A DNA stretch of 64,000 nucleotides from Raillietiella orientalis. Taxonomy: Eukaryota. A model generated the notes under the pieces. That model did not search any database and was not told where the DNA came from. It saw nothing but the letters and a program-made list of their open reading frames with translations. Both the position numbers and the translations under genes were made by a program. Below, one piece after another: positions 1-64,000 of the stretch. Location: NCBI GenBank assembly GCA_036172245.1, contig JAYWIR010000011.1, positions 1,364,001 to 1,428,000 of the forward strand, written 5' to 3'. Positions within the stretch are counted from its first letter, which is position 1. Every line of letters begins with the position of its first letter.

Positions 1-65
1 CAACTTTTGTTTCTTGGCATCAGCAAAAAATATTTTGGCTCGCTCATCTAATTTGTCTTTGGCAT
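1..65 (-). CDS. ING3: ING3 coding exon 3 (partial, runs off window)
   Basis: After a 48 nt intron (66-113, gtgagt...tttag) the frame reads NAKDKLDERAKIFFADAKKQKL, aligning to ING3 NAMDQLEQRVSEFFMNAKKNK. Confidence 0.92.
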
Positions 66-113
66 CTAAATATTGCATGTCAAGCACTTAAATTCCCAAC
101 ACAAAGGACTCAC

Positions 114-185
114 TGTGGACTTGCAAATCCAATTCTCGTATTTCTGTAAACCTGTCCCGTAGCTCTTGGGGTAGATGCTCAATCA
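114..185 (-). CDS. ING3: ING3 coding exon 2
   Basis: ttttag|TG ATT GAG CAT CTA CCC CAA GAG CTA CGG GAC AGG TTT ACA GAA ATA CGA GAA TTG GAT TTG CAA GTC CAC A|gtgagt = (M)IEHLPQELRDRFTEIRELDLQVH, matching ING3 MIEQLPMDLRDRFTEMREMDLQVQ. Confidence 0.95.
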
Positions 186-2850
186 CTAAAAACCATAATT
201 CAATATTTCAAAATTTATTCACCTTACTATAATACTTCACACTGTCAAACATTCTTATGCAGATCATGGAGAAAAAAAGTCTCACCTAAGTTCGTCAACT
301 CATTGAAAATACCCAAATAAATTTGCTTGCCCATGCAAAACTGCATACAAATAAACCATAAAAAATGGTATTAAACGCAAAAGAAAACTTGCTATAATTC
401 AAGATTTTGGAATTCATTCAATTATGAATGCAAAATGAATATCTGAGCAATGTTTGTATCTTACACATAAAAATATTTAGGAAAGCACAGTTTCGCCATA
501 CAAATCTGTTATCAAATATTTCATGGGTTGTAATTAAAAATGAATGGAAATACAAATTAATTATCAATAATTTCTGAATTAATTAAACCACAGCTGTAAT
601 ACATACTTGTTAACAAGACCCTGAGGTCTAATTCTTTAATCATTTGGAAAAATCATTTGATATGATGCAAATAGTATTCAAGAAATTTGCTATAACTGAT
701 TCTGTACCCATTTTATTTTATTTTAATGTTGTACCGCAATCATAATGCTCAAATAGCGCAATAAATACATAACAAAGCTAAGCATATGCCAGATCTCCAT
801 TGCAAAATAAATTCATAATGGACTGTAATAATTTTTTGTAAAATGGCTATGAAAAACTTTTCAATCCATGATGTAGAGAAAATACTCAACATACATATTA
901 AAGAATCTACAATGTTCATAGAGCAGGCTATGGATTTAAATGAACTTTCTTTTTTTACATTGCTATTATTTTTTTAATGAAAACTTCAGTACACCACAAG
1001 TTATTGGTGAATTTCATGGATAAGGATTGTAATTGCCAAAATTATACAATGATGACAAAAAAACAAAACAAAAAAAAACATCGATTTTCTCACATGAAAA
1101 GTATTTAATCACAATATGAACAGATACTTTAGCAATGTCACATTAAAACTGTAAATATTCAATCTCTAGGAAACATGAGAAATACATACTTCAAACCTAC
1201 AACAAAAGGAGTTTTTTTTTTTTGCCAGTTTTTAAAGAATTTCAATTATGAGAAAACAAAGACATGAAATTTATCCACATGTTATAGATACTTTCTCAAT
1301 CCAACAGTTGCAAAAACATTCGCCTATAACAAAAACCTTGCAATGATTCCTTGCTAATGTAACACATTTACATTATTGGCTATGTTCCAAGGTTTGGGGA
1401 AAATCATTTTCTTGAACACTGAAGAAAAAATTTAGCATAATCAAAAGGATCATGAACTAAATGAACTCCTACAATGTAGGCAACGATGTTGTAAAAATTA
1501 ATATGAACAAATGCAGGATTTCCAATTATTCACATATTCCTTAGATCACATTAATTCCTTTCAATGGTTCCTCTGGTCATATCCATCATTAAATTTATAT
1601 ACTTGGTCACAATTGTATTCCTTCTTAATTAAACTACTTTCAAATTTCCAAGTTCTCTACAACATTTGTTTTATGCTTTTTGGTGATGACTTGTTTTATA
1701 TTCACTTAAGACTATGTTTAGCTTATAAAGGAGATTTGGGATATATAATCATAATTAACAATACCAACGCTCCCTTTAACAATTAAGTTGATGCTTTAAT
1801 TCGGAAATAAATAGAATTATCAATTATAAAAGCAATGCACATAATCTACAATATAATTATCAAATCTACATGCTTTGTCCATGTCATTCGCTATCAAATT
1901 CTTGAAGTACACGACATTCTCATTTTCTCATTGTTCAATTAATACTCTACTTCTATTCTGCAATTCACAGAAACACTTATTTATAGGCTTACATGTGGAG
2001 CAATTACAATTAAATAATTATTTCAAAGAAAACGTAATGCAAAAGCATTATAAAAAATCCTGAAAAGATACATCAGATGAAAAGCAATAATAAGTGTACA
2101 ATTTCTCCATGAGAAGATTACAGGAACTTACATAAGCATACAGCATAGGTATGATATCTTCAGCACAATACAATGTGAACAAGATGAAATCATTAAGTTT
2201 TATTACTAATTTGAGAAACACATAAAATAAACGAATACTCTCACACAAATTTTTAAATTACTTTTCAAAAAATCGAAATCAATTTCAATGATGGCTCAAA
2301 ATTGCTTCGTTATTCAGTACTAAATTAATTCATGTATTGGGCTATGCAACTCAATTTTTTACTCAAGGAATCCATCATGTGAACTCCTTAATATATTAAT
2401 TCATATGCAGTGTTATTAAGAAGAAATTTTCAACGAATTCATGATTTATTTTTAATTAAAAGTTACAACTGAACCAAATTACGAAGCATAAAGTGTATAT
2501 CAACATAATTTTGATAGCTGCCAAGTAAGCTTCTGCAAAGTTACACGAAATATGTTGCAAGCATGTCTCCTGACTTATATGTAATTTCTTTTACACCTGC
2601 GAAATGGCTTTTGCACTGAAGACTTACTTTAAAACCGAGTAGCCAGTCTCCTATTGCTGTTATGTGAATTAGAAAACGGGAACACTTCCCAAGATTACAC
2701 AGCATAGTCAAAAGATAAAAGCATTTCTTGTTCATACCAGTAAATATAAACCTTTTCTTACATATCCATATTCCAAATTAAACAATCAATAGTAAAAAAA
2801 TGCCTTCAAGAGCTTATGAATATAAAATTAGGTACAATAATATAACATAC

Positions 2851-2878
2851 TTTCTAAATAATCCTCCAAATAAAGCAT
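2851..2878 (-). CDS. ING3: ING3 (inhibitor of growth 3, NuA4/Tip60 subunit), coding exon 1
   Basis: Minus strand reads ATG CTT TAT TTG GAG GAT TAT TTA GAA A|gtatgt = MLYLEDYLE, the conserved ING3 N-terminus. 28 nt, followed by a canonical GT donor and in phase with exon 2. Intron 1 spans 186-2850. Confidence 0.93.
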
Positions 2879-3789
2879 CGTCTGTTGGCATATAAAAATA
2901 CCGAATCGGTTGAGTAATTCATCAAAAGACACTAAAATTTTTCTTCAGTGCTTTTCATAGCACTATAACACGTAGTATGTGCTAATTAAGTCTTAAATGG
3001 AGTCAAATAATTATGTGAATCAAACACACTTATCTCAGACTTAAATATCACTGTCACGGCGCACACCAAACGAAACAACTACACGTCTGAAAAAGCCTCA
3101 CATAATCATTAGCGCAGTGTTCAGACTGTTCTTTTTCATAGTCTCTGCATTTCATAAAAAAATCCAACCATTTACACGTATTCTTATGAATTATTCCACT
3201 TCCTTTGGTTTTATATTTCATTCGAATATCCTACTATGCATATGCATTATTTATACTACTGCAAGCTACTTTCTAAAAAAGCATGCTTACCAGATTGGAT
3301 AATCATGATTGCAGTGTGTACTGGAGACAAAACTACTATGTTCATGTGGAGAATAAAAATGATTACCTATTGCCAAAACAATCTACAATCCATGAAATAG
3401 GTTGATATTATGCAAAACATCAGTGATAACATTAGTTCCTTTCTTTTTTAGCAAAGAAGGAATGAAGTAAAGTAACAATTTCCTATAGCGTAACTTGGAC
3501 AAAACAATATTGCACTATCCCAAAAGCTATGAAAAGGTTTCAGGACAGTAATTACATGAAGGAAACTAAAATCCACACGAAAAGCACCTCAGCAACGTTT
3601 GATTTCATAATGTAGCTTGAAGACTTTAAGTTAGAAAAGGGAAATTTACAGATTGAAATAATGGTCAGGAAGAGAGATGAAAACCACAAAAGAGGACTGC
3701 ATATATTTGCGAATGCATAGAATAATTTTCAAAAGAAGATATGACTGGGAGTTGAATAAATGCTTCCCCCTCCTGATGAAGATAATCCG

Positions 3790-4060
3790 GATGAAGACGA
3801 CGATCGGTTCGGTCAACTTCCGTAAAATAGCTTTTCTACTGAAGGCAGTGGTTGAGAGTGCCTCGAAAGAAGTGCATTTCGACGAGAAAGGTCGAGGTGG
3901 ACAGCTTGTGATCAAGTGGTCCGATCTGATCGACCTCGTAGCCACAAATGTGTACGCGCCCAGTGGCAGCATCAAACGCTCCGAATACAAATCGTTTTTC
4001 GAAGGGCTGAGGCACAATTGGCTGGCCGAAGCAGGCGTGTGGAGAGCGCACTTGAATGTG
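3790..4060 (+). mobile_element. Tx1/L1-like retrotransposon, APE endonuclease fragment
   Basis: IAFLLKA..HFDEKGR..VIKWSDLIDLVATNVYAPS..FFEGLRHNWLAEAGVWRAHL aligns with the endonuclease copies at 43050-43300 and 52700. Confidence 0.8.
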
Positions 4061-4879
4061 AGAAAAGTGCGGGCGGCAAGTTGGGAAAACTGCAAGGAGC
4101 CCTCCAGCAAGGCAGAGTGGAAAGAGATTTCGCAACTCCCGTTCTCGTCATTGACAATCTAGCAGCCTGGGATCGAGCATAGGAAGAAAGAGTGCTCCTT
4201 ATTGCAGGTAATGCTAAGAAGGACTCGGAGAAGGTGAGCCTACTGAATTGGTATGCTGAGGTGGTTCAAACGGTACAGGTAGGACATGTATGCAACCAAC
4301 GTCACAAGAGGCACCGACACCCAAGTACAGCCGGAGCACCCCAGCGGGCTGCTTGCGCGAGGCAAAGCACAGGCAGCCGAGGAAGAAACGGGCCGAAGGG
4401 TGACGAACGGCGAAATTGAGGAGACGAGGAATCGCGAAGGAATGCCTAAAGCCCCTCTTGGGAAGCGATGTAAAGTAGCAAAGCGAAGCAAGAAAGCTTC
4501 AAGAATGTTCAAGTGCGTACCTGCATTTTGACAAAGTCGGTTATTAGACTGGGGTTCCGAAACAGAGCAAGCACGATACCATGAAGGCGATACCATGAGA
4601 TATTTGAACGGGTGGTTGGGACAGAGAACTAGTTGGACGTAAAGGAGGTTGATCAAGCGTAGCGATGCTCTTACAGAATGTAAGGTAATGTGGTCCGTAT
4701 TTTCATAACCCTTTCCACCAGCTTCCGAACAACATCCACTTGTAAAAACACATGGAATGCATGATTGAATGTGGAAGTCGATTTTATGTACTTGACGAAT
4801 GGCTTTAATGTGAGACTTAATTTCAGTCTCTCGAAAAAATGCTGAAAACGCTGAAAGTATTGTCAGCCGTCTGCAGGCA

Positions 4880-5735
4880 CATTTTTCTACCAGCGACACG
4901 GTGCTAATTCTTCATTTCTTCTGGAGGCCGCTGCTGGTGTTTCCTAAAGGCAGTCGGGGCACCACGGTCCGTACCAGAAAAAGCCTCCATTTTCGAAACA
5001 CACGAATGCAGTACAGCAGTGATGTACTGTTCCGTGTTGTCACACAGGCATTTTGCGGGACATCTACTGCTTCCTCCACGCGAGAAGAACACACGAGCGC
5101 GACTTTGGGCAGCGTCTGCTGCCAGAGGGCGCCCCCGCATCGAGGGGGAAGAGCAGAAGAGCGTACAGCAGGATTTCACGATGGCAGAGATGGTCTCCCC
5201 CATCGTCAAATGGAAACAGAGCAAAGCACGAGGGGAAGATGGCCTGCCTGCGGAGTCTAATCAATGCTTCGTGGCAGAGCTCGTCTCCCTGGTGCACAAT
5301 TGGCTGCTGGCACAATGGCAGTATGGCTGCTGATCCGTGAACGAGTTGGGACGTCCCGAACTCGTTAAGGTCAGCTAGAGTACGTTTCCTCCCCAAACGA
5401 GGAGGTCTGCGCAACGTAGGCAACTGACGTCACATGACTGTAGTGCAAATGGGGATGCAAAGCTGCTTGCAAATCTCGGAAATGAGCGATAGGGACGAAC
5501 GGAGAAATCCGTGGACAGTCCGGAGAAGAGCACCGATGTTTCCGGACGAACCATGGGGAAGCAAACCTGTTCCCCGCCGGCACCTTTTGGCAGCTGCAAC
5601 AACGCGGTTCGCAGGTGTGTGAAGAGAATCCTGCATCCTCTTCTGAACGGGGGAAGGGGGGGATGGCCGAAGAGGAGAAGCGGCGTCCGAAGCTCTTGCA
5701 GTCGCGGTCGATTTGCGAAAAGCATTCGATTTTCA
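4880..5735 (+). mobile_element. Tx1/L1-like RT fragment (decayed)
   Basis: FTMAEMVSPIVKWKQSKARGEDGLPAE, FLPKRGGLRNVGN and a DLRKAFD-like motif at ~5700-5730; frameshifted. Confidence 0.8.
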
Positions 5736-5739
5736 CTCA

Positions 5740-6927
5740 GATTTCGCCGCGGTGATTATTATTAATAAGCTTTTGCAAAGACGTTCTGTGGCTGGACCAG
5801 TGCTCCAGCCACGCGTGAAGGAACACAGAGCCAGCCGGGTCACCAATTCGTAGAACCGAACGGAATACCACGGGAGCTTGGAGAAGAAGGATAAACAAAA
5901 AAAACTAAACAAAAAAAAAGGAATAGTTGGGATGGTGCGTGTAGGTATCACTGTTGCTGCTGGGGCCGTTGCTTCCTTCGCATGATTTCGGCAAGCTCTT
6001 TTGCTATGCTTAAATCCAGGTGGGGCCATCGCGATGCACTTCTCAAAAATTCGGCGGCGTGCTGGCTGGCACCCTTGTCGCGAGGTCGTCCCGCAGCCTT
6101 AATCCAAGCGGCGACGATCCCGAGAAGTCAGCACAAGGTTGATAACGAGGCCGCAGGCCGAAGGGCATCGGCAACGAAGAGGGATTTTAAGGCGTCCCTG
6201 GGGTAGCCGCAGTGGATTGCCATGGACGCGGCAAAGCGTAGCCAAAGGGGCATGAGGGGAATACAATGCACAAGTAGGTGGGGGAAGGACTCCCGTTCCC
6301 CACACCTAACACAATTGGGGTCCACCGCTCCCCAGGTCCAGTGGTGTCGGCGGGCGTTGCAGGGGAGTCCCCAGTGCTGCAACAGTAGAGCCGACTCCTG
6401 CCATTTTAAGGGGAGTGTGGAGGTGTTGAGATGCACCGGTGGTCACTTGAGATGTTCAATCGGAACAACGAGCAGCGCGCCCCAGCGCAGAAGTCCATGG
6501 GAAGGCGTACTCGGGGTCGAAGCGTCGTTAGCTGTACCGTCTTCCACTCTCCTAGCTTCTTCTGCTTCCCGGAAATGCATACTGTAACCTCCCACTTCGC
6601 CGCATCATCGCTGTCCAGATCTTCCATTAGGAAGGCCAGCGCAGCAGCAAAGGGTGTTCTTCCTGTCCACACACTCTTCTTCGGATCCTCCAGGATGTCT
6701 CGGAGCGTACAACTTCTGTTGCACCCAAACAGGAACCGTCGTTCCTGTAGGGAGCCTTGCATGCAACTCTGTGGCCACGTGCGAATGGTTTGCTGCAACC
6801 AGGCACTACCGTTCGCTAGACGACCGGTGATCCATCCATGGTTTTTCCGTATCAGTGCAGCCACCCTCCGTAGCTGAAGTCCACATCGGTTCATGCGGCT
6901 GCGATGGAGTGCAAGAAAGGACGGGAG
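5740..6927 (-). mobile_element. Tx1/L1-like 3' fragment (ORF2 C-terminus, T-rich 3' UTR, degenerate terminus)
   Basis: LPLKWQESALLLQHWGLPCNARRHHWTWGAVDPNCVRCGERESFPHLLVHC (C-terminal CX2CX7HX4C finger), then a WPHL motif and T-rich UTR. Confidence 0.85.
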
Positions 6928-8182
6928 TCACGCGTTGCCGTTACGAAGGCAGCAGTGGCTAACGGAGCCCCACCGGACGAGGCAGAGCTCCGGGCTTACG
7001 TAGCGCAGGGCTACAAGCCCGCGCTCTCCTACAAGGTAAGCGCCTTGTACTCCGACTAGCTCTGGAACGAGATGGAGCGCGTCGGAGTCCGCGAGGACGA
7101 CCTCCTGGCGTTAATGCCGGTGAGCGCGCTAGGGCATTGGGAGGTGCACTGCAAGGATGCAGCCCTCGTCCGGCGCCTGTTCCGAGCGCCCCTGAAAATC
7201 AGGGGTAAGGAGGTCGTCCCCTCGGCCCTGGACCATTCGTTCGTGGTCAAACTCTCGGCCATTCGGCCGGGAATCGCCGACCGCGACCTGATCGTTGCAA
7301 TGAAGGCGTTCGCCACCGTGCACGCATTGTGGAGGCGCGTGAACCCCTTCAAGAAGGTTCCGCGCTTCTCTTGCGGACTCGCCACGGCGCGCGTCACTAT
7401 GACAACCGGTGGCTGCTGCCTTCGCAGATGCATCTTGGTGACGCTGTAGTTTTTCTTCGGTTTGCCGGACAAACCCCGGCTTGCGGCAACTGCGGCAAGG
7501 AAGGCCACCGTCCGCGGAAGTGCCCTACACGCAGTTGCCGCTACTGTAAGATGCTTGGCCACTCGATCAACCAGTGCGCCGAGCTGAAACGTAAAGACGG
7601 GCGAGGAACGTACCCGCAACATCGCCGTCCGTGCCGATTCCATCCGCCCCATCGTAGGGCAAGAAATCCGGCGCGAACGAGGCTTCGCAGCGGAGTAGCC
7701 AAAAATTCGTTTGCGCGGGTGTGTCTGGGAGCAAAGCTTCCCAAAAGTCCGCGAAAGAGGGCAAAAGGCAACTCCAAGCTGCCCAGAGCAAGCCCCGAGC
7801 GACGCAGTCTGCCGAGAACATCGGGCAAACTGCAAAACCTCCGCTTCCGTCCGCTCTCGCTCCGGAGCGAAATAGCGGTGGCACTCCCGGGAGGTCCACC
7901 GGAGCGCCCAAAAAGGGGTCCCGCGCCCCTCCGGCCTCGAAAGGCAAGCCGGCCACGGCGAGCCGATTCGCGGCAAAGGCTGCAAAGCCTCGCGCGACAC
8001 CGAACAATCCCTCCACTCTGCCCGCACCTTCCGGTGAGGAGGTGTCAAAGGCAGATGTGGCGAATTAAAAACTGGCCGCCATCGCCGAAGGGGAGGCCTT
8101 GGAACGGATGCAGAGGACCCTAGAAGCCCTCGCGCCCAGCCGTGGCAAACCGGAGAGCAGCGAGGCTGGCTGGACTTTCGTT
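6928..8182 (+). mobile_element. Tx1/L1-like ORF1 (gag-like, CCHC knuckles), disrupted
   Basis: YVAQGYKPALSYKV..FATVHALWRRVNPF..FAGQTPACGNCGKEGHRPRKCPTRSCRYCKMLGHSINQC: two CX2CX4HX4C knuckles; contains a stop and a frameshift. Confidence 0.88.
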
Positions 8183-10664
8183 GATGCCACCCGGATACGC
8201 CGGGACGTTTATTAAAACTTTTCAATCGTCAATACATTACGTGGTACAAGGCCCCACTAATGGCCAACATTCCCCAGGACCTGCCGGGACGCCGGGACGC
8301 AGACCAGCGTGACTCTCCTCGGCAGTGGAAGAGGAAGGGGGCAAAAACAAAAAGAAAAATAAAACAATAACCGAAAAAAAAAGAGATCTTGGAGGGAAGG
8401 GAAGGGATCACTGTCCGCTGCGTGGAGTTACTATCCTTTGCAGGATGCCGACAGGTCCTTCTGCAGATTTCCCAGGTGGGGCCATCGGGTTGCTATTTGC
8501 AGAAAGCGACTCCATGACATCCCTTCCGTTAACATCTTCTGCTTCGTCGGATCCACTCCAAGCCGCCACAATACCGCGGATGCAGCTGAGCGTTACTACG
8601 ACACCGGCTGGCTACAGGGCGTCCCGCACGAAGAAAAGCCGAAAAACGTCTCTGGGAGGGTTACCTTCCACACTCTATCATGTTCCGCAGCGTGCAGCGG
8701 GTGTAGATGCCGGGACGCAGGCGGTTGCAGGGTTCTCCACTAGGCTGGTTTAACTTCGCCCACGTGGCAACCGTTTCTTCCAGCCATGCGCTGGAGTTAG
8801 CGGGGCTGCAGGCCATCCACCCGTTCTCCTTTGCCAGGGTGGCCATGCGTCCCAGGAGAAGGCCGCATCTTCTTATTTTCCGGCCGGGGCACAGAAGAAA
8901 AGACGCGAGTCCTTCAGTCCCGGACACACGTCTGGCGAGGAGGCGGGCCGGAACGCACCAAGGGGTGCTCCACAACTTCGCTGCTGTGGCCAAGGTTCGG
9001 CATCGCAGCTGAATTTCCATGCGCTCCAGAGTCAGAAGACCTAGACCACCATCTCGACGCGGAGCGCACAAGTCCATCAAAGGGACTCGGGGCCTGCCCT
9101 TGCCCCAAAGGGCGATGCGCAGGAGGTCCTTTGTACTCTTTTTTATTTCCATGGGGATGGGGCAAACAAAAAGTAGGGGGCGAAGGATGGGGGCCGCAAA
9201 CGCGTTCCATACCGCGGCCCGTTCTGGCAAGTGGAACTTGCCCTCCAGGAACGGGTCGATCTCCAGCTCCACTTTCTGGAGACGGCCTGACCAGGTTTCT
9301 GACGGGCAGAAGTCCCCAACGGAACGCCAAGGTACTGCAGATATCCGCCCGTCGGGATCCTCAGGCGGATCCAATCAGGCCGTCCTACACACGTCGCTCC
9401 AACTGCAACCACCGACGATTTTGCCCTGTTAACCCGGAGCCCCGTCCCACGTCTTAGCAGGTCGAAGAAATATTCGACTGCCGTTGCCGGGGCGGACATT
9501 GGGAGCAGGAGCAGCAGATCGTCGGCATAGGCGGACACGGCAGGCGTGCCGGGGCACGAGCTTGGCAAGAGCCAAAGTCTTCCTGTAAGCTCTCAGCACC
9601 AACTCGAAGTAGGTGCTAAAGAGCAGGGGACTGAGGCTATCGCCCTGCCGTATCCCGCGGCGCACTCGCACGCCGTACACGTTTTGTCCTCTGAAAAATA
9701 TGTTCGTCAGCGCGGCGCGCCAGCAGGAGCGCAGGTACGCCGTTAAGGTAGGTGGGAAGCCCATGCGATGCAGAAGCTCCAGGATAAGCTCCTGGTCCAC
9801 GCAGTCGAACGCCTTGTGGAGATCGACTGCGATCGCTAGGGCACCCTTGCCCGCCCGGCTGTCCCCACCCTGAACAGCGGTCACCTCAAATTGGGGTTGC
9901 CGACAGATCCCTTCCGCTCTTTAACTTCGCTTTGCACATGAAACCATGTGCTGGCGAAGAACAGGTTAGCCTCCATACTTCGCCCGCGAACAGCGTAAGT
10001 CTGCTCCGGGCTAATTACGGATTCGGCTACCTGTCCGAGCCCCGCAGCCCACAGTTTCGCGACCAACTTGACGTCCGTGTTCACGACCGTGATCGGATGC
10101 CGGTTGTTCAACTTACGGAGGTCTCCTCCCTTAGGAAGGAGCCTCATCCTAGCTGACCGGAACGAGGCGGGAACATCGCCTTCTTCCCGGATCAGCTGTG
10201 TCAACCTAAGCACCAAGGGGGTCATCTCTGCCGCGAAGCTTTGAAAAAACTCCGCCGGCAGGCCGTCCTCCCCTGGCGCCTTAAGCCTCTTGAGCCTTTT
10301 AATCGCGATGATGATTTCACCGGTCGTAAAAGGCTCGTTTAGGCTTTCCCTCTCCTCCTCCGAAGAACTCGCGGACCGAACTCTTGAAGAAGTCCCAATC
10401 CTCGAGATTCCGGAGGGTGACGCCTCTCAGGAATTGGCGGAGATGATCCGCCGCACCTGGGAGCCTCGTCCAATCCCCCGGAAAACGCCACGCCCTGGAT
10501 GGGGGTCCCTTATGGCGTGGCCAAACATCCAATATCAGAGGAAATGGTCGGACAGCGTCGACGGGAGTCTTCCTCGTTTACCGACTCGTGTACACAGGTC
10601 GTAGTCGAGGAAAACGTGGTCGATGCTGTCCTCCATTTCCGGGTCCCCCTCCATCAAGTTGCGT

Positions 10665-10721
10665 CCAAGTCAGATATTGCACCAAGTCAGATAAATTCCC
10701 CGGCTCACCCGGGTGATGAAC
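10665..10721 (+). mobile_element. Minimal insert made essentially of the element's 3' terminal hairpin
   Basis: GATAAAttCCCCGG-CTCAC-CCGGGTGATGAAC preceded by a 12 bp duplication (CCAAGTCAGATA at 10665 and 10682). It interrupts the minus-strand EN between GGRL and RNL. Confidence 0.7.
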
Positions 10722-10989
10722 AACCGACCCCCTAAGATCCTCTCGATCTCATCGACGTCTCTTGCAGTGATCACGTGGATCTCCTGCAGGAGCGCCAGGT
10801 CGAATTCTCGCAGGATGTCGGCTGTATCTCGCCTGTTGCCGTCGTCGCGCAGCCCGTTGACATTCCAACAGGTCACGCGGATCCGTCGGCGACAGGCGAG
10901 CCCAGGGGTTATTCCTGGGAATGTGGCAGTGCGGCTCCCGCCACCTGATCGGGCGGGACGGATGGAGGAGGGGGTGCATCGCGCAACGG

Positions 10990-11210
10990 TTCTCCCTCCT
11001 CCATGGAGGTCGATTCCGCTGCAGCCCTCATCGGTGGGAGTAGGCGGGTATCACCTACCTGCTCTTCCTCCTCCATGGGGTCCGATTCGTCGGCTGGGCC
11101 GGTCGGTGGAAGGGGGAGGTTGTCACCTACCTGCTCCTCCTCCTCCATGGGGGTTGACAGCTGCTCGGTCACGGGGAGTGGGAAATTCCCTTCCTCCGTT
11201 CCCACGCTGC
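10990..11210 (-). repeat. ~72 bp imperfect tandem repeat (about 3 units) in ORF1 C-terminus
   Basis: PMEEEEQVGDNLPLPPTGPADESD / PMEEEEQVGDTRLLPPMRAAAEST / SMEEGEPLRDAPPPPS. Confidence 0.85.
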
Positions 11211-11384
11211 CGGCTTCCCCCCAGGCTGCCGGTGCGTCCCCCTCCTTCTTGGTCGGGATGCGCCTCCTTGGATTCTTGGACTTCCGTCCTGTCTTCTTTG
11301 GAGGCGCCTCCGCGGAGGAGGACGCACTACCGGCATCCGGATCAGCATCACCTTCTTCAGGTGCCTTGACCGCGGCCGGCCTTC

Positions 11385-12083
11385 TCAAGGCCTTTCGCGC
11401 CGGGTTCTCACGGCTTCTGTGGCTGCATTGGGGTCTACCCTGCAACGCGCGCCGCTTCCACTGGACGCGGGGAAGAGTAAATCCTGCGTGTGCCAGGTGT
11501 GGGGAGCGGGAGTCGCTCCCCCACCTCTTAGTTGAATGCCCTGCCGTCCAGATTCTTTGGGATCGGCTTAAAACGGCCCTCCGGATACCGGATGGTGGCA
11601 ATGTTGGATGTGTCTTCAGTCTTGTCTTCGTGCGGGACGCCCTCAGTCCAGCCGCAGCCCTGGCAGCACTTTGCTGCATTCGTGGTATCGTGGCGGCCTG
11701 GAGTGATGCCGAAGATGAAGACTGCATCGTGAGGGACGTCATCGAGTATGCTTCTCGCTTCCTGCAGAGAGCTACCCGATGGCCCCATCTAGGAAAACTG
11801 AAAATGGAACTAGAAGGCATCCTGCAAAGGATGGGCGCTCCCAGCAGTTTTCTGTGATCCCTTCCCGGCCCTCCAAACTTTTTTTTGTGGTTTGTTTTTC
11901 TCTTTTATTTTATTTTTGTTTTCTCCCCCATCCCCCTCCACTGCCGAGGAGAGCCACACCGGGCTGCGTCCCGGTGTCCCGGCAGTTCCGGTATTGCGTG
12001 GCCGTCAGTGGGGCCTTGTACCACGTTCTGTATTGACTGTTGAAATGTTTTTAATAAACGTCCCGGCGTATCCGGGTGGCATC
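11385..12083 (+). mobile_element. 5'-truncated Tx1/L1-like 3' fragment inserted antisense into ORF1 of the 8183-12850 copy
   Basis: LHWGLPCNARRFHWTRGRVNPACARCGERESLPHLLVEC...RWPHLG, stop at 11857, T-rich UTR, terminus at 12053-12083. Confidence 0.92.
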
Positions 12084-12854
12084 GGCCGACGAGTTCGGCC
12101 GCAAGCTCTTCCGCCTCCTGTTCGAAGGCGGCGTCCTCGATCACGGAGAGCGCGTCGCACGGCTCCTCCTCTGTTTGCAGAGAGGGTTCGCCTCCGGGGA
12201 TCGCGGCTTCGACGCAAACGAGGCGGGGGATATCTCCCCCGGTGGCGGCCTCTGAGGCCCCCACGCGCTCCAAAGTGACCGAGCATTCGCGGAGCAATGC
12301 GCGGCGCTGTTTCCTATTCAAAGGATTCGCAGCTGGCTCCGCTTTCGGGCCTTTGGTTTTCTTTGGTTTCTTTGGCTTCACCGTCTGCCAGCCCTCGTTC
12401 TCACCAGCGTCGTCGGGAGTATGCTGAGAGGGTTCGGGCTCTGGCTTCTGGATACGCCTTGCTGTAGCCTCTTTGGGCTTCGACGATTTTTCCGCGCGTT
12501 TCCCTTGAACTTTTTTCAAAGCGGGGGGAGTCGGAGTTTCGCGCTTTGGGCACACTTTCCGGAGGTGGCCCTTCTCTCTGCAGTGGAAGCACTGGATGTG
12601 AGGGCACTGTTTTTTCAGGTGCCCTGTGGCATCGCAGTGTCCACAGTACTTGGGTTTCCCCACGTACCAGACATCGACTGTCTCGCTGGCGACGTCCAGC
12701 TTGTGCGGTAACCCACCGTTTTCATGCACGGTTACATGCGCTGCGGCCATGCCACTAAAAGCCTTCCATAGGTTTGGAAGACGTTGAGCTTGGTCCAGAG
12801 CGCGTGTACCGTGCCGTACTTGCTGAGTTCCTCCTGCACGTCCGGTACCTTGCG

Positions 12855-13195
12855 GAGTACAAGGCCAGGGCCGAGTGCCAGGTTTGGCAGTCTGGAGCGG
12901 CTTGTCTGCTCGATGACGCTGGCCAGGAATGCTCGGCTGCAGCCGACGTAGTCAGGCGCTACTACTCCTCGACGGAACAGTCTCTCCGAGCTGCTTCTGC
13001 CGGCGGGTAACCCTGCTATCGACGAGGAGGAACGCGAAACTTTGGGCTTGCCCTTCACGGCGGAAGAAGTGTCTTCCTCCATAGAGGGCCTGAAGAGGTG
13101 TAAGGCGCCTGAGGAGGATGGCCTGCCCGTGGAGTTCTTTCATTGCTTCGCGGCAGAGCTCGTCCCTCTGGTGCTGAGCCTCTCCGCGCTGATGC
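12855..13195 (+). mobile_element. Tx1/L1-like linker and RT-start fragment
   Basis: WQSGAACLLDDAGQE..RRYYSS and LPFTAEEVSSSIEGLKRCKAPEEDGLPVEFFHCFAAELVPL, homologous to 53840-54170. Confidence 0.88.
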
Positions 13196-14740
13196 GTTTT
13201 GAACCCGGTCACGCCGGGACGTTTATTCGTGAAAACAAACCACAAACTTGAAGGGAAATTTATCCCCTCAAGACACAAGAAACGCCCATACAAAAAGTTT
13301 AGCCTGGAAATACCACCGGCACGCAGGCCAACTTCAAAAAGAAGGGAACGGGAGGAGAGGGGTACAAAATAAACAAAACAAAACAAAACAAACAAACAAA
13401 CAAACAGGGGAGGGTGGGGTCAGGGATCTTTGGTATCACACGTTGCTCATCTTTCTAGAAGCGCTGTTTGACGATGGCGACTTCCCTGGCGACTTTTCTG
13501 GACAGATGAAGCCACTTTGCAGCTGCCTCCATACGGTTGGCGGCTCTCCTGGTGGCGTCTTTCCGCTGTGAACTCCCTTCGAGCTTACGGCGGGCCGTCA
13601 CGATGGCGCGAATGCAACAGATTGTTGCAATCACAGCGCCTTTTTTCAGTCCGTCTTCGCTGAAGAAACGTCGCAGCAGGTCGATGGCAGTGTCCTGGGG
13701 ACGACGAAGTGCCGAAGCGAGTCTCCGCCATAACTCCTGCAAAACATTGCAGTCCAGAAGTGGGTGCGGAAGCGCGATTCCATCGCCCTGCACCTGAGGC
13801 AGTTCGGGGAGGCAACTCCCCCGGAAACCAAGTGTCTGCGCTTATTGCACTGAAAACCGTAGTGCAGGAATAGCAGAACATCCTGTTTCCATCGAAGCGG
13901 GAACACGGAGGTGTCCACACACAAAGAAGGGACCACGAGTTCTTCGGGGAGTAATCCAAGAACCTCACTCCCTTTGCCCGGTAACGAGGAGTGGCAGCCT
14001 CTACCAACACGCTCGTTTTGCAGCCGCTCAGCAGTCTTTCCACTCCTGCAATGCTGCAGAAGAACTCCCACCTTGCCGGTTGGCTACTGTCGTTGTTTGC
14101 CCTGAGAGCAGACAGCGCTGCGGCGATGGGTGAGACGGCTACCCGGGACCAAAGCGACCAGTCCTGTAGGATCACTCCTAGCTGTTTGCGTAAGAGGCCC
14201 TTTAGAGGTCGCAGTTGCTCTGGACGCACATCCAAAGTGGGAGTCCAGTGCTCCAGAGCTTCCTGCTGCCAAGCATTCCAGTTGGAGGGGCGGCAGGAAA
14301 TCCAGGAATGGGCTAACAACAACGAGGAGAGATGCCTCAGAGGGTCGGCAAATTCAGTTCTTCGGCGAAGGTTACGCGGCAGCAACGAAAGCAGTCCTGC
14401 ACTGCCGACACATCGCTGGAGGATATGGCGAGCCGGAGCACACCAGTGACTAGACCACAATTTCCCACATAGTCCAGCGGTAGCATGAGGCAGTAGAGTT
14501 GCTTGACTGGGGTCTTCCGGCCACGGAAGCGCTGACTCCTCTCGGGAGTGCGCCAGCTGCAAACAGGCGGATGCCTTCAGACACATGCCTCTGGACTGTG
14601 GTGAGCTTTAGCACATGCGCAGACACTTCGCAGTCAACGTATTCCGTCATGAGAAAAACTTCGTTAACTCCCCCTCACGGGGACTCACCTGGGTTACTGC
14701 TCTGCCGGCTCCATCTGGTAAGGATAGGATCTGATAGCAG
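13196..14740 (-). mobile_element. Tx1/L1-like 3' half, subfamily B
   Basis: KLWSSHWCAPARHIL..WISCRPSNW..VSGGVASPNCLRC..PHPLLDC..KWLHL; 3' terminus at 13196-13227. Confidence 0.85.
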
Positions 14741-14829
14741 ATCTCCTCGATGACGATATCAGGATCATGTGAAAGCTAATGAATTCAAGGCAGGACTTCT
14801 CTCTCCCTTTTTCGAGGTACTTATTGGCT

Positions 14830-15800
14830 GCTTCGAGCGGGAAGTGCATCAATGTTGTCCCACTTGACTCACATAGTCTTGTTTCTTATGAACGACCAGT
14901 CTCTCTTGTGTACGAGGCTGGGAAAATAGGATTCCATAGGCTCGACTCTTGACCAAGCTGAAGGACTGATTACTGAGGATGTGTTCGGTTCTGGCAAGAA
15001 TTTCTTCCGTAGAAGATTGCGTCGTGAAAATCGAAATCGCCAACTGCTCTCCTGGATTTTCGTAGGCGTCTCTCATATTTATGTTGGGCACTGAGCCCCT
15101 GCTGACAGTTCAGTTGATCTCAGACCTTGAGAGGGCTTGCCAGAAGAGCAGGAGCATTTGAAGGAGGCTATTGCGAAACTAGCCCTACGGACTAGGTCCT
15201 GAAATATGCTCAGCATATTTCTTCGATGCTCTTGGTAATCCAGCAAGGATGGCAAAGTCATCGGCATACTCCAGAAGGACGTCATCGCAGTTTCCATTCT
15301 TGATTACTCTCAGGTTCACTCTTATGTGAAGATAAATACAAGAGTGCTGGACGCACACCTTTCGTTCAGTACTCCGCGCATCTAAAAAGGTCTCTGACGT
15401 TACAGAGGATTCCAGCCGAATGCATCTGCTGATGTTGGAGTTCAAGTCGTCAAGAATTGTGGGAAACTTAGCCCAACTCCAGCTTCTGCTCGTGTTGTTC
15501 GCGTCATGGTATGCGAGATGAAGCCCAGAAGATCATTGAACCTAACGAGGTGTAGAAACCATTCAAAATATCCCTTGATCGTTCACGTGTGGAACCCAAT
15601 CGCGTTTCTAGAACAACGCTCCCGTCAAAAATTCCATCGGGGAGTGGCAATTTCTTCTCCTGATGACTGACTGCCTGGTATTCTGGGTTCCATTCTAATA
15701 ATCGTGCCGATAGTGTAAACACCTCCAGTGCCAATAAAAATCGCCCTTCAATCGTCAGTCTTCTCTATTAAGACGGGATCTTTCGAGGTGAAAATTGTCC
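14830..15800 (-). mobile_element. Decayed non-LTR reverse transcriptase of a different, older family
   Basis: VLLEYADDFAILAG (YADD motif) and upstream RLLEWNPEYQAVS (PE.Q.GF-like); heavily frameshifted, clade not assignable. Confidence 0.55.
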
Positions 15801-16037
15801 GGGTGTACTTCTACTGTTCGGGAATGGGGCTGAACTGATGCAATGAACTGAACGCTCGTGTTGGAGTGGTAACATGAGGATGAATGGCAACATCGTCCTT
15901 ACGGGCTATGCAATCCCGAATACCCAAGGAGACGAATCCTCTTCCCCCCCCCCCGTGTAGGAGCGATGAGACCTCTTCTTTTGCGAAAGAAGACCTTTCT
16001 GGAGGAGCAACCCATGTCTACTTCATATTAAACAAAT

Positions 16038-17847
16038 GTTTTCACCCGGGTGAGGCGGGGCTTTTATTTTTTAAAAGAAACATTTTAACAATTTGTAATT
16101 GCAGTCGACCTTTTGAATTGTATTTGTGTTCCTATCGGAACACATTTTTCGTATTGTTTTGCGCTTGTTTACCGACTTGAGTGCCGGTAAGGCCTACTCC
16201 ACTCGCGAAGGGGAAGGGAAAAAGGAAAAAAAAAATACAAAAAAAAACGAAAAAAAAAAAAGAACGCTTGGGAAACATTGTTTATGGGGAGGGGGAGGGA
16301 AGGGAAGGGATCACTGTTCGCCCAGGGGAGGCCTCTGCATCTGGTTCCGGATGCTAACAAGTGCTGGCAGAATTTTTCTCAGTCGGCGCCAACGGGAAGC
16401 CTTCTCCATGGAGATGACCGCCCAGTGGATGGCATTCCGACTACTGCGGCCTCTTATCGACGCGTTCCACTTGTCCAATATTCCCCGTGTGCAGCAGAGA
16501 ACTGCAACACACGCGGCACCTGGCAGGGAGTTCCGCATCAGGAGGAGACGAAAAATGTTTTTAGGGTCGCCCACCGCTACGTTTATGGCCGACGAGAGTC
16601 GATCCCACGTGCGGCGGAGGGCAACACATTCGATTAGTAAGTGGCGGAAGGTCTCCCTTTCCCCGCACTCTGTACAATGGGCATTCAATCTCCCCAATGT
16701 CCAGTGAGACAGAACGTGCTCTGCTTAAAAGTCCCCAAGGGAGCACAAGCAGCGCCGCCTCCTGCCAATCCAAAGGGAGGGTGCCACTGTCCCAATACGC
16801 CGGGGTCCACTTCACCTCCTCCGGAGGCATGCCGAGCAGCTCGCCCCAGCGCACAATTCCATTTGGCGGGACACTCGGGGTTGTAGCGTCCGCTAGTTCC
16901 CGGGACGTCCACGCCTTCATTAGTTTTTTCCTGTCCCCGATGAGGCAGGACACTTCATACGAAGTCTCCTCTTGGCTGTCCCTGGCTTCCATAAGGGAGG
17001 GCAGCACGGGGGCAAGGGGGATGAATGAGGCCCACAAAAGCTTTTGTGGGTGGGATACGATCTCCCGCAGGGGCTGGCCAGCGTTCCTGCCTCGACGAAG
17101 GCAGGAGAAGTCCACCTCGCTGGAGCCGTTGATTTTTGCCCACGTGGAAACGGAATCCTGGAGCCAGGTAGTCCAGTTTGCGTGGCTGCAGGAGATCCAC
17201 GGGCTGCTCCTCACCAGGGCCACCAATTCACGTAGCTGTGAACCACAATGGTACAGTCTATTGTCGTTGGCTACGAGGACTGAAATCAGTCTATCGCAGC
17301 CGGTTGTCCTGTGGGCGAGGAATCGTATGGGCGCACACCATGGTGCTGTCCAATATTTTGCCGCAAAGGCAAGTTTTCTTAGTTGGAGCTGACGCTCCAT
17401 GCGCTCCAACGTCAGGATACCAAGTCCACCGTCCCTGCGTGGAGCGCACATGTCTTTAAGTCGGACGCGGGGCCTCCGGTTACCCCAAAGGGCTTTCCTG
17501 ATGAGGCCCCTTGTTCGTGTCCTAATTTGGGGAGGGACGGGGCACACAAAAAGTAGAGGGCGAAGGAGGGGGGCCGCAAAGGCGTTCCACACCGCTGCCC
17601 GTTCCCGCAAGTAAAACTTGCCGTCCCGGAACGGGCGATCGCTAACTCCACCTTTTGAAGACGGTCGGACCAGGCTTCTGCAGCGCACAAGTCCCCCAAC
17701 GGAACGCCAAGGTACTTGATCTACCCGCCCGTGGGGATCCCCAAGCGGATCCATGCCGACCGTCCTGCCCGCGACGAGTCAGAGAAGGTGATCGACGACT
17801 TCGTCCTGTTCACCTCGAGACCTGTCCCGCGGCGCAGCAACTCGAAG
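16038..17847 (-). mobile_element. Tx1/L1-like 3' third, subfamily C
   Basis: LLRRGTGLEVNRTKS..KYLGV..RERAAVWNAFAAP..LPLDWQEAALLVLPWGL..CTECGERETFRHLLIEC; terminus at 16038-16068. Confidence 0.9.
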
Positions 17848-18225
17848 ATTAAACAAATGCAGGCAAGCAGTCCAGAAATTTTCCTAATATATGACAGAAA
17901 ACATGATTGCAGTGTCCGTGTCCCATATGTTGATGTCTTCATTGGAATACATAACTTTGATGAAGTCTAAATAAGGAGCATAAAACTCACGTTTATTCTG
18001 ACATGCCATTCCCCAAGTAGTGTGCCCTTCATAGATAATGCCTTTGAAGAATGGCTCGTTGTGCACTATGGTTTTAGACAAGCAGAGGTGGAGTTGTCCT
18101 CCTCATGATGCCAGTTTCACTCTTTCGACAAGGTTTGCTTTGCTATGAGGAGTGGTCCACATTCTTAGCGTGAACATATTGCTGGGTTCCTGCACGTGAT
18201 TTTTATGATGGCGCAGCAAGTCCTA
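17848..18225 (-). other. Possible endogenous negative-strand RNA virus nucleoprotein fragment
   Basis: Near-open frame ..LVERVKLAS*GGQLHLCLSKTIVHNEPFFKGIIYEGHTTWGMACQNKREFYAPYLDFIKVMYSNED fused directly to the Tx1 RT. Resemblance to mononegavirus/chuvirus N C-terminal lobe is a loose pattern only. Confidence 0.3.
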
Positions 18226-19150
18226 AAGATACTCACTCGGGTCGCAGCCGTTTGACCTCAGACACGAGTGACAGCGTTGCCTTGATGATTGCAACGGAAG
18301 CAGAAAGAACACACGCAGCTTGGCATGAAGGGAACTCCAAAGCTGTGAAGTTCTCCACGATTGGGTCGGTGGACAGACGAATGTTAATAAGCTTGAGGCA
18401 TCCAGTAAACACGCACACTAAACTCGAAAGTTCATGGAAGAAACTGTAATGAAGTGCTGCAGCGGTCGCAATCAGCAGAAGAAAATGTCCACCAACTCGA
18501 TGCTTTCTTACTGACCTTCATGATGTCGCTTCATCAGAATTGATGTCTCAAGGCTGGGACTGTGAGTCATGAGAAAAATCAACTCCTTCTCGTGCTTGCT
18601 GATTTCTAAATCCAACGCTGAGAATTTCGCTTGCAAGCAGCATCGTCTCTTGAGCACAACGGCGGGAAATTTCTCAAGAGAGAAAGAGCGCTGCATAACA
18701 AGGAGGAGGTTCGCCTGACCCATAGAGTCACGAACAATTTTCGAGGTAGCTCGATGCCGCCTGCGGGAAACTTGAGCTCTTAGGGATTAGCAGGCCTCTC
18801 ATGGGAAGAAGTCGTTTACAATGCCAATATGAATTCCTTTGGAGGAAGGTTCTTCCAGCAGAGGAGGAGTGCAGGTGTATGGCAACACTGGAAGTGAGCA
18901 GATTAGGTGTTCCTTATGACCTGTGAAAAAAAAAAAGGAAAAAGAAGGAAGCTTCTGGTGCCTAACCACCGTGGTCACGAAGGACTTTCACCGCTGAACA
19001 AAGCGCGAGATGGGGCTTGGAAAGTGGCTGCAGGAGATGCGGAGGTACACGGAAAAGGGAAGAGCCGCATTGATGTGTAGCGCCACCAGTATACGGGTGC
19101 TCGCTTGCCGCGCATCTGCTGTTCTGGCACGCCCAGGGACCCCGTTCTAG

Positions 19151-20010
19151 TCATAACAACCGGGTGGAGCTCAGGGATGCTGTGCACAGAATTGGGACGC
19201 GCCTTCTTGTCCCCCATCGGGGGATACGTGCACCGTCACCTGAGGAACGGAAGCATGGGATAAAACCAAACATGGTGATGATGAAAATCATTCGACATGT
19301 TGATTTCATTCTTGACAACTGAGACGAAAGGATTCTTTTTTCAACTTTTTCAAAGACAGCGTCGTGTTCGGGGCTTTCACATATGGTGGGATGCTGAGGT
19401 TCACCTACCGCTGCTTTCCATCCAGCTTTTTCTTCCGGTTTTCTGAATTTCGTTTCGTTGATACTCTGTGACCGCTGCTTCATTCCCCTGGAAACACCAG
19501 AGGCCGCGTGGGACACCAAGTGACTATTTTCCCTGCCATGCAATTCGAGGGTGGGCGCGACGCATCCCAAAAGAAACCTGGGAGAAACTTTCCTTATGAT
19601 ACCTCGGAGGAACAGGAGCGGTTTCCGTTTTCCATTTATCTCTATGGGTTGAGCCATAGATCATAGCTCTCCTTGTTTATCTCCGAAGAAATCAGGAAGC
19701 CATCCTGATTTCTTCTCCGGATGGAACCCCAAAGGCAGCGCTCTGCATGCCTGGCTGGAAGGGCATCCCGAAAGGAGTTAGTTCCGAGGTCATTCCAGTG
19801 CCAGACTGGGACCTCGAGTCACCCAGCCTCCTGCAGGGTAACTCGACACCCGCCCACAACGCATCCAACCGCGGCGCTTCTCTTCTAGGGGCGTTCCAAC
19901 TCTTTACTCTTCTAGGCTGTCACGCGCGGGATGCGCAGATCGACGGCCTCCACGACAAGCGCAATTCTGAGTGTCTGCGGTATCCGCGGGTCGGAGGGAA
20001 GTTTCCGTTC
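19151..20010 (-). other. Unidentified element: hairpin-rich leader followed by a 168 aa ORF (copy 1)
   Basis: Perfect 13 bp hairpin at 19685-19715 and further stems at ~19814-19846 and ~19925-19988. ATG at 19657. Shares motifs with 57113-57855. Confidence 0.5.
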
Positions 20011-21589
20011 ATTTTGTGATATTCATGCGGACTTCTCAGCTTCCTCGCCTATGATGTGAGTGAATTCGAACAATCAGTAATCAAGAAGAAGGTGTACACT
20101 ATGTACAAAATACACCTCAGCAGGTAACTTGAATAAAAAGAGCCGTGTATTGGATATGCTTGAGGCTGACTACACCGCTGCAATTCCTTTGCATGAAAAG
20201 AGATCGCTTAACGGCTTCGAAGAGTCGATGATTCTCTCTCGCCTGTCTGTTGCAATAAGCGATAAAACACGTGCACCAGGACACCTGAGGTGACGGAAGC
20301 AGTCGACTTCTGGAACGATTTCGCCGACAAGAACCGTGCCAATTGCGAAATCCAGGAAAGCCTCTTGTATGCACTCTGGGGATTCCAGTTCCATTAATTT
20401 TGTCACACTTGCTGCCTCACAGGAGATCCTCGAATGCTCGTCCATCTTCTGGATTTGTTGACTCTTAGTGAGGATGCAAGCAGTGCAGCGATAATTGATG
20501 TCAATGCGTGAGAAATTTCATCATATGAATTGAGGCAGCGCTCTATCCATTACATCACGTGATCCAGTGGGATAAGTTCCCTTTCTATTACTGCACGAGT
20601 GCATCCCGCACGAGAGTTTCACTATGGTTTTCGGATGCAGCGGAACACACCGAAGGAGCAAACTGCAGTTACGGAGAAAATTCGAAAAAATCTAGCGAGA
20701 TGCATGGATCGGAAACGCAGGTACGCGTTCGGAAGCTGCTCAAAGATACTGCATCTGAATCAGGAGGATCCTTATGCTCGTCCGCCATCACTGCTCGGTT
20801 TACCTCATTCTGTGCTTTCAATATGGTTAGCATTATGCTTTCTTGAAGCAAAGATTCAATCAAATCGTCTCTTTGCTGCCGCCAAACGTCCTGCGTTCAC
20901 TATGGCATTCGAACTGCATGAATGCTTCATTCGCAGCCAACCCCCCTTGGACCCAAACAGCAGAGATTTCATTGCCACTTTCTCAAAGAACTGCATCTTT
21001 TATGTTACTGATGAAGGCAGTCGTGGTCCTCGCCAGTGTCTTCATCCACTAAATGCCAATGAGCAGTAAGGTATGAAGCTTTCATTCAGAAACCGAAAAA
21101 TGTAAGCAGCAAGAAAACCACGTTCACATGTCAGCTTTCTCGATACGCTGAACATCTGATACCCCTCAAATTCAGCAAGGGCAGAAATTGATCTTTCGGT
21201 AGCTCCAGTTAGCAAGTTTACCTGAAACAAGTGTGAAATCACAAGCAAACTAAAAGTTGGCACCGTGGAGACTTCAACGATACCACCTTTTAGTTTACTT
21301 ATCTTTTACGACAAGGGAATGAAATTCGTGGGAGCGTTGTCTTAGAAAACACAGAGTCCATGAGCATTCTGTCAATTGGCAAAACGTGCAGCTCCATGGT
21401 AAGACGTATCTGTGTGTCTGCTTCTCGTTGGTGCGTTCTCAGACAATCAGAAGTTCACAATCTGACTACATCCCAAGCGAAACAGGTTTGCATCTGAGGC
21501 ATCCCTGCACATCTCGCTTGGATCCCATACTCTGAACTGCTTGCATTGGATTTTTTTCCCGAAAACCCACCAAACCTTACTTCTATCCC

Positions 21590-21790
21590 ATGTCTCTTCA
21601 CTGACTCTTAATCGATTCTTTTCCCTACACTTCATCTTTCCCTTCATTATAGTAATCATGTCCCTATCACACCTATTCTTTCTCCATAGAAGCTTTTCTT
21701 CAGACCCTCTAGGAACCAAGAGAAACCTAGACATACTCCCCTTCCGACCATTCTTCATCATTGAAGACCTAACAAGCCCTCTATCACTCG
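21590..21790 (+). pseudogene. CYTB: Mitochondrial cytochrome b fragment (NUMT)
   Basis: TLNRFFSLHFIFPFIIVIMSLSHLFFLH.SFSSDPLGTK.NLDILPFRPFFIIEDL matches cytb helix D with both heme His residues and the NPLG..D.IPFHP pattern. AGA codons fall at Ser-like positions, consistent with the invertebrate mitochondrial code. Confidence 0.9.
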
Positions 21791-22299
21791 CTTCGTTTTC
21801 CACTTCCTGATCTTTTTGATTGCAGGAACTCTTCCTGCTGCAAGGTATCACTCAAAGAGAGGTAGCCGGACACTTCTGAGAGACGTTCTAGTAATTTCTG
21901 AATAGAGTTTGCTTTTGAACATCCACTTCCGTATGCGGAAGGGGAATTCTGACATGAAAACTTCTCGCGACCCGAAGTGCTTGGACGTGACATGTAGGTG
22001 TTTTGACATCTCTGGCAAGATACGAAGTCAAGGACTCCACCACTGATGAATTCGTCTCCCGACCTTACCTTATGCAGCTTAAAAAATGCAGACTCTACAA
22101 AAGATCTTGCACGATTATCCTCTACATCGAAAAAAAAATATTCCTTCTTATTACATGCGCAATCGATGCGGAACAGGAAGTAGTCCGAGCATCATCAGAG
22201 TGAAGCTTTTCTACCTCACTTTGGTTATGCCCACTAGCCATGGTCATCGGAATGAGAATCGAAGAATCTCATAGTTATGTAACTGGGGATGCGGCTTTG

Positions 22300-24300
22300 C
22301 AGCTTCAGGAAGTTTCAAAAAGTCATCACAACATGAAGCAACTTATCCCACCAGCATTTTGCACTGGAAGTGCCAAGCACATGTAGTGCATGGTGACCAC
22401 GCTGTAGGTGTCTGTTCTCTCTTGGAAATTTACGTTGCCTCATGCATGGATAGCCATCTGCTACAATCAGTTATGAGCGCAAAGTGCACAACTTATTGCA
22501 TGCAAAGCTTTTCAATGAATCTGAACTGGTGTCTGCGTGACAGCGTCACCAACATGAAACTCGCAAATGAGCCAACGGGCTCTTCCTACTGAAGCAACCT
22601 CAATTCCCAAACTCTATTTGCAAAAGCTTTATAGAAAACACGATAATGCCTTTCAGAACCACGGAGGATGCTCAGCGGCTCAGCGATTCCAAGAGTTCCG
22701 GACACCTGAATAACGTGCACTGCACAGTTTTCACTTTTTCTGTCCCCATTGCAACACTGCATTGCAAGAACACGACCCCTGTAGTGCAGTGCACCTTCTG
22801 TGTGCTCGGTCTTGATACCCATCCATCCAGTCTGAGCGTTCGCATGGAAGTTCCAGCAAGCGGATGAGTGGTGGGGGACCAAACTGGACATACGTACTTA
22901 GGAATTGCTGCCACGGAAGGAATTTCTGGCAGGACACTATTTGTCAGGTAAAAAAAAAATGTGTGGCTCCGCGATGAAGAGAGAAAAAGTACCAAAGTCT
23001 CACAGGAATGATCAGCGAATTCCTTGTGTGAAGCAAAGATAGACGATGCTGATTGCTTCGAAAGTTGAATGAAATGCCCGGAGAGCAGCAGATTTGCTGA
23101 TCTCACACGAGTCGTTTGTCTTCTCGTCGTTAATGGCTGCAGCCAAGCAAAAGTCAATCCGGTGCTTGTTTACGAGACGATGGCAATCTGAAGGAAAAGG
23201 ATGCGGCCCTGCTTTCCGATTTTTCCGCACGCCAGAGCAGTCATGGAGAAAATGCGGTTGAAAGGAGGGAGGACAAATATGGAAACCTTCGCCGGCGTTT
23301 CCGGAATAAGATCTCCATCCTCCATCATCCTTTACTTCCTTTTGGTTACACTTCAATACCGGAGCGACTCGCAATTTCTTCGGTCATGCGGGATTGGAAT
23401 GCTGCAAGAAGAGCGCGTTCCGAAATGAAGGAAAACGAAAGCGATCATCTGATGATTTGCCGATAAGCGGAATTTTTCTTCGGGACGAAACGAATTTTCT
23501 CGCGCCACGCGAGGGTGGTTATCGAATACTCGGATAAATCTAGCCCTATTTTAGCATCGCCCTCCTTCGGAACAGGACAGAAGAGCCCAAACCTCGAAGA
23601 AATGAAAGTAATCATCTTGGAACTCCTCCTTCTTCGGGGTGGCCAGTTCTCCTCAGAGCTGACAAGGTACAGTCTTGCCTTTCTCTCAATGCACTCCACT
23701 CGTGTGTGCAAATACCATAAAAATGTACTTCGCTCAGTTTGATCCAATGTTGTTGTCTCCCAATGCATTCTGCGGATTTCAACCTTAGAGAAAAGTCCGT
23801 AGGCAGACATTTCACGTTTCAGTTCTCAATAACGTGAACTCCAAAGCAAAGCAACCTGCACAGAATTGATCATTTTGGCGACTGCCGTCTACGGCAGTTC
23901 AGAGGTCTTCGAATGTTGCAGAGGCAGCGCCCACGAGGCATGATTTCTGTTTACGGATGCCTGGTGTGAGGGAGAAACGCAGCTGTACCAAAGGCATGCT
24001 GCCGTCTTAGGAGACCTCTCCTAAGAGTAAGACTCGCGAGTTGCCATCCGCGAAAATCGCTCTTTCGAACCTTGAGAACGATCACGAGTTGCATCCATGG
24101 AGATCGTCAGATGCCCACCTTTTTGTCTTTTACGCTTCCGCCAGCCACAACGCCGATACTTCGCAATAAATCTGTAGGTTTCCTCAGAATCAAAGGTCAG
24201 CAACTGCACTCATTGAAAGATGCGAAGCTTCCGAAAATTCCGTTGCCAATTCTCTATTCTGAATTTCTGCAAAGTAAAAATGTAACTGCAAAGTCAGGCA
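22300..24300 (-). mobile_element. Highly decayed non-LTR RT and C-terminal relic
   Basis: Residual LKCNQKEVK (L..N..K.K thumb-like) and a Cys/His-rich C-terminal-like segment; many frameshifts. Confidence 0.35.
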
Positions 24301-27300
24301 TTGATCTCAGAGTTCTTTCCCGATTCTCTCCTTGAGACCTTTGTGGCTGCTTCTTGATTTCCCGAGCTGCCAGAGCTTTTTATTCTCGCTTTAAGCAGCT
24401 TGTACTATACAGGTGTTAATTGAGTAGCAGTGCTATTCGTTTTATTGGAAGCGTTTTATTGACATTTTGCTAAGAGCAAGATTTCCTATGTGTTGCGACC
24501 GCAGCACCGTTAGACAGAATTGGCATAACCAGCAGCAGGAGCTGTTCAGCTCGGCAACTTATACACATGTGTTCACCTGATGGTGAAAATTCCCAACATG
24601 ATAGCCCAAACTCCCAGGTGCTCAGAAGACAACTTCCAGTGACTTGAACCAAAATGATACATTGCCGGAGATTAGGCGATTCTCCTTTCCCGAGTGACGA
24701 AAAATCCCCGCTCGGTTTGTCACACATCCATTTGCGACTGCTTACACAGACTGCGCTCGCTAAACGCTCTATGAAATGTGTACAAATAAGTACCCTTCCA
24801 CTATTCCGAAAGTGGATTTCATAATTCTAAGGAACTTTCCTGTTTTAGAGCTGGAGCACCAGACACAGCAGCCGACCTACGTGATCTTGGCGGATCGATG
24901 CTCAGAGTTCCTCCAGAATCACGTTGCACACTGAGCGAGGAAGAGGCCAAGGAAATCCCACAAAATGACCTAACGGACCCAATCAAAGTTCCCGTCTACA
25001 CCGATGGCGTTGTAAGTAACTCTGCGACTGCTTTGTTCTTGAATTAGCATCTCTCATTGCGACACGGAGACCGCTTTCGCTTCCGTTCGGAAACCATTCC
25101 GACAAGAAACCTTCTGATCGATAGTCTGAGCACCTAACCAATGTGACACTCTCCATCTTGAAGGGTGAAGAGCGGCAGAAAGTGCTTGCAAGTCTTTCGT
25201 TTCGGCTGATCCACTGAACTTGTAGCTCCTCTTCGTAGGATTACGAAGCACATTCCGTACTAGCGTGAAACTTTGTGAGCTGCAGGCTTTTGTCCCGAAA
25301 ATCCTCTCTTGGAATCTTCATGTGAAGGGAAGTGCTTCTCTTCAAAGACTTGCTGATCGATCTGCTTAGCGGCAGATCCTTGCAGCGCTCAAGAAGCAGC
25401 CTCCCGAGACGATCACGTGAAGCAGTATCTGATGAGAGTACACTTCTTTCCTTGGCCTAAAGATAAGAGAGCAGCTTTCGTTCTGAACAGGGAAAAAGTT
25501 GTTGCGCGCAAGGAAATTCGGAAACCGTGAAATCAATTAGGCGGGATGGTACCTCTTTTACGGAAGCTTTTATGGACCAATTTGGAGTTGCACGCAAAAC
25601 TGCGGAATTCTTGCAGCTCAATACATCCAATGGCCACTTTGTCTCGTATCCGAGACGTGTGTGAATTTTCTGGGAAGGCACTTGTACAAGAAGACACTTT
25701 TATCGAACAAGAAACCCTTTCCTGAAGAAAGTGCATCTTGTTTGATCACTGACACTTCGGTGTATTCCGATAGAAACACAAGAACTGGTTGCACAAGCAT
25801 TTACTCTTTTAAAGCGAAAATTCTGGAGCATTCGCCAAGCGACTGATCCTTTGACTGATCCATTTTTGTCGTTTTCTTGCAGTGGATCTACTTGCGAGTT
25901 AAGGTGGGCAGCCCTCCACAAAGAGTGTTTCTTTCACCGTCTTCTGAGACACCTTTCACTTCTATTCGGATGTACAGGAACTCGGCCCCGGATGCGGAAG
26001 GTAACCACAGCTGGGACTCCCGGGGCTTCTTGTGAGTGCGTGTTCCAGATCTCTCCCATGGATATCGAGCAGAGAACTCGGAGACATACCATCATCTGAA
26101 CTTCAGGAAAGCAAGGTCGCCAGCGTACAACGACCTCTTAAAAGACCTAGTAACGGATAACATAAAGGTGCGTTCTTTAGATGGTAGCTGAAGCAATCAG
26201 ATGTTGCCCTCGCAGTTCAGAACCTTTTGTTTTGTAAGGGCACATCCCATGATCTTTTTTGGCAGTCGCTCAGTTTTTCTTCTTCGAGAATCCTGGAGCT
26301 CCATGCCGTGCCAAACTCTTCATTCTTGACCTTCGTCCCCAGAATTCCTGCTTAAATTTTCAGTGATTTGTTTGTTTCCGTAAAAGTCGTGCTCAAACCG
26401 AAGGACCCGAACAACAACGGTCTGAACAACGGAAAAACATCGCGGAAAGTTTTCACTTTGATGTATTTGTTTACTGATTTTCAGCTGATTTTGGAAGTAC
26501 AGGAAATGCCAGCCCGAAACGTGAAAGATTGTAGCATTTCGCTCGAGAGTGCACCTTTCTCTTCCTTGCAGATGGCAGGAGTAGCTTTCGGAAATGCAAC
26601 TTTCCGGCTGGAAAACTGGGAACGTGATCCGGAAATGAAGCTACACATCGATGGATTCCTGGGGATGACACCGCCTCCTACTCATGGCTTTGACGACTTC
26701 TCCTTTCTGTCGATGCTTGGAGTGAGATGCCCCAAACTGAGGAAGAAATTTTCCTTCGAGTGGCACAGGTACTACCGTTGCAGGCACGAGCACAGTTTCG
26801 GAAACACTTGACCTTTTCAAATGAATGCAGCTTCCGTTTTGCTCCGAGACGTCAGCTTCTCATTCGCCACTGAGGCTGAGCAACGCTACCAATGTGGTGT
26901 TGCAATGGAACAAGTTACATGTGCCCCTTAAGAATTTGAATTAAGAGGCGTAGGCATGATTTTGCTCTAGCATTCATAGCAGTCTCTTTCCTACTGCTGC
27001 GGACAATGATCATTGTACATTGTGACTCGTCTGATAAGAGAACGATTGGTACAATGATGGTCAAGTAGAACACTTGGCGGGAATCCCGGACATTTGTATT
27101 CTTGGAAACTTTTGTTTCTCTTTTTTCGCGGATATTCTGAAACCATTGGAATGTTTCCGACGCTCTCCCGCAGAAGACTTGCTCGAAGTAGTCAGCATTT
27201 TCTCAATGGCAATCCAAAGCATCAGAAAAGATGCTGAGAATGTGATTAAGGCATTATTTTCAAGTGGATAGGCGCCACAGAACACGAGGCAGAGTGTCCA

Positions 27301-30109
27301 CAGTTCCATCTTGACCACGTGTCTTCTGGCCTCCGCAGCCAATTCAAGCATCGATGGTCCAAAAGTGCGTTCTGGATAATATCTAGTTATCAGGGATGAA
27401 ATCAGCATCTTCAAACGCTGGACCATCCGATTCCTTACTTGCAAGAGTGAAAGCATGTATTCGAGATGCGATATGCCCTGCCGCTTCGGGAGAAACGAAT
27501 GCAATTCGCAGTTCTTCAGAAGTCGAAGTACACTCTAGTGCGTTGCAGGAAACGGGCAAAGTTCCGGAAACAAGGGAAAAAGTCCGTCTAGCATGGCTTT
27601 TTGATGGAAACGCTGGTGGATGAACCAGAGTTTCCGTCCACCACTTTCGTGGAATCATGAGGCAAGAAGCACGAACTGCCGCGAATGGTATTTTTGCGCA
27701 CGGCCCCCTTCGTTGGGCGTTCGACCGCGTTTCTGCCCGGTTGCATTCCTCTTGGGCCCCTTTCTTCGTGACCCCGAAGACCGCGGTCATTTCTCGGTAT
27801 TTCTTCTTCCTCCTAAAGACGAGGTGTCCTCTTTCGATACTTCCTGGAGTTTAGCAGACAGAAAAGCAAAAAACAAAGACGAAGGGACTTCTATTTCAAT
27901 CTACTGCTTTTATTGAAGAACTTTTTACGTTTCGTCTTGCAGACCTCTGAAATCAAAAGGTGCAATAGGGAACCTCGTGCTGGGAAGCCGCCTCAGGGAA
28001 ACCTATGGAGGGAATCCCCTAATCCTGATGCCGAACTATACGACGTGGAAATTCCAAATCGAAAGGTGAGGACAAGAAAGCGGAAATCCACACGATGGCT
28101 CATGTGGATTTCTTTGTAGAGCACGTATAGGTAACAGCAACGTCTGCGAAAGAGGTTGCGAGGCCCTATTCCAGTTTCATCTCCACGGAATGAGCGTTTC
28201 CCGAGACATCTACAGCACCTTCGCAGGAATCATGAAAATGGACGCATATCCGCCTGCCAAAAAGTTTCCTAGAGTGAGTCCTAGCGTTTTCTCGACTTGC
28301 GATAACTTGGCACGCAGGTGGCCTGTTCCCAGATGAAGACGTTCCCAAATTTCACATTCACCATCGATAACAGGACATTCCGCCTGACTTACAAGGATTA
28401 TTTCAGGAAGGTAATTCGTGAGCGCCTTCAAAGCACGGTGATGGAAAGCCATTTCAGGTGAAGCCCGAAGGGATCCCGCAGTGGGTATGCAAAAGCCTGA
28501 TCCGGATGCATCCCTCCGACACGAAATCCATAAGACTGGGAAGCATCTTCCTGAAGAAGTTCCCTACGGAATTTGACTACCAGATGAAAAGCATCAGTAT
28601 CTACGCGAAGAAAAAAATCATAAAAAGATGATTTCCATGTCTTTTACGAAATCAACCTCATGTGGTCTTCTCAAGCAAATGTTCCTGTTTTACAGTTCCC
28701 CAGGATACTGTGCAATAAACGATGGCAACGGAAGTCAAATCAGCGAACGCGATTGGAGATTTCCAGAATCACTCGGTCACTCAATCATGGACAAACCTTC
28801 CAATAGTGTTATGCGCGACGTGTTCAACTTGAATTACCCTGTAGTATTTAGTTGAAAACCTGGAAAATTAAGCTCTCTCGTATTCCTAGCCAGTCTTAAA
28901 TGCTGGCTCATTCACGAGCACCTGTTCCCCTGGAAACGGAGGATTCGTCTTACGAAGCGAAGTTTTGGAACTGGAGGCAGCCAGAGAAGTATTCGCGCCT
29001 ATGCCTTCAGACCTCGACGATATCAGTTAATGATTTCGAATGACCAGGAGAAACGAGAGGGAGAGAAAAGTGAAGGAAACCAAAGCGTCCACTCTTTCCC
29101 ACAAGCACGCCGCAGTCAAAACTCACTGAGGTTTCGAACCCAGATCTGCAACTGCGACGAGAAGTCCAATACGAGAATGTTGAATTCCCGGTGCACGCAT
29201 ACGGAAGAGCGATTCCGCGGGTCTTCCGATGGCATTTTGCATGGCTCTCCGGAAGTTCTGTTTCGTCAGAGCTTCTGATTACATAATCAGGACAGAACTT
29301 GGGTCACTGAAGCACAAGGCGAAGACGGGAGGTCACGGCTGCACTTGCGCAGGGCGCGTTCGAGCTCCGTGTTCTTTAAAGCAGCCTTTTCTACATAGGA
29401 AACTTTCTCATGTCTTAGGAACACAAAAATGCACGACTTGGCAGTAATAAGTGATTCTATCATCTGTATGCTGATTTCAAGGAAGGAACCTAATGGTTTT
29501 CACCCACTGAAAGGAAGACTCGCCCTTATCATCGTTCACCATGAAAAATATCCCGTTTTGAGCTGGAATCCGTTCGTCACAGAACTACTTCCTTCTATTC
29601 CAAAGTTATATTTAGTGTGAAAAACAGCATGATGAGGATCTGAAGGATCATACAAAAAGATAAAGAACGAGGCTCACCATTTTTTCCTTTGCCTTCTTGC
29701 TCTCAACTCTTGAGTTGCGCTTTTTCGTTTTTCCCATGATTTCTGTGATGAGCCGAGAGGCGAACCATTTGGCATCCACTGATGATTGAGCAAGGATCTT
29801 TTTATGGAAAGGAAACGCTGCAACCCAAGTACACAGATCGATGAGAAATTCAGAGACAAGAGGATAATTTCGAATGTCCTCGTTAGACAGTCCGAGCAAC
29901 CTTAGCCATTTTGTCAAGACATGTGTGATGCTGCAGTCTTCCGTCACGTTGTCTTTCGAATGAAATGGAGACATCGGTATCGCTGAAGAACTCGTTGACT
30001 ATCAGCAGAAGACAGCATGGAAGAACAATTGGAGCAAATTCAGCACTTTGATGGAGCAGAAACTTGTCAGAGTACGGAAAAAAAGGAAGGATGGGAGCAG
30101 TCTTCAACT

Positions 30110-31160
30110 CCAGCGCCTAAGAGACCGTGAATCATGGGGAACTGTCCCTCCCACGCCGCACCAACAAACATCTGGGAACTGAGTTCCCAGATGTTTGTTG
30201 GGACAGGCCAAGGGACTAGAAGTTCAAAGGCAGGGCTCCCCGACACGCAGGTAGGGCACACCGAAAGTTTAGAACGGGAGGGAGGGAACAACAAATAATT
30301 AGAAAAATACAAAAGAGACATGAGGATCAGAAAACAGGGGTCTTTGATATGAACCGTTCCTTACTCTCAGAAACAGCTCTCCTTCCTCATATCTTCTTTA
30401 AGATGAGGCCACCTAGCAGCCATCCTGATGTGGGCGTCTGCAATCCTGACGACCTCTCTTGGAACCGTTCATGACTCCAACAGGTGTTTGGACAACACGA
30501 TGGCGCGGATGCAAGTGATCGTTGCAATGACCACTCCTGGCGAGAGAAGGACACGTGTGAAGAAGCAGCGCATAACGTTGAAGGCGTTGTCTCCCGGGTG
30601 CAGGAGAGCTGAAGGCAGCCTCTGCCACAGTCCTTGAAAGGCACCGCATTTTGAAGAACAGCTGTGGGAGCGATTCCACTGCTCTGTACCTTCTGTACTT
30701 CGGGGAGGCAACTTCCTCGGATCCAACGTTGGTGCACTGGCTGCAATGGAAGCCCCAATGCAACTGGAGAAGCGCGTCCTGTTTCCACGGAAGAAGGAAC
30801 ACAGAAGTGTCTACGCACGAGGGAGGGACCACAAGTTCTGGGGACACACGAAACTGCTCGCGCCACCGTAGGATTCCCTTCGCACAATTACAAAGAGTAG
30901 CGGCCTCTGCCAGTCCGTTCGTCTTCCAGCCGCCCAAGGGTCTGGTTTCTCCAGAAAGCGTGTAGGAGACCTCCAACCCGCAAATAGGCAACTGTCATTG
31001 CTTGCTCTGAGGGCAGGCAGCCCTCCGGCAGCTCGGAGAACTCATGGGCCTCTCGTGCGTTCGAAAGGCTCACTGCACTCCCGTTGCTGCGACGCGCTGA
31101 TCACCATTCTCTTGATTGGACGGCGTGCCTGTGCGGCGCGGGGTTCTGCAAGGAAACTGT
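30110..31160 (-). mobile_element. Tx1/L1-like 3' fragment, subfamily B
   Basis: LGGWKTNGLAEAAT..ELVVPPSCVDTSVFLLPWKQDALLQLHWGF..GVVIATITCIRAIV, homologous to 13450-14100. Confidence 0.85.
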
Positions 31161-31179
31161 CTCAGTCCTCTGCCCTGTA

Positions 31180-31500
31180 GCACCTACTTTGATTCGGTGC
31201 AGAGGTCATGCAGGGCCACTGAGGCTACTTTGCGGTGTGTCTGCCGCAACTGTGCATGACGTCTGCCTTTTCTTACTGCTCTCCTTGTCCACCCCGGTAA
31301 AAGCAACAGAGATCTTCCTCGAGTTAGTGAGTCTTGGAGTGGGCGTGATGGGGAGCAGAAGGAAGCCTTTGGTGGTGGCAGCTGAGGTGGTACGGGCTAA
31401 GCGGCCGCAATGGAGCAGCTTGGAGATTCTCATGGGCAGATATTCGAAGTACCTCAGGCGTTTCGTTATTTGATCTCTCCTTGGTGGAAAGGTGCTGCTA
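31180..31500 (+). mobile_element. Decayed Tx1/L1-like RT (motifs 5-7) fragment
   Basis: AATVHDVCLFLLLSLSTPVKATEIFLELVSLGVG..RPQWSSLEILMGRYSKYL aligns to SAYADDLLLLLPMSAPATAVEYFFDLLRRGTG..RPDWIRLRIPTGGYLQYL. Confidence 0.7.
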
Positions 31501-31599
31501 TCGTGTAAAGAAAACAGAATAGCCGTTTCACCCGTTTCTGGGAGGCAAGTCCGAGATGCCGGAATGTGTCAAGGAGTGGAAAACGTCCAGGGTTTTCTC

Positions 31600-33600
31600 T
31601 TCTGGTCCTGCTTTGTGCACGTCTTGCCTCCCGAAATGTGAAAAAGCAAGCTGGGGACCACTTGCGAAAGACCCTTTGAGCGACAAGGAGGCTCCATGTC
31701 CGCTTGAAGAACTTGATGCACCGCAGAAGACAGAATTCTACGACTTCTCACGATGGAGTGTTTGGAGCGTCAGCTCCAGTGGAGAACCTAAGCATTCGTA
31801 ACGAGGGTTTCGGAGCGGCCATACTAGTGAGTAGCTGCACTCCTGCTGGTCAGGCAAGACACAGGATGGGAGGGAATTTCTTCCCGTCTTGCACGCCCCC
31901 TCAGCGTCGTGGCTTAATGCAGACTTCAGCTGCGGACTGGTGGCGGCCAGGATCAGGGAAAATAGCCGCATCTCTTGTCGCCTCGCGAACGGTAGTCTGG
32001 CTGCAGGAATCCATTGGCACGTGAGAGGATCATAACAACGCGCGTACGGAGTCACGGCAGAGACTGCTGTACTCATTCTACAACTGCTGATCGCTGCAGG
32101 ACATCGTTGTATTTCGCGAAAAGTGTGCGTAGACCGGACATTGTCCCTTTTGGCGACGCAGCCTCCCCTGAGAGCCATCTCGGGAGCAATCTACCGGCAG
32201 GGTGGGAGTTGTCCTGCAAGGTGAATTCTAGGAGAAGGATCTGCTTGGTTGATTCATGGGCCACCTTACAGACTCTGGGAATGCTAATGCCTGTCGGCGA
32301 GCCACTGGGCCGGAGCGAGCTACTGGAAATTGCATCTGAGGATCTGAAGTAGACCCCTGGGCTACGGAATACTGAGCCCGTTGTTCCCAAAGTGAAGGAA
32401 GCCAGCGATTCTTCAGTTGCATTGAGGACTCTTGCGCAACGCCCGTTAGCATCACTGGACACAGGCGTTTGCGAACTTAAACCTCAGCATTGACGGAGAA
32501 AGAGTCCCTCTCGACCCTGCTTGCGGATTTCATTGCCCTCCGTGCAGAATGAGAACGCTTTGCAGAAACCCTGCGGACCCTTCTACGGTAACTTCGGAAA
32601 AATTTTCAAGCGTCCCTTTGGGCTTGATGTGGAGACGTCAGCCGCGTCCTTAGCAGTACCTATGAGGGTTGCGGCTGCCGGGAACGCCACCAAAAGAGGT
32701 GGAAACGGCAAGAAAACTGTGGCGCTTCACTTCATGAGAAGAGCATCGAATCGGCCTCGACCAAGCCATTTAGAAAAAGAACAGAAGAATCCAGCCGAGG
32801 ATTACATCACCATCTTTGCATCTTTGTCCACCGCAATAAACGCCCATGGCAACCATGTAGGAAATCTTTCTCCATAGCAAAGACGCGCTCCGCTACTACG
32901 GTCCAGTCGTTGATTCTCTCGAGAGGGAGCATTCTGTTGTTGCGCATCTCACGAGTGTCTTTTTCGGCATATGACATGCTTTGCTAGAGAGGCTCGTCGC
33001 TTGCTCCCCGGAAGATTCCACTCTTATTGGTCGTGGTTTTACGCGTGATTTGTTTGGCTAGTGGAAGACGATGTTTCACTTTGCTGTCCCCGGCTGGACC
33101 AGCTCCTCCATTTTCTATCATGTTTCCACCTCCGTCGCTGCGTGCAACCACATCCACATCACAGACCTCGGTTTCCAAGCGTTCCTTTCAGGTGAGCCTC
33201 CAGAAACCTTGAGCTTTGCTCTGAATAGCTCATCGCCTGCCCTCTAGGTGCCCCCGTGATAACGCATGCCTGCATGCCCTCCATGTTCGGGTTGCATCAG
33301 GTAGAGACAACCTACGGGTTCATCTCCGAAGGATGACCGACCTCTATCATTCAACCTCAACAGCACTGTGGCGAGTCCACAGAGAACCCTTTTATGGTCC
33401 ACAGAAGGGCTGATACAGGTCTTCAGCGCATGGATGGTTCCGTATTTCATCATCCGCGCATCCATGACACCTTCTGCCATGCGAAGCGGGATGCCTGGAG
33501 ATGTGTCGCGACCCTGCTCGAATGAGCGGTGAGATGCAGCAGCCTCTCTGGTAGAGAGAAACAGAACGAAAGTACCCAGTGGGAAGTCAAGAAGCAATGG
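31600..33600 (-). mobile_element. Decayed Tx1/L1-like ORF1 fragments (two pieces, ~31600-32560 and ~33250-33600)
   Basis: MKYGTIHALKTCISP..RVLCGLATVLLRL..CLYLMQPEHGGHAG parallels FATVHALW..FSCGLATARVTM..FAGQTPACG at 7300-7500. Confidence 0.6.
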
Positions 33601-36600
33601 ATAAGCGTGCTGATGTGTACCCGAACGATGGTGAGGACGACAGCCGCCTTCCACAGCAGCATGAAGAGGCCCAACATGGAAAATGGTTGCACGGCAGCCG
33701 CGAACGTCACGACGTCACTTGTCCATTTCGGAATGAGTACAGCAAGCCCTGGGGAGTTCGTCACGACGAACCAACCCACGAGCCCATTTGAAGGTCGGCT
33801 CAAGGCACAGTGGGGACCGTCGGCAGGTTACTCACCAGGCCGAACCCACGGAAATAGGGAAGCGGCCGAACAAAGAGTTCGGTGCGGCGCCGCTGATGCG
33901 CTGGTGCTCTGTGTATGCATTTCCCCCGTTTGTTTGCATTGACTGCTGTTCAGAAGGACGCGAGCGCAAAACACGCTTACACTTATCTTCCAGAATTCGT
34001 GGGAAAATAAATTCCCTGGACGGCGAAGGAATCGCCGTGGCTGCGTGCGCGAGCAGTTCTTGCGCATTAGGAAACGCATCTCGAGTTTCCGGCGATGCGA
34101 TCACCTCCTCCGCAACCTTTGTTAACTCAGACCAAGTCTTCAGGGCAAGAGGTGGCACGTCGATGGTACAGGGGAGGTTGCGATATCTCTTGGAGATAGA
34201 AGAACACTCGGTCCTGTTGGAATGAGCGTTCTTGCATATCTTCCAGTATGCTATCCTTGGAACATTGAAGACCACGTGCTCCAGAGCTATTCGCAAAAGT
34301 GTTTTGGTTGTCCACAGTCGATGAGCTCCAAGATCTGTACGCGAGTGTTGCGATCCACCCTTCTGCTCGATGGCCAGCCACCTTGGATGACTGCACTTGC
34401 AGAAAAGACAGATGCGGACTTGCCTTTGTGCGAAACTGTTGAGTGTATCAAATCATCCGGTGCCAGTCAGAACAAGTGCCATCAAGAACGCGATCTCGAA
34501 GCCAGTTTGGAAAAACACAGAAAAGGCAGCGTTTCCTAGGTAACAGCTTTCACTCACTTGTTAGCTACTAATCTTTCTCTTATCCTTCTCTTCAGATTTG
34601 GATTCTTCAAGAAGTTCGGCAACGAAAACTTTGGAGATAATTTTTTTAAAGCAAAAAATTCGGTTTTCTTTAACATACCCTCACCATGACTGTTAAAGAT
34701 ACAGATCGGGGAAGTTTACCTTCTAAAAAATATATTGTCAGAAATCAGAAGATTACATTTCTGGATGGCATCGCTTGAACACTACAAGTCGATCTTCGAA
34801 TCGGGAAGCTTTTGGCATTTCGACAGCAAAATTCCGAGTGGGACTTAGATAGTAGTATTACCAGGCATTCAGCCCTTTTTTCTGAGCAGCCTCGTTCTAA
34901 GGGGATGCCAGCGAATCGAGGATCTCGACGAGCTATTCCTGTTTAACGATTACAACAGCATGAGATTCATCGGGATGATCATGCAAATCATAGAAGACCA
35001 GCGAGGAGCATTCATGTTAGACGCTCATTTCCTGGTACTTACGCTCTTGTGCTGGAAAATCTTCTCTGGGGAGTAGGCCGCATCTAATCGAAATACTAAT
35101 GGGTTCAACTGGTTACACAAGGTTCATTTCACCCCAACCACCGAATTGAGCTCCATGAGCACAATCGTCCAAGCAGTCGAGATGCCATCCACGTTTTCTG
35201 CATACTGCGGTCATGGACAGAAAAGTGCGAACCAAAAAAGAGCGGAAAAAATCGCATGCGAACAAACGCGAAGCGATGGGTGCCGCAGCGATTGGGACGC
35301 CTCAGGCGTCCCATCGGGGCTCCGCGAAAACCTATGACCTCGTCCCGAACGAGGAACGGGACTCGAAACAGCAAGCAGTACCGGACGCGTACATTGCGAC
35401 TCCGTCTGGACGAGACGGCTGTGTGGTCACAAGCATCAGGAAACTTCGTCTGCTCTTCCCTGGCCGTCTAGGTGGTCAAAGGGTGCTCTTCATTCTTGCT
35501 GGGAAGAAGAAGAGCGGAATCCCTGCCTCAGACAGTCAGTGCCGGTGGCCGTGGGACCACCAATCCGGTACAGAGGACTGCGGGCTTTCAAAAACTCGCT
35601 AATGGAGCCTCAGGACTTTCCCAAAAGTACGAGCTGTTTGGGGCAGGATCCGGGTGAAGTGCATCCAGGGTCTTCAGAGTACAGATAGGGAGAAGGTTTG
35701 CCGCAAGTCGAATCAAGAAGAACCTCCAGTATTCCACACTGGTGGCTCCTCCAGAGGCTTACGACGGAGACGTCCTGTTGCGACTAAGTCGAAGGCGCCC
35801 TTGGCGTCACATGGAGAGAGGCATGTGACCTCAAACGTGGTGGCAGCATCCCTCCTCTCGGATTCCCCACGATGGTAAAGCAACAGCCTCCGAGTGCCTG
35901 ATGCACCAAGCAAAATGGAAACCTCCTTTCAGTGTCGAATTCTCAGAAGTCCAGGTCTTCTTGGGTACCACCAGCATGAGCAGGTCACCCACTCTCCATC
36001 ACAACAAATGGGAAGAATTGCTTACCTCCATCCATTTGTGATTCCCGGAAATAACCGCTTCCCCGCCTTCGCAGTGGTATTCCTATCCGTTTCCTTAGCA
36101 GCCACTTGGCATCAGCTCGCCACGTCTCAGGTCAGAATCCTACGCCATTGGTTGATCCGCCCTGCCCTTCCACAGTAAACCCGGTCATCTCAGCATGTCC
36201 GGCAATTTCTTCGGAATGGATGAATGGGCCATGGAATGAAACAGTGAAAAAGCACCCCCAACGTTGCTGTGGTTCAGTCGACTTTTGCTTGAGCTCTTGC
36301 TGCTTCTCTTGCTTCCACCTTCTCATCTTGGAGCCATTTATTCCTGCCATGGCGCCGGAAAGCAATCCGGAGCTGCAGAAGTTTGGTCCGTGTGAGGAAA
36401 CCCTCGGCCTCCAAGATCTACGTAGAGACTACGAACGTCCGTACCCGACGGGAAATTCTGAATTTCAGGGATCCTCTCAATCCCTCTCATGACCATCCTT
36501 TCGCCTTCAGTGGCCAAGTGCACCCGTCTACTTAGAACACCGCTCCCATCCATGCGACCATCTCCCAGACCGCTTAGGGAACTTCTTCCTCCGCAAAGTG

Positions 36601-38264
36601 GACCACAACAATCCTTCAAAAGTTAGCCAGTGCCCACCCATGCCCTAATTAACAACCCGCAAGTCCATAAATTCAAATTACCTACGGACAAAATCAACGA
36701 TCTCAGCGCTCTCTTGTTCCTACCCAATCTCATCCCTACTATTATTGTGTAACCATCCAAATTGCTAAATATAAATTCATAAGACCAAACGCCTGAGTGG
36801 TTAGGAGACACAGCACTATTTTCTATCTTATTTCATTACACGGGTTTCGCTATCGGTTGCATTCACAGTCATCACCATCCTCCAAGAATCAACCCCAACT
36901 CAACAGACCCAACTCAACACGTGCTGCCCTCTCAATTGAAAAAAAAAAGGGGGGGGGCACCCAATCGTCTTCCTCCACTTATGGATAACTGGAAACATTC
37001 ATACGTCAAATAATCGCCGCCGAACAGAACAGAAGTGCATTTTCTACGTACAGAATCCACTGTATTGAATCAGGAAGATCCGTGCTTTGAATATAAGTTT
37101 CTAATTCATTCCAATCTGGGGAACATGTAAGATGGAGTCACTCTCCCCATTCTACTTGCCTCTTCTTCCTCAACTCCATTTCCCATCACCACGAATTGTG
37201 CGCACCGCGAACAATTATACATCCGTAATACAGAAGGCAACCCATAATTATCGATGCGGAGACCATCTTCTGATTCGACCGATGTCACTTCTGTGCAACC
37301 TCCGGTGCATGGAGAATGCTGCGCCCTATCTGATGTGACACCATAGAAATAGGTGATCAATGAATCCATCCATTCCGTCCTCCTCGAAAATATTCGCTAT
37401 GAAATCCTACCACAACACAAAATTCTATTCGTGCATCCAGATTTGTCCTGCAAACATTCTGCATGTTGCTGAGGACTACCTGAAGTCATCAACCGAATGC
37501 AGGGGTGAGAAAACATATCGCGTAAACAGCACCACAGGTCATTAAGCAACCGTCGAACCACCGTGCAATTAATTAGGGTTCTTGGCGTCCTTGCTGCTTC
37601 CTGGTCGCCTTTGCAAAAATTCCTGGACTCCTCTTCCCATTAAGCAGAGCACATTGTGTAAGCATACACTTAGAACTGTGTTCTCGCTGCTCATTCTTGT
37701 CCATTTAAGTTGGCCTCGCAGGTTGGTCTCTGTGCGGATGCTAGGTCGTCCCTCAGCGACCTCGTTTCCCATCAATGTTCCCATCTTTTCTCTAGGACTC
37801 GCATATCTGTGTGCACCAGTGGAGTGAATACCTCGGGTAAAGATGCACTTCCCACAGCACAAGATGGTGAGAAGAACAAAGTGACGCTTTCTGAAGTTAC
37901 TCACGAAGGAAGGATGCCGTTCCCTCTGGGCAACACCGTAGAATCAGGATCGACCAATCGATCACTCGTCAGTCCCTCCTCTAACCTCTGAAAAGAAAAC
38001 GGAACCATCATTTGGAGCGTCAAAAGAGTTGCTAGGACGCACCCGTCGAGCATGCAAAATTCCACATTTGTTGATTTCATCCTTCCAACCACTTCCACCA
38101 CCTCCGTCTTCAAGCCAAGAAGAGCTCAGCCAGGTCAACGTAAACCTAAATCTGGCATCGCCTTCCGCAATCGCAATCAGAAGAACATCGTTGTCCTATA
38201 ATTGCCCTCCAAGCATACGTTTCGAAGACGCCCGACTTCTGCCCGACTACTCACCAGTCCGCTG

Positions 38265-38908
38265 CAAAGCGCACCTCACCCACTGGACTCGTGGCAGTGT
38301 GGATGCCTTTTGTGCACCGTGCGGAGAGAAGGAGACCTTCTCCCACCTTCTTGTGGAATGCGTCGCCCTCCGCCCCCTCTGGGATCGTCTTCCTACGATC
38401 CTGAACATTGACGGAGGTACACCCAGGTACATTTTCCGGCGACTCTTCTCGCGTGCCTCCTTGCCCCCGGCAGCTTCCTTAGCAGTGCTGTACTGCATAC
38501 GCGGAATCGTGGCGGCATGGAATGCGTCTAGAAGATGCACGAATGGCAGGGATGCCACCCACTGGACGCGAATATTCGCAAGAAAGCTCTCCAGGTGGCC
38601 CCACCTGGGCGTGAACGGGACCCAGCTCGCTAGGATCCTAAATAGGATCTAGAGGACCAATCCACGCGCAGTGTGGTCCCATCCCCGCCCCTCCCCACTC
38701 CCAGAACTTTGTGCCCTCCCTACATTTCTCCTTTTGTTTGTTTTTTGTTTTAATTCTTCCTACCCCGCGCGTTGGATGGACCTCGCCGGGTTTTGCGCCG
38801 GCAACTAGCTTGCTGTTGTGGAGTGGTGAGCCCTTGAGTTCACCACAAGAAAGTAACATGTATTTTTATTTGTTTCAAATAAATGCCCCGGCACATCCGG
38901 GTGATAAC
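38265..38908 (+). mobile_element. Tx1/L1-like 3' fragment with terminus
   Basis: HWTRGSVDAFCAPCGEKETFSHLLVEC..CIRGIVAAW..RWPHLG, stop at 38652, terminus at 38878-38908. Confidence 0.9.
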
Positions 38909-39369
38909 TCACTAGTCCGCCTCATTCCGTTTCCGTGATACCATGATACTTGATGGTTCCCCAACCCATTTTCCTAGGGAGCCCTCCTATCACTCGTTTG
39001 CTGCAGAGCATCATCGTCAACGAACGAAGAATCCGAAGTCTCCCGTTCGTCCACCCTGCACTCGTTCTCTCCTCTGCAAGCATTCACCGCCTGCCTCCAC
39101 CGATTCTTCTCCTTCTCCTCCGAAAATTCTAGTCTCCACTGAGACCTGGCGTCGCCACAACCTGACTTCGAATGCCATGGAAACACAAGAGAGCAAGGGA
39201 CTCGAGAACACACCCATCCCTCCATTTGCGCAGTGTCAATTTACGCGGCCTTCGACGACGCTAGGCCTTCGTATTCTTTTTTTTTTGGAAAGGCATTAAT
39301 AGCCCAACACGCAGTAAGTAACGACTTTTTTTCGAGCTATTCATTACTATTACTATTTTCAACTCATAA

Positions 39370-39860
39370 ATGCTTAGCGAATGCTCAATGATACGGAGGA
39401 AGAGAAAATCTATGTGTTTGCATGCGGAAGTGGAAATTTCGAATCGATTTGAAAAAGGAGGAAAACCCTCATCCATCGCCAAGTCGCAAGGAATGAAGGA
39501 GCCCAATGTCCGGGCGATAGAGGGAAAAAAAATGAAGGAAAGTATCGCAAGCAGTGTGTCATCGAGATCTTTAGCAAGTAATACGTGATCTCATACAAGA
39601 AACAACCCTATAATGGAAAATAGGGAGGAAGCATTGATGAGCTGCATTGAATACGATACTCCAAAGAAAATACCTATAAGCAGTTATGTGGCGAGACAAA
39701 AAGCTGTGGATATTTGTAACAGCTTAAAGAGGCGGGCTTTAGCATCTGATCAAAGGGAATTTTCTGGCAGTAAAGGCTGGTTCGAGAAATTTAAAGAAGG
39801 ATATTCATTTCGCAACCTTCAGTTCTTGCTGCAAAGAAGTGGTTGCATCAGGTGATACGT
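39370..39860 (+). mobile_element. Tigger/pogo (CENP-B-like) transposase N-terminal remnant
   Basis: RRKRKSMCLHAEVEISNRFEKGGKPSSIAKSQGMKEPNVRAI (psq HTH) and MENREEALMSCIE..KKIPIS..ARQKA..EFSGSKGWFEKFK (Tc5/CENP-B HTH); broken by a stop. Confidence 0.88.
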
Positions 39861-40264
39861 CTCCACCGCCAGGAGAAGGGATAAGTGGTGTTCTTCATCT
39901 ATCAAATGAATTCGAGGAATGTGGAGGCCTCGGCAATTTCAATGTGGATGATAGGAACGCATTGCTGATCGATCTCTGCTTGACCGATACTGAGTGAATC
40001 CACACGGTATCGGAAACCCATCCTGCCACTGAAAGTGGCAGTGGACACGAAGAACCAGTTTCATCCACCGCAGAGGACACTCGGGAAAAAGCCCTTCATC
40101 TGGCCGCAAGACTGGAAGGTGCTATTCTAGACATCGATCCAAACGTCCGACGAGCTTGAAATTTCGACAAGATTTCAAAGAAACGTTGCAGAGGATATCA
40201 GGCAACTTACGGCAAGTATTTTCATAGCTGATACTGGTTTTTCTCAGCAGCATCTTTTTCCGTA

Positions 40265-40318
40265 ACAGCAGACTCGATTTACGCGATTTTCATCCGCGTA
40301 AAAAGAAAATCCACGTGG
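40265..40318. mobile_element. Possible tiny Tigger-like MITE remnant
   Basis: CAGCAGACTCGATTTACGCG...CGCGTAAA inverted pair resembles pogo/Tigger TIRs; a similar ATTTACGCG occurs at ~39239. Confidence 0.35.
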
Positions 40319-41149
40319 CGCGGACAATCCACTTGAATGGAGGGATGGTGGTTTCGGCGTGTATTCAGCGGACGAAATGCACCTATGAGGTCACGAGGCA
40401 GAAAAAGGCACGAAGCACACGGTCCACGCGGCATTCATTGCTGCATACAGCACTGATTTTCTGTTCGAGGAGGAAGGCCTTCTGTTCTTGAGCTCCTTGT
40501 CATCAGGGCTGTTAGGATCAGCCTCCCGTTTTCCGACAGCTTGAGGAATGGTTGCCGTGGCGGACCACACGTGCACAAGCGCTCAACGACCTTAAAAAAC
40601 CGCTCAGAAGAATGCTCTTCAGGTTCGCGTAAACTTCTGGAATGACTCCGACGAGCGCTTGCTCAAACCTTTGACATGGACCTGTGCGCCCATATCATAT
40701 GACTACTTGGTCCATGATATCTAGAACTGGAGTTTCTTTTCATGGTTGGGTAACGTCGTCAGGTATTGCATGGATCGGGGCTTCGAGGTCCTATTCCGTT
40801 CAGCATCATTTTTCCTGCCGCAGTGTGATGGTCGCTGCTTAAAATTTCATTGCTTCCTGGTGTTTCTCTCGATTCTGTAAGTCGACAAGCTTCTTCGAAT
40901 TCAAATTCTCGGGATGTTCGTTCAGCTGTCGAGCAAACTGCCGATGACTGAGGAGTCTTTTCCTCCCTGGATAGTGTAGAGTTCAGTAAAGTGTTCGATC
41001 TCTGTACTCATTTGAAGGCACTTCGTCTTGACCAAAGTGGACGCTTCCAGCGGCACAGTAGGCACGCAGAACGGATGAGGTTCTTCGATAGCCTGAAGCA
41101 CGACGGGCTGCCGGAGGCACAGTGCGCGAAAGGCACACCTGATGGATGG

Positions 41150-42594
41150 AGATTTCAACCTCCACTTCAGGATGCTGGCTTGGGCATCCTGATATTGGAA
41201 AGAATCGGACTGCAAGTGCAGTTCCGAATGCTGGCGCCGCGTGCCAAGCTGTGGACTCCCCCGTTGTGCGCTCCTGCACGCATTCTTCTACGGAGATGCG
41301 CCTGCAGCGAAGGATTGCTCTCGTTGGTGCCGGGCACTCAGTACAGGATGCGGGGTTTCGGAATCCCATTGAGGCAATTGACCTCACTTCTGGAAACCCA
41401 AACGTGGATCTCCTGCCTCCCAATGAACTTCAACGCTTGACGGCAGGAAGCTGTTGAGTCCTGGGTTGCGTTCCAGGAAATGCGCCCTGAAGATCTTTGC
41501 CCCCTGCGACATCTCCTACCTCTACCACTGGGAGAGTAATGCAGGACGCAGTAAAGCTTTCAGCACTGTTCGCCACGCCTCTTGCTGCAGCACTGTCTGC
41601 ACTCAAGGCAAGCGATGACAGGAGTCTAGCAACGAGGTGGGAGTTTTCCTGCCCCGTCGTGGGAAAAACCAGACTCCTTGGCGGCTGGAAGACGCGCGAG
41701 CTGGCGGATGCTGCCACTCCGCTTGCCGTGGCGACGGGATTCCTTCAGTGGGGCTAACTTTTGAGTGTTATCTCCGAAGAACTTGTCGTCCCTCCCTATG
41801 GTTCTCACAGTTCCTTGATCTCCCTCGCCTGGAAACAAGCCATACTGCTCTTCATCCACAGAGAATTCCAGTATAATGAGCGACCGCATCAAGTTTCCGG
41901 AGGAGTTGCATCTCCGAACTGTGGCAGGTACGAGTCGCCGGAGTCGATCCCGCACATGCTTTTGGACTGCAGTACCCTCCAAGAACTGTGGCGGAGCCTG
42001 GCAACGGCACTTATGCACCAGAAGGATACCGTAAGAGACGTGCTGCGGTGGTTCTTTGCTCCCAGAGGTCTCTCCACGGGCCACGTTATTGCAACCATGG
42101 GTTGCATCCTCGCCATCGCTTCGGCCCGACAGGTGCTGGAAATCACCGGGCATCAAAGGAAGTTCATCAGGATGGCAGCCAATTACATCGGGGCGGCTGC
42201 CAAGTGGTCTCACCTGGGAGAAAAAGCAATGCGACATCCACTGCCGGTTGATGGCCGGTTTGGGACGGCGAACCCGGTAATCCTTGTCCTCTTCCTCCTT
42301 TTATTTATTTATTTTTTTTTTAGTCCCCCGTTCCCTTACGCTCTGTGACTTTCTTGGTGAATTTCGTTTATATCCCGGTGATTGCGGAGCGTTACCAAAG
42401 ATCTTTACCCCTCCCCTCCATCTTGTTTTTGTTTTTTTGCTGTTGTCCCCATGTTCCTCCCCCATTCCGGACTATCCGTTATCCCGCCTTGCATGCCGGT
42501 GGATTCTCCCCTATGTTTCTTTGTTGTATTGGTTGTGGTCTTTGTTCCTCACCTCTTTATTTAATAAACGACCCGGCGTGACCGGGTGATAAAT
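41150..42594 (+). mobile_element. Tx1/L1-like 3' half, subfamily B
   Basis: GLGILILERI..KLWTPPLCAPARILL..LAWKQAILLFIH..VSGGVASPNCGRYESPESIPHMLLDC..KWSHLG; terminus at 42563-42594. Confidence 0.9.
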
Positions 42595-43594
42595 TTCAAC
42601 CTCCGCCATGGGTCGGTGAACGAGGGAGAGTGAGGATCGACCACTTCCGACCATTGCCGGCTGGAGTCCGAGGTCCGAGATTTGACATACGACTCCTCGT
42701 CGGAAAGCGTTCCGCTAGAAAACATCAACTCAACCATCCATTAAATGCGCCCATAGAAGACGCATTCCGTCAGATGGGCACAAAGCCTCCTGACCAGGAG
42801 GTGGGAACCACAGCGCCACCATCACTACAGTGATGCGTGGGCTCGTCTCTTGCCGGCGACTGCGCATTGTCTGTTGGAACGTCAACGTGCTGCGGGACTA
42901 CGACAAGAGGAGGGACATAGCCGCCACTCTACGAGCCTATCGAACAGGTGCTTCTGCAAGAGTCACACAAGCTGAACGCAGAAGAAGTCGAGGAAATCGA
43001 AAGGATCGAAGGTGGTCAGCTGCTGTGGCGCGTACAGGTTCGGCCCACTCCCGCGGAGTGGTCCTGCTGAAACCAGCCGTCGACAACTCCCTGCGCGACA
43101 TGCATTTCGGGGTGGAAGGTCGAGTGGAACGGCTTGCGGTGAAGTGGTCCGACTCGATTCACCTCGTGGTCACGAAAGCGTACGCGCGCAGCGCCACCAA
43201 CAGGCGCGGAAAACGCACGGCGTTCTATGAAGGACTGAGGAGCGATTGCCTGGTCGAAGCAGGCGTGCGGAGGGCGCACTTGATAGCCGGGGACTCCAAC
43301 GCCCGCCCGCTGTCAGGTGCGCCGAACGGACCAGCAGATCTGGTCGACAAGATGTGCACACGCGCAACTTGTGGACCGGAGTAGCCGTGGTGGAGGAAAG
43401 CATTAACCACGTGTTCCTGGACAACCACTTGTAGTCACAAGTGGGAAATCGAAGAGCCATGAGGTCAACGCTGTCGGACCACTCTCGGCTTGTGCTCGAG
43501 ATACATCCACGCGACAGAGGCCCGCCCTCCCAAGCATGGCGCCTGCCAGAGGGCTGGTTGAACCTCGCAGGAGCAGCGGGGACATCTCGGCGAA
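42595..43594 (+). mobile_element. Tx1/L1-like ORF1 end and endonuclease
   Basis: TGATG stop/start at 42831; CWNVNVLRD, SRGVVLL, AHLIAGDSN, INHVFLD, TLSDHSRL. Confidence 0.88.
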
Positions 43595-43830
43595 CACTGG
43601 ATCTTCTGCTAAGAAGAAAGATCTTGTGTTGACACCAGTTGTAGCACACTCGGAACAACAGTCCAACTGATTGATTCTCAATGAATTGAAACTGTAGTAA
43701 TTGAGGCTATTTAAAACATTTCACATTCGTTGAGTGACACAGGATCACTAGACTAATTTCAGTAAATTAGATTTAATCGTATGTCAGATTCAATCTTTAT
43801 CCCAATACACCTCAAACAACTATCACTAGC

Positions 43831-44575
43831 ATGGCGGAAAGATCAGAGCTGAAAATGCTGGCCTTATCCGAACCGGCCAGGGAAGCTAACCTTCAGCTTC
43901 ACCCACAATTTAGTGTGAGTTACTCAGGGAAGTCCTGTCACACGAATAGCATTATGATACACTTTCTCTCAGAACCAGGACGCATAGGTTTGCTCACGAC
44001 CAAGCTATTATCGGAATATTGGCCTGCGTCTGGTCAGGAAATGGCATTTATGTGCTTAATTGCAGTGATCGGCTTCTTAATGTTCTTTTTAGAGCCAAAT
44101 CAGATAATGAGTAACAGTGGGCTTAATGCTGGGCTTAGAATTGCGGGGATTTGAGTAAATTACAAGCCATTGAACAATGAGGAAATGAATCAGCTGAAAA
44201 ATGATGAGGACGTTATACGATGCTTTTCTGTGTTCCCTGGCTCAGTTGATGTGTATAAATACTTGGACGATTATGAAAATCCCCTTTTTTCAGGGGCTAT
44301 TATCGTATTAACCATTGCCAAACAGGTTAACCCTGAGGGGTGTTCTGGGTGGTACGACAATAGGGTTAGGACTTTCTGCGGGGTCAGTGGTCTAGTCGAT
44401 CATCTCAACAAATGGTCTGACTTGTGCTCTCCCCCACAAAAATCAATGACTACAGGTGATATGTCGGTGAATATCGAAACACAGACGTCAATCTTTAGAA
44501 CATGCAATGGTTGCTCAAAAGGCAACCATCTATTTAATGCTACACCAAGAGAAGTGATTCACTTCTCACACGGAG
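43831..44575 (+). pseudogene. Endogenous viral element: negative-strand RNA virus nucleoprotein-like (Lispi/Xinmo/Chu-like), 3'-truncated
   Basis: ORFs 43831-44154 and 44170-44634 are one frame split by a single TGA. Motif GAIIVLTIAKQVNPEGCSGWYDNRVRTFCGVSG..W...SPP..IFRTC..REVIHF recalls arthropod mononega/chuvirus N. Intronless and lower GC than its flanks. Confidence 0.7.
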
Positions 44576-44880
44576 CACTGGATCTTCTGTTGGGGAATAC
44601 CATGATTGAAGCAATCGTTCAAGCCACTTCCTGATGCTGTCATGAATGAAGATCAGGGGGCAATGGACAGGAATGTCCACGTATCTGCTAGGGATGAACG
44701 CGGAAGCGTTCCACTGCACCTCCCTGCAGAACGAACGGCTGACCGCAGGTCAGAGTTGCCGTTTCTCAGCAGCCGTGCCGGCGTTGGTGCCTTCGGTGAA
44801 AAAGGGATGGCAGCTGTGCGACGGAGAATGGATCCCTCACTACGCTGAAAGCATGGCGCCAGCGTGAACTGTCGGTTCCA

Positions 44881-46130
44881 ATTTGTTGACATTTTCAAAT
44901 TTCTTGATTTTACTTTTATTTTGGGGGTTTTGAATAGTATTAATTTCACTTCTGATAGGGACATTGCCTTTCTCGATTGATTTCCGACGCCTTCTTCATC
45001 GTTTTTAACTAGTTTAATAGTTTCCCACAACACTTTGCGTTTATTTCCAAAAACATAAGGTAAATAAGTCATTAGTACACTCAATAATTCTTCGTAACAC
45101 CCTCCAAAGAAAAGTTTTTGTGCACGATTGTACTATAGTTTATGGATTTTATTTCTTCTACGATATGTTATAAATAATTGCTCGAACCGTTTCACTTGAC
45201 AAAATTTCTCTAAACTGTATAACACAATGTGGTTTTTGCATTTTCCTTTTAAGGTTTCGTGATGTTTTTCAACTCGACGGTCGCCACCACTTCATATGAA
45301 TATTTCGGCATCTTTGCTAATTTCGGATGCATCCATTCATTTGAAAATTTTGCTTATAAAATTAGTAATGCTTGCCTTCTCATTTTTCTTCATTGCTGTT
45401 GGTTCATTTCGCGGCAAGCTCTTCTCCTTTTTAATTACCTTTTCCTCTTTTAGTTGATTTTTCTTTATCACTACCAATATGATAAGATGAAAAGAGAATA
45501 TTGTTTTCAACTCTTTTTTTATTTTCTTACACAGCTCCAAAAGTTCCATCAATTCGAATGCATAAAACGTCCTCTGTAATTTTAATTTTTTTTTACTTTT
45601 ATTTTTTATATAATCAACATTATCCAAAAAATTAGCTTTTTCCAATGTATCTGATAATGTTTCCCCCCCTTAATATGACAATGCTCTGGAGCATCTGAAA
45701 TATCTTTCTATCTTTTTGCATCCCCCCAAATCAAGTGAATCTTAAATGTGGGTCAATTTTTTCACATCTCCTTTGAACCCAGTTTTTCATCTCACGGATC
45801 ACGGTTTCCATTTTTGTTTGCTTCCTTGCCACAGAGAACGTATCTGTCTTGAACATTCTGTCTTGAATGCACTTGGCAATACTGATACAACTTCACCTCC
45901 TTGTAATACTTTTCCTTGTTCATACCATTTAAACATCATATCTCCTTCTATTGAAATTCTTCCACTTATTCTCTTGTTGCTTCAGTTTTATTTTCTCTAG
46001 AATTTCTCTATGATTTTTTTTTATCCTGTAAATCCACTGTTTGCCATCCTTTCTTATTGAAAAAATCACATAATTACAAAATCATACTTTGCCAGTTATA
46101 TTGTAAGCGGAGCTTTATTTCAAAATACGA
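44881..46130 (-). pseudogene. Endogenous viral element: orthomyxovirus-like polymerase PA subunit, C-terminal half
   Basis: Frameshifted AT-rich frame with motifs in PA order: KWKP.SVREMKNWVQR, LRFT*FGGMQKDRKIFQMLQSI (cf. influenza [20 protein letters not shown]), LEKFC, LFFGGCYEELLSVLMTYLPYVF (cf. [21 protein letters not shown]). Confidence 0.55.
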
Positions 46131-46189
46131 GGTTCCACAAACATCAATAACCAAAATCGAATTACTAGTCTTGAACACTCAAATCAAAA

Positions 46190-47030
46190 GTATGACTGAT
46201 TATAATTTTGGTTGTGATTGAAAAGTGTTTGGAGATTTTGCATCGCCAAGTTTTTGTCAAGTTTGTTTCGGCTGGCCGTGGGACAAATCCAACTTGAAAT
46301 CAGATGGCTGAAAGATTGGTTTTTACTTCCATGATGCTGGCTCTAAAACAATCCGTAGGTATGCCGATACGCACGAAGAATCTTCTTGAGGGCCGTGGTT
46401 TAGGTTGTGTGACCGTCGCTATGGTAACCATGGCATCAATTGAGGTCGCCCTCATGCAAATGGAATCGTTTGACCGAAAGATGCCGAAGAAGGTGGCATC
46501 GTGACTTTTCCCAGCGGAGAACCAACTTCTTTTACTGGTCATGCCCATGGTAATATAAAATTATGGGGAAAGTTGGCAAGGGAGGCGGCATGTGATCAGT
46601 GGCATAGCTACAGATGGATCACTATCCATGTGCAAGAGAAAGAAACTTCAACTGGTAGGGAATTTGAAGGAGATGTAATAACTTGGGCGCATCGATGTTT
46701 TGTTGGAAAAGCTTAAAAGTACCGAATGAAAAATTTGCTGATAATTATGGTAATGAGCAGTAGAATGTAGATGCTCCGATTCCAGTTTAAGGATTATCAC
46801 GAACATCCCAAGGATGAGATAACCTTAAAAGACAGTGTGCTTTACAGTTATGACTTATCTTCATCAGACATTCCAATCCACTTGGCTTTAATCCTCTTGA
46901 CAAATACCACGTCTTGGATGGAAAATTTGCAACACCATATTTACCTCGAAGTGAAGGAGTTGGAAACGATTTGGAAAGAACAAAGTCAAGCGTGGTCAGC
47001 AAAGGTGAAAAGGTCTTCGACGGGTTGACA
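46190..47030 (+). pseudogene. Possible viral glycoprotein fragment
   Basis: ATG followed by hydrophobic LIIILVVI (signal peptide-like, frameshifted), then a mostly open Cys/Trp-rich frame (FCQVCFGWPW..WFRLCDRRYGNHG..IKLWGKLAREAACDQW..HRCF). No family motif recognised with certainty. Confidence 0.3.
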
Positions 47031-47163
47031 GCTCTTCACTGCCGTTTGACAACGGGCGCGGTTCGAAACCAAAACAAAAAGAAGCTTAAATGAAGGCCTT
47101 ACAGTTTGTAACTTGAAACAAAATGTTTTTATTAATTTTTTCTGCAAGTTTTGAGCAAGAGCG

Positions 47164-47857
47164 AGTGTACGATTTCACTCGTTTTTTTTTTAATGAGTTT
47201 ACGTACAAAGTCACGTTTTTGGGTGATTATGGATCGGTTGATTCGTCGCGAGTCGGATGGTAAAAAAAAAAAAGACTTTGGAAATTTGGGAAAATGCAGC
47301 TGAGCTTTAGGGGCGGATCGCAACGGGAAAACGGGAAAAAGTTTGATGTTGTTTGCGAAAGATTCGGAGAACGCTTAGGCGAACCTTTTCGCCCGGCCCT
47401 TGCGAGTTCTCCCGGGCACCTTGGAAGGGGCGGAGAAGCTTCTCTTTTCGTTTTTCGAAGATGGCCGCGAGCCCGGGTTGCGCGCATGCTTGGAACGCAG
47501 TGCCGGAAGGATGGGAAGGGGTGTTGAGGGGAGCAATCGGTTCGATTGCAACCGGAAGAAGCGATTTGAGGGAAGAAAGCCGCTTGCGAAAGACATGGCG
47601 GCGGTGCTCGGAGGCAGCGGAATGCTCCGTGGGCAAACGGCGAACGGGAACTTTGCTGGGCTGAAAGGGTGAGGCTTAAATGGGTGGATTGAGGAAGCGT
47701 AAGTGCCCGCGTCGGAGGCTGTGGGGCTGCGGTCTCCGCGCGTGGTGCCAAGCGCCGCGGGTTCGAATACGCTCGGCGGGAGTGGACGCTGCGCCGTCCC
47801 CCCCCCGAGTTTCTCTCCCCGCAGGATGGGCGCTGTTGGTTCTCGTTCGGGTGCGGC
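47164..47857 (+). repeat. Left arm of ~700 bp inverted repeat (partner 59317-60014)
   Basis: Reverse complement of 59317-60014; the differences seen are length changes in homopolymer tracts. The ORF track gives identical peptides on opposite strands. Confidence 0.97.
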
Positions 47858-47960
47858 TCCGGTAGCGATCCAGACGGTGATGCACCCCACCGATGAGTGT
47901 TGGTCCCTTCGGGGAAGAACAGCAGCGCACGTGTGTGCTCAATGCATGTTCCTCGTGGAT
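47705..47960 (+). repeat. tRNA-derived SINE-like or Pol III repeat, copy 1
   Basis: Starts GCCCGCGTCGG, B-box GGTTCGAATAC at 47760-47770, TTAAAT at -29 to -24. Confidence 0.55.
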
Positions 47961-48459
47961 TCAGCCAGTTGTATGAACACACGACAACACTTTTTGTGGG
48001 GGGAGGGGGAGGGTGCCGTGGGAAGGGGATGGCTTCTCACGGGCACAGCCACCACCACCCACCTACCAAGAATGTTGAAAGCTTCTGTTGAAGAGTAGAA
48101 ATCCTTCCGTCCGGATGGTGGGTGCTCATTCTCTCACCTTCGCGCAGGGGGATGCGGGGCGTGGCCGCAAAACCGACCGGCAATCCGCGTACAGCATGGA
48201 ATGTTGTGGCTCCCGGAGCATGCGGAGAGCGTTTCCTGGACCGTCAGGGTGCCCGAGGCTCTCTCACCAAAGTGGGCCCGTACCGGTGGCACCAGCTTCA
48301 TCGCCATCCAACCGATAATCAGTTCTTCATTCCCTGCCTACATCATCTTGCCATACGTTTTTCCGTAATAGATGATGAATGGGTTTCAGCATCACTCATA
48401 AATTCGGATTTGTCAACAAAACGTGGTGCGCCTCTTCGCTCTGCTGCGGAGGTGAGCCC

Positions 48460-49720
48460 CGCCGCTCCTCGAACCGGCATCGTGGCGGCTTCCTTGCTCG
48501 TGGACCCTCGTACGACCAAGTGTCCTTCCAAATCGGACCAGTGGCCACCTATGTACGTTCTTGGAGAAGAATCGTCCCGGCTTTACCTGGCGGGAACGCC
48601 GGCAGCAGAGCTCGGAAGGAGCGATCAGCTTGCGAGCGCGGACGGGAGGGCGCGTTCCGGGGTCGGTCGTGCTTCACCTGGCCGGCTGGATCTGCTCTCC
48701 GAGACAACGGGCGGTGGCGAGCGTGAGCAACTGCCTGTGATGAAGGCCGTCGTGCCCGCCGCTCCATCAGGCCATGGCTCGGGAGGCAAGGTTCTGTGGC
48801 TGTGGGGAGCGCTCCTGTTCCCGATGCAACCTTCCGCATTCAGGAAGCGCGCGAGACGGTGAATTCTTCACTCCGTGGATGCTCTCTCAGCAGAGGCAAG
48901 GCCCCCAGGCGTTTACTGCAGAGTGGAACGAACGCAGTTCCAGGGAGCAGCCGCAAGACTACTCCAACCCACCCACTGCTAATTCATTCGATCGTTCCCT
49001 TTGTTCCTTCTCCCTGCATCCTCTCTCTACCTGATCGCGCCACCAGTGAGCGCTGGCCACTCCGACCTTGGGCTGGTTCTGCGACCTCTCTGAACCGCAT
49101 TTTACTTGTTTCGTATCGAGTCGCAGCCCTCAGCATCGCGTCGAAGCCCGCAGAACTTCGGTCCGATGCTTCGAGACGAACGAGGCCAAAAACAAACAAA
49201 CAGATCAATGCGGAAAGAACTGCAGGAAAGGAACGATTCGGGAGGAATAGTGGGAAGCACCAATAGCGTTTCCGAATGAGGAGGTACTCCAGAATGCTCC
49301 GGGGACCTTCAGATGGAGCAGCTGGGATGCGTGGGCGAATCATACGACTGTGCACTCCTCCGTACCGGGACTCCTCGCTTCGAAGCCCTACAAGGAGCGC
49401 TTATTGTGCACTCTGGAAAAGGAGACAAAAGAACGCCAAAGGACACGGGAGGTTCTGGTGCATCTGCGTTTACGAGTTCCAAGGTTGTTTTTGCCCTTGC
49501 GTGCAAGAGCGTCGCACTTGGGAGGAGGGCTGGCTGCTACTCAACGATGGGGCCAGTGCTCAACCGGAAGCCAGGCCACTTTTTCTCCTGGCCTGCGAAC
49601 GCGTCCGCTCTTCAAGGTGCACCTCGCATACTCCCTTGAGGCGAAATTTCCCACGAGGAGTCGTCCAGGGTGGCAAGAAAAAGGTCTGCCACGTTTTGGG
49701 CAGTATCGAGCACAGCATTT
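48460..49720 (+). mobile_element. Decayed Tx1/L1-like ORF1 fragments
   Basis: GFLARGPSYDQVSFQIG resembles YLASGYNPCLRYKVG; QGGKKKVCHVLGSIEHSI is a degenerate knuckle. Confidence 0.5.
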
Positions 49721-49721
49721 A

Positions 49722-50220
49722 TTCCCTCAGAACTCTCCAGGACGTTTATTTTATAAAAATGAAACACCAGCTACAGAGGAAGAAGGACATCCCCTCAAAA
49801 GACAAGAAAGGCCCCAAAGCAAGAAGTCCGGCCAGGGTAACCACCGACACGCAGGTCGGCTTCCAAAAAGTAGGGAACGGAGGGGATGGATAATAAAGAA
49901 AGAAAGAAAGAAAGATCGGAGGGTGGAGACAGGGGTCTTTGGTATTAGACGTTCCTGAATTTCTAGAAGCGGCTGTTGATGGTGGCGGTCTCCCTGGCGA
50001 ATTCTTCTGGAAGACAGGCCGCCTTGCTGCTGCCATGCTGGTGATCTCTGTTCGCCCCGAACTTGACTCCAGCACGTGGCAGACTGTCACTATGGCGCGG
50101 ATGCAACATCTCGTTGCGATCACAGCGCCGTGTGGGTCGGGCGTGCATTGGCGCGTCCAGCGAGTTTGGTGAGTGGTGTGGAATGTGGCTATTGGGCGTC
50201 GACCCGACGCCTGGAATGCC
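49722..50220 (-). mobile_element. Tx1/L1-like 3' fragment, subfamily B, degenerate terminus
   Basis: GAVIATRCCIRAIVTVCHVLESSS; ends AATAAACGTCCTGG-AGAGT-TCTGAGG. Confidence 0.8.
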
Positions 50221-52111
50221 AAGTGGCCCTGACAGTGAAGTCCAGGGAGCAGGGACGGAAGCCCTAGAGCACAGGGCGCCGGAGGGGACACCCGTCTCTT
50301 CCGCAGAAGAATCGGCGTCCCCCAAGGGGACGCTGTGGAGCGCTGTGGCTGCGGCACCTTCGCCAGCGGTCGCGGCAGTGGCTACGGCTTACCTCGCCTC
50401 GGGCTACAACCCGTGCCTGAGGTACAAGGTAGGTCAATTGTGGAATCCAGCAGTAGTGCGCTCCTTCTCGGAGGAGCTTTATAAGCTGCAAGTCAAACAG
50501 GAGGAGCTCGTCGCCCTCTCCATTCTGAGCGGTGGGCAGACAGTCGAGGTGGCTTGCAAGGAGGCGAGCCTTGCCTAAAGACTGATGCACACACCGATTA
50601 CAATCGGAGGGCGCAGGATCTTCCCTGTGACGGAGGACTGCTCAAGATCGTGCACCTTACCGGAATTACAGTGAGGATGATCAAAGAAGCAGTCGTCCGC
50701 TCACTGCAACAGAACGGGACGGTCCACGCACTGTGGTCAGAGCCCAGCGTCTTCCCCGACTTTCCAGGGGATCAGATCTAGCCGGAGCGCGAGTGGCTGT
50801 ATGGTAAGAAGAGCTTCCTCACAGACTGGAGGTCAGCCGTGAACCCGTCGACCTCTGGTACACGGGGAAACCAAAGGTCTGTACACACTGTGGCAAGTCG
50901 TGTCACCTGAAGGGAAGGTGCCTCGATATTATATGCTATAGATGCGGGAAGAGCAAACTCGGAAATTCTTCTGCTCCCTCAGACCCGGCAGACCTTCCAA
51001 GAGCGCGCCGGAACGGAAGAAAAATAAAAAGCAAAATAAAAATAAAAATAAAAAAAGGAATAAAGAAAAGAGATCGCGCGCGATTTCGTCAGAAGGAGGA
51101 AAACAGGCGAGGAATGCCAGCAAGGAGGTTCCTCCCCCCGATGCAACCAAGGTAAGTCCCCGACGCCGAGGCAGCACAGGAGGAAGAAGGCTGAACGGTG
51201 GTGACCCGCCGAAAAGAAAAAAAAAAAAAAACATACAAACAAAAGAAACATCCTGCGACTTTCGCGGCTTAAAGCTCCGAAGACCGCGAAAGACGCTATC
51301 GATTGCGCTGTTAGGCACGTTGCGGAGGTCGTTGTCGTCGAGATCAATGACCTCGGAAATAGCGCGATTGACAAGGTGGCCACTACTTGTAGCCTGGACG
51401 CAGCTGTACCGAACGGCGCAACAGCGAATGCTGCTATGGCGAAGCCTCTAACCGTCGGAGGCGCGACAACGCGCGAGGCCACAGAGGCCGGTCGGAGGGG
51501 AATCTGGAGACCCACACGGGGACCTACCCAGGGGTCGTCGGAATCCGAAACCAATACCTGACCTCTTGCCCCGAGCCGGAGGCTTGCCACTCGACATTGC
51601 GGAGGGCCAAAGCGGCTAGAACGCTCCAGGCCCAAGTCGAGCAGGAGGAAGCCTCCGCACTAGGAAGGATGCAGGAAGGTTCGCGGGAATCCTCCGTGGA
51701 GGCCATCCTGCGAACCCCTACACAAAATGAAAGGAGGGAGGAAGGGGATGTGGTTTGGGCTCCCCCTCCCCTCCCGGACACCGCGCCGGTCGAGAGCCGG
51801 GTGGGTGCTACGTCGCCAGATTCCCTGCAGTAATGCATGAAATGACGTCCTCCCGTCGCTTGCGCGTGGCCGTTTGGAACGTGAACGGCCTGCGCGACGT
51901 CGTGAAAAGACGCGACAAAGCCCACTCCCTACGAAACTCCGACTTTGCGCTCCTCGAAAAGATCCACGTGATCGCGGACGAGGATGCCGCTGACTTCGAA
52001 CGGATCGCGGGAGGAAAGCTGCATTGGTAGTGCGGAACCCGTAAATCGAAAGGGGTGGCCTTCCTCTTGAAGCCAGCCATCATGCGCGCGGTGCACAGCA
52101 TACGGTTCGAC

Positions 52112-52666
52112 GTTTTCACCCGGTCAAGCCGAGGCGTTTATTGTAAACTTCGATATTTGCAGTGCAAGGCTCCGCTGCGGCCAATTAAACAAGGGACCCG
52201 TCGGTGCGCAGACCGACTTGACACTCCACGGCAGCGGAGGGGGGTGAGGAAAAAACAAAAAGAAAAATAAAAGATAACTGAAAAAAAAACTATAGTTCTT
52301 TGGAGGGTCGGGAAGGGATCACTGTCCGCTTTGTGGAGGTTCCATCCTTTGCAGGATGCCGACGAGGTCCTTCTGCAGATTTCCCAGGTGGGGCCATCGG
52401 GTTGCTATTCGCAGAAAGCGAGCTGCATACTCCATGACATTCCTTTCGTTTACATCTGCTTCGTCGGATCCACTCCAAGCCGCCACAATACCGCGGATGC
52501 AGCTGAGCACTGCTACGAAAGCCGCTGGCTGCAGGGCGTCCCTCACGAGGAAAAGCCGAAAAACGTCTCTGGGAGGGCTACCTTCCACGATCCCTAGGGT
52601 CGTACCGAAACGTTCCCACAGAATCCGGAGGGCAGGGCAGTCAACTATAAGGTGGGGGAGGGACTT
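52112..52666 (-). mobile_element. 5'-truncated 3' fragment inserted antisense in the endonuclease
   Basis: SLPHLIVDC..CIRGIVAAW..RWPHLG; terminus at 52112-52142; very similar to 8400-8670. Confidence 0.92.
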
Positions 52667-53189
52667 CAGGGTTTCGAGGAACCGGGAACGTTCCCGGTTC
52701 CTCGAAACCCTGGAGCACGACTGGCTGGCTGATACAAACGTACGCAAGGCACATCTGATCGGTGAGGATTTCAACATCCGCCTGCTCTCAGGTGTGCCTT
52801 GAGAGCAAAAAGACGCGGCCAACGAGTTGCGCGCTGCTATGCGCATGCGCAACTTGTTGGGGGACCTACCGGAAATGGTCCAAAGAGTCGACCACGTCTT
52901 CCTTGACGCCGACCTGTGCCCACGGGTCGGCAGACGAGGGAAACTTCCGTCGACGCTATCGGACCATTTCCGGCTCATTTTCGAGGTTATGCCTCGCGAC
53001 AAAGGACCACCATCCAGGGTGTGGCGTCTGCCCGGGGACTGGACGCGGATCTCAGGTGCGGCGAAACATCTCCACCAATTCCTGGGAGGCTTCATCCTCC
53101 GGAATCTCGACGACTGGGACCTCATGAAGGTCTCGGACCGCGAGTTCTGCGAGGAGTTCCATGTGCACCGCCTGCCCCGGGGATTTGGT

Positions 53190-53837
53190 GTTGCCACCCG
53201 GGTACGCCCGGGGCGTTTATTGAAACTCTACAAAAACGTGGTGCCAGGCCCCACTAACGGCCGCACAACACCGGACCTGCCGGGACGCCAGGACGCAGCC
53301 CGGCGTGACGCTCCTCGGCAGTGGAGGGGAGTTTGGGAGAAAACAAAAAAAATAAATAAATAAATAAAATATAGAAAAACAAAAGGAGTTTGGAGGGAGG
53401 GGAAGGGATCACTATCCACTAGGAGGAGGGCCCATCCTTCGCAGGATGCCCTCTAGGTCCTTCTGCGTTTGTCCCAGATGTGGCCATCTCGCAGCTCTTT
53501 GCATGAAGCTCACAGCATACGGGATGACTTCCCTCTCGTTGGCATCCACTCCTTCGTCGCAAATGTCGCTCCAGGCCGCCACGATGCCCCGGATGCAGCA
53601 GAGGGCTGCGAGGGCTGCGGTGGGCTGCAGGGCGTCCCGCACGAAGAGGGGCCGAAGAACGTCTCTGGGCGCGCTGCCCATTGGGAGCCCGAGGGTCGTC
53701 CCGAACCGTTCCCACAGGGGTCGGATGGCAGCACAGTCAACTAGAAGGTGGGGGAGCGATTTCCGCTCCCACACCTGGCACACTCAGGGCTTACACTTCC
53801 TCGCGTCCGCTACTGCGGGCGTGCCGGGGCACGAGCT
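53190..53837 (-). mobile_element. 5'-truncated, internally deleted 3' fragment inserted antisense after the endonuclease
   Basis: SLPHLLVDC..RWPHLG; terminus at 53190-53221. 53818-53837 matches 9543-9562 exactly (RT region just before YADD). Confidence 0.92.
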
Positions 53838-56800
53838 CCAAGCCTGGAAAACCGGGCCGCCCAGCGTGCTGGACGACTTGGATCAGGAACACTCGGACCC
53901 GGCATCGATACGTCGCCTCGTGAGGGGATTTTACTCCTCCCTTTACGCAAGGGCACCTGCGGAGTGGGACGCCTCTCAGCTCCTGCTTCCAGATGGAGGC
54001 CCGGAATAGGGGAGGAGGAGAAAGAAAGCCTCGAAGAGCCTTTTACGACCGGTGAAATCATCACCGCGATTAAAAGGCTCAAGAGGCATAAGGCGCCAGG
54101 GGAGGACGGCCTGCCGGCGGAGTTCTTTCAATGCTTCGCTGCAGAGCTGACCCCCCTGGTGCTCGAGTTGACACGGCTGATCCGAGACCAAGGCGATGTT
54201 CCCGCCTCGTTTCGGTCAGCCAGTGTGAGACTCCTTCCTAAGGGAGGAGACCTCAGGAAATTAAGCAACTGGCGTCCGATCACGATTGTGAACACGGACG
54301 CCAAGTTGTTGGCTGGACTGTGGGCTGCGCGGCTGGGGCAGGTAGCAGACAGCTTCGTCAGCCCAGAACAGACGTATGCTGTTCCCAGGCGAAGCATGGA
54401 AGCGAACCTGTTCTTCGCCAGCAAATGGTTCCATGTGCAACGCGAAGAAAAGAAGGCAAGACGGAATGTCGGCAACCCTGATTTGGGGGCGCCAGCGGGG
54501 CAAGTGAGGGACGACCGGGAAGGGAAGGGGGCTCTAGCGATCGCAGTCGATCTCCATAAAGCGTTCGATTGCGTGGACCAGGAACTCCTTGTGGAGCTCC
54601 TGGATCGCATGGGCTTCCCGGATGCCTTAACGGCCTACCTGCGTACCTGCTGGCGCAATGCGATCATCGCTGTTTTTTTCAGAGGACAGAACGTGTTCCG
54701 CGTGCCGGTAAGGCGCGGCATCCGGCAGGGCGACAGCCTGAGTCCCCTGCTCTTTAGCACCTATTTCGAACTGGTGCTGAGAGCATACAAAGTGACATTG
54801 GCTGCCCTGTTGAGCTCGTGCTCAGGTACGCCGGCCGTGTAGGCGTATGCTGACGATCTTCTGCTCCTGCTGCCCATGTCCGCCCGGCCTCGGCAGTCGA
54901 GGATTTCTTCGACCTGCTCAGCCGTGGAACAGGACTACGGGTGAACAGGACGAAGTCGTCGCTGGTAGCAGTTGGTGCAACATGGGCAGGACGACCTGAT
55001 TGGATCCGCCTGGGGATCCCCACGGAGAGGTACTTGAAGTACCTCGGCGTTCCGTTGGGGGACTTCTACCAGTCAGAAGCCCGGTCAGGTCGTCTCCAGA
55101 AAGTAAAGTCGGCGATCGGCCCGTTCCTGGAAGGCAAGTTTCACTTGCCGGAACGGGCCGCGATGTGGAACGCGTTCGCGGCCCCCCTCCTTCGCCCCCT
55201 GCTTTTTGTTTGCCCCGTACCCCGTGAGATGAAAAAAAGAACAAAGGACCTCCTGCGCATCGCCCTGTGGGGCGGCGGGGGGCCTCGTGTGCCGCTGGAG
55301 GATTTGTGCGCTCCACATCGGGACGGAGGTCTTAGCGTCCTGACGCTGGAGCGCGTGGAAACAGCTGCGGTCGCGTACCCTAGCCATCGCGGCGAAGATG
55401 TGCGTTCCCTTGGTGCGTTCCGGCCCGCCTCCTCGCCAGACGTGTGTCCGGGACTGAAGGACTCGCGTCTTTTCTTCTGTGCCCCGGCCGGAAAATAAGA
55501 AGATGCAGCCTTCTCCTGGGACGCATGGCCACCCTGGCAAAGGAGAACGGTGGATGGCCTTCAGCCCCGCCAACTCCAGCGCATGGCTGGAAGAAACAGT
55601 TGGCACGGAATGGCTGCTGGAGCGTGGTTCGGGTCATCGCATTCACCCCGCGCACGCACACACCGTGCGTGTGAGGACAAGCATCGCGCGCCCGGAGGGG
55701 ATGCAGCGACAGCAGACGAGGGCAAGTCAATGACGGAGCAGAGGCCCAAGTGAACGCGCGCGTCTTGAAGCAGTTTGAGCTTAAGGGGAGGCGCACTTGT
55801 CCCTCTCCTCCTTGGATTCGTGGGGCACATCTCTCTCCTCCCATGGAAGGTCATAGCTGCCCCTTCGCAGATGGTAGACAGCTCCAGCACACCCTCCGGT
55901 TCCTTCCGCGGGCTGAGACTCCGTCGCCATGGCAGCAATTTCACGGAGCCAACCGGCCAAGGTCGAAAACTCGGCTGCCACCAATGGGACTTCTGCCCTC
56001 GCTACCTGCCAACGAGATGAGGACTCCAAGGTGGTGCGCTCCTTCGTGCGAGCTGCCCCAGGAAGATGACGGTCCATCGCGTGCCTAGGGAAGGAGTCGC
56101 AGCGGGAGGTGGCGTTGGTGACACTCGGGCATTCGTTCACTCCCGACAAACTCCGATGAATGGGAAGAGTGAGGGGAGCTGAAGTCGCCGAAGCAAGTCG
56201 AGGGGGAAGACCGGTCTGCCCAGCATGCTGGCGCACACCGCAGGGGCCGAGATGCTCCCGGTTTCCTTGAAGGAAGTGGGAGGAAAAGGCAAAGGGAGGC
56301 AGCAGCACCGCTGGATCCCAGAGGCTGGTCAGCGGCAGATGCAACGATGAGTGTGTTGGGAGTGGCGCCCGCTCTAGATGCAGCTGCCTAAGGGAGAAGG
56401 GGAAGAAGAAGGTCATCTCAGCGCGATGGGTCGAGAGTTGACGCCTTCGAATGCTGGAAAGCAAGAGCCAGAATTCCTTCACTCCTTGGGGCCTTGTGTT
56501 CGCAAGACGGCAAAATTCTAGTGACCAAGTGGCGTAGTGGGGAACGCACGCGTTCCGCGGCGGGGACGCTCGCTGTAGTCTACGGCGGCTGGATGTGGTG
56601 CAGCAGCCATTCATCCTTCGTGACGGAAGGCATCGCGAGCGGGTTTCAGGAAGCGTCTGTCTGAGAGACACTGCACTGAAGGCGGGTCGCAACCGACGGT
56701 GTAGCCGCGAAACCGTTGGAGGTAGCTGCTGCCGGTTGATTGCAATCGACCCGGGGATTCCTTCCCGCTGGAGGCCCCCGGATCCCAGATCGGCTTCACA

Positions 56801-56866
56801 GGGACAACGCAGAGAGCGTGCTGCGATATGCTTGCCCGTCTGCATCATAACTTCGCAGGTGCAGAT

Positions 56867-57035
56867 GCCCGCGTCGGAGGCTTTGTGGTTACGGTGGTCT
56901 ACCGCGTGTGGCACCCGGCGTTGCGGGTTCGAATACTTGGCAAGAATCGACTCCAAGAGTTTGTGCGCATCGTGGGTTTGAGTTCCTCCCGCGAGATGAC
57001 GCTGATTGGCCTCTATTCATTCGGGTGCGGCACTG
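56867..57035 (+). repeat. tRNA-derived SINE-like repeat, copy 2
   Basis: GCCCGCGTCGGAGG, A-box-like TGGTTACGGTGG, B-box GGTTCGAATAC, and the shared body motif TTCGGGTGCGGC. Confidence 0.55.
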
Positions 57036-57112
57036 GGAGCGGATAAACCCGGATGCCCCGATGAGGGCCGGAACAATGGGAGTCGACCTCCAGGTCTTTC
57101 CAGGAATCAAGT

Positions 57113-57855
57113 GGAATTTCCCCTCCGGTTCTGCAAAGGAGAGGACCCTCCCTTCGGGGAGGGGGGACCCTTCCGCGGAGTAGGTGTGTCGGCACCTCTC
57201 TAGAATTCAGAGAAAGCGTGTCGCTTCCCTTCGGGGAGCGAGCACCCTTCTGAATTTCGGGAACGTCCATTCGGGGTTCCCTTCAGAGGAGTAAACAGGA
57301 GAGCTTCCCTTCCCGGGGGGTCCCTCCGATGAAGAAATTCCTGATAGGAGCTCCTTTCCGGGTTCCCCTCGGAGAAGAAAACATGGAGCGGAGCAAGTAA
57401 GGAAGGGACAACCAGGGTTGGGAGAATTCCCTCCCCAGGCGTGAGAGGAACGGACTCCAATGAGATGAGCCGCAGATGAGCGTAGTTGAAAGGGAAAGCC
57501 GAGGATACGAATGGAATGCGAGCTGTGCTTCGGATACCTGCGGTTTTCACGATCCTTCCTGCCACCACCATGCTACTCCCCTGGACTGCGCCCTGGCCGG
57601 AAATTCCTCGTTGGCGAGTCAAATGAAGCTGCGCATTCAACGCGTGCTTCAGGAGAAGAAGAAAAAACTTCAGTTCGCTCTGCTCTGAATAGAGGAGATC
57701 CATCGCGCCATGCTTCTGTATGGGAGCGTCGGCTCTTGCGGATGATGCACGCGTCCAAGGCTACCTACCATCCATGTCTGTGGAAGGTAGCGGCGATCTA
57801 CCAATTCGAGCATGGCTGTTTATGTAAACAAAGCATCTTGCATCCTCCATCTTGA
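57113..57855 (+). other. Unidentified element: hairpin-rich leader followed by a disrupted ORF (copy 2)
   Basis: At least six hairpins in 57113-57440, including two C(TTCG)G tetraloops; motifs shared with the minus strand of 19151-20010. Confidence 0.5.
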
Positions 57856-58199
57856 AATCTTCCGAACCCATATTTCGCGCGCTGGAGCGGCGGACGGCTT
57901 GTTTCAGCCGCCAATCACGTATGCCGACTGGCGTTTTCTATAAATATATAATAAGCAGCAGTTGGGCGTGGCCAAAAACTTTGTGTTCAATTCACCATGC
58001 ATAACTTTTACGGAACTCGGACTGTACTGCTTCCGCTGTTGAAAACAGAAAGTGAGCGAGAACTCCATATGTTCTCGTAGTGGTAGGCAGCTGTAAAAAA
58101 CACATCCACCAGGGATGTGGGCGATAGATCACCAATTCGGATGTGGCAATTGAAGCTTCCCTCATTTTTTGATGCTGGGAGGACCGATCCCTAAGGCGG

Positions 58200-58431
58200 T
58201 CGACTCCCAAGACGGCACACACGGCCTGCGCGTGCTCAATGCATGTTCCCCGAAGAGGACACCACCGGGGGGCGTCCCGGTTCCACCAGCTACCGGGGCC
58301 GCACTCGAATGAATGCACCAACCCGCAGCATCCCGCAGGAGGATCTCGGGGCTGCACCACGAGCAGCATTCGAACCCTCGGCGCTTGGCACCACGCGCGG
58401 CGACCGTCACCCTACGGCCCCCGACGCGGGC
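58200..58431 (-). repeat. tRNA-derived SINE-like repeat, copy 3
   Basis: Minus strand GCCCGCGTCGGGGG..CGCGCGTGGTGCCAAGCGCCGAGGGTTCGAATG with TTAAAT at -30 to -25. Confidence 0.55.
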
Positions 58432-58644
58432 GATTAGGGTTGATTCAATCCATCTATTTAAGCATGGTTAGGTAGCCTGATAGCCCAGTGGGCATCGGAT
58501 GTGAGGTGACTACCTTTGACGAGGGAAACTTTTGACATAAGCAACCCTTGACGTAGCCAACACTTTAGGTCTTCCTGCCATTCGGAGAAAGGGACTTTTC
58601 CCGAGCGCGTTCAAGGTAGGGGGAAAATAAGAGAAATTCATCAA

Positions 58645-58960
58645 CTATTCGGCAAAAGTTTGACGTGAGATCGGAAGGAGAACAAAGTGTTTGAAATGCA
58701 ACGTGGACAAATCAGCAATTTCGAAAATCGTGGGGGGGGTAAAGGGAGCTTCATCTTCTTCTCCTGAAGAGTTTGCACTCTCCATCATTCGGATCCTTCG
58801 TCGCCGATTTTTCACAGTAATTTCGCTGCCATTGGAACGAATACCGGAATCGTCATCACTTGCACTATCTTCAGACGCAGTATCAGTTAAATTGTCATCA
58901 GCTGGGTATAAAGGAAGTTCTTCACTTTCACGCAATTCAGAATTTTCATTCCGAAGTTTC
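58645..58960 (-). mobile_element. Possible piggyBac (PGBD) transposase N-terminal remnant
   Basis: Acidic/Ser-rich DTASEDSASDDDSG..KNRRRRIRMMESANSSGEEDE pattern is typical of piggyBac N-termini. No DDD core, TIR or TTAA seen. Confidence 0.4.
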
Positions 58961-59199
58961 GTCCATCTTTGCTTTGCAACTGACCGATGGCAGAAGGAGA
59001 GCAGCAGTTCTTATGGAAAAGTTCAATAGGGAATACCTCGACTTTTATAACAAAGCCGAGGCCCCGCTCGGATGCTTCCCACACGCCCACTGCGCCGTCC
59101 CCCCCGCGTTTCTCCCAGCAGGAGGGCGCTGTTTGGGCGACCGGGAAGCAGCGTTTCAAAAAATTTTGGTGTTGGGCGAAACCCAACGGGTCCAATCGA

Positions 59200-59472
59200 C
59201 GGACATGCACGCAGGCTGCGCGGCGTAACCCACGCAACCTGCGTGTGCTCAATGCATGCTTCCTCGTTGGAACCGCCACCACCACTCGGGGGGCTGGGCG
59301 ACTGCCCCCGGCGCCCGCCGCACCCGAACGAGAACCAACAGCGCCCATCCTGCGGGGAGAGAAACTCGGGGGGGGGGGAACGGCGCAGCGTCCACTCCCG
59401 CCGAGCGTATTCGAACCCGCGGCGCTTGGCACCACGCGCGGAGACCGCAGCCCCACAGCCTCCGACGCGGGC
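59200..59472 (-). repeat. tRNA-derived SINE-like repeat, copy 4
   Basis: Head identical to copy 1 within the inverted repeat; body diverges beyond 59317. Confidence 0.55.
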
Positions 59473-60014
59473 ACTTACGCTTCCTCAATCCACCCATTTA
59501 AGCCTCACCCTTTCAGCCCAGCAAAGTTCCCGTTCGCCGTTTGCCCACGGAGCATTCCGCTGCCTCCGAGCACCGCCGCCATGTCTTTCGCAAGCGGCTT
59601 TCTTCCCTCAAATCGCTTCTTCCGGTTGCAATCGAACCGATTGCTCCCCTCAACACCCCTTCCCATCCTTCCGGCACTGCGTTCCAAGCATGCGCGCAAC
59701 CCGGGCTCGCGGCCATCTTCGAAAAACGAAAAGAGAAGCTTCTCCGCCCCTTCCAAGGTGCCCGGGAGAACTCGCAAGGGCCGGGCGAAAAGGTTCGCCT
59801 AAGCGTTCTCCGAATCTTTCGCAAACAACATCAAACTTTTTCCCGTTTTCCCGTTGCGATCCGCCCCTAAAGCTCAGCTGCATTTTCCCAAATTTCCAAA
59901 GTCTTTTTTTTTTTTTACCATCCGACTCGCGACGAATCAACCGATCCATAATCACCCAAAAACGTGACTTTGTACGTAAACTCATTAAAAAAAAAACGAG
60001 TGAAATCGTACACT
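59317..60014 (-). repeat. Right arm of ~700 bp inverted repeat (partner 47164-47857)
   Basis: Ends ...CGAGTGAAATCGTACACT, the reverse complement of AGTGTACGATTTCACTCG at 47164. Confidence 0.97.
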
Positions 60015-60879
60015 AAAAAAACCCCCCCTTTTTTTTTTCAAGTTGTAAAATTACAATGTAATACAAAATACATGTAAGCAGTTTTTCAAATTTTCTCAAT
60101 ATAATCATACAATAGTACTCTTTGGAAATAGAAAATCATGATGTATAATATGCATATCCACGTATATCTTTTCAATTTTTCATCGAATACCTTCACTAAG
60201 TGTGGCATGCGTGTTGCATCTCTTGGCTTTTCTTATTTCTATATGAAATTACAACGGACAAAGTGAATAAATGATTTTTTCATGTTCTTATTTGGAAACG
60301 ATATGTACAAGAACCAGAAAAAAAGCCGTCATAAGGGTCGTGGTACATTTTACCATCGGGTGCGTCTGTTCTGGTATGGCAAAATCTGAATGCGCTCATA
60401 CATTTATCTCGATGTGGGAAGTTATCTGAGATGCCGGAGATTACGCCTTGGGCAAGCATTTTCCTTATGAGCGTTCATTATTCCATCTTCTTCAGTGCGT
60501 GATCTTTGGTGCGTTTCTGCTTCCAAGATTTTCATTCTATAACCTAAAGAAGGGTAAATTTCCTCTTCTAATTTTCGCATCAAATCATTCCTATCATAAT
60601 GACATGTCGCATACTGAAATCGCTGAAATCCGTCAAATGTGTTAATTATTTAATACCCCGTAATGTTCAACCAATTCATTCCAGTTCATGGAGTCTGTTG
60701 GGGGCATCGCATTTTCCTCAATCAAGAACCTATCGCGTTCGTTATTTTGGTTCATTGCATAATCACTAAATAAAAACACTTTGTAATCTTTACTACCTTA
60801 GTCAACACCTATCAGATAACTACCAAATTCATAATGTTCTTCTACTTTAAGTGGATACATGATTCAGCATCCAGGTCGC

Positions 60880-62700
60880 AAACTCTCACATCAACTCGAA
60901 GTTTCCGCAAGAATCACGCTGTTATCGCTTAGGTAACTTTTCATCCGTTTCAAGATCACCCTACTTTGTGCCCAATATAGGTGAAATGAAGTTCCATTCT
61001 TCTGCATCCGCCCCAGACAAAGCTCCCCGCAAATCTCATGTGACCACCACTTGTGCAATTCTCGGAGGAACACTCGTTCTAAAGAGTCTCCTCGTCCGCT
61101 GAGCACATTATAGATTTTTCCATAATATGCTTAGGGACATGAAAGGTTTTCCATCCACCATATCACTCAATTCAAATCCACAAAACTAGGCTGCTTTTCC
61201 CGATTTCCGCAATTTCTCATGCATTGATCCTGGCAGGGAATTTCCCCGTTGCAGATTGGGAGCGATTCGGTCCGAAATTCCTCTTCGGCTGATCGGAAAT
61301 TGTGAGGAGCGCAGGGAACGCACGCCTCACTGATCTCCACGTTCTGCTCTTTCCCCGAAGCAGTTGCAGGCAGGGTTGCTGTGGATGGGAGGATGACTGC
61401 AAAGAAAGGGAGAACCTGCGAAGGAAAGCAAAAATTCGCCGACGGTCCCAACACCCCATTCCGGGCCGGCCGGTGCACGCTGGCTTGGACACCCACGAAT
61501 CGCGAGTTTCAAGAGCAGGCACTCAAGGGAATCGGAACGAGTGTCGTCGGGAGATATCCGACATCGGGAAGAGTCCCAGAGTACTTTGCATCGTGAGCGG
61601 ACGCGTTTCGCTCCATCCAAAAATGGAAGATCTATCGAGCGGCCTGGAAAAATTCGAGTCCTCACTGCACAAAGTCTCCTCGACCATTTGCGTTTCTCTC
61701 TCTGCGAGATTTCTCGAATCTCCTTCCGCAGTTTTCTGGACTCCTTCCCTTCTTTAGGGACTGTCAGCAGAACAATACGTAGGCTGCGATGTGTCTTCGA
61801 GGTCTCACCGCGATGGCGCTTACCAAAAAGGCTCGACTTCCTGGGATCCACCCAAGTTCAAATAGGCGCTCACTCATCTTGATTTTCTCCTTTCCTTCGC
61901 ACGCCGACCTGAGCCGCAGCTCCATAGCAACGCTCCATTTATGCATATTCTTCGAGTCACTGCATTGCCGCTTCTGCTAAACTGCAGTTCGAGTATCTCA
62001 TGGAGCACTTGTGGTGAGGAACATCTTTGGGGTCACGGGAACCTCCCAAGACATTCCCTTGCCCAGAAAGCCCTCATTTTGCGTGGAGCGCGTATCGGCG
62101 TCCCGAACAAGGCCGTGGTAAGCATCGCAAGTCTTCCCCAACTCTGAGTGCGTCTTCGAGTTTTCTCCGAATCTCACGGCAATGACATGGGATGAAAGTG
62201 TGCACTTGGCACTTCTTGTTGGCCCTTTGGCTACATACTTCCCATACATTCATTTCCCTATTTCAGATCGAGACCTTTTCGGTCAACTGAATTCCGTGAC
62301 AGGGTCACGAGCAGGAACTCTCCGAGGTAGCACGGATCGCATCAGTAGGGAGATTGCAGCTGTGCAGCGTGCCTGCAACTGGAGACCGATCTGGAAACAT
62401 CGCATGCCGGGAAGAGCTTCAGCAGCCGATGACCAACGTTGCGATGTCAGGCCATTGCTGGGTGGAGTCAGCGTTCATGGTCAAGCAGTTCCACGAGGAT
62501 TCGCAGCCGAGACTGTAGCGTTTTCCTCTCACACAGTCTGCCTGCACAGTTTTTTTCACTGGATCCGATCCATAGGGTAACGGAAAGAATGCAAGGAACC
62601 GTCTCCATAGGGACAACCGATACGAAAATCGCGTTTGAAAAGTAACGTCTCGTTAAAAGCTTCACTCGCACACACAGTTAATCCAGCAAAACGTAAAAAC
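60880..62700 (-). mobile_element. Decayed non-LTR element (RT, possibly EN) of a non-Tx1 family
   Basis: RKLRKEIREISQREKRKW, RAPAGPEWGV (APGPDG-like), KRNFGP..TGKFPARI (NFRPISL..GK-like), RMKSYLSD in RT order. Confidence 0.6.
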
Positions 62701-63066
62701 TAATAGGGCTCGACAGATGAGAGATTCTTTCTTGTTTCTTGGATAGGAACCGGAAATACGCCGGGCTTTTCGATTTTACGAGCAAGTCGTATTTCAAGGC
62801 ACGCGCCCGGTCACTTAGCAGGTAGAAACAAACAGCTTTCCCCATTGGGAATGACGCAGTTGCCTAAGGTCGTGCACGAACCTCATCGATGGAGCATCAA
62901 TAAATATCGTGCGATCAGTCTATGCTATCTGCATGCACATAAGAAGTGATTTTTGCGATCCTGGATCAACTCAAAAGATGGGATACTCGTCGCTACCCAT
63001 AAGGCCACACCCACATACCTCGATACCCATACGACCACACCCACAAACCACTGTTCGCATTCCCTA

Positions 63067-63846
63067 TCAAGATCTCCCCTGTATCTTGAACTTCTTGCCT
63101 TCGAACCACCTCAAGTGGTTTGATCTTTTTCGATCCATGTTGCACCGTGGCATCTCCGCTGTGCCGCAGCTCTCGTTCACGTGCTGTAGCTTCCTCTCCG
63201 GAACGCCCAGCTTCTTGCCCAGCGTCTCCATCCTCAGTCCGTAGAGCGCCATGACGTTGTCGCTCTTGGAGTTTTGCAGCGATTGGTTGAGCACCTGGTT
63301 GCGCGCACCGCCATTAGGCAGTGTCGGTCGCTCTCCTGCCGGTCGCGGTACAGGATGACCTCTTTGCGAGCCTCGTTCAGTCCCTCGGCGAGTTCCACGT
63401 GGTGCTGCTTAATGAAATTGATGGGCGTCGAGACCTAGCCGAGATTGAGGTCGACCTTGGCAAGTTGCCCGCTAGAGTCGCTTATGCCGACGTCGACTCT
63501 GTCCCCGCCCTCGGACAGCAGCTTAAAAAGCCCCAGGGTGGACTCGTGCAGCATCACCAGGCCCGTGATGACCGAGCTGAGGCTACTCTGCTCGTTGGTG
63601 TTGATGAGCACCGACTCTTCGACCTTGTTGAAGCGTGGTGCCAGCTGCTCAAGGGCCTCTCTCAACGAATGTCCTGAAACATTGAAGGCTTCCTTCATTC
63701 AACTTGTTAAGAGAGTTTGACGTATATCTGCGTTTTGCAGAGGCGCCGCTGTGATGCGTTTGACGAATAGAAGGCACAGTGTGGAAAAAAAATTGCGCTT
63801 TACTATGAAAATACGTAAGTTTAGGTAAAAGTTCAAACAAACTCAT
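63067..63846 (-). pseudogene. Intronless, disrupted coiled-coil-like gene of unknown (possibly viral) origin
   Basis: ORFs 63649-63846, 63435-63698 and 63067-63294 join through frameshifts and stops into one GC3-rich reading; TATAAATAGATAAATG precedes and includes the ATG. Confidence 0.4.
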
Positions 63847-64000
63847 TTATCTATTTATAGTATTTTACTTACATGTTGATCAGGACTGCAACGTGCAGCG
63901 ACCTTATTAATCTTTTATGAAAACATGTTTGGAGTGATGTGAGGAATGCCGAACAAAGAAAAAATTCTCTTCACAATGGATTTGTTTACATACTCTTCCA

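Follow-up and report, generated by a model that had tools for sequence, protein, structure and literature searches.

When a LINE inserts into older copies of its own family, does the target influence the orientation of the new copy, and from which strand is the new copy primed? The question is raised by a stretch of DNA of 64,000 nucleotides from Raillietiella orientalis (GenBank assembly GCA_036172245.1, contig JAYWIR010000011.1, positions 1,364,001 to 1,428,000 of the forward strand), hereafter the window, in whose own numbering positions are given. A preliminary description had counted nine 3' termini lying against recognisable sequence of the same family, eight of them antisense to it. The antisense pattern is real in the window, although the cases are too few to prove a rule.

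The window is a graveyard of decayed copies of one diverged LINE family of the L1 superfamily, which makes up about 23 kb (36%) of it. The strand and family position of the fragments (Table 1) were assigned with an HMM of 13 distant L1 proteins, single-sequence and iterated nhmmer searches, and matches to the CCHC module of ORF1. ORF2 carries a probable endonuclease, a reverse transcriptase (RT) and a C-terminal zinc finger. Pfam RVT_1 is matched at 53745-54839 on the plus strand (E 1.6e-14; 54.6 bits against a cutoff of 29.6) and at 9432-9920 on the minus strand (E 5e-11). The endonuclease matches positions 197-295 of the external L1 HMM (E 8e-4) and Pfam Exo_endo_phos at E 4.4e-4 (20.5 bits, under the cutoff of 24.5); a GDFN-like endonuclease motif is seen in X1 and P. 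Upstream of ORF2, ORF1 encodes two CX2CX4HX4C (CCHC) knuckles in the translations of M, B and P, and its match to Pfam zf-CCHC (E 7.9e-4) is just under the cutoff. The RT, the CCHC module of ORF1 and the marks of target-primed insertion (duplications, and 5' truncation at points that vary from copy to copy) place the family in the L1 superfamily. RT relatives at E <= 0.001 numbered 22 among 8000 scored candidates; they are long RT proteins, about half with an endonuclease domain. The closest named relative is a fish RT protein with 31% identity, the best matches being otherwise unnamed or generic RT proteins.

Members of the Tx1 clade often target other repeats, and insertion at one specific sequence is common among them. 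The family had been labelled Tx1-like in the preliminary description, and it does have the L1-like domain order of that clade. However, the three targets defined by duplications (ATTAAACAAATG, ACTCACYAGTCCGC and ATTTCAACCTCCRC) differ and share no specific sequence, and no named Tx1 element was found among the protein search matches.

At the 3' end of the family's copies, AATAAA is followed by a 5-bp GC hairpin and then a short tail that mostly finishes in AAC, without poly(A). A 26-nt end motif (AATAAA, hairpin, TG) has eight matches with at most three mismatches, compared with none in 100 shuffles. The GC stem is conserved in all ten aligned ends, and perfect-hairpin ends are present. Thirteen 3' termini were recognised in the window. 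Pairwise identity between copies is 70-85%.

Table 1. Fragments of the LINE family and associated features in the window
Feature	Position	Strand	Evidence and remarks
Endonuclease-region fragment F1	3803..4058	+	nhmmer against sister copy 42595-43800 E 1.7e-30; iterated E 1.8e-71
RT-start fragment F2, host piece adjoining terminus 5740	5142..5733	+	L1 HMM 427-485 E 7e-7; nhmmer E 2.9e-36
Copy C, 3' part, terminus 5740, antisense to F2	5740..6943	-	nhmmer reference 2008-2472 E 2.1e-19; zf-RVT at 6215-6406, minus strand
ORF1 piece of host B	6943..8182	+	phmmer matches to ORF1 of M and P; two CCHC knuckles 7410-7586
Element M: ORF1, endonuclease, RT, own 3' end	8183..12860	-	RT HMM E 9e-38; endonuclease-RT linker absent
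57-bp 3'-end fragment within M, antisense	10665..10721	+	end motif with 2 mismatches; sister-copy alignment
699-bp 3' fragment within M, antisense	11385..12083	+	nhmmer E 8e-75; zf-RVT 11435-11587, plus strand; final 31 nt identical to M's own end
Linker and RT-start piece of host B (B'), cut by terminus 13196	12870..13195	+	external HMM 426-483 E 2e-9; resembles P linker at 53829-53939
Copy D, 3' part, terminus 13196, antisense to B'	13196..14607	-	nhmmer E 7e-15; iterated E 2e-70; perfect hairpin
Solitary 5'-truncated copy E, in AT-rich non-family DNA	16038..17847	-	nhmmer E 3.6e-89; 12-bp duplication ATTAAACAAATG
3' fragment, head-to-head with 31011..32853	30230..30994	-	terminus not recognisable
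RT-to-3'-end copy	31011..32853	+	nhmmer E 1.9e-71
Solitary 3' fragment	38263..38908	+	zf-RVT HMM E 1.5e-6; 14-bp duplication ACTCAC[C/T]AGTCCGC
Endonuclease fragment X1 (GDFN motif); resumes 42607 to about 42680	40900..41165	+	nhmmer against P, Q and F1, all plus strand, E 2e-9 to 8e-6
Copy X2, sense nest in X1	41166..42592	+	14-bp duplication ATTTCAACCTCC[A/G]C
Endonuclease-region copy Q; uninterrupted sister for gauging host loss	42780..43600	+	iterated nhmmer
Decayed 3' end	48431..48597	+	iterated nhmmer E 6.5e-13
3' fragment, head-to-head with P	49722..50133	-	nhmmer
Element P: ORF1 through RT, own 3' end missing	50230..55607	+	RT HMM E 2e-63; colinear with M
Antisense 3' fragment in P endonuclease region	52112..52663	-	nhmmer E 1e-88
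Palindrome, 26-nt arms, 96% complementary, no spacer	52664..52715	.	5' junction of 52112 insert; right arm is host sequence
Antisense 3' fragment in P endonuclease-RT linker	53190..53808	-	nhmmer E 2.6e-70; P sequence resumes by about 53829

The coordinates of the nine termini in the preliminary description proved accurate within 2 nt. Seven antisense same-family junctions were verified (5740, 8183, 10721, 12083, 13196, 52112 and 53190) together with one sense junction (42594), whose host is X1 and not the element starting near 42780. The eighth antisense case, 49722, drops out, similarity to any family sequence being undetected in its outer flank (48598-49721), which also gave no Pfam matches. 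The earlier p of about 0.02 for eight of nine is arithmetically sound (0.0195); the verified seven of eight give a one-sided binomial p of 0.035, in a test chosen post hoc with the data already seen, and a two-sided p of 0.07. The interval 48598-49721 is faced by a plus-strand terminus (48597) and a minus-strand one (49722). If it were plus-strand family sequence, 48597 would become a second sense case, and eight of ten would give a one-sided p of 0.055.

The structures behind these junctions were also borne out. Two hosts that had been rebuilt as colinear elements split by antisense inserts, P on the plus strand and M on the minus strand, are colinear with each other (83% identity over 1.6 kb). 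P hosts two antisense inserts, which are 75% identical to each other. M holds two plus-strand inserts and is itself an antisense nest, lying between the plus-strand ORF1 and RT-start pieces of host B as had been proposed. F1 and F2 probably belong to one older plus-strand copy. The absolute strand of the termini is mixed (seven minus, six plus), and strand orientation alternates with nesting level. When the 13 junction windows were compared all against all, every alignment began at the element end, the sole exception being that of 53190 with 8183, which extends 8-10 nt into the flank. No junction duplicates another, and the junctions are independent events.

One could suppose that the antisense junctions are mis-joins between repeats made during assembly, and they do lack the built-in control that a target-site duplication would give. 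This is scarcely credible, however. Copies only 70-85% identical are too diverged for repeat collapse, each junction lies exactly at a canonical 3' end, and the host pieces continue colinearly beyond each insert. Moreover, three other insertions in the window keep intact duplications.

The antisense bias among same-family nests is suggestive, and chance remains a serious possibility, if something short of an even one. Nesting may simply be ordinary in an island dense in transposable elements, with orientation 50:50 genome-wide and seven of eight an accident. The sample is small, as the one-sided values for seven of eight and eight of ten show, and the hypothesis was drawn from the same data. 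In addition, same-family flanks at eight of the 13 termini are not clearly above the 36% family coverage of the window (p about 0.06). On the other side, neighbouring pieces from different copies are opposite in ten instances and the same in two (one-sided p = 0.019), a tally that overlaps the junction count and is not independent of it. The antisense class also has a junction anatomy of its own.

This anatomy is seen in the target-site duplications, which were sought as repeats of at least 10 nt with at most one mismatch. None was found at the seven antisense nests, whereas clean duplications of 12-14 bp flank the sense nest and two solitary copies, three of three. The contrast has a Fisher p of 0.008, again post hoc, and age could partly contribute to it, older duplications having decayed past the search criterion. 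The preliminary description had stated that host sequence is missing, rather than duplicated, at each site. Compared with uninterrupted sister copies, about 85 bp of host is lost at 52112 and about 290 bp of M at 10721. More than 1 kb is also missing where M sits in its host; the statement stands for these three sites. At 12083 the flanks are of low complexity and cannot be aligned, and the assessment at 53190 is approximate.

At all seven antisense nests reverse transcription starts exactly at the canonical 3' end, and the junction sequences show that the strand continuing from the host into the new cDNA is the host coding strand (7/7). The three duplication-flanked sites have a purine-rich nick context ending in T (AAAT, GAGT and AAAT, read up to the nick), a regularity that extends to only three sites. 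In long host copies, all eight same-family insertions struck the end of ORF1, the endonuclease or the start of the RT. These regions make up 39-45% of the family DNA in the window, so that eight of eight has a P of 0.0005 to 0.002, calculated post hoc and with our own fragment boundaries. Confinement to the 5' part is in keeping with targets that had not yet lost that part.

Pairing of the terminal AAC with a target GTT had been offered as a source of the strand bias. The junctions do not bear this out. The GTT seen there belongs to the element's own end, eight of the 13 termini finishing in AAC regardless of flank, and no shared motif was found in the last bases of the priming strand at the seven antisense sites. 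Furthermore, in 18.1 kb of family DNA, GTT occurs 211 times on the sense strand and 267 times on the antisense strand; being rarer on the sense strand, it would by simple pairing favour sense insertions, opposite to the predicted direction. Since motif asymmetry between the family strands is at most about 1.3-fold, base composition cannot yield a ratio of 7:1.

In twin priming the inverted segment derives from the same RNA as the non-inverted 3' segment, from just upstream of it. A 5' inversion of this kind was considered and rejected: the inverted pieces are 3'-terminal and start at the canonical end, rather than being upstream segments, and inserts and hosts differ in subfamily (75-85% identity).

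Ordinary sequential nesting, with older copies that were long providing the primer from their coding strand, is the most likely explanation. Newer copies entered long, older members of their own family by reverse transcription, in single events one after another. In the seven antisense cases synthesis began at the very 3' end of the incoming RNA and used a 3'-OH on the older copy's coding (non-template) strand; downstream host DNA was lost, as seen at three of the sites, and no target-site duplication was formed. The sense nest and the two solitary copies followed the ordinary staggered-cut route, with its duplications of 12-14 bp. If the antisense excess is real, its likeliest cause is a strand asymmetry linked to transcription in the older copies, presumed to be still transcribed, such that priming on the coding strand would be tolerated and priming on the template strand aborted. 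For the two together, sequential nesting from the coding strand and transcription-linked asymmetry behind the excess, we would put the probability at roughly 0.45. The fold-back palindrome at one 5' junction, that of the 52112 insert, is counted in its favour; a dedicated self-silencing device forms no part of it.

Endonuclease-independent L1 insertion leaves no duplication, loses target DNA and is primed from ends unlike the usual nick site, and its products are often 3'-truncated. The antisense nests resemble such events in lacking duplications, in the host loss at 52112 and 10721 and in priming ends that look unlike the usual nick site, but differ in that all seven start at the canonical 3' end and are not 3'-truncated. 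L1 insertions with target-site deletions are described by Sen et al. 2007 (PMC1920257). The proposed asymmetry follows what has been suggested for human L1 in expressed genes, where Servant et al. 2017 (PMC5717806) describe L1 nicks on the coding strand leading to antisense inserts, the sense class being removed by transcription-coupled repair. The likeness lies in the step from coding-strand nick to antisense insert and in a bias that arises at insertion. In that account the target is a host gene (PMC5717806); in the present case its place would be taken by an older, presumably transcribed member of the LINE's own family.

More elaborate is an antisense homing specific to the family, which could take two forms. 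The LINE RNA might pair with a resident copy on its template strand, so displacing the coding strand, which would then be cut and prime on the RNA 3' end. Alternatively, the RT might jump during second-strand synthesis to other family RNAs at their 3' ends and then return, writing antisense 3'-end patches and skipping host sequence in one event. Homing would jointly explain the same-family targets, obligatory antisense orientation, exact 3' starts, missing host and fold-back junction, and the conserved hairpin would fit recognition by the RT of the end of its own RNA. It is nevertheless quite unlikely. Neither form is directly evidenced, and a canonical sense nest with a duplication exists within the family. 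The first cluster requires at least two different plus-strand hosts, which does not fit a single-event origin, and the GC skew of the sense strand is weak, with no marked R-loop signature. Same-family flanks also exceed local density only at p about 0.06. As a general proposition, that the family homes to resident long copies and primes only their coding strand, self-nesting being obligatorily antisense and target-deleting, is unlikely; if true, it would build loci in which a single strand carries the family in both sense and antisense.

An excess might also be produced after insertion by a filter, with antisense nests retained through dsRNA or small-RNA silencing, the trap suggested in the preliminary description, or sense nests erased by recombination between direct repeats. 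That one strand of an antisense nest holds the family in both orientations is trivially so, and a recombined sense nest would presumably resemble an internally deleted copy and go uncounted. Several observations make such a filter distinctly improbable, however. The mixed strands of the termini are unlike a unistrand small-RNA cluster. Only one inverted family pair within 6 kb (8183-8638 with 12083-11621, 78% identity) exceeds the self-BLAST threshold of E below 1e-10 and at least 150 bp, and the antisense inserts of P share only about 40 bp of P's own family coordinates. Homologous recombination would work poorly between copies that are 70-85% identical. In the human genome, inverted Alu pairs at close spacing are described as under-represented, not over-represented (PMC3215922), which is likewise counted against the filter. 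Nor does the window favour a piRNA-type source cluster: the fragments are not mostly antisense to one transcription direction, as the seven minus and six plus termini show. Nothing observed here supports a silencing trap.

Self-nesting is also a property of Zepp and ZeppL in Coccomyxa and Chlamydomonas, L1-type LINEs that insert into their own copies (Blanc et al. 2012, PMC3446292; Craig et al. 2021, PMC8226300). Their clusters are described as GC-rich and composed mostly of 5'-truncated 3' ends, Zepp having 61% GC within a genome of 53% GC (PMC3446292; PMC8226300). The present family shares with Zepp an L1-type organisation, and eight of its 13 termini have same-family flanks, against 36% coverage (p about 0.06). 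In contrast to the tandem, same-orientation arrays reported by Craig et al. 2021 (PMC8226300), seven of the eight nests here are antisense; target DNA is lost at nests, the Zepp junctions being compared through the description of Craig et al.; the ends lack poly(A); and external proteins reach at most about 32% identity, with no algal affinity seen.

For human L1-in-L1 nests, Table 3 of Levy, Schwartz and Ast 2010 (PMC2836564) gives 21,559 sense and 9,899 antisense, a 2.18-fold sense bias attributed there to intrinsic sequence features of the elements. Human L1 and Alu nesting, as described in that paper, is a precedent for an orientation bias of LINE-in-LINE insertions and for hotspots in the targeted element. 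The bias there is sense; in the present window antisense nests are in excess, and the two strands differ little in composition. Because human L1-in-L1 nests lean to sense, an antisense bias is not the default for LINEs, a point that counts against the explanation preferred here. If the antisense excess held genome-wide, LINE self-nesting in this family would run opposite both to the same-orientation arrays of Zepp and to the sense-biased human nests. A real excess would link antisense nesting to junctions of a separate kind, which lack a duplication and have lost target DNA, and would offer a natural system for learning which target strand a LINE primes from, and why. It could also address whether, outside mammals, orientation is set by target transcription. 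The window provides a clean, well-annotated example and a testable prediction, and not a demonstrated rule.

A few other copies deserve mention. The decayed 3' end at 48431..48597 was absent from the list in the preliminary description. The copy at 31011..32853 has a hairpin-deleted end (AATAAACGCCCATGGCAAC), and a target-site duplication was sought around it and not found. Near the 3' fragment that lies head-to-head with this copy, a 20-nt perfect palindrome is present at 30161-30201.

Sequential nested retrotransposition within an island accounts for the arrangement of the LINE copies in this window; this is concluded with high confidence, since the 3' starts are exact, the hosts are colinear and the junctions are independent. 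The evidence base is the 64-kb window sequence together with the literature. The family, of the L1 superfamily, makes up ~23.3 kb or 36% of the window, and its copies are 70-85% identical in pairwise comparison, which indicates several subfamilies and makes repeat collapse during assembly unlikely. Strand and family coordinate were assigned to each fragment by single-sequence and iterated nhmmer searches with three reference stretches from the window, and ORF1 pieces by phmmer; raw tblastx self-comparison gave a few leads but was otherwise obscured by noise. An HMM from 13 distant proteins gives the domain order ORF1, endonuclease, variable linker, RT and C-terminal zinc finger. ORF1 has two CCHC knuckles in three copies. 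Pfam RVT_1 is matched at 9432-9920 (minus strand) and 53745-54839 (plus strand), and matches for zf-RVT, endonuclease and zf-CCHC are weak. Relatives of the RT are distant (≤32% identity) and consist of long endonuclease plus RT proteins, including those of fish and plants. A protein-cluster search returned generic RT clusters only, protein-guided locus searches of prokaryote genomes and viral contigs found no relatives, and Rfam and tRNA scans of the window gave no matches. Two copies, 13196-14607 and 41166-42592, have in common a C-terminal region (13747-14257 and 41621-41946) that exceeds the one in M, a minus-strand element at 8183-12860, by ~400-500 bp, and this common feature indicates a separate subfamily. 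The first 4 kb have a GC content of 29-33%, much of the middle has 45-54%, and two GC-rich blocks at ~6-14 kb and 48-58 kb reach 57-60%. The AT-rich block (1-4000) adjoins the first LINE cluster, and the solitary copy at 16038 likewise lies in an A/T-rich target.

The copies end without poly(A). The end consists of AATAAA, 1-2 bases, a 5-bp GC stem (CCCGG, loop, CCGGG), TG and a short tail, with AAC as its last bases in 8 of 13 copies. The 26-nt end motif has 8 matches at ≤3 mismatches versus 0 in 100 shuffles. The stem is kept in all 10 aligned ends with compensatory change in 0 of 5 pairs, so that the hairpin is conserved but proof by covariation is absent. A metagenome scan with the 3'-end motif returned 8 loci, all of them GC-rich stretches in which a run of Ts follows a hairpin; BLAST finds no similarity between any of these and the window, and they are therefore unrelated. 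The terminal 31 nt of M (8183-8213) are identical to those of an antisense insert within it (12053-12083), despite an overall identity of 78% between the two 3' regions. Shared subfamily or local conversion could produce such identical ends.

The 13 recognised 3' termini are collected in the table, where M and P (a plus-strand element at 50230-55607) are the two hosts that can be rebuilt.

Recognised 3' termini of the LINE family, their settings and target-site duplications (TSD)
3' terminus	Copy	Setting	TSD
5740		antisense to plus-strand RT 5142-5733	
8183	M, 8183-12860	antisense to plus-strand ORF1 6943-8182	
10721		antisense, within minus-strand M	
12083		antisense, within minus-strand M	
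13196	13196-14607	antisense to plus-strand linker and RT start 12870-13195	
16038	16038-17847	solitary copy	ATTAAACAAATG
32853			
38908	38263-38908	solitary copy	ACTCAC[C/T]AGTCCGC
42594	41166-42592	sense nest	ATTTCAACCTCC[A/G]C
48597		adjoins 48598-49721	
49722		adjoins 48598-49721	
52112	52112-52663	antisense, within plus-strand P	
53190	53190-53808	antisense, within plus-strand P	

The outer flank can be assigned to the family at 8 of the 13 termini, which is not clearly above the 36% of the window that the family occupies (p ~0.06). In the preliminary description, eight of nine same-family junctions were antisense. Seven antisense cases and the one sense case were verified; the eighth, 49722, was not, as its flank has no similarity to family sequence by nhmmer, HMM or Pfam. 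A decayed plus-strand terminus absent from that earlier list, 48597, faces the same interval from the opposite side. If the interval is plus-strand family sequence, and it could be the 5' leader of P, 49722 would be antisense and 48597 a second sense case. One-sided binomial probabilities are 0.0195 for 8/9, 0.035 for the verified 7/8 and 0.055 for 8/10. Neighbouring pieces from different copies are in opposite orientation in 10 cases and in the same orientation in 2 (p = 0.019), a count that overlaps the 7/8 of the junctions. The antisense excess is small and suggestive, and chance is the main rival explanation for it. The junctions themselves are independent: when the 13 junction windows are aligned all-vs-all, each match starts from the end of the element, and one pair has an additional 8-10 nt of flank in common.

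Both rebuilt hosts proposed earlier hold up, M and P being colinear over their pieces. M 8763-10361 aligns to P 55607-54011 with 83% identity, M 10355-10663 aligns to P 53156-52848, and the upstream pieces are likewise colinear. M in turn does lie antisense between two pieces, ORF1 and RT start, of a different plus-strand copy. A single large inversion that made this plus-minus-plus pattern from one element was rejected, as it would leave the flipped pieces out of colinear order, and twin-priming inversion was rejected on the family coordinates.

Target-site duplications distinguish the insertions. They are present in 3 of 3 copies (two solitary, one sense) versus 0 of 7 antisense nests (Fisher p = 0.008, post hoc), where they were sought at ≥10 nt with 1 mismatch allowed and ≤150 bp from the 5' boundary, by eye at 10721. 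Decay of older duplications could contribute to the contrast. The sense nest has its target in an older endonuclease fragment, within the GDFN motif. Compared with uninterrupted sister copies, ~85 bp of host are lost at 52112 and ~290 bp at 10721. M replaces >1 kb of its host. At these three sites host sequence is missing rather than duplicated, as first described. Host sequence resumes by ~53829 after the insert at 53190, and at the 12083 insert the flanks and ORF1 tail are low-complexity and unalignable. The 5' junction of the 52112 insert carries a palindrome (52664-52715) with 26-nt arms that are 96% complementary. It is the best zero-spacer palindrome in the window, and its right arm is host sequence, which points to a fold-back repair intermediate. 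A second palindrome, 30161-30201, has 20-nt arms with 100% complementarity and occupies the expected end position of the 30230 fragment. Among palindromes with a spacer of zero or one, these two rank highest in the window, and each lies at the edge of a minus-strand 3' fragment.

The use of M to represent the empty site of the insert at 53190 was ruled out, since M lacks the entire endonuclease-RT linker, which is common to P, to the plus-strand RT-start fragment (linker at 5050-5142) and to the plus-strand host piece beyond M (12870-13023). The linker deletion in M (10355-10361 vs P 53156-54011) lies between two GGAGGAG microhomologies and within ~40 bp of the position of the antisense insert in P.

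In all antisense nests the strand with host sense sequence runs into the complement of the 3' end of the new copy, and this continuity places the priming 3'-OH on the coding strand of the host. The pre-nick context at the three sites with target-site duplications is purine-rich and ends in T (AAAT, GAGT, AAAT); the seven antisense priming ends have no common motif. All eight same-family insertions fall in the interval from the ORF1 end to the first third of RT, in long host copies. None is found in the 3' 1.6 kb, a part that contributes 55-61% of the window's family DNA (P 0.0005 to 0.002 in a post hoc test with fragment boundaries of our own).

Pairing of the terminal AAC with a target GTT, suggested earlier as a cause of the bias, is not supported. 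GTT is rarer on the family sense strand than on the antisense strand (211 vs 267 in 18.1 kb), so that such pairing would push the opposite way, and a junctional GTT merely mirrors, as its complement, the AAC with which the element itself ends and is hence uninformative on the target. For all short motifs tested in the same 18.1 kb, strand asymmetry is at most ~1.3-fold; base composition cannot give 7:1, and strand motif frequency was rejected as the cause. GC skew gave a weak and uninformative R-loop signature. Should the excess be real, the most economical explanation would be a strand asymmetry linked to putative transcription of long older copies, in which priming on the coding strand would yield antisense nests. 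For L1, coding-strand nicks, which give antisense inserts, are described as escaping transcription-coupled repair, and template-strand events as being removed (Servant et al. 2017, PMC5717806). The transcription-linked reading fits the priming on the coding strand, targets that keep their 5' parts and the absence of any cause in base composition. Bolder readings, in which copies would home through RNA:DNA pairing or the RT would jump while the second strand is made, would cover more features at once but are unlikely, and the family also has one canonical sense nest. The other earlier suggestion, that antisense nests act as a small-RNA trap through dsRNA or piRNA, is not favoured, as the termini are of mixed strand (7 minus, 6 plus) and a single inverted family pair within 6 kb passes the self-BLAST threshold, at 78% identity.

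Zepp and ZeppL elements also nest in themselves, yet they are described as tandem arrays of 3' ends (Craig et al. 2021, PMC8226300; Blanc et al. 2012, PMC3446292), whereas 7 of 8 verified nests are antisense here. Human L1-in-L1 nests have a 2.18-fold sense bias, 21,559 vs 9,899 (Levy et al. 2010, Table 3, PMC2836564), and inverted pairs of transposable elements are described as tending towards rarity in flies and humans (McGurk and Barbash 2018; PMC3215922). No LINE with antisense-biased self-nesting of the deletion type came up in a limited literature search. The earlier observation is borne out in part and gives a well-defined lead, pending a genome-wide count.

Two other features of the window lie outside the family. 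An open frame at 21466-21807 (plus strand) resembles cytochrome b (Pfam Cytochrom_B_N_2, E 1.2e-7; 47-55% identity to cytochrome b proteins, including those of insects and corals, over about half its length) and probably derives from mitochondrial DNA that was inserted into the nuclear genome and has since decayed. A 698-bp inverted repeat without a Pfam match (47164-47857 vs 59317-60014, 99.4% identity) brackets the whole P cluster and is of much later date than the LINE copies. Either a further transposon family or a recent inverted duplication may account for it, and weaker relatives of it are present at ~56856-57163 and 58269-58436.

Follow-up and report, generated by a model that had tools for sequence, protein, structure and literature searches.

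A poly(A) 3' end is typical, though not universal, for elements of the L1 group (L1/Tx1). To our knowledge, only a few LINEs have had their template choice characterised in depth, and what is known for the L1 group is nearly all about poly(A) recognition. In R2, the structure of the 3' UTR fixes the nucleotide at which reverse transcription begins, whatever lies downstream. The tails of UnaL2 and ZfL2 end in short tandem repeats that are used for slippage. The 3' stem-loop of histone mRNAs has a short GC stem and a loop of 4-5 nt, and the RNA ends a few bases past the stem without poly(A).

Stringent 3' hairpins have been described in L1-clade LINEs by Ohshima (2012; PMC3472496). Nearly all flowering-plant L1 families surveyed there end in (A)n. 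Families without a 3' repeat number 9 of 233 in flowering plants and 5 of 15 in green algae, where another 8 of the 15 have a short 3' repeat, for instance (CAA)n, (CA)n, (CATA)n or (TAA)n (PMC3472496, Table 1). Stringent recognition has been proposed to be ancestral in the clade (PMC3472496). In the monocot LINE1-1_ZM lineage, a hairpin at the 3' end is read as a sign of stringent recognition; the last ~45 nt are conserved far more than the rest of the element, and the tail is common to the SINE partners ZmSINE2/3 (PMC3472496). In the green-algal L1-1_CR/SINEX-3_CR group, also of the L1 clade, there is no reliance on a plain A tail, although L1-1_CR itself ends in poly(A) (PMC3472496). Stringent elements of the L2 clade, eel UnaL2 and zebrafish ZfL2, carry a short 3' stem-loop that, according to the available excerpts, the ORF2 protein of the same element binds, as in zebrafish L2 (PMC4176376), and that is needed for retrotransposition (PMC4176376; Kajikawa and Okada, 2002, via PMC3472496), the cDNA beginning just 3' of it (PMC4176376, PMC3472496). 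SART1, as cited in the excerpts of PMC3472496, starts reverse transcription at a defined nucleotide through its 3' UTR structure, whatever lies downstream.

The locus described here lies in a window of 64,000 nucleotides from Raillietiella orientalis, whose L1-type copies are decayed. Nine 3' ends share a motif of 31-32 nt that consists of AATAAA, a 3-nt spacer, CCCGG, a loop of 4-5 nt, CCGGG and a T(G)-N-AAC-like tail; AATAAA is replaced by GATAAA at 10690 only. The original prediction had listed these nine ends, with their stem variants, variable loops and lack of an A-tail or microsatellite, and every site reads as it claimed. The stem variants are a U-G pair (52112), a C-C mismatch (16038) and a 6-bp stem (53190). 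The loops are CGTAT, CGTGA and CTCAC (twice each), CACAT, CTTGA and CGTA. Neither an A run nor a microsatellite follows the motif at any of the nine sites. There is no tandem repeat array at the motif end either, at most one AAC or ATC unit, and a second AAC follows the tail in two of the nine copies (8183, 10690). The core pattern CCCGG-N4-5-CCGGG occurs six times in the window against 0.13 expected, and none of 100 shuffles had six or more; all six exact matches were reported on the plus strand. A relaxed pattern, which allowed one mismatch per block, recovered the nine sites and no others, where 50 block shuffles gave 1.5 on average. A covariance model gave the nine sites 40.7-48.5 bits and the next best place in the window 14.6 bits, the model having been trained on the same nine sites that it scores. 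Eight of the motifs lie downstream of ORF2 C-terminal coding sequence in the correct orientation, and the ninth belongs to a truncated insert of ~58 nt. The sample is nine copies, all within one window.

Copy A, on the minus strand, ends in the motif AATAAA-CGT-CCCGG-CGTAT-CCGGG-TGGCATC (8183..8213; 47.7 bits), upstream of which lie its ORF2 RT and C-terminus (10333-8470). Within its endonuclease region, and antisense to it, lies the ~58-nt insert, an extreme 5' truncation with its motif at 10690..10721 on the plus strand (GATAAA; 40.7 bits). Within copy A ORF1 lies insert C (11411..12082, plus strand), the 3' part of a 5'-truncated LINE, whose motif (12053..12083; 47.7 bits) has the same sequence as that of copy A; CGGC flanks this insert on both sides (11411-11414 and 12083-12086). 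Copies F and H are on the minus strand. The motif of copy F (13196..13227, tail TTCAAAAC; 41.5 bits) has the ORF2 C-terminus upstream (14607-13335) and adjoins a plus-strand RT fragment (12906-13197); that of copy H (16038..16068; 42.7 bits), which bears the C-C mismatch, has ORF2 upstream (17849-16380). On the plus strand are copy I (ORF2 C-terminus 37942-38757, motif 38878..38908; 48.5 bits) and copy J (ORF2 C-terminus 40952-42345, motif 42563..42594, tail TGATAAAT; 48.3 bits). Copy B (51863..55685, plus strand) retains an endonuclease remnant, the RT and part of the C-terminus, and its 3' end is missing; it is broken up by inserts D and E, which lie antisense to copy B. Insert D has C-terminal coding sequence at 52675-52343 and the U-G variant of the motif at 52112..52142 (minus strand; 46.1 bits). 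Insert E has C-terminal coding sequence at 53768-53433 and the motif with the 6-bp stem and 4-nt loop at 53190..53221 (minus strand; 45.4 bits). It carries 33 extra bases past the canonical end (53157..53189, minus strand), before the host duplication GAGGAG (53151-53156 and 54011-54016), and a window search allowing 3 mismatches found no match to these bases besides themselves.

Two further minus-strand sites, which the original prediction had called degenerate versions, are placed where a 3' end is expected, but their model scores are weak. At 5729..5763, downstream of an ORF2 C-terminal fragment (6942-5981), the stem has decayed and the tail TGAAAAT is kept (9.9 bits, E 9.1, not significant alone). 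At 49718..49753, the end of an F-like copy downstream of another ORF2 C-terminal fragment, AATAAACGT is kept and the stem has decayed (12.8 bits, E 2.2); BLAST matches 13262-13640 of copy F to the neighboring 49789-50129. ORF2 C-terminal fragment K (30280..30651, minus strand) has a UTR with a 19-bp perfect hairpin (~30162-30202) and no terminal motif within 580 nt downstream.

The assignment of the element to the L1 group, as predicted, is supported by similarity of its proteins. In a PDB search, the RT is nearest to human L1 ORF2p (E 1.8e-34, against 1.9e-11 for R2), a contrast of limited reach since PDB holds no other LINE clades. The RT matches RVT_1 (E 1.6e-14). Among named proteins, the closest are L1-like ones from plants and an RT protein from a fish (25-32% identity). 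Relatives carry Exo_endo_phos, RVT_1 and zf-RVT, with PF03372 in the full-length ones. Matches below the Pfam cut-offs are to Exo_endo_phos (10673-11050, minus strand; E 4.4e-4), to zf-RVT in three copies, copy I among them (E 0.008-0.027), and to zf-CCHC in an ORF upstream of copy A (E 7.9e-4). The endonuclease region is disrupted in both longer copies, and the ORF of copy I has a CxxC...H....C string. The missing poly(A) does not bar membership, because L1-clade families without it are listed in Table 1 of PMC3472496. No Tx1-style target specificity was seen in the flanks, and the two defined target duplications differ (CGGC for insert C, GAGGAG for insert E). In a separate Pfam scan, 70 non-LINE frames yielded a cytochrome b fragment only.

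That the mobile unit truly ends with the motif, at TGGCAT(C) and with no lost A tail behind it, is supported by an empty site. This was found in X1, a related data set (recorded as 'DNA?', share 0.08) whose contigs, gathered at 80% likeness, are mostly paralogous or related (288 of 391 are less than 90% alike) and have low depth at UTR ends, so that only two joints were useful. One contig joins 11410 to 12083, skipping 672 nt (11411-12082), with 4 nt at the junction that fit both sides; the motif thus belongs to the inserted unit. The host reading frame is open across this junction and, in the window, resumes directly past the tail of insert C. The second contig has a C-like end up to the base after the stem, then seven differing letters and LINE sequence, without an A run. 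In four alignable copies, similarity ends right past TGGCATC, TGAAAAC or TGGCAAC, in agreement with the predicted stop about 7 nt after the stem. Across the sites, the flanks past the tail are 24-25% alike, which is chance level.

The six lineages to which these ends belong are deeply diverged, their ORF2 C-termini being 25-55% identical, and AATAAA and both stem arms have been held constant across them, which bears out the claim that divergent subfamilies share the motif. AATAAA reaches an identity of 0.94 and the two arms 0.93 and 1.00; the values are 0.57 in the tail, 0.47 in the loop and 0.40 in the spacer. Between copies A and C, all 31 motif bases are the same at a UTR identity of 72% (P = 4e-5). 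This pattern fits selection on the signal and the arms. The UTRs had also been described as otherwise unalignable; there is indeed no BLAST alignment across lineages, but they have a common layout of a T-rich tract, a C-rich block, GC hairpin(s) and an AT-rich spacer. The loop is free here, unlike that of UnaL2, whose bases matter. The stem is invariant here, whereas in LINE1-1_ZM it varies with compensatory changes, and conservation there falls on the UCU loop and the CGAG 3' flank.

We consider it somewhat probable that the 31-32 nt block forms the 3' tail of a LINE family of the L1 group with stringent 3'-end recognition. The motif is real, tied to the element, terminal, conserved in a fitting pattern and able to form a hairpin; the element appears to be of the L1 group, and the mechanism has a precedent within the clade (PMC3472496). 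The ORF2 protein of the element would bind the hairpin and the flanking AAUAAA and UG on the RNA that encodes it, and the bound RNA would be positioned such that target-primed reverse transcription begins a set number of nucleotides 3' of the stem. Any poly(A) tail or read-through beyond the start point would consequently be left uncopied, and AAUAAA probably has, or once had, the additional role of poly(A) signal for the transcript. The terminal AAC may be a minimal, one- to two-unit form of the short 3' repeats of stringent LINEs; by analogy with the green-algal families it could represent a (CAA)n-type tail of just one unit. Several observations count against stringent recognition: the lack of the motif in the 3' region of fragment K, the absence of compensatory changes together with ordinary folding energy, and the absence of a SINE-like partner. 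All nine sites found by the relaxed pattern and the covariance model are LINE ends, and no SINE or non-autonomous partner with the same tail is present in the window, unlike the situation in LINE1-1_ZM. The precise start signal of the original prediction would fit the defined end ~7 nt past the stem, but the 33 extra bases of insert E imply that initiation is not always precise. A bolder version, in which an L1-group ORF2p would read the 5-bp GC hairpin with AAUAAA/UG and start cDNA exactly at the poly(A) cleavage site, leaving the tail uncopied, is tentative and, in our view, rather doubtful.

The terminus might instead be set by the RNA's own end. The hairpin and AAUAAA would then define or stabilise the 3' end of the transcript, either through cleavage ~22-25 nt past AAUAAA or, as in histone mRNAs, through a poly(A)-independent cut a few bases past the stem, and RT would start at the physical end of a non-adenylated or deadenylated RNA. 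The copies end 16-26 nt past the end of AATAAA at all nine sites, which is the usual spacing of a cleavage site, AATAAA is 94-96% conserved, and the extra bases of insert E could reflect a transcript cut further downstream. However, ordinary polyadenylation would be expected to leave A tails, which none of the nine copies has. An Rfam scan of the whole window (E <= 1) gave two weak, unrelated matches; no family matched at the motif sites, not even the histone 3' stem-loop, from which the motif also differs in sequence and in the conserved AAUAAA just upstream. Invariant arms with a free loop are not explained by an RNA end alone. We regard this alternative as unlikely, while treating it as the main competitor of stringent recognition.

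It is improbable that CCCGG...CCGGG acts as sequence and not as RNA structure, either as a site in double-stranded DNA to which a dimeric protein binds or as a signal for cDNA or second-strand synthesis. The near-palindrome reads alike on both strands and may be conserved for another reason than RNA pairing. Of the 40 stem cells, 39 pair. Compensatory changes are absent: three of the five pairs are constant, a fourth changes on one side only and the fifth is disrupted in one copy. The arms are too invariant for covariation to appear, so that it offers no proof of pairing. The hairpin is present in seven of nine minimum-energy folds of the last 100 nt and is replaced by other pairings in two, and the folding energy of these 100 nt is not unusual (z -2.5 to +1.2, below -2 in two of nine). 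On the other hand, only one arm change preserves pairing, a C-to-U that yields U-G and is neutral at the RNA level only, and the asymmetric flanks (AATAAA, TG-N-AAC) and fixed extreme 3' position fit an RNA tail. That the motif is a pre-existing target repeat, or that A tails were lost, can practically be dismissed, even though the target-specific Tx1 lineage falls within the L1 clade (PMC3472496), since the empty-site contig lacks both LINE fragment and motif, the sequences past the motif are unrelated, the host frame continues directly past insert C, and none of the nine sites has an A run.

Compared with the described systems, stringent recognition by this family would have much in common with LINE1-1_ZM in clade, hairpin and position. 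The family resembles the L1-1_CR group in not relying on a plain A tail, and differs from L1-1_CR itself in having none; the available excerpts of PMC3472496 describe no hairpin of this sequence in the green-algal families. UnaL2 and ZfL2 belong to the L2 clade and not to the L1 group. R2 and SART1 are site-specific, belong to other clades and rely on larger structures in the 3' UTR, and a poly(A) tail is retained in SART1 (SART1 from the excerpts of PMC3472496). The suggestion that a hairpin terminus is new to the L1 group was overstated, given the hairpins and repeat-less L1 families in PMC3472496. The general principle is already in print and the gain is incremental. A search of the published literature, with Repbase and Dfam outside its scope, found no description of this particular tail. 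A motif scan of metagenomes returned at least 119 loci, which by eye were prokaryote-like hairpins, with no extra copies among the matches listed. Also among the matches listed, tblastn of the LINE proteins (E <= 1e-3) hit none of the 119 loci, and DNA matches to these loci were limited to three trivial ones of 30-32 nt. A stricter motif had no matches in the prokaryote genome_contigs, and P0001 had no loci in viral_contigs.

It is plausible that these hairpin-tailed termini represent a known way of marking the start of copying that has seldom been documented in the L1 group. For annotation, copies of the family need to be delimited by the hairpin and tail and not by an A run; poly(A)-seeking tools would misplace the ends. 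A small, sharply defined hairpin tail in place of an A tail would also be a simple model for assays of binding and retrotransposition. If cDNA does start at the cleavage site, the family would be a hybrid of mRNA-type 3' processing and stringent tail recognition, and a compact natural intermediate for how L1-type enzymes shifted from structure-specific to poly(A)-specific choice of template or back. The family would add a data point to the proposal that stringency is ancestral in the L1 clade (PMC3472496).

Nine sites in the window have the same layout, as the original prediction held: AATAAA, followed after three bases by CCCGG, then a loop of five bases, CCGGG and a tail of 7-8 nt. All nine, at 8183(-), 10690(+), 12053(+), 13196(-), 16038(-), 38878(+), 42563(+), 52112(-) and 53190(-), were read out with their flanks. 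The claimed stem exceptions were all found: one pair is U-G in the copy at 52112, one is a C-C mismatch in that at 16038, and at 53190 the stem has 6 bp and the loop 4 nt. CCCGG-N4-5-CCGGG occurs six times in the window against 0.13 expected, and at least six occurrences were seen in none of 100 shuffles. When one mismatch per block is allowed, the window has exactly nine sites; 50 block shuffles averaged 1.5. A covariance model made from the nine sites and run over the window with filters off scores them at 40.7-48.5 bits; the next best match in the 64 kb is 14.6 bits. The tails are TGGCATC (twice), TGATGAAC, TTCAAAAC, TGAAAAC (twice), TGATAAC, TGATAAAT and TGGCAAC. They end in AAC or ATC in eight of nine copies, and those at 8183 and 10690 are immediately followed by another AAC. 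Such an end may therefore correspond to a (CAA)n-type tail, as recorded in algal L1 families, of just one or two units. At 10690 the signal is GATAAA instead of AATAAA. A 12-nt direct repeat, CCAAGTCAGATA, is present twice, 17 nt apart, just 5' of this hairpin (10664-10695(+)), and its second copy supplies the GATAAA, so the variant signal may be an artefact of local duplication.

The window holds decayed LINE copies nested in one another. RVT_1 domains match at 53745-54839(+) and 9432-9920(-), Exo_endo_phos weakly at 10673-11050(-), zf-RVT weakly in three C-terminal frames, and zf-CCHC, again weakly, in the frame that precedes copy A. Among PDB structures, the RT is closest to human L1 ORF2p (E 1.8e-34, versus 1.9e-11 for R2). 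Its nearest relative is a 619-aa protein with 72% identity; all other relatives are 25-32% identical, L1-like proteins of plants and a protein from a fish among them. The architecture among these relatives is Exo_endo_phos, RVT_1 and zf-RVT, which together with the match to L1 ORF2p supports, at the level of protein sequence, the predicted membership in the L1 group.

Mapping ORF2 C-terminal frames back to the window gave twelve LINE 3' regions. An intact motif in the correct orientation lies downstream of eight, and a degenerate one downstream of two. The degenerate sites, 49718-49753(-) and 5729-5763(-), occupy precisely the positions expected of a 3' end, but match the model weakly (12.8 and 9.9 bits, respectively). 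The motif is absent in the 580 nt downstream of copy K (30280-30651(-)), and copy B stops short of its C-terminus. The ninth intact motif (10690) is the end of a ~58-nt insert within the endonuclease region of copy A. All five nested insertions hosted by another LINE copy are antisense to the host: C (11411-12082(+)) and the ~58-nt mini-insert (10664-10721(+)) in copy A, D (51974-52847(-)) and E (53157-54010(-)) in copy B, and F (13196-14607(-)), which adjoins a plus-strand RT fragment (12906-13197). Such nesting could reflect a strand-biased preference for nick sites, the chance probability for five cases being ~0.03.

The copies end at the motif, and no A tail follows. In A, C, D and E, whose UTRs can be aligned, similarity is lost exactly after the tail, as expected from the claim that it stops about 7 nt after the stem. 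The claim needs qualification for insert E, where 33 extra bases (53157-53189) separate the tail from the host duplication, GAGGAG. These bases match nothing else in the window and may stem from read-through or transduction, or be filler. Over the 40 nt 3' of the tail, the nine sites are 25% alike, which is the chance level, and none of the nine flanks begins with an A run, in agreement with the predicted lack of an A or microsatellite tail. The best single evidence that the motif is a terminus is an empty site: one contig of a public sequencing run joins 11410 to 12083, skipping 672 nt, with 4 nt that fit both sides. In the window CGGC is present at both 11411-11414 and 12083-12086, and the host frame, ORF1 of copy A, remains open over the join. 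Insert C, motif included, is thus a mobile unit, which stops at TGGCAT(C) with a duplication of at most 4 nt. A second contig from this run has a C-like end up to the base after the stem, followed by seven other letters and then by LINE sequence resembling 10404 onward, again with no A run.

The nine sites belong to six lineages, whose ORF2 C-termini are 25-55% identical: the A-type (A, C, D and E), F together with the decayed copy at 49722, H, I (the lineage closest to the decayed copy at 5740), J and the mini-insert. The mean pairwise identity among the six is 0.94 for AATAAA, 0.93 for the 5' arm and 1.00 for the 3' arm, versus 0.47 for the loop, 0.40 for the spacer, 0.57 for the tail and 0.24-0.27 for the flanks; the stem is conserved and the loop free, as had been claimed. 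Copies A and C are identical at 31 of 31 motif bases with UTRs that are 72% identical (P = 4e-5). The remaining A-type pairs are less striking (P 0.01 to 0.36) because their loop, spacer and tail differ. Such a pattern marks selection, in active source elements, for the signal and the two arms of the stem.

The UTRs had been described as otherwise unalignable, and BLAST indeed gives no alignment between lineages, but all lineages have in common a T-rich tract, a C-rich block, one or more GC-rich hairpins and, ahead of the motif, an AT-rich spacer. The A-type and I lineages also have another small hairpin, with the loop GCC(C)TTG, 30-60 nt upstream of AATAAA (8231-8268(-), 11997-12034(+), 52149-52186(-), 53228-53265(-) and 38814-38852(+)). 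Two of its six predicted pairs are changed on both sides among the five sequences, a weak signal. F, like the decayed copy at 5740, has an unrelated hairpin of 10 bp in this position, and a perfect 19-bp hairpin (41 nt, ~30162-30202(-)) is present in the 3' UTR of the motif-less copy K.

We favor, with a little more confidence than doubt, the view that the motif is a tail of the stringent type. The ORF2 protein of the element would bind the hairpin with its flanks and target-primed reverse transcription would start ~7 nt 3' of the stem, and therefore poly(A) or read-through sequence would be left uncopied; AATAAA would serve as the poly(A) signal. A less probable but serious alternative is that the hairpin mainly sets or stabilises the 3' end of the RNA itself. 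That the inverted repeat works as sequence and not as structure appears improbable, although the conservation pattern falls short of proof of RNA pairing. In the covariation check suggested for the stem, run on the nine copies, 39 of 40 stem cells are paired, but no pair is changed on both sides, and shuffling cannot lower the pairing score because the arms are invariant. The hairpin is present in seven of nine minimum-energy folds of the last 100 nt, whose z-scores range from -2.5 to +1.2 and are below -2 for F and I only. That the motif is a target repeat, or that A tails were lost, is very hard to credit, being contradicted by the empty-site contig, the open host frame and the unrelated downstream flanks.

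Other features of the window include a mitochondrial-type cytochrome b fragment in an open frame (21466-21807(+)) of a gene-poor stretch. It matches residues ~170-232 of bc1-complex cytochrome b in a solved structure (E 1.2e-15) and is probably mitochondrial DNA that was inserted into the nuclear genome. The LINE cluster at 48-59 kb is flanked by a 698-bp inverted repeat of 99.4% identity (47164-47857 and 59317-60014, ~12 kb apart), possibly the product of a recent inverted duplication or the two ends of a larger element. There is a sharp compositional boundary near 4000, G+C being 31% in 1-4000 versus 46-59% in nearly all of the remaining window (one 4-kb bin, 42.5%).

Recognition of a 3' stem-loop can no longer be regarded as foreign to the L1 group, as the premise had it. 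Ohshima (2012; PMC3472496) reports a conserved 3' hairpin of ~45 nt that a monocot L1 lineage shares with SINEs, as well as an algal L1/SINE pair, and proposes stringent recognition as ancestral in the L1 clade. By the same account, (A)n terminates 224 of the 233 L1 families of flowering plants, and the other 9 are without a 3' repeat; among 15 green-algal families, these numbers are 2 and 5, and 8 end in other short repeats. In monocot L1 the loop is conserved and the stem variable, the reverse of the invariant stem and free loop found here; also unlike monocot L1, as portrayed there, the present family has no A tail and has AATAAA directly before the stem (PMC3472496). In zebrafish L2, the ORF2 protein binds the 3' stem-loop, according to PMC4176376. 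We found no description of the present tail in the literature, Repbase and Dfam being outside the search. A motif scan of metagenomes gave prokaryote hairpins, with no LINE-linked site among the matches listed, and neither prokaryote genomes nor viral contigs yielded a match when scanned. With nine copies from one window, structure-defined initiation of reverse transcription in an L1-group lineage is reasonable but unproven. It is also less novel than originally claimed, stringent LINE tails being a known class. The family would add to the small number of such tails in the L1 group.

Follow-up and report, generated by a model that had tools for sequence, protein, structure and literature searches.

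A lispi-like nucleoprotein fragment between 14-bp direct repeats in LINE-rich DNA of Raillietiella orientalis

The insert, its repeats and its viral frame

The window, by which we mean the whole stretch of DNA analysed (64,000 nt), contains a 967-bp insert in which 222 non-coding bases are followed by a frame of 249 codons with a single TGA. The insert is enclosed by two exact copies of the 14-mer CACTGGATCTTCTG and preceded by decayed LINE sequence (Table 1). These two copies are the only ones in the window, and no third was found when one mismatch was allowed; the chance expectation is 0.07 matches, and two or more copies occurred in none of 100 dinucleotide shuffles. The edges of the repeat are sharp, the bases immediately outside the two copies being different. 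The insert is AT-richer (GC 0.39–0.43) than its left (0.60–0.61) and right (~0.51) flanks, the GC content falling from 0.61 to 0.39 at the left copy, and neither end of the insert carries an A-run. The enclosing 14-mer and the missing poly(A), both described in an earlier reading made from the sequence only (hereafter the sequence-only reading), were thus found as described.

Table 1. Coordinates of the insert, its repeats and the surrounding features in the window.
Feature	Position	Strand	Remarks
Neighbouring LINE 3′ fragment (41164–42592) with stem-loop and ATAA, flanked by ATTTCAACCTCC	41152–42604	+	
Decayed LINE ORF2 AP-endonuclease domain and post-endonuclease motif (SDH...WRLP), in at least two frames; insertion target	42794–43594	+	
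Left 14-bp repeat copy, CACTGGATCTTCTG, taken as target-site duplication	43595–43608	+	Exact match
Non-coding AT-rich stretch 5′ of the N ATG	43609–43830	+	GC 0.35, without long open frame
ATTTAAAAC motif	43709–43717	+	Present
N-terminal ~60% of a lispi-like mononegavirus nucleoprotein gene, codons 1–249, mRNA sense	43831–44575	+	phmmer and profile
Single in-frame TGA, the sole break in the frame	44152–44154	+	Alignment collinear on both sides, no frameshift
Second hairpin, 8-bp stem, 7-nt loop	44507–44529	+	Perfect 8-bp stem
Perfect hairpin with 8-bp stem and 3-nt loop, 8 nt short of the insert 3′ end	44549–44567	+	Post-hoc observation
Right 14-bp repeat copy	44576–44589	+	Viral homology ends in codon 44575–44577, overlapping its first two bases
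Right flank	44590–44870	+	GC ~0.51; no significant similarity found

The window is rich in repeats, and as a baseline its 64 kb were found to hold eight maximal exact direct repeats of at least 14 bp at a spacing of 100–3000 bp; exact 14-mers so spaced are no great rarity here. Of the seven pairs other than that around the insert, at least four lie, by our reading of the coordinates against the mapped LINE copies, within neighbouring copies of the same transposon (an attribution not computed), and one is of low complexity. The 14-mer pair around the insert is the sole one of the eight with non-homologous sequence on both sides. Its right copy lies within 2 bases of the end of viral homology, and the two copies lie in one and the same codon phase with respect to both the LINE and the viral frame.

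The frame opens with an ATG at 43831 and runs over 43831–44631 to a terminal TGA at 44632–44634. A phmmer search against 1.84 billion representative proteins returned 30 matches at E≤1e-3, six of them at E≤1e-10, the best being P0003 (E=6.2e-15); the full-length matches measure 427–449 aa, and their residues ~54–273 align to query residues 46–249. One of these matches, P0008 (E=8.1e-11), bears the name ‘VP5 [Cat Tien Hospitalitermes Lispi-like virus]’, after a termite virus, and its relatives carry the names ‘Nucleoprotein, Jimsystermes virus’ and ‘Nucleocapsid protein, Macrotermes bellicosus lispivirus 1’. Another of the 30, P0009, proved to be a repeat artefact (10 short stretches, Fibritin_C) and was dropped before alignment. 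A profile built free of the query scored 136.5 bits over residues 24–249, which correspond to profile positions 20–251 of 382; the homology ends at residue 249, whose codon straddles the start of the right repeat, and the remainder of N (profile 252–382) was found nowhere in the window. Seven of the eight invariant or near-invariant columns of the family are retained, as is the core motif around LLTIGK.VNP..Y.GW..NR.R.F.G.LG, while the FLSA.F.LRR block is degraded and bears a 2-residue deletion. By these sequence comparisons the frame is viral and homologous to lispi-like mononegavirus nucleoproteins, which agrees with the sequence-only reading that an N-like frame with one in-frame stop would match viral N proteins and that its similarity would not run through the right repeat.

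Identity to the named viruses is only 24–30%, and we therefore call the donor ‘lispi-like’ rather than a member of Lispiviridae proper; the ICTV criterion for that family is L/RdRP phylogeny (PMC12642352), and the placement given here follows N similarity alone at this level of identity. The AlphaFold model of the homolog P0008 (pLDDT 82) matched the solved nucleoproteins of Nipah, Sendai, measles, HMPV, Marburg and Ebola viruses (75 chains at E≤1e-3, best 3.3e-7) and, in BFVD, 42 lispi/arli-virus N models at E≤1e-3; as modelled, the lispi-like N family has the fold of mononegavirus N. For the element itself, the single-sequence model reached a pLDDT of 30 and was not used, so that the N fold of the element is assigned by homology. 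Where a complete coding sequence would comprise ~430 codons and both lobes, the locus holds a fragment with one TGA; the element is now a truncated pseudogene, with one stop and with the C-terminal lobe of N missing.

Several other searches gave no relative of the frame. Pfam, which holds no model for the lispi-like N family, returned only BTBD8_C for the viral frame (E=0.23, below cut-off); PDB sequences gave three matches at E≤10 with the frame (best E=0.56) and three at E≤10 with the family profile, the best of which (E=0.076) is an unrelated designed protein. A word-index search of 5.8 billion proteins yielded 1344 candidates and none at E≤0.01, the ESM Atlas gave no usable match to residues 109–267 and only unrelated matches to the homolog P0005 (scores <0.9), and IMG/VR scans with P0008, P0005 and P0007 gave no relative. 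No Mononegavirales polymerase domain was present among the 150 longest ORFs of the window.

The 222 nt upstream of the ATG match nothing else in the window and are presumed to be viral leader and/or 5′ UTR. The sequence-only reading had described a leader of ~220 nt, AT-rich and with ATTTAAAAC; stretch and motif are both there.

Flanking DNA and resident LINEs

A LINE profile built from 14 AP-endonuclease and RT proteins matched the left flank at 42794–43381 (profile 3–143, E=9.6e-6) and at 43435–43563 (profile 218–252, E=0.013, SDH motif included), and the same flank is homologous to LINE copies elsewhere in the window, at 51681–53085(+), 11052–10428(−) and 3803–4056(+). Pfam gave no match on the decayed left-flank copy, and on one homologous copy it gave Exo_endo_phos at E=4.4e-4, below its cut-off. 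The sequence-only reading had assigned the left flank to Tx1 endonuclease sequence; a LINE endonuclease is borne out by the profile and by the in-window paralogs, while membership of the Tx1 clade is putative. Local alignment of this flank to two of the paralogs stops short of the repeat, at 43588/43594; in a multiple alignment the first ~7 bases of the left 14-mer loosely continue the paralog sequence.

The right flank may be the poorly conserved endonuclease–RT linker of the same LINE copy. Its local alignment scores against the LINE paralogs were 10–12, with a shuffle mean of 10.3–10.8, and comparisons with the LINE profile and with all six-frame ORFs of the window gave no significant similarity. 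A MAFFT alignment that ran the LINE on into the right flank was set aside as unsupported by shuffled local alignment, LINE profile and six-frame BLAST. When the LINE profile was run on an in-silico empty site, its alignment was not extended across the junction. As LINE homology is demonstrable on the left only, a LINE target running on past the repeat is putative. The coincidence of the end of LINE homology with the repeat was counted against the reading we prefer below.

Ten LINE-type 3′ ends were recognised in the window, each with a conserved stem-loop followed by diverging flanks and without poly(A), among 11 matches to the LINE 3′ motif (the one at 32835 lacks the stem-loop). The resident LINE 3′ end consists of a conserved 6-bp stem-loop and an A-rich tail of 4–5 bases; the description of these LINEs as tail-less in the sequence-only reading thus holds as regards poly(A), but not as regards this short tail. 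Related LINE copies in the window carry AP-endonuclease and RVT_1 domains and a weak zf-RVT, and the best matches of their reverse transcriptase among 5.8 billion proteins are L1-superfamily-like at 27–32% identity. Rfam recognised no family in the window, known LINE 3′ elements included.

Two resident LINEs are bounded by exact 12-bp target-site duplications. One of them is the fragment next to the viral insert, whose ATTTCAACCTCC duplication (41152–41163 and 42593–42604) is exact and occurred as two matches in none of 100 shuffles; from it the length of duplication that the resident retrotransposition machinery produces can be read. Left of 41152 the sequence resembled no other LINE copy at the protein level. 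The primed-strand nick sites of the two resident insertions are AAAT/C and AATG/C (n=2), and with this number they bear no obvious likeness to either possible nick site at the viral insert.

Origin of the insert

We consider it likely that the insert is an endogenous viral element of lispi-like N origin produced by one LINE-type endonuclease/reverse-transcriptase event. Under this reading, 43609–44575 would be a DNA copy of the 5′ part of a mononegavirus N RNA, comprising the 222 non-coding nt upstream and codons 1–249 of the about 430 of N, that was integrated once, at nicks staggered by 14 bp, in a decayed copy of the LINE endonuclease domain, and filling in of the stagger would have left the exact 14-bp target-site duplication. 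The most likely agent would be a reverse transcriptase priming on the nicked target, as in LINE-type target-primed reverse transcription, and the likeliest candidate would be the resident LINE family, with its lack of poly(A), its stem-loop followed by 4–5 bases and its 12-bp duplications. We infer the target-site duplication from anatomy alone, and we infer also how it was made, by which enzyme and on which viral RNA species. The single EN/RT-mediated integration of viral RNA put forward in the sequence-only reading is supported by the viral match and by the end of homology at the right repeat; that the resident LINE made the insertion is suggested by its own 12-bp duplications. The exact 14 bp found here is a length typical of LINE duplications.

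Neither end of the insert carries the 3′ motif of the LINE beside the duplication. What the 3′ end has is a hairpin followed by 8 nt, which resembles a LINE 3′ end in shape. For a template of mRNA sense the copy does not preserve the template 3′ end, since it stops at codon 249; an intact 3′ end with 5′ truncation would be obtained only if the template was the negative-sense genome. Compared with a classical LINE-made copy of an mRNA, the anatomy is reversed, with the 5′ end retained, the 3′ end cut within the ORF and no poly(A).

A doubtful but more specific version of the preferred origin is that the resident LINE, which would recognise its own RNA by the 3′ stem-loop, copied positive-sense N RNA by way of the hairpin at 44549–44567 as a mimic. 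The cDNA would have been started 8 nt past the viral hairpin, as it would be 4–5 nt past that of the LINE, and would then have reached the 5′ end of the viral RNA, so that the missing poly(A), the cut inside the ORF and the complete upstream leader would all be accounted for. A perfect hairpin of at least 8 bp ending 0–11 nt upstream is found for only 0.48% of window positions, a figure obtained post hoc.

Alternatively, the event and the duplication may have been the same and the template the negative-sense genome, primed at the genome 3′ end and copied until an early stop in N, which we hold to be unlikely. In that case the insert would begin, on its left, exactly at the genome terminus, with the first nick on the + strand between 44589 and 44590. 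An early stop of the cDNA is the usual 5′ truncation of LINE copies, and a genomic template would account jointly for the absent poly(A), the retained upstream end and the cut inside the N ORF. It fits, too, with several lispi-like N copies on termite-gut metagenome contigs that retain codon 1 and whose C-terminal part is cut off at positions 242/243 and 334 of the profile; those cut at 353 lack a start because the contig begins there, and the search for flanking repeats around the C-terminally cut copies gave only a 9-mer in L010/L011, likely by chance. Genomic mononegavirus RNA is, however, encapsidated and poorly accessible, and two perfect 8-bp hairpins would have been read through before the reverse transcriptase stopped, 8 nt beyond the second, whereas stalling would be expected before a hairpin. 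The gene order bears on the proposal in both directions: it is 3′-N-P-M-G-X-L-5′ in the ICTV profile (PMC12642352), and in the excerpted account of a RACE-complete lispivirus 142 nt precede the first ORF (PMC11360795), which is of the same order as the 222 nt seen here; but in the termite clade N has about 0.9–1.2 kb upstream and appears third or fifth among the annotated products, so that N is not always the first gene.

Three further origins were weighed. That the insert is a secondary retrocopy, made from the host transcript of an older N-derived element or of a domesticated N-like gene whose 5′ UTR supplied the 222 nt, is quite improbable: viral homology of that stretch is not demonstrated, which would suit such a source, and a 151-nt contig identical to part of the insert, likewise counted in its favour, shows only presence in the sample concerned, but no part of the insert recurs in the window, the 249 codons have a single stop and no frameshift, and no source gene is indicated. 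We regard as extremely improbable a recombinant LINE, in which the reverse transcriptase jumped from LINE RNA to viral RNA and back to LINE RNA 14 nt behind where it had left, copying those 14 nt twice, before the chimera was inserted. The stop of LINE homology right at the repeat and the common codon phase of the two 14-mers agree with it, although the latter has a chance of 1 in 3; it requires a LINE right flank, which the similarity searches there did not find, and template jumps in LINE chimeras use 0–5 nt of microhomology, normally without re-copying of 14 nt.

Just as improbable is cDNA made by another reverse transcriptase, such as that of an LTR retrotransposon, and end-joined at a break, the 14-mers then being due to chance or to fill-in of a staggered break. 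Non-retroviral viral elements of insects are commonly linked to LTR retrotransposons, and the eight exact repeats of the baseline count leave some room for chance; yet no LTR-element domain lies near the insert, the repeat adjoins both the end of viral homology (within 2 nt) and the shift in composition, and the shuffles never produced the second copy.

One public sequencing run matched part of the stretch (share 0.07, 17 records; no RNA run was listed), and one of its contigs, of 151 nt, is identical to 43854–44004. None of the 17 records of that run crosses either 14-mer, and none is a joint that skips the insert, so that they bear neither on an empty site nor on expression; the paralogs in the window have diverged too far to stand in for an empty site. 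The present role of the element, if it has any, would likeliest be that of a small-RNA template in a transposon-rich region.

Comparison with known viral fossils

The EBLNs derive from polyadenylated mRNA, whose poly(A) tail they retain, and their truncation, where present, is 5′. The element described here differs in that it lacks poly(A), retains upstream non-coding sequence and ends inside the ORF at codon 249; its donor is lispi-like and not a bornavirus, which had served the sequence-only reading as an analogy only, and the resident LINEs end in a stem-loop rather than a poly(A) tail. In stringent-type LINEs the reverse transcriptase recognises a 3′ stem-loop, which SINEs borrow (eel UnaL2/UnaSINE1). 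The likeness to UnaL2 is one of shape, the resident LINEs ending in a 6-bp stem-loop and 4–5 nt and the viral insert in an 8-bp stem-loop and 8 nt; the viral and LINE hairpins share no clear sequence.

With the mammalian EBLNs and other LINE-made non-retroviral viral fossils (PMC3205384, PMC2987831), the element has in common an origin from mononegavirus N, a single germline insertion, a target-site duplication in the LINE range and a decayed frame. With the lispi-like nucleoproteins of the Cat Tien Hospitalitermes (VP5), Jimsystermes and Macrotermes bellicosus lispivirus 1 viruses it shares homology over residues 24–249, from which it departs in its low identity, its restriction to a part of the profile and its stop. 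Lispi-like N-derived elements have been reported in arthropod genomes, for example of aphids and horseshoe crabs, in the excerpted accounts of PMC11978097 and PMC12282059; as there described, these are of the same kind, namely mononegavirus N fossils in invertebrate-type transposon-rich DNA, and what sets the present case apart from those accounts is a LINE reverse transcriptase at most 32% identical to anything in 5.8 billion proteins.

The element is a clean but not unusual fossil of an insect-type negative-strand RNA virus. It bears witness to a past infection of the germline by a divergent lispi-like mononegavirus whose N reaches no more than 30% identity with known sequences, among host transposons that have no close relatives in public protein data; by itself it dates nothing. 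With both integration junctions intact it ranks among the cleaner non-retroviral viral fossils, and the resident LINE, having no poly(A), makes it a concrete test of how such LINEs acquire foreign RNA. Should either the hairpin mimicry or the priming at the genome 3′ end be true, it would help to explain the recurrence of N-terminal N fragments among such fossils, and the mimicry in particular would give a rule, at the level of sequence, that says which parts of an RNA virus are fossilised where LINEs lack a poly(A) tail.

Viral identity of the frame

The frame of the insert was compared with protein databases, with the stop codon entered as X in every search. HMMER against 1.84 billion cluster representatives returned 30 proteins at E≤1e-3 (six of them reach 1e-10, none 1e-30); Pfam, PDB sequences, a word-indexed search of 5.8 billion proteins and the ESM Atlas gave no match. 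One of the 30, P0009, was discarded as a fibritin-repeat artefact, and a Pfam scan of 15 matches found no family for the other 14. Residues ~54-273 of the full-length matches (427-449 residues) pair with query residues 46-249, revealing that the query covers the N-terminal ~60% of a ~430-residue protein. The best-scoring matches were P0003-P0007; names came from a word-index search with another match, P0008, itself 'VP5 [Cat Tien Hospitalitermes Lispi-like virus]' on a 12.3-kb contig, which also identified P0033 (Nucleoprotein, Jimsystermes virus) and P0037 (Nucleocapsid protein, Macrotermes bellicosus lispivirus 1).

An AlphaFold model of P0008, built from a 30-row alignment of the viral family (A2; pLDDT 82.2, pTM 0.74), matched 75 PDB chains at E≤1e-3 (best 3.3e-7, TM about 0.36), namely nucleoproteins of Nipah, Hendra, Sendai, measles, HMPV, PIV5, mumps, Marburg and Ebola viruses. 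The same model had 42 matches in BFVD at E≤1e-3, to N or ORF1 of Jimsystermes virus, several Hangzhou lispiviruses and arli-related viruses. The frame is 24-30% identical to lispi-like viruses and retains seven of the eight invariant or nearly invariant family columns; further along, the FLSA.F.LRR block is degraded, with a two-residue deletion. Taken together, the sequence matches and the structural matches of the P0008 model identify the frame as a fragment of a mononegavirus nucleoprotein (N) gene, with lispi-like viruses closest, in agreement with the likeness to viral N proposed in the sequence-only reading.

Boundaries and flanks of the insert

The repeat CACTGGATCTTCTG lies at 43595-43608 and 44576-44589 and, even allowing one mismatch, nowhere else in the 64-kb window; because the bases flanking the two copies differ, its length is exactly 14 bp. 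None of 100 dinucleotide-preserving shuffles held two copies (chance expectation, 0.07 matches). The window contains eight maximal exact direct repeats of at least 14 bp at 100-3000 bp spacing, this pair included; of the remaining seven, one is of low complexity and at least four appear to fall in adjacent copies of a single transposon, by a reading of their coordinates against the mapped LINE copies. The two CACTGGATCTTCTG copies keep unrelated sequences apart. The enclosed 967 bp have a GC content of 0.39-0.43, compared with 0.60-0.61 in the left flank and ~0.51 in the right, and begin with 222 non-coding bases (GC 0.35); an A-run was absent from both ends. The features claimed from sequence alone, an exact 14-bp repeat, an AT-rich putative leader of ~220 nt containing ATTTAAAAC, a frame with one in-frame stop and no poly(A), were thus borne out (see table).

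Features of the insert, its flanks and the resident retroposons (window positions)
Feature	Position	Strand	Remark
Frame from ATG	43831-44631	+	Open apart from one TGA
In-frame TGA	44152-44154		Single stop in frame
ATTTAAAAC	43709-43717		Within 222-base non-coding part
Second hairpin, 8-bp	44507-44529		In insert
Perfect hairpin, 8-bp stem, 3-nt loop	44549-44567		8 nt before insert 3' end
Decayed LINE ORF2 endonuclease domain	42794-43594		Left flank; split across at least two frames
LINE 3' fragment, 1.43 kb	41164-42592		Within 41152-42604, immediately upstream of endonuclease fragment holding insert
Exact 12-bp target-site duplication ATTTCAACCTCC	41152 and 42593		Around 41164-42592; two copies in 0/100 shuffles
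5'-truncated LINE copy	16027-17859	-	Stem-loop 3' end GGGTGAAAA
Exact 12-bp target-site duplication CATTTGTTTAAT	17848 and 16027	-	Two copies in 0/100 shuffles
Retroposon 3' ends with AATAAACG.CCCGGCGTGACCGGGTG	8188, 12078, 13202, 16044, 38902, 42588, 49725, 52118, 53195, others		Ten in total
Peptide ASPFQPSKVPVRRLPTEHSAASEHRRHVFRKRL...	47310-47675	-	Inverted duplication
Peptide ASPFQPSKVPVRRLPTEHSAASEHRRHVFRKRL...	59502-59867	+	Inverted duplication

A profile of A2 built without the query aligned query residues 24-249 with positions 20-251 of 382 (136.5 bits). Residue 249 is encoded at 44575-44577, a codon that overlaps the start of the right repeat by two bases, so the viral homology stops where that repeat starts, as originally claimed, and does not run through it. 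The frame stays open for 18 more codons across the repeat into the flank, a tail with no counterpart in the A2 alignment or profile. The missing C-terminal third of N was not found in any frame of the window, nor was a mononegavirus polymerase domain among its 150 longest ORFs.

The earlier assignment of the left flank to endonuclease was upheld by a profile of 14 AP-endonuclease and RT proteins, which matches 42794-43381 (positions 3-143, E 9.6e-6) and 43435-43563 (positions 218-252, SDH motif included, E 0.013); Pfam did not recognize this decayed copy. In translation, the flank shares 35-50% identity with the window's other LINE copies, relatives that bear RVT_1, a weak Exo_endo_phos match and a zinc-knuckle ORF1. 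The best database relatives of the RT in the window are L1-superfamily-like proteins, fish and plant names included, at only 27-32% identity, which points to thin sampling of the host lineage. Local alignments of the left flank to the two site-covering paralogs end at 43588 and 43594, just short of the left repeat. Beyond the insert, the right flank (44590-~44870) resembles neither these paralogs nor the LINE profile nor the rest of the window at a significant level, so that insertion within a continuous LINE copy is only a possibility; an apparent continuity across the insert in a MAFFT alignment failed its shuffle control and was dropped. This flank may be the weakly conserved endonuclease-RT linker of a less closely related LINE subfamily, or unrelated DNA. 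Directly after it, GC falls sharply to 0.29-0.38 (44870-46150), and the junction at ~44870 may mark the edge of a further insertion or deletion. A 236-nt contig of the public sequencing run X1 is identical to 44939-45174.

Resident LINEs and the proposed route of integration

The LINE-type 3'-end motif has 11 matches in the window, none with a poly(A) tail. Ten contain AATAAACG.CCCGGCGTGACCGGGTG, an AATAAA signal plus a 6-bp stem-loop; 4-5 bases come next, mostly A-rich, beyond which the sequences are unrelated. The stem-loop is missing from the eleventh match, at 32835. Exact 12-bp target-site duplications delimit two of these insertions (see table). The bodies upstream of the ten differ and no Rfam family matched these ends; the shared element looks like a 3' recognition module common to several LINE subfamilies, or to LINE/SINE partners. 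The 12-bp duplications and the tails without poly(A) indicate that resident LINEs cut with a stagger similar in size to that around the viral insert and do not need poly(A). The ATTTCAACCTCC-flanked LINE and the viral insert together imply that this part of the window took up two or more nested insertions in 3.5 kb.

We consider it likely that the viral piece entered once, at two nicks 14 bp apart, where target-primed reverse transcription, or a near-identical reaction of an endonuclease and a reverse transcriptase, would have copied viral RNA in a single event; this is the simplest reading. Less likely are an older N-derived element whose transcript was retrocopied, a LINE-virus-LINE recombinant formed by template jumps, and end-joining capture with the repeat present by chance. 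The anatomy is odd for an mRNA copy, with a complete upstream end, a stop at N codon 249 and no poly(A). For such an integration we favour, only slightly, positive-sense RNA on which copying would have started internally to N. A post-hoc observation is that a perfect 8-bp hairpin ends 8 nt short of the 3' end of the insert; such a hairpin ending 0-11 nt upstream is found at only 0.48% of window positions. The order of stem-loop, short tail and duplication, likewise noted post hoc, resembles that at a resident LINE 3' end. Copying of the negative-sense genome from its 3' end, with a 5'-truncated cDNA, agrees with the lispivirid gene order 3'-N-P-M-G-X-L-5' (PMC12642352) and with the 142 nt reported ahead of the first ORF of a lispivirus (PMC11360795). 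Against it, genomic RNA is encapsidated and N is apparently not the first ORF in the termite lispi-like clade.

Related fossils and the present state of the element

Lispi-like N copies occur in termite-gut metagenome contigs (L003, L005, L006, L007/L008, L010/L011, L012 and L013), and many are broken by frameshifts or stops, and hence are probably host-genome fossils. Codon 1 is kept while the C-terminal side ends at profile positions 242/243 in L007/8 and L010/11 and at 334 in L012, with the contig continuing in each; in L004/5, N ends at position 353 and the start is cut off by the contig end. Several copies thus share the truncation polarity of the window element; no convincing flanking duplication was found around the C-terminally cut ones. 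In L001 (1-1105) and L002 (1-1200), 1.1-1.2 kb with small ORFs only (84-125 codons in L001) precede intact N ORFs of 424-429 codons, directly after which both contigs end; this layout and the labels 'hypothetical protein 3' and 'VP5' suggest that some other gene precedes N in this clade.

The element lacks the C-terminal lobe of N, carries one stop codon and has no demonstrated promoter or transcript; it is most likely an inert fossil. The listing of public sequencing runs that contain part of it names no RNA sample, which speaks neither for nor against expression. Its surroundings are almost wholly nested LINE fragments. In arthropods, viral fossils in regions of this kind act as templates for piRNAs, and by analogy this position would be a candidate place for such a role. 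The element belongs among the mononegavirus N-gene fossils with LINE-type duplications, which are well known and include EBLN (PMC3205384, PMC2987831); lispi-like N fossils are reported from arthropods (PMC11978097, PMC12282059). It is set apart by its divergent donor, intact junctions, retained putative leader and absence of poly(A), and further by a host LINE whose 3' end carries a stem-loop.

Elsewhere in the window, 47230-48100 and 58890-59870 encode the same peptide strings over long stretches on opposite strands; they are the two arms of a GC-rich inverted duplication, separated by about 11 kb.
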